Below are positions 1-64,000 of a DNA stretch of 64,000 nt, one piece after another. The notes beneath the pieces were generated by a model. That model worked only from the letters and a program-made list of their open reading frames with translations. It was not told the DNA's origin and did not search any database. Position 1 is the first letter of the stretch. The number at the start of each line of letters is the position of its first letter. This DNA comes from Candidatus Hodarchaeum mangrovi (GTDB lineage: Archaea > Asgardarchaeota > Heimdallarchaeia > Hodarchaeales > Hodarchaeaceae): positions 28,014 through 92,013 of the forward strand of contig JAEOUE010000127.1 of NCBI GenBank assembly GCA_016839515.1, given 5' to 3'. The position numbers and the translations under genes were made by a program.

Positions 1-201
1 TTTGTTATATATACTTCCCCTATGACGGGTTATTTAATTGGTTTAGGAATTAGATTTTTTATGGTAATAAGTAATCCCTTCTCGCTTTTAAATTTGGACC
101 AAGAGCACAGATTACAAAAAAAGATGTATCTTCTTTCCCGAGGTATATTGAATTCAAATTTTCATCAAATCTCACAACTTGAAATACATATTCCAGTGTG
201 A
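1..201 (+). CDS. 3' end of a hypothetical protein truncated by the window edge
   Basis: Frame 1 is open from base 1 to TGA at 199-201 (FVIYTSPMTG...LEIHIPV*), ending 6 bp before the next CDS. Confidence 0.55.
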   Translation, partial: FVIYTSPMTGYLIGLGIRFFMVISNPFSLLNLDQEHRLQKKMYLLSRGILNSNFHQISQLEIHIPV

Positions 202-207
202 TAACCT

Positions 208-1011
208 GTGTTTTTCGTCACTCCTTCTTTTTTAAAAGAATTTAATAGATGTCCTCATGCTTTTTATTTACGAAGAATACAACACTTTGAATTAGGCTTC
301 TCAAAGGAAGTTGAAATGGAAATAATAGCATATCGAAAGATAGAAGAATATACGAAAGCATTTTTCACCATCTTATTTAATCCACCTTTAAGTTACTCAG
401 TTATCACTCATAGAGAAGAGATATCATATCTCTTAAAGGCAAGATTAACTTACAATTACTCATTAGAATCTTTGAACGAATTACTTGTTAGAAAATGTTT
501 TAGCTTTCTCGGATGGTTAATACAAGAACTTTGGGTTATGTTACCAAAAAATAAAAGACACCAAAAATATATTCATCCAAATAAAATTTATGAACTAATA
601 TTATCAGATCGATTGAAATTAAAAGGATGCCCTTCTCTAGTATTTTTACATCCAAATAATACTTATTTGCTTGTAATTCAATCTTTTAACTCGAATCCAA
701 TCTCAAATCGTCTTATAATTTCACAAGCTGCCATCTATTCCCAAATCTTATGGCAAAATGACAAAATAAAATCGAATGATTTTCTATATATCGATTATCA
801 GAGCAATCTAATCATTTATAGGAAATTTGTGCAAAAAGACTATCAAATTCTTTCAGATTTCCTTCAAGAATTTCATGATACCATTGAAGATGAATTATTT
901 GATTCTCCAAACACTAATAATTGTAAAACATGTGAATTCAGGCTAATATGTGAATTAACTGGTGATAAAAATCTCAACAATAATAGACTTAATTTTAGAA
1001 GGTTTTCTTGA
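208..1011 (+). CDS. Cas4/AddB-like PD-(D/E)XK-fold protein with Fe-S cysteines, nuclease site degenerate
   Basis: N-terminal RCPHAFY and C-terminal CKTCEFRLIC (1+3 Cys pattern); QAAIY motif retained; the expected GxxD and (D/E)xK residues read GCPS and VIQS. Confidence 0.7.
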   Translation: MFFVTPSFLKEFNRCPHAFYLRRIQHFELGFSKEVEMEIIAYRKIEEYTKAFFTILFNPPLSYSVITHREEISYLLKARLTYNYSLESLNELLVRKCFSFLGWLIQELWVMLPKNKRHQKYIHPNKIYELILSDRLKLKGCPSLVFLHPNNTYLLVIQSFNSNPISNRLIISQAAIYSQILWQNDKIKSNDFLYIDYQSNLIIYRKFVQKDYQILSDFLQEFHDTIEDELFDSPNTNNCKTCEFRLICELTGDKNLNNNRLNFRRFS

Positions 1012-1834
1012 TTTTCTTGTCTGGTACGCAGGAGAATTAAGTGGACCAGATATTATACTTATAGTATCTCATCAAGTATCTTACTATATAATTCTACAAA
1101 TAAAATTAATCCTATTCCCTTTCATAAAACGACTATTAAATTATTTATTTTTTCCATTTAGATGGATTCATGTCTATTTCCATATAACTGCTGCTAAAGA
1201 AATTTTAAATGAATTAGAGAAGAAAATAGAACAAGAAGATTTGGACCCGCTTCTTGATTCAGCCAATCTACGAGCTAGCTTAATTTCGGGATTAGATATT
1301 CCTGATGAGAACCCTGGATTGCTATTATCATTAAATAGATTGGAGCATGCAAAACGTGTAGTTTTTGCTCCTAGTCGCTTTGCATTAATAGCTTTTATCG
1401 CATATCTCTTAGTTTCACCTATTCTATTATCTAACAAAATTGTTTCTACCCAGCTTGGGGCACTAATTCATTTATATTTTTTCATTGGAATTTTTAGCGT
1501 TTTGATGCCTTCTATTAATGATTATTACTTTCTCTTCCATACTCTTCTTTTAGAGATGAATATTCCTTCAAAATATTTTTATATGTCAATTATTGTCTAT
1601 ATAATAGTCATTTTCGATACAGTTTGGCGAACTACTGACTTTTTTCTCTCTGTTTTAATAGGAACTATCTTTTTTATTGCCTATTTAATAGGATTATTTA
1701 TAATAGGGTATTTGGGTCAAATCAGGAAAGGAAAGAATTCAGCTATCTATTGGCTTCCTCTAAAAAGCTTACGAGAACTTATCTCGAAAGAATCAGAAAT
1801 AGATTTCCTTTCAATCGAAGATTTGGATCTATAA
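962..1834 (+). CDS. Multi-pass membrane protein, unknown function
   Basis: 290-aa ORF with several hydrophobic helices; HVYFH near the N-terminus loosely resembles a degenerate HExxH. Confidence 0.7.
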   Translation: MIKISTIIDLILEGFLDFLVWYAGELSGPDIILIVSHQVSYYIILQIKLILFPFIKRLLNYLFFPFRWIHVYFHITAAKEILNELEKKIEQEDLDPLLDSANLRASLISGLDIPDENPGLLLSLNRLEHAKRVVFAPSRFALIAFIAYLLVSPILLSNKIVSTQLGALIHLYFFIGIFSVLMPSINDYYFLFHTLLLEMNIPSKYFYMSIIVYIIVIFDTVWRTTDFFLSVLIGTIFFIAYLIGLFIIGYLGQIRKGKNSAIYWLPLKSLRELISKESEIDFLSIEDLDL

Positions 1835-1842
1835 ATTTTCTT

Positions 1843-2547
1843 TTATGGAAGCAGAGAGCTTTGAGATGATCCTATCGATATGTTAAACAATTTTAATGTA
1901 ACTCTAAAGGTGGTATTTACTTTTTCAATAAAAAAATGAATAGGTGAGAAATCATGCAATAAGGTTCCATAAATATTCGAATTTTCGGATTTATTTTCAA
2001 TATCTGTTTTGTAGACAGTTGTTAAGATTGGTACTTTAGAATTTTCAGCAAGATATTTGAGATCAAGAAGATGTTCGAATATTCTTCTACTCCAGAATAT
2101 TTTTTCTTTGTGAAAATACTTTAGAAAATTAAGTGGAGATCCAAATAACGTATCAATAATGATCAAATTAAACAAACAATTTGATTCTGTGAGTTCACGA
2201 AAATAAATTAGCTGTTCTAAAAGTGTTTCAGGACTGATAAAGGTTATGCTTTCTAACTTATCAGATGATAAGAATCTGGAAAAAATAGAGTAGCGAAGAT
2301 TCCCAGAATGATCACAATAAAGAATTTTGATTTTTCTATCTTTTTTAAATGCCTGTAAAATACCTTGAAGACAAAAGCGCGACTTTCCACCCCCTGTATC
2401 TCCCCAAATAGTATGAATAAATCCAGGAATTAAACCTCCAATCTTCATATCAATAATATCAATCTCGAGAGGTATCGCATTTGTAGGATTCCAAAGTGAT
2501 ATTAGATTGTCAAATGACTGTAAATGTAAAGTGACCAGCTCATTCAC
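1843..2547 (-). CDS. RadB/Rad51-paralogue-like RecA-fold ATPase
   Basis: IGGLIPG, Walker A GDTGGGKS, ILYCD, Walker B LIIIDT; no N-terminal HhH domain. Confidence 0.8.
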   Translation of the reverse strand: MNELVTLHLQSFDNLISLWNPTNAIPLEIDIIDMKIGGLIPGFIHTIWGDTGGGKSRFCLQGILQAFKKDRKIKILYCDHSGNLRYSIFSRFLSSDKLESITFISPETLLEQLIYFRELTESNCLFNLIIIDTLFGSPLNFLKYFHKEKIFWSRRIFEHLLDLKYLAENSKVPILTTVYKTDIENKSENSNIYGTLLHDFSPIHFFIEKVNTTFRVTLKLFNISIGSSQSSLLP

Positions 2548-2971
2548 CTATTAAATCAATAGTTGTTGAATTAAGAATTTGAATTGACTTATTTCGGGTC
2601 AATAACAGAATATTAAAAGTTTCGGATAATTTTGAAAGATAAAATTCAATTTCAGGAAGAATATGATAGTAATGGAACATATTAATACAAATCGTAAAAA
2701 AATTATACTTTTTAGAACTTTGTAAATTTCCAGATTTAATTATTTCATTCAATAATTCTTCTGAATGTACATTGAGAAAGAAAAAATGAGAGGGACTAAA
2801 ATCTTGCGTTTCAAAGAGTGTATAAAATTCAGGAAGTTGAATGATTTGATAATCTATCCACAAGATTTTAGGAATTAGTAAATTTGACAGTTTAGTAAAT
2901 AAATGTTTAAGAGAATCCTTATATTCTCCAATCAGTAAATAAATATGTTTTTGGGGTAATGCTTCATCCAT
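2540..2971 (-). CDS. Hypothetical protein, possible truncated inactive RecA-fold protein
   Basis: IYLLIGE...KILWID pattern resembles RecA strands 1-2 without GKT/S; overlaps the start of the RadB-like gene. Confidence 0.5.
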   Translation of the reverse strand: MDEALPQKHIYLLIGEYKDSLKHLFTKLSNLLIPKILWIDYQIIQLPEFYTLFETQDFSPSHFFFLNVHSEELLNEIIKSGNLQSSKKYNFFTICINMFHYYHILPEIEFYLSKLSETFNILLLTRNKSIQILNSTTIDLIGE

Positions 2972-2981
2972 TCAAACTATC

Positions 2982-4022
2982 TCAATAATTATTATCTTGA
3001 TTTACTGGATTTAGAATTTCCTTTTCCTGTTGAACCACCATTTCTTGGTAAGCATAATAATAAGGAAATACAAACAAAATAAAAATTAAAACGGGCAACA
3101 TGATCCATCCTGGGATTGGGTGGTTAATAGGAAGAAAATTAGAGTGAGAATCTTTCTGAAATACTCCAGATAGTTTTAATTCTATCCTAACTGCTTTGGC
3201 ACTATCAAATCCATTATAATCTGGCTTAATTAAAATAAGAACTTCATTTATTGGATTAATTTCGGAACTAGATAAGGAATAATTGATAATAAGGGTATGG
3301 TCACCGATTCCATAATACCTTTGCTGATTAACTGTCACTGAATCAATTTCCAATTGGGTAAGTGTGATACGTAATGTACATAGCAATGAAAAATCAGTGG
3401 GAGGAGGTACTACAAATAAATATGAATGAATCGCTAGACTTTTCTCAAGAAATGTATATTTTTCTGGTTCAACAATAAAATATTGACTTGCTGGAAATAT
3501 ATCCAGAGAACTTAATTCCAACGGATTATAATAATCCATAGTAATAAGCTCAGCATTTATAATTTGAAAATTAATATTGGAAGTTCTCCAATTTATAGTA
3601 GGGTCTAATATTAAAGTTATAGAAAGCTTTAAGGAGTTTTCTGTTACACTCCCGAGAGGAAGATACAGTTGTTGAGCTAAAGAAAATTGATAGGATTCAC
3701 TTTCAGATAGAGAGATTTTCTCCATCAAATAAAATGTTCTTGTTTTGAATTGACCATTAATCTTTGCTTGAAGGGTTACACTACTTATAGGTTCACCATG
3801 GTTCTGAACAGTAAAATTTAATAAAACTATTTCTCTAGATCTAGTTAAAAGTACACTACGAATATATTCTTGATCCACTGTCGAAATTTGTTCATTAATA
3901 TAAAGATTATATCGATCTATTACATTCAGATTAGTTTGTTCATTCCCTAGAACAACTTGGATACCAGAACTTACTAAAAAACTAATAACAAGAAAAAAAG
4001 TAAAAATTTCGATTCTTTTCAT
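2982..4022 (-). CDS. Secreted beta-rich protein with C-terminal transmembrane anchor
   Basis: N-terminal signal peptide; IPGW followed by a TM helix near the C-terminus. Confidence 0.75.
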   Translation of the reverse strand: MKRIEIFTFFLVISFLVSSGIQVVLGNEQTNLNVIDRYNLYINEQISTVDQEYIRSVLLTRSREIVLLNFTVQNHGEPISSVTLQAKINGQFKTRTFYLMEKISLSESESYQFSLAQQLYLPLGSVTENSLKLSITLILDPTINWRTSNINFQIINAELITMDYYNPLELSSLDIFPASQYFIVEPEKYTFLEKSLAIHSYLFVVPPPTDFSLLCTLRITLTQLEIDSVTVNQQRYYGIGDHTLIINYSLSSSEINPINEVLILIKPDYNGFDSAKAVRIELKLSGVFQKDSHSNFLPINHPIPGWIMLPVLIFILFVFPYYYAYQEMVVQQEKEILNPVNQDNNY

Positions 4023-4594
4023 TAAATAATTCCCTCTAAAGTTATTAATATTAAACTAGAAAGATTTAGTGCTATTAAGAATAATCCTCCCCTAAAGAAA
4101 AAGGAGTTTGTTCTTTTTTCATTCTTATTCCACTTTGATAATGAGAAATACCGCCCATTCGAGAATTCTTTCCATACATAGTGCTTGACAGGATGGTTTG
4201 AAAATATCGATGTTTTTCCAAGAGGGATACCTGGAGCTGAAAAAGCGTCTAAAATCAAGTGGGAAATCCAGCTGATGAGAGCTAACCAAATTAGAACAGA
4301 AAAATCGGATCCCTCAGTTATATAGATTAATGGAAGAAAATATAGGACTGTTAGAGGTGAATGGGAGAGAGGATGACGATATTGAGTTAATGTAAATCGT
4401 TGGCTAAGATTAATTCTCTCAAATTTTGGACTAAAACCCAGATTCATATCAAGATAATTAGGAACGAGACTAAGAAAACCCAAAGGATATGATAGTAGAA
4501 AATAGAACCATAATTCAATAGTATCATGAATAAACGTTGACAGAAAGATGTTCATTAGCGCAACAGCGAAGGTTAGATGAGTTTGATTTTTCAT
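4022..4594 (-). CDS. YdjM-like membrane metal-dependent hydrolase
   Basis: Motifs QTH, PNYLD, RHPLSHS, SHLILD..S..G, plus TM helices. Confidence 0.75.
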   Translation of the reverse strand: MKNQTHLTFAVALMNIFLSTFIHDTIELWFYFLLSYPLGFLSLVPNYLDMNLGFSPKFERINLSQRFTLTQYRHPLSHSPLTVLYFLPLIYITEGSDFSVLIWLALISWISHLILDAFSAPGIPLGKTSIFSNHPVKHYVWKEFSNGRYFSLSKWNKNEKRTNSFFFRGGLFLIALNLSSLILITLEGII

Positions 4595-4598
4595 AGGA

Positions 4599-7500
4599 TT
4601 AATCTCGCCTCCTTCGTTTAAATAATCTTCCCCCTATAACTGTAATTGCGAAAATAATACCTGAAAGACCTATTTCAAATAATGGATTGTTTGTAAAATT
4701 ATTAATGAAGGATTTAAGATTTGAGGAACTTTCCTTGATATAAGAAGAACTCATTGATTCAGTTGTAGATATAAAAATAGTTAAAGAGTCTAAAACCAAC
4801 TCACACTCCTGATTTATATCATCAAATACTCTAATAATAACAGAATAATACCCCTGAGCTAAATATATACCAAAAAAGTAATGAGTTCCATTGTAGGATG
4901 GATTATTAAATCTTAATTCATTAATATCAATAGTAATAGACTTAACTGCATAATCATCAATAATTTCAAACGCAAAATACCAGTACTGCTCAAAATATCT
5001 ATCATTTTCTGGAATATGATTGATGGAATATGATTTGATTTGAGGAGGATAATCAGAGTTATTGAACAATCCGTGATATGCATTAACACATCCAGTTATG
5101 TCCTCAATGAAAATAGAATAGTTCCAAACTCCTGGATAAAGATCAGGGGTTTCAATTTCCCAATCAAAGTATAATCCAGAAAGCGATGAATACGTTAAAA
5201 CTCCTCTGCCCTGTATTTCTGAAGTTGAATTAGATAATATTATCTTAACAGATTCAGTATTAATAGATGAATTTTGTTTAAAACCCCTTAGTTCTAATAT
5301 AAATGAATTTCTACTAACAATAAAACTATCAATTTCAATGTTGGGAGCATACCAAGTTGATTTGTAAAAGAATTTTCCAGATGGTTGAGAATTATCCCAT
5401 GGATACCAAACTAGAATTTCAAAGGTATAATTATTTGGAGATAAAGGCAAGTTTGATACCCAACGATTCCAAAAAGGTTCAAAAGTTAATGGATAGATTG
5501 AATCATCAATAATTAGCTTAACCTGATCCACAGGAAGTGAATAAGAGTTGATTCTTAAAAAAAATTCATAAAACGATCCTTGGTAATTTATACTAATAGT
5601 ATCTAGGATAGGATCAAGTGGATTCCATTCAAGATTGAATAACCGAAGGTCATATTTGTTATTCACTGTACAGGCAAAAATGGTAATTTCCCAAATTCCT
5701 GGAGTGGGTAAGACAATTGAAGCACGATAATTTTGGTAAAAAGAACTCCAGTGAAGAATCGATATCATGCTTCCATTGATAAGAACACCAGCTTGAGCAA
5801 AGTCAGGATTAGCAACAACCTCTGCTTGGATTAAATAACCCCCAGTTTCATTTATTTTTGTTAGTGTGGGATTAAGTAGTAATTCAATTGCTTCAACAAT
5901 GGAAAAAATAATTTTTTTTGTTTTGAAGTTTCTTGCTTCATCAAATGCCCAAACTTGTAATTCATAGGAACCAAAACTGAGAACTAGCGAAATTGGCTGA
6001 TTATAGGTCTGATTATAGGTATGAACTCCTATAATATTCCATAGAATTGTTGTACCATTCGTAGAAAATGAAATCAAGATTTCCCCTGTATAGGATTGAT
6101 TATGGGGGGAATAGACTTTAAGACTTGGAGGGATAGTATCAATACTGAAATATGCACGCTTTATCACATAATTCCCAGCAGGGTCAGATACTTTCACTGT
6201 GAGATTGTATGAGCCATCATCCAAGGTGAGTTCCATTTCGTTATAACCAATAATTTCTCCATCTAGGAACAATTCTACTATATTTTCGTCTGTTAGATAT
6301 TTAATATGTACATTTTTCTCTCCATAGGTACAGTTTGTTGGAGAAAGAAGAGCTAATGAAGGAGAAGTTGTATCCACTGAAAAAGAAACAAACTCGTAAG
6401 TGATCATACCATCTTGATTAAAACCAAACACATGTAGGGTATAATCACCTTGACCTAATGATCGATAAGTCGTTTTCATCCAAGTAGAATTCAAACTATC
6501 AATAGGTTCAATAAAATAAGAATAATTATTCGCATTTCCCGAGAGAGCGATCTCAATTATTGAACCATAAATTTGGTTTAGAGGGGATAAAATTATCACA
6601 TTTGATGGGACTGAATGGATTATAATAATAAAAACACTACTAGTTGATTGTGAATAATAATTGGTAGAACTTAAGTTAGTTTTAACCCTAATATAATAAA
6701 TTCCTGGAGTAGAAAATAGTACGGAAAAATAAAAAGCTCCACTGCCTGAAGAAGAATCAACTTGGGTATTTGTTCCATTAATTTCAAGAATAATATCCTG
6801 ATTTGGAATAGGACCCGATACTTCACCAATTACTATCCCATCTATATTAGTGGATAAGTTAACATAAGTTTCACTTGGAACAGAAAGAGAAAGAAAGAGT
6901 TCTTCAAAAACTGTTATAGAAAGAGTCTTTTCATGATCATAAACGAAAGGGGCGGTAGAAATTACTTTAAGAGTCTTAATTCCGCGAGAAAAAAAGGTAT
7001 AAGAATAATTATACACACCTGCAGGTTGCCAGTCTTTCCATAACTGATTTGTAATCCAAATCTGAAATTGTTCATTACAGGTTACTTTAAAATAAAAAGG
7101 GTTGTTGACATTTCCATTAGTACTTGCTTGAATTGTAATCTGAGGGATCATCCATATCTCTGAATAGTCATATTTTGTATTAAATGGACCAACAGCTCGT
7201 ATGGTAATAGGTCCTTTATATAAAGTAGGTACAGACCAATTATAAGATCCAAATCCAGTTGCATTAAGTTTGATGGAACTGATTGGAGTCCATACAGATT
7301 CTCCACTTATTTGCCAAGAAAGATTCACAAGATCACTCAATCCACCAGCTAGTAAAATCACCGTCCATTTTCCTCCTACAATCTCTGAATCTATAAAGAT
7401 CGATAATGGAGGTCTTACGGTGAAGCTAAGAATAGGTTTATTTATAGATGAATAGAATAATTTGACTGGATTACCATTGTACTTGAACTCAATTAAATGT

Positions 7501-9392
7501 AACCCAATTTGAGCAGAACCTGTTATCACATAATCAAATAAAAAAATTCCTTCTTCATTGGTAATATTTGATCCTAAGGTACTTCCTGAAGTAGTATCAG
7601 TTATGGTTATTATCTCATTGATTAGTTTTGTACCCAATTCATCAACTAATTGTCCCCATAATCGGATTGTCTGTCCCTTGACGACTTCAGATGTATTACA
7701 TCCGATATTTTCAAAGTGAGGATTAGAAAAAATAGTTAGATAAAAATATTCGATATGAGAGTCATATCGTTGTGAACCTGAATATAAAACAACATAAGGA
7801 GAGATACCAAGGGGATGAGACAAGGGAATTTGATATTCGATTTCAACTCCGGGTGTACAGTTTTTCGTTTGAATAATTGATCCGTTTAAGAAAGTAAGAG
7901 AAATTTGTCCTTCACTAAGAGCCATAGCCCCAGAAAGAACAGTAACTTGAATAATAGTTAATGAATTTCTTGCTATACTAGTTTCATACGTTAAATCAAA
8001 AATTGTATTTCCTTTTACGATAAGAATGAAACTCTTTGTTGTATTCATCAAATAAGGAATTAACGAATGTGTGTGAAAAGCAAAGTGATGACTCCCAACT
8101 GTTGCATTTTGAGGAATTACGTATTCAATAGTTACAAAACCATCCTGATTGGTAGATTTATTAACAATTGAATAATCATCAGTAATATCAAATAATTCAA
8201 TTCTACATTCGACAGGATGTGTGTGTATATCATCTTCAGTTGCATATATAGAAAAACGTACAGTCTCTCCTTGTCGAAATTCAGAGCTATTAGTTACATA
8301 TTCAATTCGAATTTGATCCACAATATCGATATATGAAGAGACATTGGCATAAACATGATTATTACTTGGATCCAACAGCTCTGTCATAATTTGAAGATTC
8401 CCAATGGGAACAGAGCTATTTGGGTTGAAGAGATTCGTTATTGTACGTGAAGACACTAGATTCCGAGCAAATTCAAAAACTTGTGAAGTTTGATAGAAAG
8501 ACCGTAATACTAACCCAAAAGGATGATCACCAAGAATAATCGTGGTAAGCTCAAGCTGATCAATATTTCGTTGAAGCATCGAGGAGTTTAACGTTTGACT
8601 CAATGTAAATCCATTACTCATTACTGTAACAGGAATTAATGGAGAAGTGGAGGGTTGTGTCATACTTTGATCGCTTCCTGTATATTCAGCTAGGATGAAA
8701 TTAATCCCCAGTGGAGTAAATATAGGAAATATATAATCAAAAGAAAAATTATAAGTTGTTGGATCAGAACCCGCTATATAAGGGAGTGGTCCATAGGTAT
8801 GAATGACAGGATTGCCAGAGAGGTTCAAATTTCGAACAAACACATAACCATCTTTAAAGAACCAACTATAAGGAATAATAACTTCAATGGTTATAGTAAG
8901 TGATGCATTTTTATAAACAACAGAGGAATTAAGAGAAAGAGAAGTGGAAGTGGAACGATAATCACCTGGTAGATATTCCTCAAAAATAACTTCACAGTAA
9001 TTCACAGAAGATAAATAATCCCCTGAACTAAAAAATTCCCCTTGAAAAAAATGAGTACCTAAAGGATTGGTAGAGTTAACCAACCATGTCAATTGCAACT
9101 CACCATCCAGTAAAATCCCCGATATGTATTCAGAAGTATTCAAATCAGTTACTCTAACTATTCCCGTTGAGACAGGATCATATTCATGATAAACCCAAAT
9201 AAAAAAGATTATGACATCATTTTCTTTCACTATCCCTTGAGAAGCACTAATTGTTAATTCAGTACTAATTGATAATCCAAAAACCGAAGTAAGAGAAAAA
9301 TTGGGAGTGAAGAGTGATAAGAGAAAACATCCCAATATTAAAACTCGAGATAAAATTCTCTGATTCAATCCATGCATAATATTTTTCCTCAT
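4599..9392 (-). CDS. Large cell-surface protein with tandem Ig-like domains
   Basis: 1597 aa; signal peptide; repeated beta modules (DTTSPSLALLSP, DTIPPSLKVYSP); many N-x-S/T sequons; Ser/Thr linker, TM helix and KRRRRD tail. Confidence 0.8.
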   Translation of the reverse strand: MRKNIMHGLNQRILSRVLILGCFLLSLFTPNFSLTSVFGLSISTELTISASQGIVKENDVIIFFIWVYHEYDPVSTGIVRVTDLNTSEYISGILLDGELQLTWLVNSTNPLGTHFFQGEFFSSGDYLSSVNYCEVIFEEYLPGDYRSTSTSLSLNSSVVYKNASLTITIEVIIPYSWFFKDGYVFVRNLNLSGNPVIHTYGPLPYIAGSDPTTYNFSFDYIFPIFTPLGINFILAEYTGSDQSMTQPSTSPLIPVTVMSNGFTLSQTLNSSMLQRNIDQLELTTIILGDHPFGLVLRSFYQTSQVFEFARNLVSSRTITNLFNPNSSVPIGNLQIMTELLDPSNNHVYANVSSYIDIVDQIRIEYVTNSSEFRQGETVRFSIYATEDDIHTHPVECRIELFDITDDYSIVNKSTNQDGFVTIEYVIPQNATVGSHHFAFHTHSLIPYLMNTTKSFILIVKGNTIFDLTYETSIARNSLTIIQVTVLSGAMALSEGQISLTFLNGSIIQTKNCTPGVEIEYQIPLSHPLGISPYVVLYSGSQRYDSHIEYFYLTIFSNPHFENIGCNTSEVVKGQTIRLWGQLVDELGTKLINEIITITDTTSGSTLGSNITNEEGIFLFDYVITGSAQIGLHLIEFKYNGNPVKLFYSSINKPILSFTVRPPLSIFIDSEIVGGKWTVILLAGGLSDLVNLSWQISGESVWTPISSIKLNATGFGSYNWSVPTLYKGPITIRAVGPFNTKYDYSEIWMIPQITIQASTNGNVNNPFYFKVTCNEQFQIWITNQLWKDWQPAGVYNYSYTFFSRGIKTLKVISTAPFVYDHEKTLSITVFEELFLSLSVPSETYVNLSTNIDGIVIGEVSGPIPNQDIILEINGTNTQVDSSSGSGAFYFSVLFSTPGIYYIRVKTNLSSTNYYSQSTSSVFIIIIHSVPSNVIILSPLNQIYGSIIEIALSGNANNYSYFIEPIDSLNSTWMKTTYRSLGQGDYTLHVFGFNQDGMITYEFVSFSVDTTSPSLALLSPTNCTYGEKNVHIKYLTDENIVELFLDGEIIGYNEMELTLDDGSYNLTVKVSDPAGNYVIKRAYFSIDTIPPSLKVYSPHNQSYTGEILISFSTNGTTILWNIIGVHTYNQTYNQPISLVLSFGSYELQVWAFDEARNFKTKKIIFSIVEAIELLLNPTLTKINETGGYLIQAEVVANPDFAQAGVLINGSMISILHWSSFYQNYRASIVLPTPGIWEITIFACTVNNKYDLRLFNLEWNPLDPILDTISINYQGSFYEFFLRINSYSLPVDQVKLIIDDSIYPLTFEPFWNRWVSNLPLSPNNYTFEILVWYPWDNSQPSGKFFYKSTWYAPNIEIDSFIVSRNSFILELRGFKQNSSINTESVKIILSNSTSEIQGRGVLTYSSLSGLYFDWEIETPDLYPGVWNYSIFIEDITGCVNAYHGLFNNSDYPPQIKSYSINHIPENDRYFEQYWYFAFEIIDDYAVKSITIDINELRFNNPSYNGTHYFFGIYLAQGYYSVIIRVFDDINQECELVLDSLTIFISTTESMSSSYIKESSSNLKSFINNFTNNPLFEIGLSGIIFAITVIGGRLFKRRRRD

Positions 9393-9634
9393 TAGTAATC
9401 TGGATTTTAATTTAAATATTAATAATCTAAAAATTATATTAATATATAAATACTATAAATATAAATCAATAATCAAGTAAAATATCCAATTGTCAACTAG
9501 TTTGAATATTTAAAACCCCCCACTATCCTAAATCTTAAATTGAGAATAAAAAATATCAATCTTTCACAGAGATTAGTAATTATAGATTTAATAGGACATA
9601 GGAATTGAATTAATCCTTTTTACAATTTTTTTGA

Positions 9635-9681
9635 TATATAAAGCAAGTGCTTAATCTAGTATGAATTATAATTTTAATTCA
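9635..9681 (+). promoter_or_regulatory. Putative radA TATA box and downstream inverted repeat
   Basis: TATATAAA at 9635-9642; TGAATTA-N6-TAATTCA at 9662-9681. Weak because the region is very AT-rich. Confidence 0.3.
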
Positions 9682-9682
9682 G

Positions 9683-10714
9683 ATGTGGAAAAAAATGGCA
9701 AAAGCACAGACAATAATAGATGAAGAAGTCTTAGATGAAATTGAAGAACCAAAGAAAAGGAAAAAGACTAAAGAAGTAACGAATGAGACATTAACTTTCT
9801 TAGAATCTCTAAATGGAATTGGGCCAACAACTCGAAAGCGTCTTGAAGATGCAGGTTTTGGATCCAAAGAATCGATCGCACTAGCTACTAGAGCGCAATT
9901 GACTGAGATTTCGGGGATTGCAGAGAAAACTGCAACTTTACTAATTCGAGAAGCTCGTGCTCAATTTGATCTTGGTCTAAAGAAAGGAATTAGTTATCAA
10001 GAAGCAGCAAAAAAACGAATCAAATTACAATCGGGTTCATCTGTGTTTGATGAATTATTAGGCGGAGGATTTGAGTCTGGATCTATAACAGAATTAGCAG
10101 GGGAAAATGGTTGTGGAAAGACTCAAATTGTTCATCAGTTAGCAGTCAATTGCATTAATCAACTCAAAAAAGATGTAGTATGGATAGATACAGAAGGAAC
10201 ATTCCGTTTTAATCGTATTAAAGAGATGGCAGAGGATTTGGGACTAGATCATGAACATGTTTTAGAACGAATAACGATTGGACGAGCATATAATTCTGAA
10301 CATCAAATGGCGCTTACTGAAGAAGCCATTACTATGACCCCGAATATTGGTTTGGTAATTGTAGACAGTTTAATGTCAAACTTCAGGAATGAATTCGCTG
10401 GAAGAGGAACATTAGCAGAACGTCAACAATTAATTGGGAAACACCTCGCATTTATCACAAAACAAGCTGAAATAATGAACTTTGTAGCTGTTGTTACTAA
10501 TCAAGTTGCAGCTAAACCGGATGCTATGTTCTTTGGTGACCCCAATAGACCTGTCGGAGGCAATGTTGTTGGTCATACAGTTACAACAAGGATAATGATC
10601 CGTAAAGGGAAGGGGGAAAAGCGAACAGCAACTTTAACTAAAAATCCTGAATTACCAGATGGGAAAATTGAATTCGCAGTCATTGCTGAAGGCATCAGAG
10701 ATTATAAAGGATAA
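9683..10714 (+). CDS. radA: RadA/Rad51 recombinase (start possibly 9695)
   Basis: N-terminal HhH (LNGIGP, ISGIAE), Walker A GENGCGKT, IDTEGTF, Walker B VIVDS, L1 FAGRGTLAERQQ, TNQV, L2 PVGGNVVGH. Confidence 0.95.
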   Translation: MWKKMAKAQTIIDEEVLDEIEEPKKRKKTKEVTNETLTFLESLNGIGPTTRKRLEDAGFGSKESIALATRAQLTEISGIAEKTATLLIREARAQFDLGLKKGISYQEAAKKRIKLQSGSSVFDELLGGGFESGSITELAGENGCGKTQIVHQLAVNCINQLKKDVVWIDTEGTFRFNRIKEMAEDLGLDHEHVLERITIGRAYNSEHQMALTEEAITMTPNIGLVIVDSLMSNFRNEFAGRGTLAERQQLIGKHLAFITKQAEIMNFVAVVTNQVAAKPDAMFFGDPNRPVGGNVVGHTVTTRIMIRKGKGEKRTATLTKNPELPDGKIEFAVIAEGIRDYKG

Positions 10715-13304
10715 TTTGGAATGTGGAATGCGATCTATACAACTAGTAACAAAGATTTTAGAGGATAACTCTACCCTTTTACAAGTTGAAGTTCCTGATT
10801 CAATTGAGAAGTCTTTTATAGCTCCACAAGCTAATTTAATTTCTATTATTGCCATCCAACCCTCTGTTGACTTTAATGACGCATCAAATCATCTACTCTA
10901 TATATCGAGTCTTTCAGGGGTAGAAGTAATTCGACAAGTCTTTCCTATCTTAACAAAAAAACAGAAAGAAAATGGATTGAATGGATTAATGTTACTAGTA
11001 AAGATAAAAAAACCATTTACCATTCATTCAGATAAAGCACTTCATTATTTTATAAAAAAAGCCCGCAAAGACTTCCTACGCAATAGATCTACCACATTTT
11101 CACTCTTAGAAGCATCAGGTTACAAAGCTACTCTCATAACAGGAAAAAATTTGATAGAGGTTCACTATCATGGGAAAAGAATAGCTAAAGGGGTAACAGT
11201 ATTTCAAGGACATAAAGGATTTCATTCGAAATTGATTGAACCCTTTCTAAAATTGGATCGTGTGCCCTCACGGTTTATTCAAGATTATCCAGTTCAGGAT
11301 CTTCCAGTTCATCATGCCATTGGAACAAGAATCGATAATGATACTATCCCCGTGGGCTTTCCAAGATTATCAAGAGGTTCAATTTTGATAAATGGTTCTT
11401 CAAATACCGAGTTAATCCTTGTTCTTCAACAATTAATCTTTTCATTATCTCAGGATCGTTTATTAGGTCAAATTTTTGTCATTGACACTAAGAATGAACT
11501 TAATGGATTGATTAACCATATTCAAGGTACACCAAACAAACCAAAACGATTACAGATTTTTAGTTTAGGTACAAATTTTTATTTAAATTTATGTGACGTA
11601 ATTATTCCTATAGGACCCCATGAAAAGATTTCACAAGATAAAGCTGTTGGAAAAGCATGGAAAGCTCACTTGATATCGCAATTTATTCTCTCTTCATTAG
11701 ATACATCCGAGTACTTAATTTCTCGATACTCTGTACCGCTTGAATCTCAAATCCGTAAATCAGCAAACCAAACAACTTTTACACTCAATGAAGTAAAACT
11801 TTCATTTACCAATGATAGTAATAATGAAGCAACAGAAACCATTTATACTGATATGATGTCAATTGAGGCTTTAGAGGGGATATTAGAACAATTTAGATCC
11901 TTTAAAGAGATTAATTATAGTTTTTTTAAAGATCACTACCAAAAAAAATTAACTACCTCAAAAACAATCTCGTTTTTCCAATTTGGTAGTCAACCTCAGT
12001 TAATAAAAAGAGCTACTATTTTTTTCTTACTAGATTTCCTATCAAAGACATTAGAAAACTCATGTATTGTATTAACTCACGCAGATGAATTTCTGAGTCG
12101 TCGAACATCCTATCAGCGATCACGTGAGATAGTAACATCTAACTTAATGAGAGCATGTGAAGAGATTATTTCAAAAAATATTTTGTTAATCTCGAGTTCA
12201 AGTCTCCAATCAATTAGCAGTTCCTTGGACTCATTTGAGGAGATAAATAATTTAGTCTACTTACGAATGATAAATTCACAAGATCGAGAAATGCTTATGA
12301 AAAATCATCAGTTTCTCTTCAGGACATCAACATCCATAAACACTCAACAACAATGGCTAGGGGTTATGGAAGGGGAAGGATTATTATTTCGGTTCGATGC
12401 TCCTCAAAATAACGCGTATCATTTTAAGTTACAAAGTGATATTCCTATTAACACATCACCATTTAAAATTAATCCAATTAAGCCCTGGGGATCATCAACG
12501 CTTGGTCTGCCTTCAACAAAATTCGAAAGTCTAATGAATTTATTAAATGCATTAATTCAAAGTCCGATGCCTCAAAGCCAAGTATTGAACTATCTAGGAA
12601 ATTTAGGGGATCCCGAAGATGTATTAAAAACCTTTCAGGATAATGGTCTCTTTTCACGTAATTATCAAACTGGAAATCAGTTCCTTGCTATCTCAAATTA
12701 TGGTCATGATTATTACAATGAACAATTAACTAAAATTGCAGAACTTCCTCCTCCTTTATCACAGAATGACATCCTTTCAGTTTCGCAAATGTTTAAACAG
12801 TTAGAAAATGAATATAATTTTCTGGAATCAGCTGCTAAAACAGAGAAGACATTGTTTAAACTTAAAGAACTAAATATAAAGGTAAAAAACCTTATTGGGA
12901 GTACCCTAAACTACTTAAGATGCCTTAAACAGCAAGCAATTCCATGGAGAAGCTTTGCAGATTACACTGACTTATGTACAATTACTGGGATTGAATATAT
13001 GGACTTTCAGAGTCTTTTTGAGTTAGCAAACACCATTCTCAATAATCTGATGGTACAAATTGACAGAGAAAGGAAAAAGCTCACGGAAATAGAAATTAAA
13101 GAATCTCTAAGAACCTCTTCTCTTCAATTTCCAATGAGAAGCTTGGCAGATCATCTACCTTCAAATGAATTTATACATCTAAAAAATATCTCTAAAGAAT
13201 TGAATTTGCCTGAGTACCCTACAACCGGTATTCTAGATATTTTCTATGAATTACATTTACAAAATCGATCATTATTTGATGAAGTAGAGAAGAAGGGATA
13301 TTAA
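10659..13304 (+). CDS. Degenerate HerA/FtsK/VirB4-like ATPase-fold protein with probable C-terminal wHTH and helical region
   Basis: ILINGSSNT at the Walker A position, IFVIDTKNE (HerA-like), CIVLTHADEF at the Walker B position, GEGLL motif. True start may lie downstream of the radA stop. Confidence 0.55.
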   Translation: MGKLNSQSLLKASEIIKDNLECGMRSIQLVTKILEDNSTLLQVEVPDSIEKSFIAPQANLISIIAIQPSVDFNDASNHLLYISSLSGVEVIRQVFPILTKKQKENGLNGLMLLVKIKKPFTIHSDKALHYFIKKARKDFLRNRSTTFSLLEASGYKATLITGKNLIEVHYHGKRIAKGVTVFQGHKGFHSKLIEPFLKLDRVPSRFIQDYPVQDLPVHHAIGTRIDNDTIPVGFPRLSRGSILINGSSNTELILVLQQLIFSLSQDRLLGQIFVIDTKNELNGLINHIQGTPNKPKRLQIFSLGTNFYLNLCDVIIPIGPHEKISQDKAVGKAWKAHLISQFILSSLDTSEYLISRYSVPLESQIRKSANQTTFTLNEVKLSFTNDSNNEATETIYTDMMSIEALEGILEQFRSFKEINYSFFKDHYQKKLTTSKTISFFQFGSQPQLIKRATIFFLLDFLSKTLENSCIVLTHADEFLSRRTSYQRSREIVTSNLMRACEEIISKNILLISSSSLQSISSSLDSFEEINNLVYLRMINSQDREMLMKNHQFLFRTSTSINTQQQWLGVMEGEGLLFRFDAPQNNAYHFKLQSDIPINTSPFKINPIKPWGSSTLGLPSTKFESLMNLLNALIQSPMPQSQVLNYLGNLGDPEDVLKTFQDNGLFSRNYQTGNQFLAISNYGHDYYNEQLTKIAELPPPLSQNDILSVSQMFKQLENEYNFLESAAKTEKTLFKLKELNIKVKNLIGSTLNYLRCLKQQAIPWRSFADYTDLCTITGIEYMDFQSLFELANTILNNLMVQIDRERKKLTEIEIKESLRTSSLQFPMRSLADHLPSNEFIHLKNISKELNLPEYPTTGILDIFYELHLQNRSLFDEVEKKGY

Positions 13305-15058
13305 TGGTATTAAAAGAGAGTATTTTACCCCCTTCTCTGCAATTGTTTCCTTATCAATCATTAAGAAATTACCAATCACAATTCCTTCGATTTGTAGAAA
13401 ACAATCAAAAAGTAATAATTCATGCACCAGTGGGATTTGGAAAGACTATTATGGCTTTAATTTCAAGTCTTCCCCTAGTGAAGCAAGAAAATTATCAATT
13501 AATCATATTTGTCAGAACAAAAGCCCAGGTCTTTCGTGTTTTCTTAAATGAGATTTATAAAATTGCCAATTCACGGAAATATGGTTATTTAACTGCAGTT
13601 CCTCTAATCTTAAAATCGGATCTATGCCTAAAAATTGAAGAAATTCCTCAATTCCATAAAGGGATCTGTTCATCCATTCGTTGTCCACATCTTGAGCAAG
13701 CACGTTCAATTCCTGAAGAAGATTTACCAACAATAGTTGAACAAGTGACTATAACATCCCATGAAAATGATAAAATTTCTATTGAAACTTTTCAAAATGC
13801 TTTTCGTGAATTTGGTTGTCCTTATTATGTGATTAAAAGATGTATTCCTTATGCAAATATTATTGTAACTACTCAGACTTATATCCGATCTAAAAACCTT
13901 CAACCAATGTTTTCTGAGTTGTTAAATAAAAGTACATTCTCTGCTAAAATAGCAATTATAGATGAGGGTCATAATTTTTCTGCTGATATTGAAGCTGAAA
14001 TTTCACTAAGTGATCTTCAACGAGCTTCTTCAATTATACCACTGAAGATTTTCGATACTCTTCAAGATCTAATATATTTTCATAAAGGAATGGTTGAAAG
14101 ACCATTCGGATTGTCTGTTGCAGCAATCGATGCTTTTCTTGAACATGAAAAAAAAATAACTCTAATAGAAAAGACCCAACTATTAAAAATAAAAGAATTT
14201 ATCCAATCTCGAGGAGATATATGGATTTCTGAAGAATCCAAGATAATACAATTAAACCCTTTTCCCCAATCAGTATTTGAGTTTATTAACCCTTTTTTCC
14301 AACGAATAATCCTTATGTCAGGGACCTTCCAACCAATCAAATCCTATAAACTATTATATGGAATCAATCATTATGCAAATTTATCTATTCCCTCTGATTT
14401 TCAATTTAGTTTTAATAGCATAATGTACAACAGACGATTCACCTCAAGATTTACTCAACGTTCCGCTAAAACATACGAAAATATGGTAAATGTTATTCAA
14501 AGGCTACATGAATCAAATCCATTTCATACAATAGTGTTTACAACCTCACATGAATTCAAACATAAATTAATTACTCATCTTCAACTCCCTAATTATTATG
14601 TAGAAAAGATTGATTCACCACCCCATTTCTTAGATGAACTATCAGATAAAAAACACGAATTAATACTTGGAGTGCTTGGCGGACGCTTATCTGAAGGAGT
14701 AGAAATTCTGAATCACGACAATCGAAGTCTATTAACTTTAATTATCATAGCAGGGATGCCCTATCCACGTCCTGATGCTACAAATAAATTACTACGTAAC
14801 CTTTATACAAGAAAATGGGGAATTAAAATGGCGCAACACATTACTACACTACCATTGACACGGACTATATCACAAGCAATTGGTCGAGGGATCCGTTCTG
14901 AATCAGATTTTGCTGCTAGTTTAATTCTTGATTATAGAGCAATTCGTCTCCGTCCTATGCTCCCACCAACTAAGATTTTCAAGGATCTTTCTTCCTTGTA
15001 CAATGCCTATGATCTTTTTTATGCTAAAATGCGCAAAATTTTCTCACTAAAGGATTAA
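13304..15058 (+). CDS. xpd: XPD/Rad3/DinG-family Fe-S helicase
   Basis: Q motif, APVGFGKT, Fe-S Cys (DLC, CSSIRC, GCPYY), DEGH, SGT, SEGV, GMPYP, QAIGRGIR. Confidence 0.9.
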   Translation: MVLKESILPPSLQLFPYQSLRNYQSQFLRFVENNQKVIIHAPVGFGKTIMALISSLPLVKQENYQLIIFVRTKAQVFRVFLNEIYKIANSRKYGYLTAVPLILKSDLCLKIEEIPQFHKGICSSIRCPHLEQARSIPEEDLPTIVEQVTITSHENDKISIETFQNAFREFGCPYYVIKRCIPYANIIVTTQTYIRSKNLQPMFSELLNKSTFSAKIAIIDEGHNFSADIEAEISLSDLQRASSIIPLKIFDTLQDLIYFHKGMVERPFGLSVAAIDAFLEHEKKITLIEKTQLLKIKEFIQSRGDIWISEESKIIQLNPFPQSVFEFINPFFQRIILMSGTFQPIKSYKLLYGINHYANLSIPSDFQFSFNSIMYNRRFTSRFTQRSAKTYENMVNVIQRLHESNPFHTIVFTTSHEFKHKLITHLQLPNYYVEKIDSPPHFLDELSDKKHELILGVLGGRLSEGVEILNHDNRSLLTLIIIAGMPYPRPDATNKLLRNLYTRKWGIKMAQHITTLPLTRTISQAIGRGIRSESDFAASLILDYRAIRLRPMLPPTKIFKDLSSLYNAYDLFYAKMRKIFSLKD

Positions 15059-15064
15059 TATTAA

Positions 15065-16909
15065 TTAATGTTTTAATAATATCTTAAGAACTGGAAGAAT
15101 TTCATCTATTGTCATGATAGGAATACTGCAAAGATTGAATTTCCCAATAAGATTAAATAGAGTATATCGGACATCTAAACTATAATCTTTTAATACGCTT
15201 GGAATATATAAGACCTTAATCTCTTTATATTTTTCTTTTAAATCATTAAGAATATTAGAGGCTTCAGGTAATATTGAACTGATTGTTTCGGAGGTCAGAA
15301 TAAGAATAAAATCTTTTTTTTTGGTAATCAATCCTGGATACTTAGTCTTGTCTGATTTTACAATATTATAATTTTCTGAAAGGATATAGGGAATTTTTGA
15401 TTCATATAAAATTGGTGATAATCTTAATTCTATTTGATCGGATTTTTGTTCTTTTCCCATGATTTGAGACTTTAGTCTTTTATTCAAGATTTCAGGGTCA
15501 AAATTAGATTTATTCTTATTTTGAATAGAAAAAAACCGCTTTTGTTCATTTGTTCCTTTTCCAATTAAGAAAAATCGTGGAATCTCAACATTTAATGTAT
15601 TTAATGTTTCTATTGTGTTAGTTGCGACATCAAAGGCAATAATAATAAGGGAATGTGATGCTAAATAGTTATTAGCAGTATTTGCTATACATATAGTTAC
15701 TTTTCTTTCTGTAAAGGGTAATAAGTACCGTTTCAAATCTATTTCATTAAACGAGCTTATTGGATGTTCAACATATAGAACTCGTAATCCGATTTCTTGA
15801 AAAGTCTTCTGAAGAAATCTTGCATTGTAATAATTATGTGTTAAAACTAAAATACCCTCAGAATATTGGGAAATTAGTTTAAATAACACTTGGATCTTAG
15901 GATGGGGAATCTCCCTGTTTAAATGGATATATTCTCTCAATTTTTGAATTTTTAGATCATTTAAAAACACTGAAATCGCTTTTTGACCTAATTGATCATC
16001 TATTTGCTTTGACTTCAAACGAGATTCTAAATTATCAAAATAGTCTATAACACCTTTAAAACCCTGAGAGATTACCAAGTGTAGTAATGAATAGATTCGA
16101 TAGAGATTTCCTGTTTGAATCATTATTTTTGTATTTCCTTCCCTCTTTAAACTTTCATGAATAGCTTTAACTTGTCTAATAGGGGCTTTTAAAGTAAGAT
16201 TAATCCCACTATACTTAAGATGGTCTATCTCGAATTCCCTGAGCTGATTAAGCAGATCTAATATGAAAAAATACTCTTTCGGATAAGGAATGTAATAGGG
16301 GTGAATATTTACCTTTGATTCTCCAGTTTCATTCTGAAGTCTTTTTACTTCTTGTAACCCCAAAGCATTACACACTTGGAAAAGTCGCTCATAATTGTTA
16401 ATTCGGGTACACCCAATAAGTCGAGATTTTGATAATTTTTTAGTTATATAACGTATAGAACTTGAACCAACACATCTTTCTGCAGACAAAATAAAGATAA
16501 GGGTAAATTTATCACAATTTTCTAGATTTTTTTCTTTTAAATCATTTTTCAATGTTTTAGGAGTTGTTAATATTATCGAATAATTTTGATAATCTTTTTT
16601 ACGAGCATTTGGTAAAATTGATCCGTTCACTGCTGTAATACGATGGTCAATTAAGCCAGAAGTTTTCAATCCATTTAGGATATAATTCTGAAAATTAGGT
16701 TTTAGGATAACTAATATCTTTTGATTTTGCTTGTTTTTCTGTTTTAACATAAAAAGAGATACTAAGCTCATCATTCGTAACAAATTAGAATTTTCGCGAT
16801 AAATAACTAATATATTATGGTCAAGAAGACTTGGTAAGAGTAATTGCTCTTCAAGTGAAGGAATAAATCCTAGATTATTTATCAAATTCACGCTTTCATC
16901 CATACTCAT
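15065..16909 (-). CDS. Hef/FANCM/XPF-like protein with inactivated SF2 helicase
   Basis: TTPKTLKNDL (motif Ib) and HPKIQVL are Hef-like; Walker A reads NILVIYREN and the DEAH position reads SAERC; possible degenerate ERCC4-like C-terminal domain. Confidence 0.7.
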   Translation of the reverse strand: MSMDESVNLINNLGFIPSLEEQLLLPSLLDHNILVIYRENSNLLRMMSLVSLFMLKQKNKQNQKILVILKPNFQNYILNGLKTSGLIDHRITAVNGSILPNARKKDYQNYSIILTTPKTLKNDLKEKNLENCDKFTLIFILSAERCVGSSSIRYITKKLSKSRLIGCTRINNYERLFQVCNALGLQEVKRLQNETGESKVNIHPYYIPYPKEYFFILDLLNQLREFEIDHLKYSGINLTLKAPIRQVKAIHESLKREGNTKIMIQTGNLYRIYSLLHLVISQGFKGVIDYFDNLESRLKSKQIDDQLGQKAISVFLNDLKIQKLREYIHLNREIPHPKIQVLFKLISQYSEGILVLTHNYYNARFLQKTFQEIGLRVLYVEHPISSFNEIDLKRYLLPFTERKVTICIANTANNYLASHSLIIIAFDVATNTIETLNTLNVEIPRFFLIGKGTNEQKRFFSIQNKNKSNFDPEILNKRLKSQIMGKEQKSDQIELRLSPILYESKIPYILSENYNIVKSDKTKYPGLITKKKDFILILTSETISSILPEASNILNDLKEKYKEIKVLYIPSVLKDYSLDVRYTLFNLIGKFNLCSIPIMTIDEILPVLKILLKH

Positions 16910-17192
16910 GCTTTGACTCTTCCCTGGTTTTTAACCTGTTATCAATTGGTCTATTAAGAAACTGGTGAAAGTCTTCTATTTCAGATGACTGGTCTAGATT
17001 TTTAATACAGCTTTTATGTGCACTACAGGTGATTACTTTAGCATTTCTGATGACTAAATCGGGAACCCGACGATTTAACAGAAAATAACATACGCCCCCT
17101 ACTCCATAATTACCAAACTCACAAATTAAACACAATGGTGAATTAAGAAAGATTTCATCAATATATGGTTGAAGATGTAATTGATAGGTCAT
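16896..17192 (-). CDS. Small Cys-rich, possibly metal-binding protein
   Basis: CLIC, GVC, CSAH..C; GGTGAG RBS upstream; overlaps the start of the Hef-like gene. Confidence 0.65.
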   Translation of the reverse strand: MTYQLHLQPYIDEIFLNSPLCLICEFGNYGVGGVCYFLLNRRVPDLVIRNAKVITCSAHKSCIKNLDQSSEIEDFHQFLNRPIDNRLKTREESKHEYG

Positions 17193-17200
17193 GAACTCTC

Positions 17201-17222
17201 ACCTAGATTTTTTCATCTAGGT
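17201..17222. promoter_or_regulatory. Perfect 8-bp inverted repeat in a divergent promoter region
   Basis: ACCTAGAT-N6-ATCTAGGT, overlapping the RBS of 16896..17192. Confidence 0.45.
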
Positions 17223-17303
17223 ATAGAACTTCTAGTTAATATATCAAAAATCAAAATTATTATTATTTAAGCTAATTTTCCAATACTAACTTGGAGAACT
17301 TAA

Positions 17304-17825
17304 ATGTTAACTGAAACTTATCTGATAAAAGTTCTTGACACAATTCTAAAGGAACAGGTGGAATTTCTTTCTTTTCCAGAGCTGCAGATTACCTCAAAGA
17401 ACCTTGATTTAAAGAAAATTGTTGAAAAAGATCAAATCCGAATTGATCTAGCAGCATTAAATAATTTTGATGGATCTATCTATTTCTTTGAAGCAGAGAC
17501 TACACTTTATAGTTTTCATCCAATATCCTATCGACATTTTTGTGACTTTTGTTATCTAGTTTGTCCAGCAGAAAGCTTTGACCTCCTTGATTCTGAATCA
17601 AAACAGCAGCAAATTAACTGGGCAGATGAAATGGGTGTAGGAATCATCACAATAACCTCAGATCGGAATGTTAACATCCGATTACGAGCGAAACGTCAAG
17701 AATTAACACCAGTGATTCGAAAAGAAGTTATAAGAATGATGGATCAACGCACTCGTATTAATTTTTCAACAATTCCTCTGTGGGAGAGAACTTTTGCCAA
17801 AAATTCTGAAGGAATGGGAGAGTAG
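17304..17825 (+). CDS. MmcB-like PD-(D/E)XK-fold protein
   Basis: FPE...RIDLAAL...FFEAE, YRHFCDFCYLVCP, GVGII; Glu where Lys is expected. Confidence 0.6.
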   Translation: MLTETYLIKVLDTILKEQVEFLSFPELQITSKNLDLKKIVEKDQIRIDLAALNNFDGSIYFFEAETTLYSFHPISYRHFCDFCYLVCPAESFDLLDSESKQQQINWADEMGVGIITITSDRNVNIRLRAKRQELTPVIRKEVIRMMDQRTRINFSTIPLWERTFAKNSEGMGE

Positions 17826-17848
17826 AAAGTACGCCACGAAAAGCCAAG

Positions 17849-18319
17849 ATGTCGGTTGGAAACACAACTGATAGAAAAAAAGCAGATTTATTCAATTCTA
17901 TTGAAGATTTAATTAAAAAAGGGTATATCCAAGATGCTATCGACCATCTCGAATATCTTTATCGAACAACACCATCTATCAAACAAACTATCCTTCTGAA
18001 ATTCGCAAAGCTTTATACTCAAATCGCACAACCTGAAAAAGCACTTCTATATCTTCAGAAAATAATTCCCACTTCTGATTTACAGACAAATGAATTAATA
18101 TTTGAAAATTTAATCAAACTCGACAAGGAACGTCAAGCAATAATGTTTATCGCACGATCAGACCTTTCTATAAACCAAAAAACCATTCTCCTTAAAAATA
18201 ATGGTCTTTTAAAAGAGCCTTCAGTCTTAATACAACCCGTAATCCTTCAATGTTTGAAATGTAATTCCTTCCTGTTCTTCTTGAACAATAAATTAACCTG
18301 TCTAACCTGTAGATGCTAG
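17849..18319 (+). CDS. TPR-like protein with C-terminal zinc ribbon
   Basis: TPR-like helices; CLKC...CLTC at the C-terminus. Confidence 0.7.
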   Translation: MSVGNTTDRKKADLFNSIEDLIKKGYIQDAIDHLEYLYRTTPSIKQTILLKFAKLYTQIAQPEKALLYLQKIIPTSDLQTNELIFENLIKLDKERQAIMFIARSDLSINQKTILLKNNGLLKEPSVLIQPVILQCLKCNSFLFFLNNKLTCLTCRC

Positions 18320-18337
18320 CTTCCCTCAAATACTCCA

Positions 18338-19513
18338 TTAATAGTTCTCATTAATTATTGATTTTTCTTTTTGGATCATTTCACAGAGGTTTTCATCTTT
18401 TTTTTTGCTAATCTCTTCTATTAACCTATTAATAAAACTTTCATCAAATTTCTCATCTTTTTCATCCGATGATTTTAAATACTGAACTTTAGAAAAATCA
18501 ATTACAACATTCGGTTCAGACGCAGTAGATGATTCACCTGATAGGTTAGAGGGAGCCTGTTTGGCAATAAGATCTTCAGAAAGAATTGAGGTTGTTAGAG
18601 GCAGGGGTAGGTTCCCCTCTTTCTCTAAATAAGTATTAAAATATGTATTATTATGATTTTTAATATTTTGTACTTCTTCAATTGGGATGTTTACCTCTGG
18701 ATCAATCAATCCAGAATTAGCTTTCTCATTAGATTGATTTAGATCTTCTAATATGAATTCTTCCTCTGAATCAGGAAAAAGGTCAAAATTTTTTTCAATT
18801 TCAGATTTATTATCTTTAGTGTTAAAATTATCAGTTTCAGAGTCTAAAATTTTATTATTTGTGATATTGGGCTCATTTGGAATTATAATTTCATGAGGGG
18901 ATTTTGGGGGAGAAGGTGGATCCTGATTATCAATTGCTAAAATACGTGAATTAAATTTGAATTCTGATAATCCTGATTTAGATACGGCTGAAATCACTAA
19001 TCCAGGGATAACTTTTAGTAGAGTTGTCTTAAAATCTTCAAGACGTTCTTTTAGGGATAGATGAAATTCACCTAATTGTCTAGGATTTTTTATTAATTGC
19101 AGATAATTCAGATTAGGAAAATCAAGTGTCAGGTTAAAAATTGTTTTAAACGCGTCCTCTGAAACTCGGAATTCAAAGTTCGTAAGATTTTTTACTACAG
19201 ATAGTCGAAAATTCTGCGGTTTTGCATCTACTTGAAAATCTATTATTACTGTTGTTCGGTTCTCTTTAAAAGAATAGATTATCATAGCTCCTGGAATTTC
19301 TTCAGGATAGAAAATTTTTTCACTCATTTCAAGATTAGAAAAAGAAAAAAACTGATGTTGCTGTTTTAACTCAATTTCCTCTAATATAAGCCCTATAAAG
19401 TACGCTACACCTCCTGTTAAAAAGACAATTATAATTCCAGTTTCACTAGATAAATAAATGACTACTCCGAAGAGAAATCCAATTATTGTAGTTAATGTAC
19501 TTCGACAGATCAT
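18338..19513 (-). CDS. Membrane-anchored protein (2 N-terminal TMs, alpha/beta domain, acidic disordered tail)
   Basis: Hydrophobic N-terminal hairpin; PPSPP linker; D/E/N/S-rich C-terminal half. Confidence 0.7.
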   Translation of the reverse strand: MICRSTLTTIIGFLFGVVIYLSSETGIIIVFLTGGVAYFIGLILEEIELKQQHQFFSFSNLEMSEKIFYPEEIPGAMIIYSFKENRTTVIIDFQVDAKPQNFRLSVVKNLTNFEFRVSEDAFKTIFNLTLDFPNLNYLQLIKNPRQLGEFHLSLKERLEDFKTTLLKVIPGLVISAVSKSGLSEFKFNSRILAIDNQDPPSPPKSPHEIIIPNEPNITNNKILDSETDNFNTKDNKSEIEKNFDLFPDSEEEFILEDLNQSNEKANSGLIDPEVNIPIEEVQNIKNHNNTYFNTYLEKEGNLPLPLTTSILSEDLIAKQAPSNLSGESSTASEPNVVIDFSKVQYLKSSDEKDEKFDESFINRLIEEISKKKDENLCEMIQKEKSIINENY

Positions 19514-19554
19514 CTCAAATAATATTGATCTTTTTCCTTATATATTCAGAAAAA

Positions 19555-22302
19555 TCAATGTAAAGCCTGTAAAATATCATTATAATCATCCCCAATACTT
19601 GAAACACCACCTGAAACGATCTCATCTGCCAAGAGTTTTGCGCTCTGTTTATCTAATTGTGAATTATTATTACTACACCGTGGTAAGAAAACACATCGGG
19701 GACAACCTTCTTTACAAGAACAATCAAGGATAGAAATAATTCGATTAAACAATTCTTCTAAGTGTTGAAGTAGCATTGCACACACCCCTGATCCAGATCC
19801 TTGATCAAAAAGTAAAATATAACCAGAAGGTAACAATGTTAAACCTCCAATCTCTGTTAATTGTCCCCCAATAAAAGGAAGACTAGCATGAAGAAGAACA
19901 TGAACCAATGTGTGCAAACCGGAAGCTAAACTGGATTGATCTTGGATATGGAGCTGTGGTACTTTAAATAATATTCCTTTAGATCGTGATGAATAAAAAA
20001 GGGGATCCTGTAGCTTTTGGACACTGGTACCAGAGGGAATTTCCAAGGTATAACCATAAACAGTCCATAATATTTTGACTTCAACATAACCAGCTTCGAT
20101 TCCTAAAACGACCTGTTTCTTCAAAATAGAGAGGATCTCTGGTTTCATAGAAGAGAGGGGAAAAGTGGATCCCCAAACATTTTTTGGTTTAATTAATTCA
20201 GCACTTCCTCTTAAACCACTAAAATAAAAACTAGAAACTTTATAGCGGATTCCTCCTGCGTAATAGAATGCTCCAGGGTGTAGTTCAAACATCGCAAGTG
20301 GCATGGCTCTTCGACCAATAGTTTTTCCTCCCTTCAATCGGATAAAAACTTCATGATTTTTTCCACGAATTGAATATCTCTGAGCTTTTTCTCTACCAGC
20401 TTCTGTTGGAGTGAGCCATATCTCATCTTTCACCATTAAGTAGTTCTCTTTGACCAATCTATTCAATACAGTATAAAAAGGAGGAAATTCTAAGGGACTA
20501 ATTGATATATCGCGATCTAACGCCGTACAAAGGAGCTGATGTTCTGCAACAAATGGATTTGAAGGATCGAAGTACACATCCTCAACATCAGTATAATATG
20601 TTGCTGGGTTTTCCAGATAAAATTGACTTATTGGATCATCAGCATTCAGGAGAATAATAGCAATAGCTTCTTGACCTGATCGTCCAGCACGACCAATTCG
20701 CTGCATAGCACGATTAACAGCAATTGGAGGAGTTATTACAACATTGATATCTCCAATATCTATCCCTAATTCAAGGGTTGGTGTTGCTAAAAGTACATTC
20801 AATAACCCTTCACGAAAATTATGTTCGACCTCCTCTCTCATGCTTTTTGATAATCCTGCACGGTGTATAGCAACCTTTCGATCTTTTCCTCCAAGTTTTT
20901 GATAAAGGAATTCAACCTTACGATGGCTATCTTGAAAGATTAACATCTTACCATAAGATTTGATACTATTAACTAAAGACACTAAGCTATCGGTTGTAGA
21001 TATAGATGGGTAAGGAGAAAGTATCAAAAAATGCAATTTACCTCTTTTTCCATTTTCGCATTCTATTACCTTAATTGGTCTCTCAAGCAACATTGATACG
21101 AAGTTTGATGCATTTGCTACAGTAGCTGAGGAACCAATGAATTGAATTTTGGTTTGAATGACTCTTTCTAACCTTTTCAAGATAAAATACATATTGCTTC
21201 CTAAAGTTCCCGAGTAAGAATGTATTTCGTCTAGTATGACTAGTTTCACTGATGCTAATAGTTCTTGAAATCTTAAAGCGTTTTTTCCTATTCCTAAATG
21301 ATAATTTAATATATCTGGGTTCGTGATCAGAATTTCAGGAGGATTAACATAAATTTTTTTTCTTTGATAATGACTAGTATCACCATCAAATACACTAACT
21401 GTTAATCCAACCTTTTCTGCGAGATCCACAATCTTTCGATGTTGATCCTTTGCAAGTGCTTTCATTGGATAGATAAGTAGCAACTGAACTCCATAACCTT
21501 TGAATCTTTTCACTTTCTCTAAAGCTGGAAGGAGAAATGCTTCTGTTTTTCCATTTCCTGTTGGTGCTACAATACAAACATCTTCACCTCGAATAATAAT
21601 TTCAAATGCTTCTTTTTGAAACTTAAATAAGTGAGATATACCTTTTTCAATAAAAAATCGTTTTATCTCTGGATCTAGATCTGCCTTATCAATTGAAATC
21701 CCATTTTCTCCTGACTGTTCTGGGAAAAGACGGTAATCGACAATTTGATGTTGATTATGATTTATAATTTTTCTAATTGGGAATGGAATCTGTTCCATAG
21801 GAATATTATAGATAACAGCAAATGAATTTAAATTTAAAACTGTGGAAGGTGCAGTCTTTTTCAGTTGTAATCCATCTTGAAGTCCCAATTCTTGAACTTG
21901 TGGAATAGGCTTCAATTTTCCTGAACTTTTCAAACGTAGTTTTGTTGCTTTTTGTAATTGTGGACTTCCTCCTCCGAAAGAATAGTATTTTCTAAGACAA
22001 ATTTCACCTTTCTGTATATCTTTTAACTTGAAATACAATTTACTTAATTCTTTCCAAGTTTGGCTATGAGTTCTATCAATTTCTAGAATGCGTGCATAAA
22101 ATTTCTTAGCTAATCCAACCTGTTTTAATTTAATTAATAATTGAGCGCATTCACTTAGAAGATCAAGAGGTATGCTATCTACTTTGAGAAATCGTTGAAC
22201 TCGTTCTAAAAAATCTCTAACATTCTTTGTTTCTTGATATTCGGTATACCATTCGTAATATTGGGTCCAATAAGGGTGCTCCTTTACTTTTAGTGTTGAC
22301 AT
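19555..22302 (-). CDS. Hrq1/YprA(MrfA)/SftH-family DEAH helicase with DUF1998 and N-terminal TPR
   Basis: FQKEA, APTGNGKT, YPMKALAKDQ, DEIH, SAT, LELGIDIG, QRIGRAGR; C-terminal CSCKEGCPRC; TPR helices in the first ~110 aa. Confidence 0.92.
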   Translation of the reverse strand: MSTLKVKEHPYWTQYYEWYTEYQETKNVRDFLERVQRFLKVDSIPLDLLSECAQLLIKLKQVGLAKKFYARILEIDRTHSQTWKELSKLYFKLKDIQKGEICLRKYYSFGGGSPQLQKATKLRLKSSGKLKPIPQVQELGLQDGLQLKKTAPSTVLNLNSFAVIYNIPMEQIPFPIRKIINHNQHQIVDYRLFPEQSGENGISIDKADLDPEIKRFFIEKGISHLFKFQKEAFEIIIRGEDVCIVAPTGNGKTEAFLLPALEKVKRFKGYGVQLLLIYPMKALAKDQHRKIVDLAEKVGLTVSVFDGDTSHYQRKKIYVNPPEILITNPDILNYHLGIGKNALRFQELLASVKLVILDEIHSYSGTLGSNMYFILKRLERVIQTKIQFIGSSATVANASNFVSMLLERPIKVIECENGKRGKLHFLILSPYPSISTTDSLVSLVNSIKSYGKMLIFQDSHRKVEFLYQKLGGKDRKVAIHRAGLSKSMREEVEHNFREGLLNVLLATPTLELGIDIGDINVVITPPIAVNRAMQRIGRAGRSGQEAIAIILLNADDPISQFYLENPATYYTDVEDVYFDPSNPFVAEHQLLCTALDRDISISPLEFPPFYTVLNRLVKENYLMVKDEIWLTPTEAGREKAQRYSIRGKNHEVFIRLKGGKTIGRRAMPLAMFELHPGAFYYAGGIRYKVSSFYFSGLRGSAELIKPKNVWGSTFPLSSMKPEILSILKKQVVLGIEAGYVEVKILWTVYGYTLEIPSGTSVQKLQDPLFYSSRSKGILFKVPQLHIQDQSSLASGLHTLVHVLLHASLPFIGGQLTEIGGLTLLPSGYILLFDQGSGSGVCAMLLQHLEELFNRIISILDCSCKEGCPRCVFLPRCSNNNSQLDKQSAKLLADEIVSGGVSSIGDDYNDILQALH

Positions 22303-22464
22303 AACTACTTCAGTAGCTATTGACCTTTTAGCTTAAGTATTCAAAACCAATGTTGCTACTTTTCCAAGGGATTTTGTCTTCCCATTCTAAAAATCATTTT
22401 TTCGAATATATAAACTAAATGAGTATTATTGTCTACTGAATAGAAATATTCAAGATATAGGAGT

Positions 22465-23901
22465 ATGAAGATTGTGATAATAAGCCAAAAAATCCTCAGA
22501 GATGAGACTTATTCTCATTTTTTGAATGATCCATCCAATTTTGTAAAGGCATCTAATGAGGACCTGTGGTCTCTCGACCCAACTATTATTATTCAAATCC
22601 AACTTGAACATCTTAAAAAACGCTTTAATTATTTTTTCTCCCGAATTCAGGCTTTAAAGATATTAGCTTCAGAACAGGGAATTTCAAAAATTGAAACATT
22701 GGAAGATATAATACCTATACTCTTTAGTCATACGGTTTATAAGTCTTATCCACTCTCTTTAATTGAAAAAAAACGATTTCATTCCCTTACTCAGTGGTTA
22801 GATAAATTGACTATCCACAACCTGTCCATAATAGATACATCAAACTGTAATACTATTGATGAATGGCTAGAACGTTTAGAACAGCAATCAGATCTACAAG
22901 TAGTTCATTCCTCCGGTACATCTGGGAAATTATCTTTTCTTCCCCGAAGTGAATCAGAAATGGAGAATTTTAAAAATGCATTTTACTTATTTGTTGAAGT
23001 TTTAACAGGGGTAGATGCTCATGTCACGAATCTTCCAGTTTTCTTTCCAAGTTATCAGAATGGTCGTCAATTAGCTCAACGTGTTCTAGGAAGATATGGC
23101 CCTTTACTTGCTGGATCTCTAGATGAATATCATACTGCATTTCCAGGTTTTATGTCTGCAGACTTCATGTCATTAGCAGGAAGGGTGCAAGCAGCTAAAT
23201 CAAAAGGAGAACTTGGGAAGCTTCAAATGATTAAGGCTGTAACCTATAATAAAGGAGAATTACTGAAATTGAAAAGAAATAGATCTAAATTTCTAGATGA
23301 GTTTTTTCAAAATATGATAGAAAATTATCATGGAAAACAGGTATTTTTGATGGGTACGTTCCCTACTCTTATTGAAGCAGCATTTGAAGGTGAGAAACGA
23401 GGATTACGATCTATCTTTGCCCCCAATAGTGCTATTGTAACTGGAGGAGGCATGAAAGGAAAAAAATATCCTGAAGATTGGTACAAAAGGACATGTGCTT
23501 TTTATGGCGTAAAAGCTATTAGAGATGGATATGGGATGACTGAAACAACTGGATATATGCCAAGTTGTGAGCTTAACCATTATCATATTTATCCCTTCTT
23601 AATCCCCTTTGTATTAGATCCACAAACAGGTACATCTCTCCCTCGAATTGGTAGTCAAACTGGTCGTTTTGCCTTCTATGATCTGCTCACCGAGAGCTAT
23701 TGGGGTGGTTTTATTACTGGTGATGAAGTTACCCTTAATTTCACGGATCAATGTAATTGTGGACGAAAAGGTCCTTGGCTTGAAAAAAAAATCCAACGTT
23801 ATAGTGAAAAACAAAATGGCGATGATAAGATAAGTTGTGCTGGTGTCCAAGACGCTTATGATAATTTCATTGATTATCTTTTAGAATCCTTAGAGGAATA
23901 A
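22465..23901 (+). CDS. LuxE-like acyl-protein synthetase (ANL adenylating fold)
   Basis: SSGTSG P-loop, TGGG.KG, YGMTE, FITGD, CNCGRKG; directly upstream of a luxC-like gene. Confidence 0.8.
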   Translation: MKIVIISQKILRDETYSHFLNDPSNFVKASNEDLWSLDPTIIIQIQLEHLKKRFNYFFSRIQALKILASEQGISKIETLEDIIPILFSHTVYKSYPLSLIEKKRFHSLTQWLDKLTIHNLSIIDTSNCNTIDEWLERLEQQSDLQVVHSSGTSGKLSFLPRSESEMENFKNAFYLFVEVLTGVDAHVTNLPVFFPSYQNGRQLAQRVLGRYGPLLAGSLDEYHTAFPGFMSADFMSLAGRVQAAKSKGELGKLQMIKAVTYNKGELLKLKRNRSKFLDEFFQNMIENYHGKQVFLMGTFPTLIEAAFEGEKRGLRSIFAPNSAIVTGGGMKGKKYPEDWYKRTCAFYGVKAIRDGYGMTETTGYMPSCELNHYHIYPFLIPFVLDPQTGTSLPRIGSQTGRFAFYDLLTESYWGGFITGDEVTLNFTDQCNCGRKGPWLEKKIQRYSEKQNGDDKISCAGVQDAYDNFIDYLLESLEE

Positions 23902-23930
23902 TCCACCCTATTCATCTTCTTGGTGAGTAT

Positions 23931-25403
23931 ATGCAGTTAATCTATCCCTTTAAATCTTCTGTTGAAACAATAAAATTAGATGAATCATATCAGATTCCTA
24001 TTATTGCTAGAGGACGTGTAATTACAGAATATTCGCAATCTTTTGGGGGAAGATATGGAGCTACGACTTTTATCACCCCAGATTGTAAAAAATATTTACA
24101 ATCAATTGTTCAATCTAATCCTTCTGCTTTAAAAGGACTTTACAATCTGTCAATTGATGAAATTCTTGATTTTTTACATGATTTTGGCCAACATTTGACT
24201 TTAGGAGAGAATGAATATTTGAATCAAGCATTTGAGCATAGTTGTGAAGCATCAGGTCTCACAGCTCCAGTTTTAAGAAATATATATGATTCTCTTTCTC
24301 TTTTCCTTAATAAAAATGTTCTTCGTGAGATGCTTGAAAAAAGAATTGGTATTCGTTATCTTGAAGAATGGGTTCCAACTGAGTTAATTGACGGACGCAC
24401 TGTTTATATCAGAGCTTTTGGATCAAGGACAGTTCATATTATCGCAGGCAATGTTCCTCTTGTTGCAGTAGGAACTATTGCACGTAGCTGTGCTACTCGA
24501 TGTGATACTATCATTAAACTTCCGTCTAATGACCCTTTTACAGCAATTGCACTGGTTCGTACAATGATTGACATGGAACCAAATCACCCTATCACTAAAT
24601 CCATTTCAGTAGCTTATTGGAAAGGTGGAGATGTTAATTTTGAGCAGAAATTATATAGACCTGAAAATATTGAGAAAATTATTGCATGGGGGGGATTTGC
24701 TTCCATAAAGCATATTACGCGCTATTTACAGCCAGGAATTGATCTTATTACATTAGATCCAAAATTAAGTACCTCAATTATAGGTATGGAAGCTTTTTCT
24801 GATGAAAATACTCTCCGTACTGTAGCCCAGCGTGCTGCAATTGATGTTGGAGCTTTTAATCAGGAAGCTTGTGTGAATAGTAGAATAATTTACGTCCAAT
24901 CAGGTACCGATCCTGAAGGTATCAAAAAATTGAATATATTGGCCGCTTACCTTTACTATTCTCTACTAAAACTTCCTAGCAATGTTTCTACCCCCAGTAA
25001 GGCGATAAATCCTGAAGTGAATGCATTAATTGATGGATTACGTCTTAATAACGATTTTTACAGAATTTTCGGTGGCGAAAATAATGAAGGATGTGTCATT
25101 GTCTCTCAGTTTGATGAACCAGTTGATTTTTCAACCAAGCTTTGTGGTCGTATTGTAAATTTAGTACCCATCGATGATTTACAAACTGCGATTAAATCAG
25201 TAAATAGTTATACACAAACTGTTGGAGTTTATCCTGAACAGCTGAAAAAGGAAATTCGTGACGATTTAATATTACACGGTGTCCAACGAATTGTTAGTTT
25301 AGGTTTTGCTACCATGGGTTCATTTGGTACTCCTCAAGATGGTATTGAACCTCTACGTCGTATATGCAAATGGATTATGGATGAATCAAGTATACCTTCT
25401 TAA
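23931..25403 (+). CDS. luxC: LuxC-like acyl-CoA reductase (ALDH superfamily)
   Basis: HIIAGNVP, IIKLPS, YWKGG, IIAWGG, catalytic NQEAC, QTVGVYP. Confidence 0.88.
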   Translation: MQLIYPFKSSVETIKLDESYQIPIIARGRVITEYSQSFGGRYGATTFITPDCKKYLQSIVQSNPSALKGLYNLSIDEILDFLHDFGQHLTLGENEYLNQAFEHSCEASGLTAPVLRNIYDSLSLFLNKNVLREMLEKRIGIRYLEEWVPTELIDGRTVYIRAFGSRTVHIIAGNVPLVAVGTIARSCATRCDTIIKLPSNDPFTAIALVRTMIDMEPNHPITKSISVAYWKGGDVNFEQKLYRPENIEKIIAWGGFASIKHITRYLQPGIDLITLDPKLSTSIIGMEAFSDENTLRTVAQRAAIDVGAFNQEACVNSRIIYVQSGTDPEGIKKLNILAAYLYYSLLKLPSNVSTPSKAINPEVNALIDGLRLNNDFYRIFGGENNEGCVIVSQFDEPVDFSTKLCGRIVNLVPIDDLQTAIKSVNSYTQTVGVYPEQLKKEIRDDLILHGVQRIVSLGFATMGSFGTPQDGIEPLRRICKWIMDESSIPS

Positions 25404-25490
25404 ATGATTTCCAGTTTTTTTCTCTGTTTGCAGTAAACAAATCCTTTTTTATATGATAATATTTTTGTATTTTAAAAGAGGTTTTATTAT

Positions 25491-26141
25491 ATGAATCAGG
25501 AGTCTCCTTCTCCTCCTTCTCTTCGCAATATCTTGAATGAAATAAACTCTTTATCAGGATATCGTCGTGCAGAAATAATAAAACAATTAGGTCAAATGGA
25601 TCTTCAAATTCAAGATATACCACTAGAAATCCATACAGCTTTAGAAAAAGCGCTTTTAGATCCAATGCCCGAGGTCCGAAAGGAAACAATTATGGCTTTA
25701 ACTTTTTTAGAGGGAAATATTGCCTTTCCTTTAATAGAACCGCTTTTAGAAGATCCAGAAATTTCAGTTGTAGGTACAGTGATAGCTGCTATTGGTTTTC
25801 TGAAATTTAATCCTTCTCCTGAACTTATTAATAAATTAATTGCATTCATGAGCTCACCTAATCCAGAGATCCGAGATAGAACAGCAAGAGCCATTGGACG
25901 ATTAAAGATCCAAAGCGCATCAGAGTCACTTATTAACTTAGCTAGTAATGATCCTTCTCCTGTAGTCCGTGCAGGAGCATTAGTTGGTCTTGGAATGCTT
26001 GGGAAGAATAGTGATCCAAGCGATCAAACACTATACTATAAACTTCTTCAATTGTTAGAATCTGAGACTTCACATCTAGTTATATCAGCAATTAAAGAGA
26101 CTTTGACCATTATTAAGAATCCATTGGACACTGATCGCTAA
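25491..26141 (+). CDS. HEAT-repeat protein
   Basis: Repeats LLDPMPEVR, SPNPEIR..ARAIG, DPSPVVRAGALVGLG. Confidence 0.88.
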   Translation: MNQESPSPPSLRNILNEINSLSGYRRAEIIKQLGQMDLQIQDIPLEIHTALEKALLDPMPEVRKETIMALTFLEGNIAFPLIEPLLEDPEISVVGTVIAAIGFLKFNPSPELINKLIAFMSSPNPEIRDRTARAIGRLKIQSASESLINLASNDPSPVVRAGALVGLGMLGKNSDPSDQTLYYKLLQLLESETSHLVISAIKETLTIIKNPLDTDR

Positions 26142-26154
26142 TAGAACGTCTAAA

Positions 26155-27120
26155 TTAGCTAAGTTCAACCCATTGCTCTGGGGAAAACCATCCATGGGTT
26201 CTCTTTTCTTCAAGTATTTCATCACGAAAATCAGGGAAAAAATAGGTTACACCTCCCATTATACTCTCAATACTTTTTAACCCTGCTAGATCAGACAGGA
26301 AATTATGGACTTTGTCAATTTCTGAATAAGAGGAACACAAGAAGCCAATAATTAACACCTGATAATCTATTACTCTCCATGATTTCCAAAAGCTTCCTTT
26401 AAACTTTTCTCTAAGTTCCCATTCAAGCTCTTCTTGTAAAAGCTGAGTTAATAGGTCTAAAGTCAAACAAAAAACTGTAAATGATTCTTTTTTGGATTGT
26501 GCAGGATTGATGTAAATAGTTTCGTCGATTAATCCAGCCTGTCGAAGGAAATATAATCTATCAGCGATGACTTCAACATCAATTTTAGTTCTAATTGAAA
26601 GTTCTTGAATGGAAAGACGCCCTTGTTCTCTGAGATGTGATAAAATAAGCCAATCCACCTTCTCAAAGACATGTGTACCACGCATTTCAGGATAAGGATG
26701 AATAGCTGAGGGGGATCGTTGCAACCGAAAGATCCGTAGATCAATGAAATTTTTGTGAAATTGGCCAAAATGGTTCAGTAGGTCAGAAAGATCATCTTCA
26801 TTGCGGTAATGGATCATAGCAAAACCTTCAGTATGATCTTTTGACATTGAAATATATTCTACACACGATTGAACTCCGAGAAGGGTCACTCTTTCAGTCA
26901 CAAGAGGGATATTTGACCTGAAAAATAGGAAAGCATCATTTCCGAATATTAAAGGAGAAGGGACAACAGTAAACTTCAAAATTAATCGATCATTAACCAT
27001 CTGTCTGATACGAGATCCCACTTCATTAGTTGATATTTTAAGTTTCGTTGCTAAATCAGTAAAAGAAATTCTACAGTTCTTTGACAGCTCGAATATCAAA
27101 GTTCGGTCAATTATGTCCAT
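26155..27120 (-). CDS. Double-module Lrp/AsnC-family transcriptional regulator
   Basis: Two HTH units (DIIDRTLIFELSKNCRISFTDLA; KVDWLILSHLREQGRLSIQELS), each followed by a RAM-like domain. Confidence 0.85.
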   Translation of the reverse strand: MDIIDRTLIFELSKNCRISFTDLATKLKISTNEVGSRIRQMVNDRLILKFTVVPSPLIFGNDAFLFFRSNIPLVTERVTLLGVQSCVEYISMSKDHTEGFAMIHYRNEDDLSDLLNHFGQFHKNFIDLRIFRLQRSPSAIHPYPEMRGTHVFEKVDWLILSHLREQGRLSIQELSIRTKIDVEVIADRLYFLRQAGLIDETIYINPAQSKKESFTVFCLTLDLLTQLLQEELEWELREKFKGSFWKSWRVIDYQVLIIGFLCSSYSEIDKVHNFLSDLAGLKSIESIMGGVTYFFPDFRDEILEEKRTHGWFSPEQWVELS

Positions 27121-27347
27121 GATTTCACCTATCTGTTAAAATCTGTTAAAATTCTTCAATTATTATTATTCCTTCCATTCCTTCATAAATAAAACATTTG
27201 AATAATTGTATTATATTATTTAAATTCTATCGAATTTGTATTACTTATCAGACTTCAAAAGGTTTTTCTGATTAGTAACAAAACAACTAATTTTATTGTA
27301 ATTAAATCTTTTTTAATATAAGTTCAGACTTTAATATGAATATTTAT

Positions 27348-27480
27348 TTGTTGACGATCATATTGATATGTTTGTAGTTAATCATCTAGGATATTTTTTC
27401 TAGGTACTCTTATTTAATAATTGCAGTAGGGATAACATTTTTATACTTGTTGATTGTTGATTGTTGATGATCATCAACAA
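27348..27480. promoter_or_regulatory. Palindromic operator-like array
   Basis: Perfect 20-bp palindrome TTGTTGATGATCATCAACAA at 27461-27480; TTGTTGA x3 at 27447-27467; 14/20 copies at 27348-27367 and 27372-27391. Confidence 0.65.
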
Positions 27481-27567
27481 ATATTTTATCTCAACTAGAT
27501 GGCTAATATGCCTCAATGAGAATAGATGAGTATTATCTACCTTAAAAGAGAGAAAAATAACCCTTAA

Positions 27568-27834
27568 GTGATTAAAATGGCAATTACTGAACAAAGTAAT
27601 CAAATCGGAACTGAAGAATTCGAGCATGTAGTAAATCATCTTCCTAAATCAGCCCGTGAGATCTTTCGCGTTTTGAAACAAAATGGTGCCCTGAAACCGC
27701 AAGAAATCGGGTCATATACCACACTTTCACATCGGACGATCCGATATGCTTTAAAAATTTTGGTAGATCATGAATATATCCAAAGAGTTCCTGATCTACA
27801 CGATTTACGCTCTCACTTCTACACTATAAACTAG
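27568..27834 (+). CDS. Small winged-helix DNA-binding protein
   Basis: LPKSAREIFRVL...LSHRTIRYALKILVDHEYIQR.PDLHDLR; start possibly the later ATG (MAITEQ). Confidence 0.85.
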   Translation: MIKMAITEQSNQIGTEEFEHVVNHLPKSAREIFRVLKQNGALKPQEIGSYTTLSHRTIRYALKILVDHEYIQRVPDLHDLRSHFYTIN

Positions 27835-28036
27835 GAAAATTGAAATTATTCCTCCTTTAAGATATATTTTCAAAACAAGGCTATCAGATACTTCATGGGA
27901 TTTGATTGATCTCTGGTTTATATGAAACTATTGATCAATAAGAACAGAGAATTCACCTTTAATCTAATATAATATCAATTTACTATTCAAAAAAGTAATA
28001 AGTCAGTGTCTCTATCAGATTATGTAGGGTTTATGC

Positions 28037-28642
28037 ATGAATACTTCAGGAGATCCTCGCTCTAGTAACAAAAAACCAAATAAAAATTCTCCTGAAATTG
28101 ATTCTGGAACAACAAACAAAGATAATATTGATCAAATTTTTACTGATGTTGTTACAGAAATTCAAAAAACGAATGAGAACCTTCAACTCATGATAAGGGG
28201 TCTTCACTCTGAGATTAAAGAACTAAAAGATGAAATTGAGTCAATTAGTAAGACAGTAGATGATTATATCCAGAAAGATATTAAAAGAAGTATAGATTCT
28301 CGCATTAAAGATATTTCTACCGGCCTAGATCTTCTTACAAACATTCCTACACATCTTCGAAGAACATTTGAAATGATATATACACAAGGAGGAAAGAAAG
28401 GATTATCTGCCAAGGAAGTTGCTGATAGGACCCAAAAAAGCCGTTCTCTTGAGAGTGATTATTTAAACCAATTAGTTGATCTTGGTTATATATTAAAAGA
28501 AAAGGATGGAAAAAGTGTATTTTTCTTTTACGATTTTTCTGATCAAGAAGAAGATGAAAATGGAGTATCTCAATCAAATATTTTATCTGATGTCAACGGA
28601 GCAAAGACAACAGTTTCATCAGTAAAAAAAAATAATAATTAA
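28037..28642 (+). CDS. Coiled-coil plus winged-helix protein
   Basis: Heptad segment followed by SAKEVADRTQKSRSLESDYLNQLVDLGY. Confidence 0.8.
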   Translation: MNTSGDPRSSNKKPNKNSPEIDSGTTNKDNIDQIFTDVVTEIQKTNENLQLMIRGLHSEIKELKDEIESISKTVDDYIQKDIKRSIDSRIKDISTGLDLLTNIPTHLRRTFEMIYTQGGKKGLSAKEVADRTQKSRSLESDYLNQLVDLGYILKEKDGKSVFFFYDFSDQEEDENGVSQSNILSDVNGAKTTVSSVKKNNN

Positions 28643-28692
28643 GGTAAAATAATAAATTAAAGAAGAATAAAAATTATATAGTTGGGATTTCA

Positions 28693-29490
28693 ATGAAGAT
28701 AATAGCATTTCATTCTTATAAGGGAGGAACTGGAAAAACGCACTTAAGCGCTAATCTAGCAACTATACTAGCTCGAAAGGGTTATAAAACTGTGATATTA
28801 GATCTAGACTTTCGTGGACCAAATCTTCAGACACTATGTGCCATTGATGGTAATATAACAACAATAAATGATTTGTTATTTGATCCTGACTTAACAGGAC
28901 AAGATATTCTTGTTTCTTTTGAAGATAAGTTTAAGATTCCTCTTTATGCTGCTTTTGCTTCAACAGATTTTCGAAAAATGGGCGATATCGTTAGAGCAGA
29001 TAAAAAACAACGTCAACGTTCTTTAAAAAGAATTTTACGTCTTCGTGATGAGCTATCAGAAGCTGGTTTTGATTTTGCAATAATTGATACCTCTCCTGGT
29101 GTTCAAATGGAATCTATTGATGGATTAGTTATATCCGATGTTACTTGCTTAGTCCTTAAAGCTGATGATTTTGATATTACAGGAACCAAAAGCATGGTGA
29201 CACAACTATATTCCTTATTGGATAGTAAAAATTACGTTGTTTTAAATAGAGTTGTAGCAGAAACCTGCCCACCTGAACATGGAGAATGGAGCCCTTCAGA
29301 CCTCAAATTAGTTGAATCTTTTGAAAATAAGATCAATGAAGAAATGAGAATGAAGGTTATCACTTCAATCCCTTGTTTCTGTGAAGTGGCTCGTGAGGGG
29401 TCACGAAATATATTTAGTCAAATACATCCAGATCATCCATTCTCTGCACACATTGAAAAATTAGCTGATAGAATCCTAGAAGGACTTTGA
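28693..29490 (+). CDS. MinD/ParA-family ATPase
   Basis: Deviant Walker A KGGTGKT, LDLD, IIDTSPG, VLNRV. Confidence 0.92.
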   Translation: MKIIAFHSYKGGTGKTHLSANLATILARKGYKTVILDLDFRGPNLQTLCAIDGNITTINDLLFDPDLTGQDILVSFEDKFKIPLYAAFASTDFRKMGDIVRADKKQRQRSLKRILRLRDELSEAGFDFAIIDTSPGVQMESIDGLVISDVTCLVLKADDFDITGTKSMVTQLYSLLDSKNYVVLNRVVAETCPPEHGEWSPSDLKLVESFENKINEEMRMKVITSIPCFCEVAREGSRNIFSQIHPDHPFSAHIEKLADRILEGL

Positions 29491-29517
29491 TTGGGAAGAT
29501 AAAAAAGGGGAAAAGAG

Positions 29518-30192
29518 TTAAACAAACCTCCCATTGGAAAGACGATACGTTTGATCAGCATATTTATTTAATTCTTCATTGTGGGTGACAACAAGAATCG
29601 ATGTATCTCTTTTTGTAAAACTCTTGAGTAGACGCAATATGGAAGCAGCATTATCAACATCAAGATTCCCAGTGGGTTCATCGGCAAATATAATTCGAGG
29701 TTTTCCTACTAAAGCTCTTGCAATCCCAATTCGCTGTTGTTCTCCACCACTTAACTCATCTGGATAGTTATCAGCTTTATCCCATAATCCTACCTGTTTG
29801 AGAAGAGAAATTGCTCGTGTTCGGATTTCTTTTCCTTTTAGTTTCAAGGGGTACAAAGGTGATTCAATGTTTTCTAATGCAGTCAGAATACGAACTAATT
29901 CCCAATTCTGGAAGATAAACCCAACGTTTCCCTGTCTAAACCTCGAAAGTTTTTCCTCATCCCATTCTGCAATGTTTTCGTCCTCGTATAATATTTTTCC
30001 AGCTGAAGGTTTATCTAATCCTGATAGAACGTTTAAAAGTGTAGATTTGCCTGAACCAGAGGGTCCCGTAACCATAATTAATTTTCCTTTAGGAATTTTT
30101 AGATCCACATCATTTAGTGCCATAACTACTTCTCTTTTACCTCTAATATACTCTTTTGTTATTTCTTTTGCTTCAATTAACGTCTCACTCAT
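29518..30192 (-). CDS. ABC transporter ATP-binding protein (LolD/MacB type)
   Basis: GPSGSGKS, LSGGEQQR, ADEPTGNLD, VVTH. Confidence 0.95.
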   Translation of the reverse strand: MSETLIEAKEITKEYIRGKREVVMALNDVDLKIPKGKLIMVTGPSGSGKSTLLNVLSGLDKPSAGKILYEDENIAEWDEEKLSRFRQGNVGFIFQNWELVRILTALENIESPLYPLKLKGKEIRTRAISLLKQVGLWDKADNYPDELSGGEQQRIGIARALVGKPRIIFADEPTGNLDVDNAASILRLLKSFTKRDTSILVVTHNEELNKYADQTYRLSNGRFV

Positions 30193-30204
30193 TTTTTTCT
30201 CACC

Positions 30205-31398
30205 TTATTTCTGACGGAAAAGTTCAATAGGACGTACTGCAAGTGTACGGGTTGTTATTATTACGAATCCAGGAACACACGAAATTACTACGGCTAAAAA
30301 GGAAAAAAATGCTGTTGGTGACAATATTATCCAGTAGAACCATGATCCAACTCGTCCTAAATAGATAGAGAGCTGAATGGCAAGTAATCCAATGATAAAT
30401 CCAGTTACAGCAACAACTAATATTTCTGTTAAAACGACAGTCCTTACATTCCATTTAGAATAGCCCATTGCTTTAAGCACAGCTACTTCTCTTCTTCTGA
30501 ATCGAGTTATTAAATAAGAATAAAGGGTGCTTACCATAAACGTTCCAAACAATCCAAAAATCAAAGATAAAATAGTAAAATTCCTTTCTCCATCCTTATC
30601 AGTTTTCTCTTTAAATATTGGAAAACCGTAAGGACTACCTAGACTATCATAATTATCCGCTAATTGGTCTACGAAATTATAAGTTTGTCCAGAAAATGCA
30701 GATAAGATGTCCCCTTGTGCTACAAATGTAATTGAATGAACATAAATTTCATTATCTGAAAGTGCTAAATTTTGAGGCCCTCTCAAGCGCTCAAAAGCTT
30801 CCTCTGGCATTATTATCCAATGTCTTCCTCCAGTAACCTCGGTATTAGGTATTTTTACAACACCAGATACCTTAATATCAAATTCTGACGCATTGGAAAT
30901 ACCGAGCTTAAAGGTCATACCGACAACGGGTTTTATAAAAGCAAAAACTCCTCCTTCAGAATCTCCCATTGGTAGAATTGAATCACTTGACACTAAAATC
31001 TCTGTGGGACTATTAGGAAATCGCCCACTGACTAAATTTGTTGGATTTATAGCCACAAATGCCCATGGATAGTTTTTATTAATACTAAATATTCTAATAT
31101 TGGTTCCAAAGTCCACAAATTTGTAATATATTACAGCAGAGGCTCCAGACGTAGTCCTTCCATCCTCTATAGCGAGAGTAGACTCTGCAGATGCTAAATC
31201 TAAATATGAACCCGAGTTAATACGAATTACAACTCCACGATGATCAAGCATTCCTTCACGAGAAAAATTATCAAATGTACCAAGTAAAAGAACTGTTGCT
31301 CCACTCAAAATGCTGAAAACAATGACAAATGTAAAAAAACGCCTTCGAGAACGGGTACTGAATACAATTGATTTCGTGAGTAAGCGATATAATCCCAT
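30205..31398 (-). CDS. FtsX/MacB-like ABC permease
   Basis: One TM, extracellular domain, three TMs; RRREVAVLKAMG motif. Confidence 0.9.
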   Translation of the reverse strand: MGLYRLLTKSIVFSTRSRRRFFTFVIVFSILSGATVLLLGTFDNFSREGMLDHRGVVIRINSGSYLDLASAESTLAIEDGRTTSGASAVIYYKFVDFGTNIRIFSINKNYPWAFVAINPTNLVSGRFPNSPTEILVSSDSILPMGDSEGGVFAFIKPVVGMTFKLGISNASEFDIKVSGVVKIPNTEVTGGRHWIIMPEEAFERLRGPQNLALSDNEIYVHSITFVAQGDILSAFSGQTYNFVDQLADNYDSLGSPYGFPIFKEKTDKDGERNFTILSLIFGLFGTFMVSTLYSYLITRFRRREVAVLKAMGYSKWNVRTVVLTEILVVAVTGFIIGLLAIQLSIYLGRVGSWFYWIILSPTAFFSFLAVVISCVPGFVIITTRTLAVRPIELFRQK

Positions 31399-31601
31399 AG
31401 TAAATTACTCCATATGTTTAAATTTAATCGTTGAAATTATATTCTAATAGATGAATTTAATTGTAGATTTTAACTTAATTTGTAGTTTTATAGTCTAATA
31501 AGTAAAGGTAATAGAAACTACTTAAAAGGTTGCATATTCATAATTCTACCAATAGTCGTCAAATATATTTTGACTTTATCTTTAAACCATGATTCACTTA
31601 A

Positions 31602-34475
31602 TTAATTTTGCACAAAATCGACATCTTTGATTTCTTTCTTAGTTTTGAGAATTTCAAAAATAATACCTAGAAGAAACATCCAGAAAATGAAGAACCAAAT
31701 GATCCATTCTTCCAAATGTAAAATTAGGACAGTTTTATCAGGAACAGTAGATAAAGCTGAATAAAGGACTGTAATGAGAATAAAAATATAAGATAGAAGA
31801 CCCACACCATAGGAAACTATAGAAAATATTCTATTTTTTTTATTTGCATCGTTTTTCATTAATTCAGACATTTTAATTACAAGCAACTCATTGAAAACTT
31901 CCCGTTCTTTTAAAATAATAGGGAATACAATTGCTAGATAAACAATAGTTCCTAGAATAAGTGTCATGATTAAAATAATTATAACAGGGTGCTCAACCTG
32001 TAGAAACCAGTCCTTTATATCAGTTAGGTTTTCAGGAAGGGTAATAAAAATGATTTCAGTCAAAGAAACACCTCTGATTAAAAAATCGGAAACAATCTTG
32101 ATCCATAATCCCGTCAGAATAAAACTAGATACAATAAAACCAATTTTATTAAACAAATTATCGTCAGATTGATCAAACGATGATTTTAGTTTATAATAAT
32201 TCTTTGATTCATTTTCTTTGACAACTGTTGCAGAGGAAGCTGAAAAAGGGAGCAATAGGTGGTTCAAAACCAAGAAATAAATTGAAAAATAAATAATAAA
32301 TCCCAGATCAGAATAGATTGAAAATGATGGATAGGTGAAAATTAATGAATATAGACTCGTCACCATATAAATTATTGTAATTATCTCAGCAAAGGTTCTA
32401 TACCTTTTAAATAAATGGGAATCTCTTATTTCTAAAGTTAAAAGTGTTTTTTCTGAAATCTTTTTTGAATCTAGTGGTTGATCATTGATTTCAAACAAAA
32501 TCCATATGATTGAAGTCACCATAAGGCATAAAAGGGTATTTAAAAACCAATTATTAATGGATAGGGGATTATAGCGAAAAGGAATTAAGAATAATAAAAT
32601 ATAAAGTAATGAACCGACAACAATTGTTAAAACATTTAGTCCAGGAATAGATGAAACCTCTCTATAGAAAGAAAAAAAAGTATCCCAGAAATTAAGCAGT
32701 GTATTGCGTATTGGATCTGCAATAAATGGGAAAAGCTGAAATCCAGTCCAAAAAACGAATAGAGAAATTAAACATATCTCTAAACAAATAAATATCTTTA
32801 AAATTATATTGAGATTGATTTCTTTTTGATAATTTTGGAATTTTATTGATAATTTTTGTCGAATTTCGAATAGAGAGAAATAAGGATTGAATAATAGTAT
32901 TAGGAATAAACTAGCAAGAAAAACAATTGGTTCTACTCTTACCAAACTAGAAGCAAAGGTATCTTTCAATCCTAATCCTACAGAAAGAAAAATTAAATTG
33001 AATTGAAAACCCAAAATTTCTCCTCCGTTAAAAATATTTACTGAAAATTCTCCTATTTTGTCAAAACTAATAATTAGCCAACTAAATAAGATTTCAAGAT
33101 GTCCGTTAGCGTCGATAGTACCCCATATAGGATCTAGCATTCCTTCATACGGAGGATAAACTCCAACCCATCCACCAGCAAAATTAATAATAAAAGTCAA
33201 AGCGCCCAAACAAATTGCGGTTATTTTAATAACTTTTGAATAAATCGGTCGATCCTTTTTTATAAAATCTTTATATTCAAGTAAAAAGGCTAAGGGAATA
33301 ATTAATAATGGGATAATTGTAACTAAATGTCGTGGACCATATGCAAGGCCTCCTGTTGGTAAAAAATACTTACTATAAAGTAAAATCTGAAAGATAGATA
33401 ATGAAATACATAACAACGCAAGTTCATTCTTTTTATGATAAAATGGAATAAAACCTAAAACCCCAAGCAGTATAATCGGCATGAATGTAAAAAGTCCATG
33501 GTGGGTTGAAAAAAGGAGTATCTGTAATCCTTCAAACATCGAGTTTGCGAAATGTTGATTATTTTTAAAAAATACTGCATAAGAGTATGGTGTCGATAAA
33601 GGATCCCCAAAACAAATGAAATTGTAAAACAGAATAATTAAACCACAGAGAACGACTGGAATCGTAAAAATTAATATTGGGATTAAATAATTACTAATAA
33701 TTCTCTTCCATTCTTTAATTATTTCATTAATTTTCCATGGAAAAGGTAAAAAAATGTAAATAAAATGAAAGGGAAGAAAAAAAAGATAGATATAGTCACA
33801 AACAACTATATAACCAGCAAAAAAAGAAGAAAAAATTAATGAAGAACATTTTCCTGTTTGTTTATATTTTGTAGCATAATATAATGTAAGAACGAGAAAC
33901 CCAGCTGTTATACCATGAGAAAAGAAGGTTCCAATATATGTATAAAATAAACTGCCTAATGAAAAGAGTAATACCGTATAATTTGCATTTTGATGTGAGA
34001 TCCCTAGCATTTTTAGAAAATCATAGAATTTTATTGCCACAAATGCACCAAATATCAATACACAAAGAATAATGAGAAATTTAACAAAATCATCTATAAT
34101 CCAAGGATCCTCACCTGTATTCAATCCAATAATTGTACCAATAAAATCTCCAATCCAATATATAGGAACAGCTAGTAAAGATAGTCCAGGAGGTTTATCA
34201 GAATATATGGTTCCATTAAAAATGGAATAATCTAAGTAACTATATTTATCACGATCTTCAGGTTTAATTGAAAATTCTCCATATTTTGCTATAGATTTAG
34301 TTAGCATAAATCGTGATCCAGGATTAGTATTGGTTACGTCTAAGGTGGCACCAGTAATATATATCAATAGAATGAAAATAAACAACTTAAAACGAAAGGA
34401 TCTTCCTAAATGACTAAGTATATCACCTAAACTAGCTGATTTCTTATCTATACCCTTTGAACTACTTGATAACAT
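31602..34475 (-). CDS. Large multi-pass GT-C-fold glycosyltransferase-like protein
   Basis: YSDKPPGLS and YGPRHL motifs; very many TM helices. Confidence 0.65.
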   Translation of the reverse strand: MLSSSSKGIDKKSASLGDILSHLGRSFRFKLFIFILLIYITGATLDVTNTNPGSRFMLTKSIAKYGEFSIKPEDRDKYSYLDYSIFNGTIYSDKPPGLSLLAVPIYWIGDFIGTIIGLNTGEDPWIIDDFVKFLIILCVLIFGAFVAIKFYDFLKMLGISHQNANYTVLLFSLGSLFYTYIGTFFSHGITAGFLVLTLYYATKYKQTGKCSSLIFSSFFAGYIVVCDYIYLFFLPFHFIYIFLPFPWKINEIIKEWKRIISNYLIPILIFTIPVVLCGLIILFYNFICFGDPLSTPYSYAVFFKNNQHFANSMFEGLQILLFSTHHGLFTFMPIILLGVLGFIPFYHKKNELALLCISLSIFQILLYSKYFLPTGGLAYGPRHLVTIIPLLIIPLAFLLEYKDFIKKDRPIYSKVIKITAICLGALTFIINFAGGWVGVYPPYEGMLDPIWGTIDANGHLEILFSWLIISFDKIGEFSVNIFNGGEILGFQFNLIFLSVGLGLKDTFASSLVRVEPIVFLASLFLILLFNPYFSLFEIRQKLSIKFQNYQKEINLNIILKIFICLEICLISLFVFWTGFQLFPFIADPIRNTLLNFWDTFFSFYREVSSIPGLNVLTIVVGSLLYILLFLIPFRYNPLSINNWFLNTLLCLMVTSIIWILFEINDQPLDSKKISEKTLLTLEIRDSHLFKRYRTFAEIITIIYMVTSLYSLIFTYPSFSIYSDLGFIIYFSIYFLVLNHLLLPFSASSATVVKENESKNYYKLKSSFDQSDDNLFNKIGFIVSSFILTGLWIKIVSDFLIRGVSLTEIIFITLPENLTDIKDWFLQVEHPVIIILIMTLILGTIVYLAIVFPIILKEREVFNELLVIKMSELMKNDANKKNRIFSIVSYGVGLLSYIFILITVLYSALSTVPDKTVLILHLEEWIIWFFIFWMFLLGIIFEILKTKKEIKDVDFVQN

Positions 34476-34571
34476 TTAATGGGCATCCTATTTATAAGAA
34501 AAACAATGAAAACAAAAATATTACAAGCTTTATAAAAATAAATAAGTTGAAATAAAATCTTCATGTCAAAC

Positions 34572-35819
34572 TTAGATTTTTAATGCAACAAGAGGTTGCA
34601 TTCGAGCAACTATTTCTCCTAATCCTAAATCAACAGTTTGAATTACAACAGTTCGACCACGATATGCAAACTGTAACTCTCTAGGTGTTTCAAACATCAG
34701 ACTCCCAATACCAGTTCCTAGATCCACTGAAAAATATCGACGCTTATCGACTGTTTCGAAGATTTCAGGAACTGCAATAATATGAGGGAAAGAATATCCA
34801 CCTCCATGAGGTAAAATGTTAGCATTTTCTATTCTTTCTTCAATCCCATATTTTCTTGCTCTTTCAGAAAAATTTAAACTTTCCATGGCTTCCTCAGTAA
34901 AATTTGGGATTCCTTTCATCAAATAACAGGGTAAATCGGCTCTCAAGGTTAATGGAAAAAGTTTATTCTCATGAGGATCAAAAACATGAGATCCAAGCGC
35001 TGTTTCATTTTTATGAACCATTCCTTGATGAGACGAATGTGCAATAACTTGAAAATCGTCTCCAAAGAGAAGTCTCCCAGCTAAATGTCTTCTTTTTTTC
35101 CCAAAATCATCGGCCCATTTATAGAATTGAAAATAATCTTCAGCATCTTGATCAGTTAAATAATTAATTATCCCAAAAGGTGTGTCTAAAACCTTACACA
35201 TCTCTTGCAAGATTTTACTTTCAGAAGGATACAAGCCTATAATTTGATTATTATTATCAGACTTTAATTCTGAAGGTGAGGAGTGCATCACGAAGGAATA
35301 TTGGGGAAGATCCATTGATGAACTAACAGCAGGATTAGGTATAATCTCAAAAACATTTATGAAATGATTACCACTTCCAAAATTCCAATGGATTGGAATT
35401 CCTTCAATTTCTACTTGATTATCTTCCTCGTTCATGTCATGAACAGATTGAATTAGTTCTATCGGATTGGGAACTTCTTCTAAGGATCCTAACAACATTC
35501 CACAGGCATTTGGCATTGTATCAACAAAAACGATAGGTTCATCTCCTTCTCCCCAAGTTATTTTACCACCATAACCGATTCCATTTCTCCATCTATTAAG
35601 GTTTCTGGTTATAGTGCAATCAGGTGCAGCTATGAAGGTAGTATTAGGATTAAAACCCTCAAATTCCTGTACCAAATGCATCTTTGCTAGACCATATTGA
35701 AAATTTAACTGACAGAGTTTTGAAGCAGAATCATCTAAAGCTGTAGAAAATATAAATTTCTTTGCTCTCGATAATATATCAACTCGACTCATTTTGTGAA
35801 CAGTTTCCATTAAATTCAC
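34572..35819 (-). CDS. Divergent RtcB-like RNA ligase
   Basis: APD, NACG, GSGNHF, MHSS, SHQG, PHGGG and terminal LK occur in the order of RtcB metal- and GMP-binding residues. Confidence 0.75.
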   Translation of the reverse strand: MNLMETVHKMSRVDILSRAKKFIFSTALDDSASKLCQLNFQYGLAKMHLVQEFEGFNPNTTFIAAPDCTITRNLNRWRNGIGYGGKITWGEGDEPIVFVDTMPNACGMLLGSLEEVPNPIELIQSVHDMNEEDNQVEIEGIPIHWNFGSGNHFINVFEIIPNPAVSSSMDLPQYSFVMHSSPSELKSDNNNQIIGLYPSESKILQEMCKVLDTPFGIINYLTDQDAEDYFQFYKWADDFGKKRRHLAGRLLFGDDFQVIAHSSHQGMVHKNETALGSHVFDPHENKLFPLTLRADLPCYLMKGIPNFTEEAMESLNFSERARKYGIEERIENANILPHGGGYSFPHIIAVPEIFETVDKRRYFSVDLGTGIGSLMFETPRELQFAYRGRTVVIQTVDLGLGEIVARMQPLVALKI

Positions 35820-35996
35820 CAGTAATAAAGAGATATAAAGCTATAAATTAAATCCATATATAACTATAATAAAGATAACAACCTAAATAACAATCCTGCA
35901 AAATACTTCTACAAATTAATATAAAAATTCAATGATTCGTCAGAAGCTATCTAAAAAAATCTAAAGGGAAAATATATGTATATATTGTGAGGAAAT

Positions 35997-37214
35997 ATGA
36001 AGAAAGCTGATAATAATAGTGTAATGCTTTCAGAAAACATCGACGGATTTTGGGGAATTTATAAAAACGCAACTTTAAGTCCATTTGGCAGATGGGATCC
36101 ATTTAGGACAATTAAAACTGATTCAGGCAATAAAATTGGCCACCATACTTTTTTCAGTGCAATTCGGGGAAAAAGGCCCCATGAATTTTCCTCATTTGAT
36201 ACCACAGTCCATACTCGCAAGGAATCGCCGAGTATTGATACTTTTTGTGAACTAAGTAATGGAAATCTCCCTTCAATTATTATGTCTAAGGATCTAAAAT
36301 TGTGGCAAAAACCATTATCTACTTATTTTTCCAAAGAAAATTTAATAGATACTAAAGCCTATACATCAATAAACCTCTATACCCCAATGGCAAGAATTAT
36401 TAAGGAATTAAATCAAAAAGGCCAAGAAGATTTCAACATTTTATCTGGAATACCACTTGTTCACATTTTAACAAAGCATTATAATACAATTGAAGAAGTT
36501 CCAACAGAGGAATTTATCATATATTTAAAAAATATCATTTTAACGGTAAATGAATGCATGAAAAGTTTTTGTAATCCCAATTATACTAATTGTAAAGTGC
36601 TTCACTTCTATAACATTGGTCAACGGGCTGGAGCAAGTATTCCGCATTTACACAGCCAAACATTAATTCATGGTAACCATAAAGGCTTCGGATGGAAAGC
36701 TTATGGCTTTTTAAAAACTTATCAATGGAATAAAGTGTTTTCACAAGACGAACATTATTGCTTGGCATGTTTATATTCTCAGAATCTTCTAAAAGATTTA
36801 CATGGACAAGATTTAAAGATTAAAGAAAGGATTTTGTGGGAGGATGATTATTGGTTAATAGTTGTTGTATATGCGCCTGAAGCAGATGGAGAAATAAGAA
36901 TAATACCAAAACGTCATGTGGCGTCTTTATATGAGCTAAATGACTCTGAAATTGATTCTCTAGCAGCAGCATTAATTTTTAGTAATACAATACAAACAAA
37001 GTTTATTAAGAAATGGGGAAAAGAATATTTTCTCCATTTAGATAGAAATATCCTTTTTCGTCAGCTACCTTGGCAAACAAACAATGATTTTCATTTCTTT
37101 ATTGATATTGTACCAATTCAACAGATCGGAGGTGCAGAAAGATCAGATGATCATAAAATATCTCAAGTCACCCCTGAGGAAATTACTGCAAAAATGAGGT
37201 CTTTTATTAACTGA
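35997..37214 (+). CDS. GalT/HIT-family nucleotidyltransferase
   Basis: RGKRP; N.G..AGASIPHLHSQ (HxHxQ); CLAC; IIPKRH in the second HIT-like half. Confidence 0.85.
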   Translation: MKKADNNSVMLSENIDGFWGIYKNATLSPFGRWDPFRTIKTDSGNKIGHHTFFSAIRGKRPHEFSSFDTTVHTRKESPSIDTFCELSNGNLPSIIMSKDLKLWQKPLSTYFSKENLIDTKAYTSINLYTPMARIIKELNQKGQEDFNILSGIPLVHILTKHYNTIEEVPTEEFIIYLKNIILTVNECMKSFCNPNYTNCKVLHFYNIGQRAGASIPHLHSQTLIHGNHKGFGWKAYGFLKTYQWNKVFSQDEHYCLACLYSQNLLKDLHGQDLKIKERILWEDDYWLIVVVYAPEADGEIRIIPKRHVASLYELNDSEIDSLAAALIFSNTIQTKFIKKWGKEYFLHLDRNILFRQLPWQTNNDFHFFIDIVPIQQIGGAERSDDHKISQVTPEEITAKMRSFIN

Positions 37215-37312
37215 TTTGAAATATTAACTTCAGCATATCACTCAAGATTAAATCATCTAATATTTAAAGAAAAAGAGAAAAAAAACACCTGTAGAAAGGC
37301 TTAAAAACTGAT

Positions 37313-37333
37313 ACCCATATTAAATATATGGGT
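37313..37333. promoter_or_regulatory. Inverted repeat upstream of the first wHTH paralogue
   Basis: ACCCATAT-N5-ATATGGGT; related half-sites at 37911-37918 and 37924-37931. Confidence 0.45.
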
Positions 37334-37426
37334 TAATCTAATCTTTAGATAATCTGTTTTAAGAACAAAAAAATCGATTTACTCTAGTTAAAGAAAAAAA
37401 GTTGACACAAACGATAATATCCTTTC

Positions 37427-37783
37427 ATGTTTCCCTTTAAAAAGAAAAAAGAAGTGAGAATAGTGATTCATATGCAATTAAATAATGATCAACAACGAAT
37501 TTTAAGCGCTCTTGATAAGCCATCTCAATTTATTGCTGGTAATGACAATGGTATACCAGGTATTCCTTATAACAAAATTATGAAAGATGCTGATATGAGC
37601 TTAGAGAAAACTCTGTTATCGCTTGGTTATTTAGAATCACTTGGACTAGTCAAGCATGAATGCGCTATTGTAAGAGAAAAAATTGATTACCTTGGACAGA
37701 CAGAAGTAGAGATTGCAGGGCAAAAGCTGATTCGTATGTTTTCACTCACCCCTGAAGGCCAAATAGTTCTTAAAAAGTTATAA
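37427..37783 (+). CDS. Winged-helix protein, paralogue 1 (start probably 37472)
   Basis: DQQRIL...SLEKTLLSLGYLESLGLV...FSLTPEG; clearly homologous to the next ORF. Confidence 0.8.
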   Translation: MFPFKKKKEVRIVIHMQLNNDQQRILSALDKPSQFIAGNDNGIPGIPYNKIMKDADMSLEKTLLSLGYLESLGLVKHECAIVREKIDYLGQTEVEIAGQKLIRMFSLTPEGQIVLKKL

Positions 37784-38048
37784 AACTTTTATTTTAATTC
37801 AATCTTGCTTATATCATAAATTTTAATATTTCATTACATGATAATTCATTTTCTATCCTTCTCTCTTCTTCAAAGGATTCTCTAAGAATAGATTCTACTA
37901 TTTAAATAAAACCCGTATGAAAAACCCATACCAATATTTTTTTAATTGTAAGCAATTATAATTCTTAGAAATAATTAATCAATTTACAGAAAAAAGAACT
38001 GTTATGAATCTTAAATTCTATTATTAATTATGAAGAGTTGGTGAAATA

Positions 38049-38387
38049 ATGAACAAACTCAATCGTGATCAACAACGAGTTATTTTAGCACTTGGTAATC
38101 CTAAAGAATTTTTCAAGGGACATCATTCAGTAGAGGCTATTAGAGGAGTTCCTTATGAAAAGATCATGGAAAAATCAGATTTGTCTCTTGAAAAAACCTT
38201 GCTAAGTTTAGGTTGGTTGGAAGCATGTGGATTGGTTGCACATGATATGGCTGTTGTTCGGAGATCATTGGATTATTTGGGACAAACTAATATTGAGATT
38301 GCTGGTCAATCAATAGTTCGAATGTTTTATTTAACCGAAGAAGGAGAAAAAGCATTTAGGGAGTTATCAAAAGGAGAGGAAAAATAA
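38049..38387 (+). CDS. Winged-helix protein, paralogue 2
   Basis: DQQRVI...SLEKTLLSLGWLEACGLV...FYLTEEG; GGTGA RBS; stop overlaps the gap start. Confidence 0.82.
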   Translation: MNKLNRDQQRVILALGNPKEFFKGHHSVEAIRGVPYEKIMEKSDLSLEKTLLSLGWLEACGLVAHDMAVVRRSLDYLGQTNIEIAGQSIVRMFYLTEEGEKAFRELSKGEEK

Positions 38388-39493
38388 TGACCAAAAATGC
38401 AAAAATTGGTATCATTGGATATGGAATTATAGGTAAAAGAGTGGCAGATGCCGTAGCTGCTCAATCTGATATGAAGCTCATTGGAGTTGCAGATATAATT
38501 TCAGATGTTCGATTACAAATTGCTCAGAAACGCAATTATCCTATTTATTGTAGTGTTCCTGATTTTGAACCCCGGATGAGAGAAGCAGGATTTGAAGTAG
38601 TTGGCTATCTCGATGACTTATTAGAAGAAGTTGATCTTGTAGTTGACTGTACTCCTTCTGGTGTCCCTGCAAAAAATCTTCCAGTGTATAATAAAGCAAA
38701 AGTAAAATGTATAGTTCAAGGTGGGGAAAAACATTCTCTTACTGGAAGGAGTTTTAGCACTTTTGGAAACTACAAATCACATTTAGGAGTTAATCTGACA
38801 CGTTTAGTTTCTTGTAATACTACTGCTTTAACACGAATCATTTCCACTTTAGAACAGGCTTATGGGGTATTAGATTCGTTTGTGGCTTTAGCTAGAAGAG
38901 CGGGAGATCCTTCTAGAACAAACCGTGGGCCCATAAATGCGATAACACCCGTACTTGGAGTATCTCATCACGGCCCTGATCTTATTACTGTCATGCCGAA
39001 AATGAACGACCGTATTCACTCGCTCGCAATTGCAGGTAGTTGGACTTTGTCTCATGTTCATATGCTGAAGGTAACTCTTGAAAATGAGGCATCAAGGGAA
39101 GATATTATAAATTTATTTAAAAAAACACCCCGAATTTTAATTGAAGAAGGTAAAAACGGATTATTTGATTCTGCTCAACTTGTGGAGTATTTTAGAGACT
39201 TGGGTCGTCCAAGATATGATCGACCAGAGGTTTTTATCTGGGAAGAAACTTTAACAATGGATTCTCATAATAATGTGTACATGATATATGATGTCCATAT
39301 GGAGAGTATTCCTATTCCTGAAAACGTTGATTGTATCCGAGCGATGTTAGAGATGGAAACTAATGCCATGAAATGTGTAGAAACTACCGATAAAGCTTTA
39401 AAAATATATAAAGAAGGATCATATTCTGGAACTCTATATGGTGGAGAGGATTATGGAGATCCAGTCCCAATAATTGAAGAAGGAGACAATTAA
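38387..39493 (+). CDS. gap: Archaeal type II glyceraldehyde-3-phosphate dehydrogenase
   Basis: GYGIIGKRVADAV, VVDCTP, QGGEKH, VSCNTT, SHHGPD, IPENVDCIRAM. Confidence 0.96.
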   Translation: MTKNAKIGIIGYGIIGKRVADAVAAQSDMKLIGVADIISDVRLQIAQKRNYPIYCSVPDFEPRMREAGFEVVGYLDDLLEEVDLVVDCTPSGVPAKNLPVYNKAKVKCIVQGGEKHSLTGRSFSTFGNYKSHLGVNLTRLVSCNTTALTRIISTLEQAYGVLDSFVALARRAGDPSRTNRGPINAITPVLGVSHHGPDLITVMPKMNDRIHSLAIAGSWTLSHVHMLKVTLENEASREDIINLFKKTPRILIEEGKNGLFDSAQLVEYFRDLGRPRYDRPEVFIWEETLTMDSHNNVYMIYDVHMESIPIPENVDCIRAMLEMETNAMKCVETTDKALKIYKEGSYSGTLYGGEDYGDPVPIIEEGDN

Positions 39494-39678
39494 ACCTAGT
39501 TCTTCATTCTAACTTCCTTCTATTCTTTATCTTTGACTTTTACCTTTAATATCTGAATTTTAATTTTCTTTTTCTCTGATTTTAGAAATATTAAACTTAT
39601 TTTATTTCGTCATCTTTTAATAGCTTTTAAGTATAGTTTTACATATTTATAGCAAATGTTTGACAGGTTGAGTTTTTA

Positions 39679-40407
39679 TTGAGAGATATTCCTGATGTAA
39701 AAAAATTAATTTCAGAACTCCTAGAAGATGAAAGTATAGCTCAAAGTATAGTTTCTACAATAGATGGATCACCTATTTATGGCTTAAAAAGAGGGGGAAA
39801 AGAGATTAAAGAAGAATTACATATAATTCCAGCTGCTATAACCAGTGCTCTTGCTATATCACATAACTTTCTAGAAACAACTCTCAATGACAAAGTAAAA
39901 GAATATGTTGTTTTTCAAAAAGATTGTATTATTGTAGCTACTAAAGCTTCTGATGTAGTTCTAATAACAACCATCAATCCGCCCCGATCTTCCTTTGAAA
40001 AACGGCCTACTATTGATATTATAATTGAAAGACTAAGAGAAATAACTGCAAAGCTCGATGCTATTGTTAAGACCCTTGATATTGAAGATACAATGATAGA
40101 AAAGATTCAACGAGCAATCCCAGAAGCTACCTCAATTCTTCTTTTATCAACGGCAGGAGTCCCTTTAAGCTCTTTATCGAGCTTGGATATTGACTCAGCA
40201 CAGCTAGCAGCTGTTTCTTCAGCCATCAGTTTACCAACACGTATGTTAGGCCAAGAAGCACAAAGCATAGCAGTAACAGGTAAGAACCACTTGATGTTAT
40301 TGTACTGTTTGGATAATGAAAGAATTTTAATGGTTTCTTTAACTCCAAAACTGAGTATTGAGTCCTATCTTACCACAATTGCACGTTTAGTTGAGCGTAA
40401 GGAATAA
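39679..40407 (+). CDS. Tandem roadblock/LC7-domain protein
   Basis: Two repeats (VSTIDGSPI...AAITS; LSTAGVPL...QLAAVSSA) typical of the roadblock fold. Confidence 0.8.
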   Translation: MRDIPDVKKLISELLEDESIAQSIVSTIDGSPIYGLKRGGKEIKEELHIIPAAITSALAISHNFLETTLNDKVKEYVVFQKDCIIVATKASDVVLITTINPPRSSFEKRPTIDIIIERLREITAKLDAIVKTLDIEDTMIEKIQRAIPEATSILLLSTAGVPLSSLSSLDIDSAQLAAVSSAISLPTRMLGQEAQSIAVTGKNHLMLLYCLDNERILMVSLTPKLSIESYLTTIARLVERKE

Positions 40408-40542
40408 CAAGAGCTGTTTTCTTCAACGAAGTATATTTAGATATTTAGAATTTATTGACTGTAATTATCAAATTAGATGATATTCTATATCTCCAAGACT
40501 TATTTATCTTCTTAGTTTGATTAAAAACAATGAGGAATAGAA

Positions 40543-41238
40543 ATGGATATCGCTCATGCATTAAAGGAAGCAAAAACATTAATAGTAGAAAAAAAAGTTG
40601 AACGAGCAACAGATATACTTAATAATGCATTAAATGCACTTAAAACACAACCCCCTTCTGATTTATCACAAAATGAACTGCTATTAATTGAGGGCGAGAT
40701 ACAAGAGGCTTTAGGAGATACAAAATCCGCAATGGGAAAAGATCAAGAAGCTCTGAGTCATCTATTAATGGCTATGACCCAATTAGAAACTTATGAATCT
40801 CAAGCAGGTATTGCTCCTAATGAACAACTCTTTAGAGTATTCAGAAAATTATCTGATGCCTTTAATCGTATTGGGCAACAATTTGAAGCTGAAAAATATC
40901 TGAGAAAAGCTGGAGAAACAAAATCAGGAATTTTGAAGACCGAAATAGCCAAACGATTGAGACAAGCAGGTTATAAAATTGCAGAAAATATCAAAGCAGT
41001 TGAAACAGAGGCCTCTCCTGTTGATATTATGGCAGAAAAAGGTGGCTTGTTAAAAAAGAATCGAATTGCTATTTGGTTTGCAATGGATGAATCTGAAGTT
41101 GACACAATCGCTTTTATTACAAAAGGTTATGCAAAATATGCTAAAGATCGGTATATCCTCCTTTTAATGGGACAAGCAACATTCCCGACTTTAGAAGGTG
41201 CTCGGATTGTTCACTCAATTGATGATATCAAATTTTAA
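40543..41238 (+). CDS. TPR protein with C-terminal restriction-endonuclease-like (Mrr-type) domain
   Basis: TPR helices followed by LRQAGYKI...PVDIMAEKGG...IAIW; catalytic ExK not evident. Confidence 0.65.
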   Translation: MDIAHALKEAKTLIVEKKVERATDILNNALNALKTQPPSDLSQNELLLIEGEIQEALGDTKSAMGKDQEALSHLLMAMTQLETYESQAGIAPNEQLFRVFRKLSDAFNRIGQQFEAEKYLRKAGETKSGILKTEIAKRLRQAGYKIAENIKAVETEASPVDIMAEKGGLLKKNRIAIWFAMDESEVDTIAFITKGYAKYAKDRYILLLMGQATFPTLEGARIVHSIDDIKF

Positions 41239-41298
41239 AATATTAAAAAAGAATTCTTTATTCATTCAAGAGAATAAAGAATAAAGAGAAAAAGAATA

Positions 41299-41862
41299 TT
41301 AGCGTGCTTGTTGAGCTTCAACATAGTCTAAATAAACATTTCCAAGCATATCAAAGGCTGCTGACACATTTAATCCAGTTTTTGCTGAAGTAGGCATATA
41401 TCGAACGGGAAAACCCTGGGCTTCTGTCTTATTTGACAAGTTGGCAGCAAATTCCTCTGCCTGACTATCAGTGACATGATTTGGGAATTGTTCACGCAGA
41501 TCAACCTTATTACCAAGCAGAACGACTGGTATCAACCCTTTTCCATTATGTTTGAAGATTTCATCAAGCCAATTTTCTAAATTGGTAAATGTATCAGGGC
41601 GAGTGACGTCAAAGATTAATAAAGCACCCAAACATCCGTAATAATAAACACTCCTAACAGTACCAAATCGTGGTTGACCTGCCAGATCCCAGATTTGAAA
41701 TTTAATGTTTTTTTCTCTAATTTGAGCTTCTTTCAAGGCGAAATCAGCGCCTATGGTCATCATGTAGTTACTACTGAATCCTTTGCCCAAATAACGTTCT
41801 CGTAATGCTGTTTTACCTACTGCCCCATCGCCTGCAAGGACAATTTTCATAAGGAAACTCAT
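41299..41862 (-). CDS. Rab-like small GTPase
   Basis: GDGAVGKT, TIGADF, WDLAGQ, NKVD, TSAK; no C-terminal prenylation Cys. Confidence 0.95.
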   Translation of the reverse strand: MSFLMKIVLAGDGAVGKTALRERYLGKGFSSNYMMTIGADFALKEAQIREKNIKFQIWDLAGQPRFGTVRSVYYYGCLGALLIFDVTRPDTFTNLENWLDEIFKHNGKGLIPVVLLGNKVDLREQFPNHVTDSQAEEFAANLSNKTEAQGFPVRYMPTSAKTGLNVSAAFDMLGNVYLDYVEAQQAR

Positions 41863-42119
41863 GATACAACCTCATTGTCTTTTCATATGATTTTGGTATT
41901 ATTCCTTTATATATTAGAATTTCGGTCGTTCTTGCCGTATTATTTACTGATAATGAATTAGTACTAATAAATGTTATTAATCTTTATTGTAAGAATTATG
42001 TCTAATAAATGTTTACCATCCATTACTGAAGGAATGACTTTATCTAATTTAAATTTATCAAATATTCCATTAATATTCTCATTGTAAACTATCCTTTGGG
42101 TTGACTTTCTTCTCAGAGA

Positions 42120-43040
42120 TTAGATTTGTTTGTGTACAAAAAGTGGATCCTCTTCCCATAATTCTAATGAAAGCTGAGTCCATCGAGTTTGAATCTTTCC
42201 CTGTTTCCGTGCAATCTCTGCTCCCATCCATATCCATTTTTTAGTAAGCAAGATAATTCGTGCTACACCCATGAATTCTAAAGGAGGAAGTGAAAGCAAC
42301 TCGTTTAACAGAGAATTAATAACTCGTTCATCAATTCGTTCTTCTTGAACAATAAACCAGACTAATTCCCCTGTTTTTTCATCAATTCCTATAAGATCAA
42401 TGGTCCCTGCAATAGGTGAAGGAATGATAGTGCTTAAAAAAGTGCATCCAAAAGCTTCATGATCAATGAGAGCCCTAAGTATAAGATCAACTCTTCTATT
42501 CTCTGCTCGTGTTATTAGGGAATTATGGATTGACCTAATTATAGCAGGTTTTCGTGCAAAAAGATCCCATAATAAACGCTTTTTATCAATTATTGCAACT
42601 GAAGGTCGATAAACGACATCTGCATGATACAAAAGGTCTACCAACTTCATTACAGTCAATTCTTCTAATTCGATGAGATCATTCACAAAATCTTTTTTTA
42701 AAATAACTTCTCCTATTGAATAAAACCATGTTCTTTTAATTTGCTCGACTGGTCTCTTATCAACAGATGTTCGACTTAATTGATAACCAAAAGCCAGTCC
42801 TAATTGATTTGCTCGTTCGACAGTCATCTCTGATATAACAGAACCGCATGAAGGACAGGAATATTCACCCTTAATACGTCCAAGTACGTCGTTACATAGA
42901 TATTTTTGTTGACAAGTCCTACAATAGTATATAATATCTAATGCTTGAGTTAATACGTTTTTCTCACGGATTTTGCTCTTACATAAATGACATGGACCAT
43001 CACAAACCACTCGAACGCCCCTTTGTGTCGTAATACTCAT
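42120..43040 (-). CDS. Zinc-finger protein with C-terminal NucS-like endonuclease fold, likely inactive
   Basis: CDGPCHLC, CRTC..YLC, CPSC; GTIDLIGID...LVWFIV without ExK. Confidence 0.6.
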   Translation of the reverse strand: MSITTQRGVRVVCDGPCHLCKSKIREKNVLTQALDIIYYCRTCQQKYLCNDVLGRIKGEYSCPSCGSVISEMTVERANQLGLAFGYQLSRTSVDKRPVEQIKRTWFYSIGEVILKKDFVNDLIELEELTVMKLVDLLYHADVVYRPSVAIIDKKRLLWDLFARKPAIIRSIHNSLITRAENRRVDLILRALIDHEAFGCTFLSTIIPSPIAGTIDLIGIDEKTGELVWFIVQEERIDERVINSLLNELLSLPPLEFMGVARIILLTKKWIWMGAEIARKQGKIQTRWTQLSLELWEEDPLFVHKQI

Positions 43041-43254
43041 ATGAAATCCCTAGGAGTTTTTACTTTGATTACTATATCTGAGTGAAACCAAACCGAATTT
43101 TATATTTAAGAAAATATCCTATTTGAAAAATTTAATGGTTCAAAAGAAAAAAGTTTAGAGTTAATTTTGGATATATTTTCACTGAAATCAAAAATTTTAG
43201 GGTGCTTAAAAATAAGAGTGTGAGAGGGATGAATGAAATTGAGATATTGAAGGA

Positions 43255-43848
43255 ATGAAGATGAAGGACAAACAGGATTCAATTCAAGAATTTTTAGATT
43301 TAAATCATAAAATATGGATTGTGGAGTTTGATTCAACAGATTTTATCTCATCCCTCCCCCAAATATTGGAAATTCCAAGTAAAATATTCCGACAAAAAGC
43401 TATTGAATATTTATGGACATTCTTACAAAAATTCTTACAAAATTCAACAATTGCTTTCATTTTACGTTCGGATGATTCAACAAAGGACAATTTAGCTTCC
43501 CAAGTTGACCTAGCTCTAATTGGATATTGGAATAATAAATATTATGGCATCCCATTATGGATTATGCAGGATCTTCTTTTAGGGTTTGAAATTATTGAAG
43601 AAGAGAAATTTATTATATTGGATAAGGAATCTTTATTCTTTATTGATTCATCAAACGACTATAAAACTTCTTTTAATGATAATGAAACACTTATTATAGT
43701 TGAAGAAAATATCTTTAAGAAGCAAAAAATGTTTCTGGAAATAAATAATAAAAATATCTTAATCACAGAATATTTTAACGAAATAGATTTCTTTGAACGA
43801 ATTGCTAGTACTGTGATTCCTGAAATCGATAATGATTTAGACCTGTGA
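43255..43848 (+). CDS. Acidic hypothetical protein
   Basis: 197-aa ORF filling the gap; no motif recognised. Confidence 0.6.
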   Translation: MKMKDKQDSIQEFLDLNHKIWIVEFDSTDFISSLPQILEIPSKIFRQKAIEYLWTFLQKFLQNSTIAFILRSDDSTKDNLASQVDLALIGYWNNKYYGIPLWIMQDLLLGFEIIEEEKFIILDKESLFFIDSSNDYKTSFNDNETLIIVEENIFKKQKMFLEINNKNILITEYFNEIDFFERIASTVIPEIDNDLDL

Positions 43849-43857
43849 GAATTGTTA

Positions 43858-44142
43858 TTAAAAAGTAATTTTAAAATCCTGATATTCCCTTTTACTAATA
43901 GTATTCCCCCAAATTTCTTCTGTTCCTGTGATTTGAGAAGCAGGTGATCCTTCCTCCTTTGCCCAACGAGCTAATTTTAAAAGTGATTCTTCAGGTCCTT
44001 CAGCAAAAATTTCAACACGACCGTCCCGTCGATTTTTTACATATCCTGTTAAATCAGAAAGTTTTTGAGCATACTCACGGGTATAAACCCTAAAAAACAC
44101 CCCATGCACACGACCTGAAACTAAAATCTTGACCGTTTTCAT
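43858..44142 (-). CDS. acyP: Acylphosphatase
   Basis: VSGRVHGVFFR, GYVKN..DGRVEI.AEG. Confidence 0.95.
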   Translation of the reverse strand: MKTVKILVSGRVHGVFFRVYTREYAQKLSDLTGYVKNRRDGRVEIFAEGPEESLLKLARWAKEEGSPASQITGTEEIWGNTISKREYQDFKITF

Positions 44143-44177
44143 TGACTATAGCTCCAAATACAATTGTAGATTTTCAG

Positions 44178-45260
44178 TTAATCAGCTCTGTCCCCAGAGA
44201 TAAATTCTTCGAATCTTTTAACAGCTTCTTGCTCACCAATATATACAGGGGGGTATTTGAATCCATAAGCAGAAACAGATAGTAATGGGCCGTCAATTCC
44301 ACGATTTAATGCAATTTTTGTGGCTCGAATTACATTTACTAGCGTCCCTGCAGCATTAGGTCCATCAGTTGTTTTAATAGTTATATCAATTTTAAAGGGA
44401 TGACCCAAAAAATAGCTACCATAAATCCAAAAATATCCTGTCCTTTCATTTTTAAGAAAATCAAGATAATCGGTAGTACCTGATGCAATATCATTATCTG
44501 TTAAATAAGGTAGTGTTCTTTTTATGCTATCTGTTTTGATTCGTCGTTTTTCCATTCTACGATCGTCGTGAAGTGTATTCATTCCTTCACTTCCACCCGA
44601 AACATCCAGTTGATATGTATTGCGAATTTTTGCCCCAAATGAATTTAACATTTCCAATAGTCCTTTGTGAATTCGTGTACCACCAAGTTGAGACTGTAAA
44701 TCATCCCCTACTACTGGCAAATTTGCTTTCTTAAATTTTCTTACCCATTGATCATCAGAACAAATTCTAGTTGGTGCAGCTTCAATAAAGGCTAGATCAG
44801 ATTTAATGGCAGCATTAGCATATGCAAAAGTTGCTTCATTTGCTCCTGAAGGTAACAATGATACCATCATATCTGCATCAATTTCTTTAATTTCTTTTAC
44901 GAGGTTTGAGTCAGGAATCGAAGAAATTTGAACAGTTTCAGCTAATAGATTTGAAATCCCATCAAGAACAGGTCCTTTTAGTACTTTAACACCTAGTTTC
45001 TTCTTAAAATCTACCAGACGAGGAGCTACATTAGGTTCAGCGAAAACTGCTTCTGAAAGGTCCTTCCCTACTTTCCCTTCAACTACATCAAATGCACCAA
45101 CAACTTCAATGTCATTAATTCTCATTCCACCGACTTGTTCATATTTTAAACCAGTTGTCTCATGTTCAGAGTAATATTTCAATGACTGAACAAAGGAAGA
45201 AGCGGCATTTCCGATACCAACTAATATAACTCTTGCTTTCGTCATGTTTTTTGCATCCAA
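44178..45260 (-). CDS. ino1: myo-Inositol-1-phosphate synthase
   Basis: GIGNAASSFVQ, GDDLQSQLGGT..H, QLDVSG, DGPNAAG, FKYPP. Confidence 0.92.
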   Translation of the reverse strand: MDAKNMTKARVILVGIGNAASSFVQSLKYYSEHETTGLKYEQVGGMRINDIEVVGAFDVVEGKVGKDLSEAVFAEPNVAPRLVDFKKKLGVKVLKGPVLDGISNLLAETVQISSIPDSNLVKEIKEIDADMMVSLLPSGANEATFAYANAAIKSDLAFIEAAPTRICSDDQWVRKFKKANLPVVGDDLQSQLGGTRIHKGLLEMLNSFGAKIRNTYQLDVSGGSEGMNTLHDDRRMEKRRIKTDSIKRTLPYLTDNDIASGTTDYLDFLKNERTGYFWIYGSYFLGHPFKIDITIKTTDGPNAAGTLVNVIRATKIALNRGIDGPLLSVSAYGFKYPPVYIGEQEAVKRFEEFISGDRAD

Positions 45261-45614
45261 ATAATATAATAAAATTCACTACAGAAAAAAGCGAATTAAG
45301 AAGTGATTAAGAACTTTTTTAGTTTACTTTTTAATCCTGCTTAATGAACATAAAAAATAATATTGTTAAAAATGATTAATTCTAAATGATTATAGCTATT
45401 TTATCAACGAAAATAAAAGCAAAACATTTATTTTAAAGATAAATTAATACTAATTAGAAAGAAAAGAATATATCAGGAATTGGGTTCTATTTTTAGCAAG
45501 TTTTTAAATTATATTCGGAGTATTTTGTTAGAATAGTTTAATAATATTGGAAGCAAAACTTCAAGTAGAAGCTGGTTCATGGTACATTAAACACAATGAG
45601 GAAGGACAACTCAA

Positions 45615-46337
45615 GTGGTCAGACTTTTCAAAAAGAAAACAGATGAAACAACACGTTCTTTCAAGTTTGAAGCTTCACTAAAACTTAAAGATTTATCTAT
45701 GGAAGAATATGCTCACATCACTTATGCTTTTCAAGTTGCTATGCTCCGTTTTGAGAGAATGTTAAAAGAATCTCTCCTAGAAAGTTATATAACTTCAACA
45801 ACATTGGAAAAAATATCCCAAGGCTTAAATTTGAATGAGATTAGAGAACTTAAAGTACCAGAAACTCCTACAATTGAGAAGGTATTCGGAGAAATCTCAG
45901 CTGCTAAACTCGCTCGTCATACTGAGCCTGTTCCTAAAGTAGTAACTAAAAAACTAGAAGAAGAAATTCCAGACATTCCAAAGGAGAAACCTCAGGTACA
46001 TGTTTCTAAATCAGCACCAGTCATTTCAAGTCAAAGTCCTGAACTCAGCACTCCTCCAAAGATAAGCTTCTCTTTTCCCACAGTACCTGATAAATCCGAA
46101 CCTGCCAACCTTCCTCAATCTGAGCCTGCTTCACTATCTCCCATAAAACCAGAAATTCCTTCAATTCCAAAAATTTCTTTTCCTAGTACAAGTAGTGGGA
46201 AACCAACCTCAAATCCCCTTGGAACAGTAGGACGACGTAAAGAAGATAGAGCCACAGGAATAGCAATCTTAAGAAAACAAATGTTAACCGAACTAAAGAA
46301 AATACGTTCCGTTGTATCTGAGACAGAGCAGCATTGA
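45615..46337 (+). CDS. Protein with folded N-terminus, Pro/Ser-rich linker and C-terminal amphipathic helix
   Basis: P/S/E/K-rich middle with repeated PKISF and SEPA; ends DRATGIAILRKQMLTELKKIRS. Confidence 0.75.
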   Translation: MVRLFKKKTDETTRSFKFEASLKLKDLSMEEYAHITYAFQVAMLRFERMLKESLLESYITSTTLEKISQGLNLNEIRELKVPETPTIEKVFGEISAAKLARHTEPVPKVVTKKLEEEIPDIPKEKPQVHVSKSAPVISSQSPELSTPPKISFSFPTVPDKSEPANLPQSEPASLSPIKPEIPSIPKISFPSTSSGKPTSNPLGTVGRRKEDRATGIAILRKQMLTELKKIRSVVSETEQH

Positions 46338-46986
46338 TTGCTTAGTTCAAATCACAAGATTTAATTTAAACCATCAGTTATTTTCATTCTCTTAAATTCG
46401 TCAATATCATGATCTAAAATCAGATTACATATTTAAATCGATTTCTAATAATCTAATGTCTTTTTTATACGAAGTATACAAAAAAATTAATCCTATTTTA
46501 ATAATCAATTATCCTTTTTTTATTGAGTACAAATATATTCATATCGTTAATTATTCTACTTAGTATAAATTATACTAATTCTTTCTTAAATAGCCTAAAA
46601 TTTGTTCTAATCCTAAAAAATATACCAGAGCTTTCTTTAATTTCCTAAAAATATAAAAAAAATATTATTTAATTCTTTTAAATCAGGGTAATTAAATTTA
46701 AATTATTTATTCAGCTTGAATTTTTTTAGATTCACCTTATATAAAATAAAACCCTAAAGTTTGTTTAATGCCGTATAAAGAAAGAAAATTGAAATTTGAG
46801 GTTAATTTTAGAATCAATACCTACGAAATTACCATATAAATCTGAAGGATTCAAATAAACATCATTTTGATCTTGGAAAAAAAAGAGTGAGAAATTCAGA
46901 TATTAAAAATTTCATTTTTCAGCTATTTCTAACTTAAACCAGAAAATGGATTTACTTCCCAACCCCGAGAATAGTACTCCAAATTT

Positions 46987-49900
46987 TTAATATTTCTTAT
47001 TTTTCTGAATGATTAACGAGACAGAAACTGCAATAATAGCTGAGATGGCTAATAATATCAATATTGAAAAAGTAGGGATGTAAAGATCCTTCAATTCAAG
47101 ATATCTAGTAATCTCATCACTTACGAATACATTTCCGCTATTATCTATTAATTCAATGTATATCTCACTTTTTCCTTCATTTAGAGAGTAAATGATAGAT
47201 TTCCATTTATTATTTTGGAAATTACATTCAGAAACAGTCCATTTATCTTGTTTAATAAAGACACGAGCACTTGAAATACCCCAATTGTCGAATGCTTTAA
47301 TCGAAATGGAAAGTATAGGAATATTCTCTTTTAATTCCTCAGAAATTATTATATCTTCAAGAGTTGGATTTTGGAGATCTTTTTGAATGTCTCCAGAAGT
47401 TGGATCCAATTTTAGACGAGTGTCTCCTAAAATTGTGGGAGTACTCAAGACTTCCCAGCTGTCATACATGCTAGAAAGACGAGCAGGTTTAACTAATGAC
47501 TGTCTAACATTATATGCCACAATTCCATATTGAACTACTGTCTTTCCTTTATTTAATTCTGGAAAGAAGAATACTACACCAAACGAAGTTTGTTTGAATA
47601 TTCCTTGGCTGGATTGAACAGTTGTAGGTTCAACTTGGAATCCAGATGGGAGAAAGTCTTCGAGCATAAGGTAATTCTGCGTATCCTGAGTATTTTCAAT
47701 TGTTAAAATGACCACTACCATATCACCCTTTTGGTAGGACGATATTTGAGAGTAATCTCTCTCTATAGACAATCCATTAGTATCATTAATTGTTTTTGAA
47801 CTGAAAAAAACTTGGGGAATTTCTTTTGGTATTGAACCTTTATTTAATGATAACACACCTTCAGTAAACTCTTTGACATCTAGTAAAACTGGCCCATATC
47901 TTCGGGAGATTATTGCAGGGGAAAATATTTCCTGATCCTGATTAGATAATCTATATGAGATATCAAATCCAGGTATAAAGTATAACCCTGGAATAGAAGG
48001 AGCATTATAATTAAAGTTAATAGTGGTTGAATGAGCAAGGAATGAAATCGTTTGTGGTAGATTAGGAACAGGAACTATATCCCCAGCTATAGGTACAAGC
48101 TTTAGATCTACAGAATATATCTTTTCAGAGCTTGGAATAAGAGAAATTGGAATTACAACATCCTGACCTGATTGGGCTGTTATTGTTTCAGGTATTGTAA
48201 TAATAGGTAACTTTCGAAGAATTTGTACACCTTGGAAATAATATGTAACATTTCCAATTCCACTCTTTAATAATTGGATAGTATTATTACCATTCTGGAA
48301 TAAATCATCAAGTCGAAGGTAATAATTCGGTTGATTTCCAATCGAAAGGTCAATATTTTGAATTTCATTGCCATTTATAACTAAAGTAACTGTGACATCT
48401 TCATTGGAGCTTATACTACTCGATGTGATTGAGAGGATGCTTGAAATTGCTGCTGAAGTATCAGCTGTGTTTCCCCATCCATACCAATTTTGGTACTGAA
48501 GAATCCAACCTAATGCACCACGGATAATTGAAACTGATGCCGATAGATCCAATTTAACTAGAGCTTCGAGGGCTAGTGAAGTTACTTCAACATCACCACC
48601 CAAAGATCTCCACCAATAATTTTCTTCTGTAGCATAGGTCCAATAATAACCTTCGTTCGAGATTTTTACATTGTTTTTTAAGAAAGTAATTAACTGAGTC
48701 TCAAATCCTGTTGTACTATAACCTGTGGACGCTATATTTGTTAAATAAAGGCCTGCCAAGTAATTTGATTGCATTTGTCCTTGATTCCATGTATTTTGGA
48801 TAAAACTAACCCCATTTTCGATGGTAGTAGAATAATCAGCAATTGAATCCCAATAAACAAAGGCACGAAGAACGAAAGCTGTATAAGATGCCTTGTCAAT
48901 ATTTCTCCAAGAATCTACAGTCCAGCTTCCATCATAATTTTGATGAATTTTTAGAAATTCCAGTGCTGCTTTAATAACAGTTAAGTCCAAATGAAAATCT
49001 GAATTATTTACAACTCCTAATCCATAAAGAACGATACTGGTCATATAAATTCGTGAAGTATCATCATGCCACCAACCCCATCCACCATCAGAATGCTGCT
49101 GGCTATAGAGACGAGAAATTCCAGATAAAATCATATCATTAATAAGCTCTTCAGTATCATTTGTTAATGATCCAGCTTCTCTTAAATATTGTAATATAAG
49201 TGCATTAGGAATTAATCGTGAGATCGTTTGTTCCGTACAGCCATATGGGTATCCAATTAACCTCTCCCATGAAGAGAGAGCAATGGAACCAAGTCCAAGA
49301 TCAAGTTGAAGGAATTCTTTTGAGGAAATTGCTTCTTCATATTTTGAATAAAAAAAGACAGGAGAAGAAGAAATGAATCCACTTTGTTGTACAATTTCTT
49401 GAACTCCATTTGGTGTTACTTCATGAGACTTTCGTATAGCATCAAAATGCAAAATGCCATCCAAAGTCGTTGTTTCAGCTGATATAGTGACATTATGATA
49501 ACCTGGTTCATTTGCAAGACAAGCCCATCCAATGGATCCAAGAAAACCCCCAGGAAGCCTTAAAAGTTGTCTATCCTTACTTAAAACAATTATTCCTTCT
49601 CCCACCTCTATTTTGAGATTAATATCAAGGAGCTCATCTAGATAATTATAGACTATACCTCTAATAACGAAAATATCATCCTGAAGGACATATGGGTCTT
49701 TATCAATTTCAACGAAAAATGGCAAAAATGTGTTAAATGTATATTTCGCTAATTGACCGTTTCCAGATTGAGTTGTAGCTATGACTCGGACAGTCCATTC
49801 TCCAATATTATCAGGGAGAGTAATTGTTTCCGACCATTGACCACTAATTAAAACTATCTGAGGTTTCCAGTAAGCATTTTCTGGTAGATTATCACGAATT

Positions 49901-52842
49901 TCTTTTCGTGTTTTTGGAGTTTCTTGATCCTGAGTTTTTTCATCAGAACTAGTTGGTGGCATCATATAATCAATATCTGTATATTCAGGACCACCATACC
50001 AATATCCACCTCGAATTCCAAGAATATTATAATCCTCATACCACCAGAACCACCAATTTTGCTGGAGATTTTTCCAAGAGACAACAGTCCAAACAGCAGG
50101 CCAATATTCTTCTTGCTCAAAATGTGTAAGTTCACTTTCTGGATCTGCCTCTACACCATATACAGAACTATCTACAAAAGATACTGCAAGTATACTTGTT
50201 ATCGGATTCCCTACAGAGTCTTTCACTGAAATAGTAATTTGAGCAGAGTCCCCAGGCTCATAAATTTGTTTTGAAGAATTTATATCTACAATTAGATTTG
50301 AATCAACCTTCACCTCTATATTAGAGGTTATAAGTAATCCATTTGAACTAACCCCGAATGCATCTACCCAAAATTTCGGAGCAAGTGGACCAAGATCAGA
50401 TATATAAATATTAAATGTCAGAGCTCCATTTAATGAGATGAAATAAGTATTGACAATACCCCGTTTAACAAATTGAATCATTAATGGGGTTGAAAGAGAT
50501 TGACTCAATTCTCCAGTTAAAGTCATTTTATCCCCTAAGGAATAATTTGATTTATCTGTTGTGAGATTTAAACTGTAAATGGAACCTACTGTAAATTCCA
50601 CAGTTTTTACATAACGATAATATTGCCAAAAGCCCCAATATGTATCAAATTTTGTTTCTAGATAAATACGAATGTTGTATTTTCCTGTTGGAGCATATGA
50701 GGATAATTTAATGTTGATTGTTTCTCCACTCTTTGAAATTAACCTTGTTGTCATACCAATTAATTCATAATCTGCATCGTATATCCTGATTTTGACATTT
50801 CCACTAATCGCTCCTTGATCAACTCCATTAATCACTTTAAGAGATAACTCAACAACTTCTCCTGGATCAAAATTATTAGAATTTAATGAAGTGGCCACAA
50901 TATTACGATCAAGTGTGAAATAAATAGTCGTCGTTCCTTTTCGTCCATCTTCAGCATCAACTTCGATTAATCCCACATAACGTGTAAAGAATTTAGTTAT
51001 ACTTTGTGGAATTTGGAAAGTAATTATTCCTTGTCCTGAACTATCAGTACGACCTGTTAAAGTCATCACTGAAGCATTTTGATTGTCTGATAAAATCCCA
51101 AAAAGTATCATTTTAATGGAAGCATCAGCAAGTGGAGTCCAGCTAGCCCAGTAAAAATCATGTGAAGTAAATTGGTAGGCTCCTAGATAAACACTTATGT
51201 TCTCATTAATTCTTGGGAACCAAGGATTAACATAAGCCCATGTATACACCTGGTTGGTAACAATTATCGTTGCAGTTCCTGACACTTTCCTCCCTACTGT
51301 ATCTGTAACAGTAACATTGATAGGAATTGATTCTAATTCAGAACTTAAGGTTTTTGGGAGCGTATACTTAAATTTCCAATATCCTTCTATATCTGTTGTG
51401 CCTTGTAATGTTCCTAAGTTTCCAATTATAAGATTAATTGTTCCACCTGATACGGGACGCCCGAAATAGTACTGAGCAGAAATATTCCCTGTAATAGTCT
51501 GACCTGGAACTACATATTCTTTATCCAGTCCTATTAAAACTCTAAAAGCAGGTTTTTCATATTTATCAACACGAATTTGTAAAGAACCTATTGCATTATC
51601 TTTTTTAGCAATTAAGGTGTATAGTCCTAGTTCACTCTCAACATCAAGCGCAAATGATAGTGTAGTTATACCATATTTATTTGAGGAAACTTTTTTATGG
51701 AGCAAAATATGTTGACTAGGTGAAGTAATCTCAATTTCAAATTCAGTTTCAAGAGGATCTTTAGTAACTTTGTAATAATCATTTTTCCAGATTAAAAATC
51801 TAACTTTAATGGATTCACCAGGGAAATAAATAGGCTTATCTGTAGTTATTACAAACTCATACGGTTGATACTCCCAATAACCATCCCATGTCCACATATA
51901 ACCTCCTCGATAAATATCACGAGAGATGAAAGTTGTTTCCCCTTGATAGCTTGCAGAAAAGTTCAACATCATCCAATAATTCTGAGATAGGAATGTTGAA
52001 GGAACAAATTTAGGTTCTATAATCCCACGAACATCTGTAATCCCAGAAAAAACTTTTTCTTCTACATATTCATACTTTGAAGTGTTTGGATTATAGAAAT
52101 ATCGATTACCTGTTAATTCAACTTCAACACCAGACAGAGGGGAAAAGTCTGCAATGTCTAATATATATGCAACAGAATAATACATTTCTCCTTCAACAAA
52201 CTGGTAAGGAGCTCTCCAGAAGATTCCAATGCTGGAAACAGAAAAAGCACGAGATGTCAAAAATGAATTGGATTGAGAACGAACAACAATTGTAAATCGT
52301 CCAGTCTGAGATGAAATAAAGGTAGAACTCCATATTCCTTGAAGATTGGTCGTAATATAATGTGTTTCAATAATACGTGAGGAATAATCATCATAATTAT
52401 AATAATAAGAATAGTACCAATCCCAATATTCACCTTGAATGATCTCAACAATAAGATTAACTGAAACAGGAGTTGTCCCTTGAGTCGTTTGTAGAAGATA
52501 ATTAACCGGATCATTTGGTGCAACAACTGATTTTTCAAGATCAATGTTAACAATTAATTGATCATTTTCATCATTAACCTTAGTTGTTGGAAGGTAATTT
52601 GATGTATAGTTATTTTCAACAATAGGCCCTAAACGATATACAGATGATTCCTTTGCTAACGAATTTTCATCTATAGGATGGATCTCTGAATCCTCAAAGT
52701 TATAAACTTCATTGGATTCAAATTGATCTTTATGATTTTGATAAATTTCGGATTGTCCAATAATACCAGTTGTTTGAATCAAACTAAGTGACAATAAAGC
52801 CAAAATAATTATCCAATTTAATTTTAATTTCATATTCCTCAC
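46987..52842 (-). CDS. Alpha-2-macroglobulin-family thioester protein, membrane anchored
   Basis: Signal peptide, MG domains (TDKPIY.PGE, YEKPAF), LPDNIGEW, thioester YPYGCTEQ, QHSDGGWGWW, A2M receptor-like domain, C-terminal TM and basic tail. Confidence 0.95.
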   Translation of the reverse strand: MRNMKLKLNWIIILALLSLSLIQTTGIIGQSEIYQNHKDQFESNEVYNFEDSEIHPIDENSLAKESSVYRLGPIVENNYTSNYLPTTKVNDENDQLIVNIDLEKSVVAPNDPVNYLLQTTQGTTPVSVNLIVEIIQGEYWDWYYSYYYNYDDYSSRIIETHYITTNLQGIWSSTFISSQTGRFTIVVRSQSNSFLTSRAFSVSSIGIFWRAPYQFVEGEMYYSVAYILDIADFSPLSGVEVELTGNRYFYNPNTSKYEYVEEKVFSGITDVRGIIEPKFVPSTFLSQNYWMMLNFSASYQGETTFISRDIYRGGYMWTWDGYWEYQPYEFVITTDKPIYFPGESIKVRFLIWKNDYYKVTKDPLETEFEIEITSPSQHILLHKKVSSNKYGITTLSFALDVESELGLYTLIAKKDNAIGSLQIRVDKYEKPAFRVLIGLDKEYVVPGQTITGNISAQYYFGRPVSGGTINLIIGNLGTLQGTTDIEGYWKFKYTLPKTLSSELESIPINVTVTDTVGRKVSGTATIIVTNQVYTWAYVNPWFPRINENISVYLGAYQFTSHDFYWASWTPLADASIKMILFGILSDNQNASVMTLTGRTDSSGQGIITFQIPQSITKFFTRYVGLIEVDAEDGRKGTTTIYFTLDRNIVATSLNSNNFDPGEVVELSLKVINGVDQGAISGNVKIRIYDADYELIGMTTRLISKSGETINIKLSSYAPTGKYNIRIYLETKFDTYWGFWQYYRYVKTVEFTVGSIYSLNLTTDKSNYSLGDKMTLTGELSQSLSTPLMIQFVKRGIVNTYFISLNGALTFNIYISDLGPLAPKFWVDAFGVSSNGLLITSNIEVKVDSNLIVDINSSKQIYEPGDSAQITISVKDSVGNPITSILAVSFVDSSVYGVEADPESELTHFEQEEYWPAVWTVVSWKNLQQNWWFWWYEDYNILGIRGGYWYGGPEYTDIDYMMPPTSSDEKTQDQETPKTRKEIRDNLPENAYWKPQIVLISGQWSETITLPDNIGEWTVRVIATTQSGNGQLAKYTFNTFLPFFVEIDKDPYVLQDDIFVIRGIVYNYLDELLDINLKIEVGEGIIVLSKDRQLLRLPGGFLGSIGWACLANEPGYHNVTISAETTTLDGILHFDAIRKSHEVTPNGVQEIVQQSGFISSSPVFFYSKYEEAISSKEFLQLDLGLGSIALSSWERLIGYPYGCTEQTISRLIPNALILQYLREAGSLTNDTEELINDMILSGISRLYSQQHSDGGWGWWHDDTSRIYMTSIVLYGLGVVNNSDFHLDLTVIKAALEFLKIHQNYDGSWTVDSWRNIDKASYTAFVLRAFVYWDSIADYSTTIENGVSFIQNTWNQGQMQSNYLAGLYLTNIASTGYSTTGFETQLITFLKNNVKISNEGYYWTYATEENYWWRSLGGDVEVTSLALEALVKLDLSASVSIIRGALGWILQYQNWYGWGNTADTSAAISSILSITSSSISSNEDVTVTLVINGNEIQNIDLSIGNQPNYYLRLDDLFQNGNNTIQLLKSGIGNVTYYFQGVQILRKLPIITIPETITAQSGQDVVIPISLIPSSEKIYSVDLKLVPIAGDIVPVPNLPQTISFLAHSTTINFNYNAPSIPGLYFIPGFDISYRLSNQDQEIFSPAIISRRYGPVLLDVKEFTEGVLSLNKGSIPKEIPQVFFSSKTINDTNGLSIERDYSQISSYQKGDMVVVILTIENTQDTQNYLMLEDFLPSGFQVEPTTVQSSQGIFKQTSFGVVFFFPELNKGKTVVQYGIVAYNVRQSLVKPARLSSMYDSWEVLSTPTILGDTRLKLDPTSGDIQKDLQNPTLEDIIISEELKENIPILSISIKAFDNWGISSARVFIKQDKWTVSECNFQNNKWKSIIYSLNEGKSEIYIELIDNSGNVFVSDEITRYLELKDLYIPTFSILILLAISAIIAVSVSLIIQKNKKY

Positions 52843-52900
52843 GCTTTTGGTAAGCTAACTTATAAAAAAATAATTCATTTTGATTTTATTATACCAAGCA

Positions 52901-52928
52901 TTAGAACACTAAATGTTTGATGTTCTAA
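52901..52928. promoter_or_regulatory. Inverted repeat between polB and the A2M gene (operator or hairpin)
   Basis: TTAGAACA-N12-TGTTCTAA. Confidence 0.35.
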
Positions 52929-53047
52929 AAAGTAGAAGAAAGAAGAAATATTGGAAAAGTTCTCTAAGAATTTCATAAGAATTATTCTTTAGATGAAATA
53001 TTAGCTAAAAATCATTTCTAAAAACAATTAAAGAATAAGAATTAATA

Positions 53048-55636
53048 TTACAGGAAATTAGTCAATGGAATTATTAATGCATTACTTTTCACTTCGGCTT
53101 CACTAATATCAATCCCGAATCTATTACTAGCACCTAATATCTCTCTAATATAATGATTTCTATCAATTTTCTCTTTATTCTTTTGAATAAAATCGGGATG
53201 AAAAGCTCGTTGATATTGTGGAACGTTTTCAGAATGTTCAGTAATGATATAGGGGAATCCATCCCATTTTTTATATTCTTCTTCTGGGTCAAGCTTATTA
53301 ATTTCACAATAATGTAAGAAAGCACCAGTAGCTTGTGTAACTGATCTATAGCTCTTGGGTGATCTTTTAACAGGGCCAAGGATCGTTAATTCAGGAATTA
53401 AACGCTCTTGAGGATCATTTAAAATTTTAAAACAAACTTTTAAAATAAGTCGTCTAGCATTAAGTAGTCTTTGATCAGAAAAGTCACGGAGTAGCGTTTC
53501 AAGAAGCAAACGTTGAGTTTTTCGAGCTAAAGGCGACCAATCCGATCTTACAGCCTCAAATCCTCTGATGACAACTTTATTGGTCAATAAAGATAAATAG
53601 GCATAAGCTTTCTTTCTTCCTTTCTTTAAAATAATTCTTAGGGCGATATCCTCTCTTTTAAGCTCTAGAAATTCTGGTAAGCGTGAGGAAAGAAATGTTT
53701 GATAGTCTTTAATCTCAGAATCAAGGAGCTGAATAAATTCCTCTCGATTTGTATTTTCTCGGAACAGAGAGGATAGATCTAGATTATCATCTTCAAATTC
53801 AACAAAAATGGAATCTGTATCACCATATCTAACATAAACCTGATATGGGTGATTTACTGAAAATTCTGCGGTCCAATACTGAAGTTGATCACGTAATAAA
53901 GTTCGAGCTATTGCTGTAATACTATTTGAAATTAGATAATGATAAAACCGGCCACGTGGATAGTTTGCTGCTCCAATTACTGAATTTGCCATTAATTTAA
54001 GAGATCGCTGTTGTTTTTGCTGTAATTGTATCTCTTTCTGATTAAATTTCGTTTTATTATTCTTTAATAAATTTATATTATTAATAAGTTGATATCTTGT
54101 CTTCAAAACACGATCCATTAATTCAGCGAGTGCCCCATAACGAGGAAGCTGTTTGAATCTCTCTATAGGAGATAATTTTTCGCTATTGGGAATTAGGGTT
54201 TCACCAGAAATATTGTGTTGTCTTACAATATTTGGATAAAGCGAAAGAAAGTCGAAAATAGCAACACAAAGAGCTTCATCAACTTCAGGATCTAAGACCC
54301 ACCCTCCTAAATGTGGATGTTTCTTCTTTAGCTCAGTCCTTATTTTTAATTCAGAAGAATCAGGTACATTAGGAATTAACATGTTTCTTGTGTATAAAAT
54401 TCGCATTAATTCAAGTTCTCCAATATTTCGATGTGTTGAAAGAAGACCTTCAGGCAGAGGGTATCCAGAGAGACGACATAACTCTATTAGGTCTGCAATC
54501 CCAAGCTCAGAAGTCAAACGGAAAGTTAGTAATGAATCTGTTAATGAATAATTGTAAAACACCTGGTATTTCTCTTTATCTCCTTTAATTGCCTCTCGCC
54601 ATAATTCCCCCAATCTCATATCTGTTTCAACTTTACTTTCTCCTAAAACATGTTTAGCAATAGAATTTAATGTTTTTTTACCGCTGATGGGATGAATTCC
54701 CCACGTCTTGGGTAAGAGATCTACTAATGCTCTTCCCTTTAAACGATAACTATCAACTGGAATGTTTGATTTTAAAATATCAGCCTGAAGATCATCGAAT
54801 ATAGCGAGCTTGCCAAAATTTAGATTATATTTTTGAAACCGGGCTTTTAAGTATGGTATATCAAAATTTGTCCCATTAAATGATACTATAACGTCAGGAC
54901 GAATTTTTAAAATTTTTTGTTGAAATGTTGTTAATAACTTCAATTCCTCTAAATCTGAATCAGCCTCAAGAATTATTACATAGGTCTGTATGTCAGCTGT
55001 TCCAATATACCCCCAAGCCAGTGAAATAGCAGTTACTCTTCGATTTTTTGCTGCAAATAGCTCTGTTATTGTTTCGCCCTCTTCAGCAACTTCAATATCA
55101 AATGCCATTACAAGAGGTTGATAATTAGATGATATATTTAATTGAGAAATATCGTTGATTGATGCTAGAACGATTATGTCCTCTTTTGTCTCCCTAAGAA
55201 TAGTTCCAGAAGCCATAATAGTGTGAAGGGCTTTTAATCCACGATCTATTAGGAGTCTTTTAGTAAATGGGATATCAGCTTCATAAATAGGAATACCTGA
55301 TTGAAGAAATAGATTTCGTATTTTTGGTACTAAATATGGGACTCTACCTACCACTTTTATAAGGTTCTTTTGTACTCCTCCAAAATATTGCCTTTTTATA
55401 CATTTTTCTAATTTTAAAATCCAATTAGAAGTTATCAGGTTATTTTTCTTTAATATTGATTTGACTTGCTCAATTGCAGCTTCAACGTAAAAATATGGAA
55501 AAAAATCTAGGATACGAACCTCAACTGTGCGTTCTGCCGAACGTCCCCATAAACGAAGGAGAGGAATTTGAATTCCATCTTCTTTGTTCATCTCATAGTC
55601 TAGATCTAAGAGAATAAATTCAATACTCCTTATCAC
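53048..55636 (-). CDS. polB: Family B DNA polymerase with 3'-5' exonuclease
   Basis: FDIE, FNGTNFD, YSLTD, DFLSLYP, KLMANS, YGDTDS, RGFEAVRSDWS. Confidence 0.95.
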   Translation of the reverse strand: MIRSIEFILLDLDYEMNKEDGIQIPLLRLWGRSAERTVEVRILDFFPYFYVEAAIEQVKSILKKNNLITSNWILKLEKCIKRQYFGGVQKNLIKVVGRVPYLVPKIRNLFLQSGIPIYEADIPFTKRLLIDRGLKALHTIMASGTILRETKEDIIVLASINDISQLNISSNYQPLVMAFDIEVAEEGETITELFAAKNRRVTAISLAWGYIGTADIQTYVIILEADSDLEELKLLTTFQQKILKIRPDVIVSFNGTNFDIPYLKARFQKYNLNFGKLAIFDDLQADILKSNIPVDSYRLKGRALVDLLPKTWGIHPISGKKTLNSIAKHVLGESKVETDMRLGELWREAIKGDKEKYQVFYNYSLTDSLLTFRLTSELGIADLIELCRLSGYPLPEGLLSTHRNIGELELMRILYTRNMLIPNVPDSSELKIRTELKKKHPHLGGWVLDPEVDEALCVAIFDFLSLYPNIVRQHNISGETLIPNSEKLSPIERFKQLPRYGALAELMDRVLKTRYQLINNINLLKNNKTKFNQKEIQLQQKQQRSLKLMANSVIGAANYPRGRFYHYLISNSITAIARTLLRDQLQYWTAEFSVNHPYQVYVRYGDTDSIFVEFEDDNLDLSSLFRENTNREEFIQLLDSEIKDYQTFLSSRLPEFLELKREDIALRIILKKGRKKAYAYLSLLTNKVVIRGFEAVRSDWSPLARKTQRLLLETLLRDFSDQRLLNARRLILKVCFKILNDPQERLIPELTILGPVKRSPKSYRSVTQATGAFLHYCEINKLDPEEEYKKWDGFPYIITEHSENVPQYQRAFHPDFIQKNKEKIDRNHYIREILGASNRFGIDISEAEVKSNALIIPLTNFL

Positions 55637-55691
55637 TATCTTTTACACCGATAAATAAGATTGAATAACCAATATCCAAATTAACATTACT

Positions 55692-57644
55692 TTATGCATG
55701 ATATTTTATACTTAAAATATTTATTACCTCGGCAGCATCTTCTGCTGAATCTGCAGCTTGTTCGATCATATTTACTACATCCTTAATAGCAGAAAAAACA
55801 CCAAAATGCATTTGAGTTGCTGAAATATACAGTTGTCGATTCATAGCTTGATACAATAAGTCAAGGTCATGTTCTCTTGCCTGAACTGTGTGATAGATCC
55901 CTTCAACTGCATCTATTTTTATTTCCAAAACTTTCAAAACATCAACTGTTGATCGAACCATTGAACGTAAAGCAATTGCTGCATTATGAAGTTTTTCTTG
56001 AATTAAAGGGGGAATATCATTAATTGATAGCATTTGAATCCGAAATAATGCTCCTAAGGTCAATCCACCAACACGATCAAGTCGACGAGCAATTCGTAGA
56101 AAATTTTCAGAATCAGGTGTCTTATGTAAAGTTTTATAAGTTTCTACAACAATTTCTTGTAATTTACGATCAGCTATAATTTCTAATTCTTTAGCTTTCT
56201 GTGAATAACGAATTAGTCGGTATTGATAATCTTCATCACTTTCAACCAGTTGTTCTAAATATACCAACAAACCATTCGTTGATTGAACTATACATTCTTC
56301 AACTAATTCAGCATGTTCAAGACTAGATCGAAACTGTGACCAACCAGGATGTGTTTCCCGAGCTAGAATAATTATAAAACCACAAATGAATAAAATTACC
56401 CCAGAAACTAATATTGGAATTCTTATTACTATATTCAAGCTTAAACCTTCATCAAACCATAATTGGGCAACAAACCCCGCAAAAATCGGCCCCGTGAAAT
56501 AACCTAAGTCTTTAAAAGATCTATAAAGACCAATTAGTCTGGGTTTATCCACATCAGATGCAATATCTGCAGATATTGTGGGTAAAATAGGGTAATAAAG
56601 CCCAATTGCAAATCCAGCTAATGCAATATTGAATAATAGGAAAATTGAAGGAAAATTAGCTAATGAGAAGATAATTAAAAGGAGAGCTTGAAGAATGAGA
56701 CCAAAAATTACTGGAGTTTTCCGTCCAATCTTATCACTAATCCGACCAGCTAATGGCATTGTAATTGCCCAAAAAAATGTAAAGCTTGCAGTAATCACCC
56801 CTGTTTCTTCAAGTGATAACCCATAGCCATAGTATGAACTATTGAGGATTAATGGCAAGTACAAAACTATAATACTGTCTACCATTTTACTTGTGTGACC
56901 TGTTAATAGCGTTACAAACACAGTTGGTTTTTGAATTAAGGATCCAATACTTCTAGAAGGTTGAAAATCCTCAATAGGAGTTCTAAGCTTTTCAAATTCA
57001 ACTTGAGTACTACTTTTTGTTATTGGTTTGATTGTCAATAATGCAAAACCCACAGCAAGTAGAGAAATTAATGCAGAAAATATGAATGAAGCACCAGTTG
57101 ATCCTGATATCATAGAAATTGTACCAGAGGTTAAAGCACCAAAGGAATATCCACCATATACAGAGAGTTCCATTATTCCAAGCCATTGAGCTCTTCGTGA
57201 TGGTTTGCTAATTTCAGTTAGATAAGTCATTGCAGCAGCATAAAGAATACCCTCACCTGTTCCTAAAAAGGAATTACCGAGGCTAATTATGATAAAACGT
57301 CCTTGGGTTAATAATAAAATAATAGAACCTAAAGCAAAACAGCTAGTACCAAGGATTACTACTTTATTGAGTCCAAGTTTATTTGTAATTTCTCCGGAGA
57401 ATATACCTGCTGTACCCTTAAATAATCCAAAACTTGAAAGAGTAAACGCAATGCTAATCCAACCCCATCCAGTGAACCATTCGGCAACAGGAAGAGTTTG
57501 TTTCGTAAACGCGGAGAGAATTGTGCGTTGGACACCATAAGCAGAAGCAATAAAGAACACAATCATCAAAAGAAGGATTATAAGAAAATTACCAAAGGAA
57601 TTCATCCCTTTTTCTTGATCATTTCCAATTTGTAACTCGTTCAA
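55692..57644 (-). CDS. MFS transporter fused to a C-terminal DUF47/PhoU-like helical domain
   Basis: About 12 TMs with GRISDKIGRK; tail with KELEIIAD, REHDLD, EQAADSAEDAAE. Confidence 0.85.
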   Translation of the reverse strand: MNELQIGNDQEKGMNSFGNFLIILLLMIVFFIASAYGVQRTILSAFTKQTLPVAEWFTGWGWISIAFTLSSFGLFKGTAGIFSGEITNKLGLNKVVILGTSCFALGSIILLLTQGRFIIISLGNSFLGTGEGILYAAAMTYLTEISKPSRRAQWLGIMELSVYGGYSFGALTSGTISMISGSTGASFIFSALISLLAVGFALLTIKPITKSSTQVEFEKLRTPIEDFQPSRSIGSLIQKPTVFVTLLTGHTSKMVDSIIVLYLPLILNSSYYGYGLSLEETGVITASFTFFWAITMPLAGRISDKIGRKTPVIFGLILQALLLIIFSLANFPSIFLLFNIALAGFAIGLYYPILPTISADIASDVDKPRLIGLYRSFKDLGYFTGPIFAGFVAQLWFDEGLSLNIVIRIPILVSGVILFICGFIIILARETHPGWSQFRSSLEHAELVEECIVQSTNGLLVYLEQLVESDEDYQYRLIRYSQKAKELEIIADRKLQEIVVETYKTLHKTPDSENFLRIARRLDRVGGLTLGALFRIQMLSINDIPPLIQEKLHNAAIALRSMVRSTVDVLKVLEIKIDAVEGIYHTVQAREHDLDLLYQAMNRQLYISATQMHFGVFSAIKDVVNMIEQAADSAEDAAEVINILSIKYHA

Positions 57645-58050
57645 ATATAACCCTCTAAATAATTATTCTTTTAATCTTTTTAATCCAGTAATACTTATAT
57701 GAACCAATTTAGCAACTTAAAGTGTTATATTTAACTTTTATTAATAGAATTACATATCCCAATTTGAATTGACCCATAGTCACCGTGCATCCAAGCATCA
57801 AGGCTAATTTTTCAATTATCTCTAAGTATAACATCTCTAATAATTTCAATGGAATTTCTAACAAACAATTTTTTGTTTATTTTTGGAAAATTGACTTCAA
57901 ATTGATGAAGAACCATTCTACATCGATAGAGGAAGATTAACAAAGTAAATAATCAATATTATGCTATAAACTAGATTGATAAAAAAAATATTAGATTTGA
58001 ATGATAAAGGAATATCTTGCAAAAAATCGAAGGAAAGGAAAAAAATTAGC

Positions 58051-59058
58051 TTAAGAAACCGTTTCCTTTCCAGAAATATATTTTTTCCGTGAAACAAGGT
58101 CTAAAATACGAACTATAAAGAATGTACCTACAATTCCTACTCCAATACCAAACATAAGTAAGATAGTAAAAATAAATCCGATTCCGAGAGGACCTTGAAG
58201 TTGATCACCAGCTTCAGTTATTAATACAAAGATTCCTGCAAAGAATACCCAGACTCCTAGACCAAGAGTCATTGAAAGAACCTTTTTGTGAAAACCTAAA
58301 TTTCTTGCATTTAAACGCTCATGTCCAATAATTAGACCACCTAAAAGGTCATTAAATCGGTTGTAGATTTGATTTAATGCATTATACAATTGACGTGGAA
58401 TTTTAATGAGATATTTGATGAAATTCAATGCTTTAGAGAAAATTGTTCCTAATACCCCAGTTTCTGAAATAATTATCCAAATTATTGCTAACATAAATCC
58501 AATAATACCTATTCCAATGAAAAGCATCAAAGGATCATCAAAAATCTGTTTTATGAACCAGGAAATTCCTGCAAATATTACATCGAAAAATAAATCAAGA
58601 AGTCCAAATCTGTCTAATATTACGTTTCCTTGAGCATCCCTTGCGTCAATTCCTATAATCCAAAGAATGATCTCTAAGAAAAATCCTAGAATATCTCCAA
58701 TAAGTGCAATTATTGAGGTTAATTCAATATTATCGAAAAAAGATCTGATTCCCTCCTGATCGGATAGGAAAACTAGAATTCCAAATAATATTCCACCAAA
58801 AAACCCAGAAAGGATGAAAAATCCTGGAATAGTTTCCATAAAATTTCGTTCATCAAGTTCAAGAGCTAAACTAGGATCTTTCTTACTTCTTATAAATCGG
58901 ATACTACGTCCGAACATACGAAAGATCCATACATACGGATAGAAGATAACCTTAAAGATAAAAGTAATTAGTGACCAAATTCCACCGAATATAGCAGAAA
59001 TATCCTCTTTTCCGAACCCATCACTAAGATCAAAGCGATTGCGTTTATCTGTTGACAA
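58051..59058 (-). CDS. Multi-pass membrane protein, unknown function
   Basis: 335-aa hydrophobic ORF; GAGGT RBS before a TTG start. Confidence 0.75.
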   Translation of the reverse strand: MSTDKRNRFDLSDGFGKEDISAIFGGIWSLITFIFKVIFYPYVWIFRMFGRSIRFIRSKKDPSLALELDERNFMETIPGFFILSGFFGGILFGILVFLSDQEGIRSFFDNIELTSIIALIGDILGFFLEIILWIIGIDARDAQGNVILDRFGLLDLFFDVIFAGISWFIKQIFDDPLMLFIGIGIIGFMLAIIWIIISETGVLGTIFSKALNFIKYLIKIPRQLYNALNQIYNRFNDLLGGLIIGHERLNARNLGFHKKVLSMTLGLGVWVFFAGIFVLITEAGDQLQGPLGIGFIFTILLMFGIGVGIVGTFFIVRILDLVSRKKYISGKETVS

Positions 59059-59770
59059 TTAAATACCTCTCTTTTTTTTTTCTTAATTGACTGTTTATTA
59101 AATTTTTAATTAAAATTATGGATAAGATATACTCTTAGAGAACTCATATTCGATTTTAAATATTTTTTTATTCTGAAAAGATGTTAAGAATACCAGAAAG
59201 AGATAGCACCTTGGATAGAAATTTACTAAGATTTAATCTTTTAATTATTGCTTTAATTATTATTTTTTATTTATTCAAGGTAATAATATTCTATTAATAT
59301 CTTTTTTTTGAATAAGAACTTCCCCTTAAAATTAACTAAAAAAATAGTTCTAAAAAATTATATTAATTACTCCTAACTCTATAAAAATGGTCTGAATGAA
59401 TAAAAGATTGATTTTATTGGGGTTTAAGTAGAAGAACTTTTTCACATTTTTATCGCTGCTCTTCGCTTTATATTCATTAACATATTCTCAAAATCTCTAA
59501 TTTAAGACTTTTAAACGCGCCTCTTAAACTTCAGCAAGACCTATTTTGTCGGGATTTACTGCCAAAATTATACTTTAAAGACAATTTTCAATCAAAAGGA
59601 TATGTTTATAAAATAACTGAAGAATGTGCTACTTGCAATAAGGCTCTAGGAACTTCTCAGATATTATTTCGTTAAATTGACCGAAACGATATCTGAAGTT
59701 TATTTAAATAAATAAGCATATTTCAGAATTTTAAACAGCCTAATAAAAATATCAAATAAGTGAGAAAAAA

Positions 59771-60913
59771 ATGTCAGTAGCAGAAGGAATTACCGGAAAA
59801 CCCCTTGTTATCGATAATGGTACTGGACTGAGTAAGAATGGATATGCAGGCGAAGATCAACCACGTTCTGTCTTCCCTACCTTGATTGGTTATCCAAAAT
59901 ACCAATCAATTATGTCTGACGTAGATCATTACGTTCGTGAGTATTACGTAGGTGAAGAAGCAATGAACCTACGGGGTGTACTTAAGCTCATCTATCCCAT
60001 TGTTCACGGAGTCGTCACAGATTGGGATGCTATGGAAAAAATTTGGCATTACACCTTCCACAATGATTTACGAGTAAATCCAAGTGAACATCCAATACTT
60101 CTAACAGAAGCTCCTCTTAACCCAGGAAAAAACCGTGAAAAAATGGCAGAAATCCTGTTCGAAACTTTCAATGTTCCCGCAATGTATGTCTCAATGCAAG
60201 CAGTTCTCTCTCTCTATGCCTCTGGTCGAACAACGGGATTAGTTATTGATGCAGGTGATGGTGTCATTCATATCGTTCCTATTTATGAAGGATTCGCAAT
60301 TTCCCATGCTATCAGTCGTATTGATATAGCTGGACGGGACATTACAGAGTATCTGCGAAGATTACTTCGCACCCGTGGGCGTGCATTAACGTCTTCTGCA
60401 GAACGAGAAATCGTTCGTGATATTAAAGAAAGACTATGTTATGTTGCTCTAGATCCAGAAAAAGAATTGAAATTAGCTGAAAAAGTCTCTGGTATGGAAA
60501 AGCAATACACACTCCCTGATGGTGAAACTCTTACCATTGGTCCAGAACGTTTCCTTGCCCCTGAAGCTTTCTTCAATCCCAGTGCAATCGGGAAAGAAGA
60601 AACTCCTTTGGATGAAGCAATCTATAAATCAGTTCAATTATGCGATATTGACCTTCGTAAAGAGCTCTATCAGAATATCGTCCTCTCTGGTGGAAGTACA
60701 ATGTTCCCAGGTTTAAAGGAACGATTACACAAAGAATTAACAGAGTTAGTTCCTGAAAATGTAGAGATAAGAATTGTTGCTCCTCCTGAACGACGATATT
60801 CGGTTTGGATTGGTGGATCAATTCTTTCATCATTGAAAACTTTCCAGCGTCTATGGGTATCCCGAAAAGTGTATCAAGAACAAGGCCCTGGTGTCATTAA
60901 AAGGGCTATCTAA
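59771..60913 (+). CDS. Asgard actin (eukaryote-like)
   Basis: [79 protein letters not shown]. Confidence 0.98.
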
Positions 60914-60950
60914 ACCCTCCTCTCTTTTTTTTACTTTTTTTCAATTTTTC
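60914..60950 (+). terminator. Oligo-T archaeal terminator after actin
   Basis: Pyrimidine tract with T8 and T7 runs just after the stop codon. Confidence 0.55.
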
Positions 60951-61115
60951 TTATTTATCGATAAATTCATTCTAGTATTCCTTATTCCTTTTTCAAGACA
61001 AGAACAATGGACACAAATTCTTACCTATGGACTTTTACATCAGAACATCTTTATAATCATGTTTTACGAGATTTTACTAAGTACATTCATTATTATTATT
61101 TATTTCTCTTGAAAG

Positions 61116-62648
61116 TTGGGCAGTATAATGAAATTTAAATATAATTCTATAATTAAGAATATCCTGTTGATTTTTATTTTCCTCTTATCAATTTTTCTAC
61201 CTTTTTTAAATTTTAATTTTACAATAAAGATAGTTCAAGCCGAGAATGAAATTTTATATCCACCTACATATCTTTTATCAACAAATATTAAAAATCTTCA
61301 GAGTAATGTTTATACATTAGAAGAAGAAGACATTTTTGGGGTTTGGGATTTTGTTAATAATGAAAACAAATATGTTACAGCAACATGCAAAGCTATCAAT
61401 AGAGAATCTTATATATTTGTTGATAATGCAATTATTGTTGGGGCCAATTTAACTGAAATTGGGAGAATTATAGATGATATAATGATCCCTATTATGGATT
61501 CAAATTTTGCCCCTCCAACAGATAGAGACAATAATGGAAAAATTGTAATTCTTCTGACTAGAATTTCAGGTGGAGTAGGAGGATATTTTTCTTCATCTGA
61601 TTATTGGAATTACGGAGAAATAGTATTTATTGATGCAGAACTAGGTATCAGTGACGATACACTAATTCACGAAATCCAGCATCTAGTTCATTATGGATTG
61701 GATTCAAATGAAATGCGTTGGTTTGATGAAGGATGTTCACGGTTCTCTGAAATCTTATTAAGTCTAGCTTATGGGTACAATCATTCTTTTAGCTTGTATT
61801 ATCCACGGGGAACTTCATTACTCTATTGGGATTATGATATTCCTGGGAACAATTATCAAGCATCTCAAACTTTTATTGCTTATCTCTATGATCAATATGG
61901 TTCAGCTAATCTTTCCGCAATATATCGTGCCTCTTCAGGTGGGGTAAATTTGCATAGTTCTGCAGCCATAATGGCTGTAGTAAGTCAGTACTCTCCCTCC
62001 TTAACTTTTGAACAATTATATATGAATTGGATCATAGCTAGTTCTATTGATTCTCGTTATTATGGTGATATTCGTGAATATTCATATAATTCATTCAATT
62101 GCATGCCAGACTATTATTCGTTCCCAGAGACTGGAGGATTCGCAAAAAAATATCCATATGAAGAAGTAAATCAAATCGATCCTTGGGCAACCAAAATTTA
62201 CAATTTCCGTGATTTCCCTGATCCTAATCAAATCAATATTTCATTTAACGTTCCCAGTGGATCTCATGATCATCCTTTTGGAGTCAATATTATTAAAGAA
62301 ACAATCTTTAACTTTACATACTCAGAATTTGATCTTGAATCATATTATTTTGATCCTACTAATATTTCTGAGGGCTTTTTCATTACATTAAACCAAACTG
62401 AAGAAGGATTCTCTCGCATTCTTCTTACTGTTAGTCATTTAGATGGTGGTTTAGGTGATTTCGCAAGTAATATACCAGTTTTAGAGAAGAATGTTGAATA
62501 TGAACTACATGTGATAAGTCAAGCAGAAATTAATGATTCTTCAGATACCAAAACACTTACTACTCCCTCTAAGATTTCTCTTACAATTTCACTATTTACA
62601 TATCTTATTATTGGAATTGGGATGACAATCTGGAGAAAAAAGAGATAA
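61116..62648 (+). CDS. Surface-anchored zinc metallopeptidase (HExxH; M30/MA-like)
   Basis: Signal peptide, DRDNNGKI, GYF, HEIQH...WFDEG, C-terminal TM and WRKKR. Confidence 0.85.
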   Translation: MGSIMKFKYNSIIKNILLIFIFLLSIFLPFLNFNFTIKIVQAENEILYPPTYLLSTNIKNLQSNVYTLEEEDIFGVWDFVNNENKYVTATCKAINRESYIFVDNAIIVGANLTEIGRIIDDIMIPIMDSNFAPPTDRDNNGKIVILLTRISGGVGGYFSSSDYWNYGEIVFIDAELGISDDTLIHEIQHLVHYGLDSNEMRWFDEGCSRFSEILLSLAYGYNHSFSLYYPRGTSLLYWDYDIPGNNYQASQTFIAYLYDQYGSANLSAIYRASSGGVNLHSSAAIMAVVSQYSPSLTFEQLYMNWIIASSIDSRYYGDIREYSYNSFNCMPDYYSFPETGGFAKKYPYEEVNQIDPWATKIYNFRDFPDPNQINISFNVPSGSHDHPFGVNIIKETIFNFTYSEFDLESYYFDPTNISEGFFITLNQTEEGFSRILLTVSHLDGGLGDFASNIPVLEKNVEYELHVISQAEINDSSDTKTLTTPSKISLTISLFTYLIIGIGMTIWRKKR

Positions 62649-62668
62649 TCCTTCCTTATCCTACACTA

Positions 62669-63406
62669 TTAAGCGTCAATTAATTGAGTCAAAGTTTTAC
62701 GATACATACCAACCAGTTCTTCTGAGAGTTCATTTTCAAGGATATAATTAATACGGGAAAGAACCTTCTGGATGCGATCGTGATCCCCTGCTTCGAGAAT
62801 ATTGTTTAATAATAGAATTAAAGTTTTCAATCTGACTTCTAGTAGCTTTTGTTCTTCTTTACTGAGCACATTTACGTGATAAGACTGAAGATAATTATCC
62901 ACAACTCCACGAACTTTTTCACCAGCCATGTTAACATTTATTTTCTCAAGAAGAAGCCCATCCGCTGCCTCAGTAATATCTCCAAGTACTCCTCGCTTAT
63001 TAAAAACTGGTTCTCCTCCATAAGCCTCAAAAAAGCGTTGAAAGATTCCTTGGATCTGTCTTAAGTCAATCCAAGCACTTTCCATAAGAAACGAAGGTAT
63101 TAATAATGAAATAAGATTAATCATCTGACCTCCTCGATTTTTTTCTGAGACTTCATACAAAACAGTTGAAACAGAAAACATCTCATATTCTGGAAAAGGA
63201 ATTGTAGCAAGCATTTTCGAGTAGGAAATATTAGTGGGTCGACTGGCAAAGACAGACATTCCTCTCAGTGAAACAGAAAACATAATTTCGTCAGATAAAG
63301 TCTCTGGTGTCCAAGCAATGGGAACAGCACCTTTATCTTCATCAAATTCAGTCCATAAAGCACCCATTAATATTTTATACGTTGTCATTCGTACATAACA
63401 CACCAT
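62669..63406 (-). CDS. uDENN/longin-like domain protein with helical C-terminus
   Basis: LWTEFDEDKGAVPIAWTP, IPFP, RGG: pattern typical of uDENN/longin N-termini. Confidence 0.6.
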   Translation of the reverse strand: MVCYVRMTTYKILMGALWTEFDEDKGAVPIAWTPETLSDEIMFSVSLRGMSVFASRPTNISYSKMLATIPFPEYEMFSVSTVLYEVSEKNRGGQMINLISLLIPSFLMESAWIDLRQIQGIFQRFFEAYGGEPVFNKRGVLGDITEAADGLLLEKINVNMAGEKVRGVVDNYLQSYHVNVLSKEEQKLLEVRLKTLILLLNNILEAGDHDRIQKVLSRINYILENELSEELVGMYRKTLTQLIDA

Positions 63407-63562
63407 TGAAATGATGGACAGCTAAATTGCAATTCATATCCCATGAATTTATTTATAATAAAAGAACTTCGTTGAGAATTACCAAAATATTAGTAAAACT
63501 AAAGTTCGTTTAGATTATCTTACGAAGCTACCTATCATATAAATAATTAATAAAAACCTCTT

Positions 63563-63919
63563 TTATTCTGATTCGATCACATGCTGTTCTTTGATCATTT
63601 CCTCGACAATCCTACAAATTTTGAGGATTTTAAGGTCAGCTAAAGAATAATATACTTCGTTATGCTCGCGTCTTGTATTTACAACACCTTTATCCCTTAA
63701 AACCTTTAAATGTTGGGATATAAAAGGCTGACGCTCCTTAGTTAATTCCTGAATTGTATTAACATTCTTTTCTCCATCCTTAAGGAGATAAAGTAACTTT
63801 AATCGAAATGGATGCGTTAAAGACTGGCAAAGATTGGCCTGTAATTCTAAAAGACTATCTTCTCCACCGTTCAAGTCCATTTCTGTCAATTCAAAGCTCA
63901 TATTACCACTAATTAGCAT
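63563..63919 (-). CDS. ArsR/SmtB-family transcriptional regulator
   Basis: LTHPFRLKLL, ISQHLKVLRDKGVV..RR....VYYSL. Confidence 0.93.
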   Translation of the reverse strand: MLISGNMSFELTEMDLNGGEDSLLELQANLCQSLTHPFRLKLLYLLKDGEKNVNTIQELTKERQPFISQHLKVLRDKGVVNTRREHNEVYYSLADLKILKICRIVEEMIKEQHVIESE

Positions 63920-64000
63920 ATTGTAAAAAAGCTATATAACGTTTCTTGTAATATTCAAAAAGAGGAATACTTTTAAATACACAATCAAAATTCTAATCAA

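Follow-up and report, generated by a model that had tools for sequence, protein, structure and literature searches.

The window, by which we mean the whole 64,000-nucleotide stretch of Candidatus Hodarchaeum mangrovi DNA that was analysed, carries 16 genes between positions 208 and 22302, and their open reading frames were confirmed at the coordinates collected in Table 1. The first-pass annotation had described this region as a 22-kb repair cluster containing eroded homologues, and that observation is confirmed overall; its interpretation, a dedicated DNA exchange and recombination system in which dead enzymes act as scaffolds, is partly supported. The overlapping start and stop codons it had pointed out are indeed present, with overlaps or abutments at 962/1011, 2540/2547, 4022, 13304, and 16896/16909. 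A literature search found no paper that describes the cluster.

Table 1. Genes of the cluster, with positions in the window and the main evidence for each assignment.
Gene	Position	Strand	Description	Evidence
Cas4L	208..1011	+	Cas4/Exo5-like PD-(D/E)XK Fe-S protein, catalytic residues lost	PDDEXK_1 1.6e-4
TM290	962..1834	+	Polytopic membrane protein of no known family	At least 4 hydrophobic segments
RadBL	1843..2547	-	RadB/KaiC-like RecA-superfamily ATPase, Walker A and B intact	TIGR02237 5.6e-8, below cut-off
s143	2540..2971	-	Small predicted RadBL partner, possibly a RecA-fold remnant without P-loop	Predicted complex, weak fold leads
sec346	2982..4022	-	Bitopic envelope protein, N-terminal signal/TM and C-terminal TM segment	
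YdjM-like	4022..4594	-	YdjM-like membrane protein	PF04307 1.1e-6, TM segments
big1597	4599..9392	-	Giant Ig-like-domain surface protein, N-terminal signal, C-terminal membrane anchor	
RadA-c	9683..10714	+	Order-specific RadA paralogue, motifs intact	Pfam Rad51 7.9e-73 plus HHH_5
p881	10728..13304	+	HerA-fold protein without Walker A, C-terminal helical/winged-helix extension	ORF open from 10659
XPD	13304..15058	+	XPD/Rad3-family Fe-S helicase, motifs intact	Helicase_C_2 1.9e-18, DEAD_2 1.2e-9
HefL	15065..16909	-	Hef paralogue, helicase core and ERCC4-like C-terminal domain dead by motif, no HhH2	
s98	16896..17192	-	Small Cys/His-rich protein	Gene overlaps HefL start
p173	17304..17825	+	PD-(D/E)XK fold nearest DUF1052/MmcB-like 3dnx, invariant acidic triad	
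TPR156	17849..18319	+	TPR-like, C-terminal CxxC...CxxC zinc ribbon	Weak NCBIfam TPR matches, alignment
TM391	18338..19513	-	Two N-terminal TM helices, then long acidic low-complexity tail	
MrfA/Hrq1-type	19555..22302	-	TPR-MrfA/YprA(Hrq1)-type DEAH helicase, MZB zinc domain, motifs intact	Domain matches, motif alignment

The proposed division into intact and eroded members stands in part. RadA-c, XPD, and the MrfA/Hrq1-type helicase have intact motifs, as does the P-loop of RadBL, and three paralogues, HefL, p881, and Cas4L, are catalytically dead to judge from their lost motifs; the MmcB-like protein p173 appears not to be eroded, and the small RecA-fold protein s143 is represented by weak leads only. 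RadA-c scores 351 bits against NCBIfam NF003301, above the cut-off of 259, and is one of five strong Rad51-family genes in the genome, the other four lying outside the cluster, as is likewise the case in a closed relative. It forms a separate clade with support of 100/100, and the cluster-linked RadA-like proteins of two other Heimdallarchaeial families, f3 and f4, are not its orthologues. XPD conserves Walker A and B and four Fe-S cysteines across 18 aligned sequences, one of which lacks the N-terminal Walker A stretch. The genome has no other close XPD, and since the one other DEAD_2 gene (on contig C234) is DinG/YoaA-like, the cluster gene may be the organism's main, general cellular XPD. 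For Hef, RadA, and HerA the outcome differs: a canonical Hef (656 bits, above cut-off), further RadA copies, and DUF87/HerA-type genes (five DUF87 matches) lie elsewhere in the genome, which makes their counterparts in the cluster additional paralogues. The MrfA/Hrq1-type helicase matches the Pfam families DEAD (1.2e-35), Helicase_C (1.2e-17), MZB (5.5e-8), and, weakly, TPR_8.

HefL matches archaeal Hef (NF010337) at 1.9e-20 across the helicase part, aligning with the helicase core and insertion domain and, in its long forms, also with the ERCC4 domain, but its helicase and nuclease motifs are both dead and HhH2 is missing. None of the 18 sequences that cover the N terminus (19 were aligned, that of G011 being N-terminally truncated) retains motif I, II, V, or VI or the ERCC4 residues, and the nuclease-like domain is wholly absent in 7 of the 19 orthologues. 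Cas4L matches PADLOC Cas4 at 3.8e-9 and cas4 TIGR00372 at 1.4e-8, the latter below cut-off. Its four cysteines and QxxxY are conserved, with the last cysteine absent in one orthologue, while the motif II Asp and [DE]xK are missing from 9/9 orthologues aligned with the Exo5 of family f4.

The third dead paralogue, p881 (858 to 881 aa), has no Pfam match, no PDB sequence match, and no DUF87 sequence match. Its AF2 model, of moderate confidence (pLDDT 70.8; TM-scores 0.25 to 0.44), nevertheless finds HerA chains as the top Foldseek matches (PDB 8zis, 4d2i, and 9x1m; E 1.7e-10 to 1e-7), and comprises a beta domain at the N terminus and then a RecA-like core, as in HerA; HerA and VirB4/TrwK are thereby its closest known counterparts. 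Unlike HerA, it has no GK[ST] at the P-loop place, where Walker A is missing from all 25 p881-family proteins, and about 270 aa of additional helical domain lie at its C terminus. Among the cluster ORFs, Pfam, NCBIfam, and PADLOC scans gave no NurA, Sir2, or DUF4297 match. The ATG at 10728 is the more likely start, since the alignment with orthologues begins at about residue 24. The protein is homologous to the approximately 1040-aa proteins of the f3 and f4 clusters (hhalign E 5e-11).

The first-pass annotation had listed p173 as an eroded MmcB-like protein. The fold assignment holds, 3dnx being the best fold match (E 6e-6; TM-scores 0.58 and 0.67), but the erosion does not, because all 21 sequences share D48, E63, and E65; p173 is probably an active PD-(D/E)XK nuclease of MmcB-like fold. 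In one published table, 3dnx is filed under DUF1052 (PMC3424549), and PF06319 is named 'MmcB-like' in domain annotation. p173 differs from this family in its motif, D...ExE instead of D...ExK, and in matching no PF06319 model: the HMM has no match in the genome even with E values allowed up to 1, and when 1.84 billion representatives were searched with a profile, only 38 relatives emerged, of which the 10 scanned in Pfam all lack PF06319. The protein is present in families f1, f3, f4, and f6. Next to it, s98 conserves a CxxC...C...CxxH pattern across 20 orthologues.

RadBL is, like RadB, a RecA-core-only ATPase, but its RadB match is weak (32.9 bits against TIGR02237, far below the cut-off of 172.4). 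Neither GxxGxGK[ST] nor the Walker B Asp varies among 10 orthologues (G49, G52, G54, K55, D132). It further differs from RadB in that the 'DTEG' motif reads, for example, 'DHSG' or 'DFSG', without the Glu that is catalytic in RadA, and in the location of its gene, together with that of s143, in the envelope operon. s143 itself matches RadBL weakly by hhalign (E 0.018, probability 2.6%), and its RecA-fold atlas leads, scoring 0.89, are weak as well; it is probably catalytically dead. The two proteins are predicted to form a complex with an ipSAE of 0.83 (runs 0.38, 0.83, 0.83; best control 0.01). Among solved complexes, 58 of 80 attain this mark, as do 2 of 110 mismatched pairs. At least 74% of contacts agree between runs, partner pLDDT is at least 82, and the RadBL side of the predicted interface comprises an N-terminal strand around F12 plus the core. 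Rad55-Rad57 and Psy3-Csm2 are eukaryotic pairs of Rad51 paralogues, and the predicted binding of RadBL to the P-loop-less s143 suggests a Rad51-paralogue-like pair of this kind.

The membrane segments claimed for proteins of the cluster are borne out by a hydropathy scan. TM290 has no Pfam or NCBIfam match, and its orthologues are 42-50% identical, compared with 27-33% for sec346 and 40-48% for big1597. The latter matches Big_13 (4.6e-7) and has TM segments at 13-31 and 1570-1588, and the YdjM-like protein scores just below the PF04307 cut-off (28.7 versus 29 bits). The envelope operon of big1597, YdjM, and sec346 is linked to the DNA genes both physically and by operon structure.

Comparison with related Heimdallarchaeia supports a conserved cluster across a Hodarchaeales genus, not a chance neighbourhood. 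In eight relatives (G001, G004, G009, G010, G011, G013, G019, and G020), a single stretch carries 13 or more of the 16 genes. Much of this genus-level synteny reflects shared ancestry and not selection for linkage, since in the close relatives G010, G019, and G009 collinearity reaches 10-40 kb past either end of the cluster; LuxE/LuxC-like genes in the flanks show as much synteny as those of the cluster. Together with sub-blocks that shift or vanish independently, these features would fit independent units (a general XPD, a spare RadA, an envelope operon, and a helicase) that lie side by side by genome collinearity and share no function. We consider this unlikely, as the distant genus member G001 has different flanks yet retains precisely the cluster, DNA-type genes are joined to envelope-type ones by overlaps at operon level, and the same families recur together in f3 and f4 despite extensive rearrangement. 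The core recurring there comprises XPD, a giant surface protein, a RadB-like ATPase, a Hef paralogue, a p881-family protein, and p173, in other orders, and p881 and XPD also adjoin in sister family f2.

The degenerate genes are not evolving neutrally: dN/dS across these genes is 0.07-0.42, indicating purifying selection, as expected if the dead paralogues serve as structural subunits. For the pair G001-G016 (dS 0.2-0.5), the ratio is 0.14 for HefL, 0.18 for RadBL, 0.17 for p173, 0.28 for Cas4L, 0.42 for s143, and 0.078 for RadA; p881 gives 0.12-0.15 at dS of about 1.4-1.5, and TM290 and sec346 give 0.066 and 0.28. Four population runs contain no indels, and the 40 listed of 89 population SNPs, too few for judging individual genes, comprise 17 synonymous and 23 non-synonymous changes. 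The possible damage induction gains no support: a search of RNA runs found none containing the stretch, and a conserved promoter motif was not enriched genome-wide.

With moderate confidence, we favour a vertically inherited Hodarchaeales genome-maintenance cluster, most likely devoted to recombination-dependent repair of replication-blocking damage. The alternative of surface-coupled DNA exchange or import, in which envelope and membrane proteins take in DNA or pass it from cell to cell for processing by the recombination genes, by analogy with Ced/Ups of Sulfolobales, appears doubtful. It would account for the tight packing of RadBL and s143 in one operon with big1597, YdjM, and sec346, and for the giant Ig-like surface and TM proteins interleaved with RadB-like, p173, p881-family, helicase, and XPD genes in f3 and f4. 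Moreover, p881, which about half of the genus carries at another place, moved jointly with the polytopic TM290 in G006, G007, and G009. Ced is a DNA-import system of Sulfolobales, and the cluster may resemble it in that a HerA/VirB4-fold protein adjoins membrane proteins; this protein, however, is ATPase-dead here, and without a P-loop p881 cannot be a Ced-type motor, which leaves no active translocase. In addition, Pfam, NCBIfam, and PADLOC scans detected no pilin, secretin, VirB, or competence families and no other known transfer family, and RadBL, present in 16/21 same-genus genomes and not found in 5/21, is absent with s143 from part of the genus where the envelope genes persist. Nor are the envelope accessory proteins conserved between families, no homology being detectable between those of f3 and f4 and the present ones. 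A defence island or mobile element of helicase, nuclease, and ATPase genes is highly improbable: generic PADLOC matches (the MrfA-like helicase to BrxHI/DruE-type, XPD to type IV DinG, and Cas4) and the occurrence of HerA-fold proteins in Sir2-HerA and DUF4297-HerA defence complexes are outweighed by near-universal, vertical, and collinear inheritance in the genus, uniform G+C content, the death of nuclease-type and ATPase-type members, and the lack of any system-specific PADLOC family.

In the favoured genome-maintenance cluster, the damage could be, for example, stalled forks or crosslinks. The working parts would be RadA-c, XPD, the MrfA/Hrq1-type helicase, RadBL, and p173, a probably active nuclease, and encoded beside them are the dead paralogues HefL, p881, Cas4L, and probably s143. 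RadBL-s143 might act as a Rad51-paralogue-type mediator for RadA-c, and the helicases and p173 would carry out the chemistry. The dead paralogues may recognise DNA structures or serve as assembly subunits, possibly in scaffolds or physical complexes beyond RadBL-s143. The Asgard group of this host lies near the ancestry of eukaryotes, and ERCC1, FAAP24, and the helicase-like domain of XPF are inactive paralogues, in the XPF-ERCC1 and FANCM-FAAP24 pairs. By analogy, HefL is an inactive paralogue maintained alongside the active, canonical Hef of the same genome.

The 16 genes of the cluster (window 208-22302) place several catalytically dead paralogues among working repair enzymes and envelope proteins, and these dead members are functional in an evolutionary sense. 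A doubly dead Hef paralogue, a predicted HerA-fold protein without a P-loop, a dead Cas4 and a RadB-like ATPase with its small predicted partner are all under selection beside working RadA, XPD and MrfA-type enzymes. The ORFs form five apparent transcription units of uniform G+C (29-35%). The YdjM-like protein scores 28.7 bits against PF04307 (cut-off 29, E 1.1e-6), and PADLOC returned generic helicase, DinG and Cas4 matches on the cluster and nothing else.

Genes of the cluster, with dN/dS for the unsaturated pair of relatives G001-G016
Gene	Window	Strand	Unit	dN/dS
Cas4L (Cas4/Exo5-like)	208-1011	+	with TM290	0.28
TM290 (membrane/envelope)	962-1834	+	with Cas4L	0.07
RadBL (RadB-like ATPase)	1843-2547	-	envelope operon	0.18
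s143 (small protein)	2540-2971	-	envelope operon	0.42
sec346 (membrane/envelope)	2982-4022	-	envelope operon	
YdjM-like	4022-4594	-	envelope operon	
big1597 (giant surface protein)	4599-9392	-	envelope operon	0.21
RadA-c (cluster RadA)	9683-10714	+	with p881 and XPD	0.08
p881 (predicted HerA fold)	10659/10728-13304	+	with RadA-c and XPD	
XPD	13304-15058	+	with RadA-c and p881	
HefL (Hef paralogue)	15065-16909	-	with s98	0.14
s98 (small protein)	16896-17192	-	with HefL	
p173 (MmcB fold)	17304-17825	+	with TPR156	0.17
TPR156	17849-18319	+	with p173	
TM391 (membrane/envelope)	18338-19513	-	with MrfA-like helicase	
MrfA-like helicase	19555-22302	-	with TM391	

The first-pass annotation had described the Hef-like, HerA-like and Cas4-like genes as eroded at their catalytic motifs, and alignments confirm the loss in all three. 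HefL matches the helicase part of Hef (NF010337, 1.9e-20) and was aligned against the canonical Hef encoded elsewhere in the genome (656 bits, cut-off 610). Across 19 HefL sequences, that of G011 being truncated at its N terminus, GKT, DEAH, motif V and motif VI (QxxGRxGR) are missing from every orthologue that covers them; the canonical Hef retains GKT, DEAH and QxxGRxGR, and so does a Hef paralogue of another Heimdallarchaeial family, f4. The long forms of HefL carry a C-terminal domain that aligns with ERCC4, in which the GDY...ExK residues read PGF...LLL, and this domain is missing from 7 of the 19 orthologues; no HhH2 was found in the aligned orthologues. Cas4L scores 34.7 bits against TIGR00372 (cut-off 65) and conserves its N-terminal Cys, CxxCx5C and QxxxY in nine orthologues aligned with an Exo5-family protein (one lacks the last Cys), while the motif II Asp is deleted and [DE]xK has become Q[ST][FY][RN] in 9/9. 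A decaying Cas4L pseudogene with in-frame stops was rejected, since the ORFs are intact and the stops come after the points where the orthologues naturally end.

The third dead paralogue, p881, has no significant match in Pfam, NCBIfam or PDB profile searches, a first search of genome contigs with p881 alone found no relative, and all 48 of its 48 public relatives are annotated as 'hypothetical protein' and lack a Pfam domain. An AlphaFold2 model of moderate quality, built from a 14-sequence alignment (pLDDT 70.8, pTM 0.50), has HerA chains as all of its top Foldseek matches (E 1.7e-10 to about 1e-7), with VirB4/TrwK next. As modelled, p881 has a HerA fold, with a HAS-like N-terminal domain and a RecA-like core, and it lacks the HerA ATPase site: the P-loop position reads 'CGSxNxE' and the Walker B position 'VLTHAxEF'. 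PF01935 (DUF87) matches five other loci of the genome and does not match p881.

Beside these stand enzymes whose motifs had been called intact, correctly so. RadA-c has a full Rad51 core (PF08423, 7.9e-73) with an N-terminal HhH domain (HHH_5, 1.4e-12), and scores 351 bits against NF003301, above the cut-off of 259, and 333.9 against TIGR02236, under the cut-off of 361. XPD has DEAD_2 and Helicase_C_2 above the Pfam cut-offs and scores 113.9 against TIGR00604 (cut-off 246.95). The MrfA-like helicase (915 aa) has a TPR-like N-terminus followed by DEAD, Helicase_C and a C-terminal MZB zinc domain, all three above Pfam cut-offs, and scores 279 against TIGR03817 (cut-off 874). By their domains the three proteins belong to the RadA/Rad51, XPD/Rad3 and MrfA/YprA (DUF1998 helicase) families, respectively. 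Walker A, Walker B and arginine motifs are conserved among 16 aligned orthologues of RadA-c (Walker A GENGCGKTQ invariant), 18 of XPD and 10 of the MrfA-like helicase, as are the MZB Cys cluster of the last and the four Fe-S cysteines and DEGH of XPD (18/18); the XPD Walker A is conserved in 17/18, the remaining sequence being without that N-terminal stretch. A second DEAD_2 helicase of 803 aa, DinG/YoaA/Rad3-like and under all NCBIfam cut-offs, is encoded at another locus, L127 (G000:C234:4500-9500, ORF 1457-3868, in the source genome). In one relative, G007 (L020, C27), the RadA-c orthologue is divided between ORFs of 179 and 136 aa, with one in-frame TAG, and the MrfA-like gene between two of 312 and 595 aa; either the genes are broken or the assembly is in error.

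Separate housekeeping copies had also been asked after, and for Hef, RadA and HerA-type genes further copies exist: in addition to the canonical Hef and the PF01935 loci, the genome has four further strong Rad51-family genes, on contigs C125, C138, C289 and C153 (L001-L003, L005). The total of five is not assembly contamination, because the closed relative G009 has five too. Three of the five fall into closely related genus-level RadA clades, and two RadA clades have already been reported for some Asgard lineages (PMC12722695). In the RadA tree, RadA-c forms an order-specific clade (support 100/100). The genus has three other RadA clades that are distinct from it, as are the RadA-likes linked to the clusters of families f3 and f4, which sit on long branches. 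Thus, RadA paralogues seem, from this tree, to have been recruited more than once.

RadBL matches RadB weakly (TIGR02237, 5.6e-8, 32.9 bits, far under the cut-off of 172.4), and its GxxGxGK[ST] and Walker B Asp, taken as intact from the outset, are present in 10/10 orthologues. Its neighbor s143 gives weak RecA-type leads (hhalign to RadBL, E 0.018; protein atlas scores of 0.89). The predicted RadBL-s143 complex reaches an ipSAE of 0.83 (runs 0.38, 0.83 and 0.83) versus 0.01 for the best control, a mark that 58 of 80 solved complexes attained, as did 2 of 110 mismatched pairs; at least 74% of contacts agree between runs, partner pLDDT is at least 82, and the predicted interface takes in RadBL residues 6-16. 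As a prediction, this supports binding of s143 to RadBL.

For p173, described initially as MmcB-like and eroded, the fold was right and the erosion was not. Its confident model (pLDDT 89.1) has 3dnx as best PDB match (E 6e-6), with other PD-(D/E)XK nucleases next; 3dnx is listed under DUF1052/PF06319 in a published table (PMC3424549), and PF06319 goes by the name 'MmcB-like'. Sequence searches return little: the PF06319 HMM, searched up to E 1, has no match in the genome, scans of 21 p173 members against Pfam gave neither PF06319 nor anything else consistent, the PDB profile search gave nothing significant, and the protein atlas holds p173 in unnamed clusters only. Across three families, E26, R46, D48, E63, E65 and H72 do not vary, and p173 is therefore read from its residues as probably active. 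The family is small, with 38 representatives among 1.84 billion proteins in a profile search, and was found in 27 of the 151 genomes sampled from the phylum, mainly in the class families f1, f3, f4 and f6. Some of its distant relatives (P0073, P0078, P0085) are fused to NYN RNase, HEPN or ArsR-type HTH domains.

Among 21 genomes of the genus, orthologues were found for p881 in 20, HefL and p173 in 19 each, XPD in 18, RadA-c in 17, RadBL in 16 and Cas4L in 13, and eight relatives keep 13 or more of the 16 genes on a single stretch in unchanged block order. As a control, four relatives were compared with the 64 ORFs of the whole contig, over about 110 kb surrounding the cluster. Collinearity continues far past the cluster in G010, G019 and G009, and thus genus-level synteny alone proves little. 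In the distant G001, the cluster and a neighboring LuxE/LuxC-like pair alone are retained, with different flanks. A core recurs in f3 and f4, and the proposed cluster is real. Its composition varies: p881 is located elsewhere in about half of the genus, TM290 moving along in three cases, Cas4L adjoins sec346 in G012, and RadBL was not found in 5/21 genomes, where the envelope genes are still present. The flanking pair comprises a LuxE-like acyl-protein synthetase (weak Pfam match) and a LuxC-like acyl-CoA reductase (2.8e-52) at window 22465-25403, and is syntenic with the cluster in G002, G004, G010 and G019 and 11 kb off in G001. Nine ORFs directly upstream (G000 C41:17297-28214), one of 1003 aa, are collinear 9/9 in G010 and 7/9 in G009 and G019, and not in G001.

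Neutral evolution of the degenerate genes, which would speak against a dedicated system, is rejected by dN/dS, at 0.14 for HefL, 0.28 for Cas4L and 0.12-0.15 for p881 (more diverged pairs). No indels were found in four population runs, and the population differences, 17 synonymous and 23 non-synonymous among 40 listed of 89, are too few for single-gene judgement.

Related gene sets occur beyond the genus. In the sister family f2, a p881-like gene adjoins XPD. In f4, XPD and p173 stay together with a RadB-like ATPase, a second, fully intact Hef, an Ig-like surface protein of 1704 aa, a 1034-aa protein and small proteins. In f3, where nearly all of the set lies on one strand, XPD and p173 are accompanied by a dead Hef-like protein (~600 aa), a RadA-like protein, a RadB-like ATPase and a SWIM helicase, besides TM proteins, a surface protein of 2121 aa and a further protein of 1051 aa. 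The ~1040-aa proteins of f3 and f4 are homologous to p881 (hhalign over 495 columns, probability 97.1, E 5e-11; controls 0.63 and 0.04). The match was significant only with alignments on both sides; against one f4 protein by itself, the p881 profile did not reach significance. All of these proteins lack a Walker A at the P-loop position. Giant surface proteins are thereby linked to DNA genes across several Heimdallarchaeial families; Pfam assigned no family to eight proteins of envelope type from the f3 and f4 clusters.

RadA, a Rad51-paralogue-like pair, XPD, Hef, an MrfA/Hrq1-type helicase and an MmcB-fold nuclease together would point, given the roles of these families, to recombination-dependent repair. 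The cluster would act on fork-blocking or crosslink damage, with the pseudo-enzymes binding DNA structures or serving in assembly. In eukaryotes, both recombination and the repair of crosslinks depend on active enzymes being partnered by inactive paralogues, among them ERCC1, FAAP24 and the Rad51 paralogues, and the archaeal cluster follows the same design principle. The doubly dead Hef paralogue, the P-loop-less HerA-fold protein, the dead Cas4 and the predicted RecA-fold heterodimer offer concrete, testable proteins. No description of the cluster was found in the literature searched.

A minority reading, kept alive by the cluster's strangest feature, the linkage to giant surface and membrane proteins that recurs across families, assigns it a surface-coupled exchange function. 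Against this reading, no motor or channel family was found among the cluster ORFs (Pfam, NCBIfam, PADLOC; p881 Walker A absent) or the f3/f4 envelope-type proteins (Pfam), and no RNA run was listed that covers window 9400-17300. A DNA exchange system had been proposed at first, with the Ced system as a parallel. In Ced DNA import, an active ATPase of HerA/VirB4 type (CedB) goes with membrane proteins of CedA type, whereas p881, with its 'CGSxNxE', supplies no such motor. It is improbable, in our view, that Hodarchaeales and related Heimdallarchaeia have a dedicated cell-surface-coupled recombination apparatus, in which contact or DNA hand-over proteins join an integrating recombination set with pseudo-enzyme scaffolds. 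The giant adhesin-like proteins and their membrane partners would then mediate cell contact or DNA hand-over, the extra RadA and its mediator pair of Rad51-paralogue type, XPD, MrfA helicases, the MmcB-fold nuclease and the scaffolds would integrate the DNA, and the use of dead Hef, HerA and Cas4 proteins would resemble that of XPF-ERCC1, FANCM-FAAP24 and the Rad51 paralogues in eukaryotes. Hodarchaeales have been placed among the archaea closest to eukaryotes, and such an apparatus, if true, would mean that sex-like exchange had a prokaryotic forerunner in the lineage nearest to them.

Recombination-dependent repair remains our preferred reading, and two smaller features concern the cluster's DNA itself. 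A CTAG-centred intergenic element occurs as ATACTAGAAA (window 9393-9682), present in 7/17 orthologous big1597/RadA intergenic regions, and as TACTAGAT (window 17193-17303), present in 7/20 s98 upstream regions (s98/p173 intergenic). It was rejected as a regulon mark, with no genome-wide enrichment (33 occurrences versus 34.9 expected by composition), and is probably a conserved promoter element. In addition, contigs of sequencing runs X12 and X19, from different studies, link place 15517 (in HefL) to 3009 (in sec346) with 32 other letters between, and a contig of run X13 links place 18509 to 3495; these joins may be rearranged relatives or assembly chimeras.
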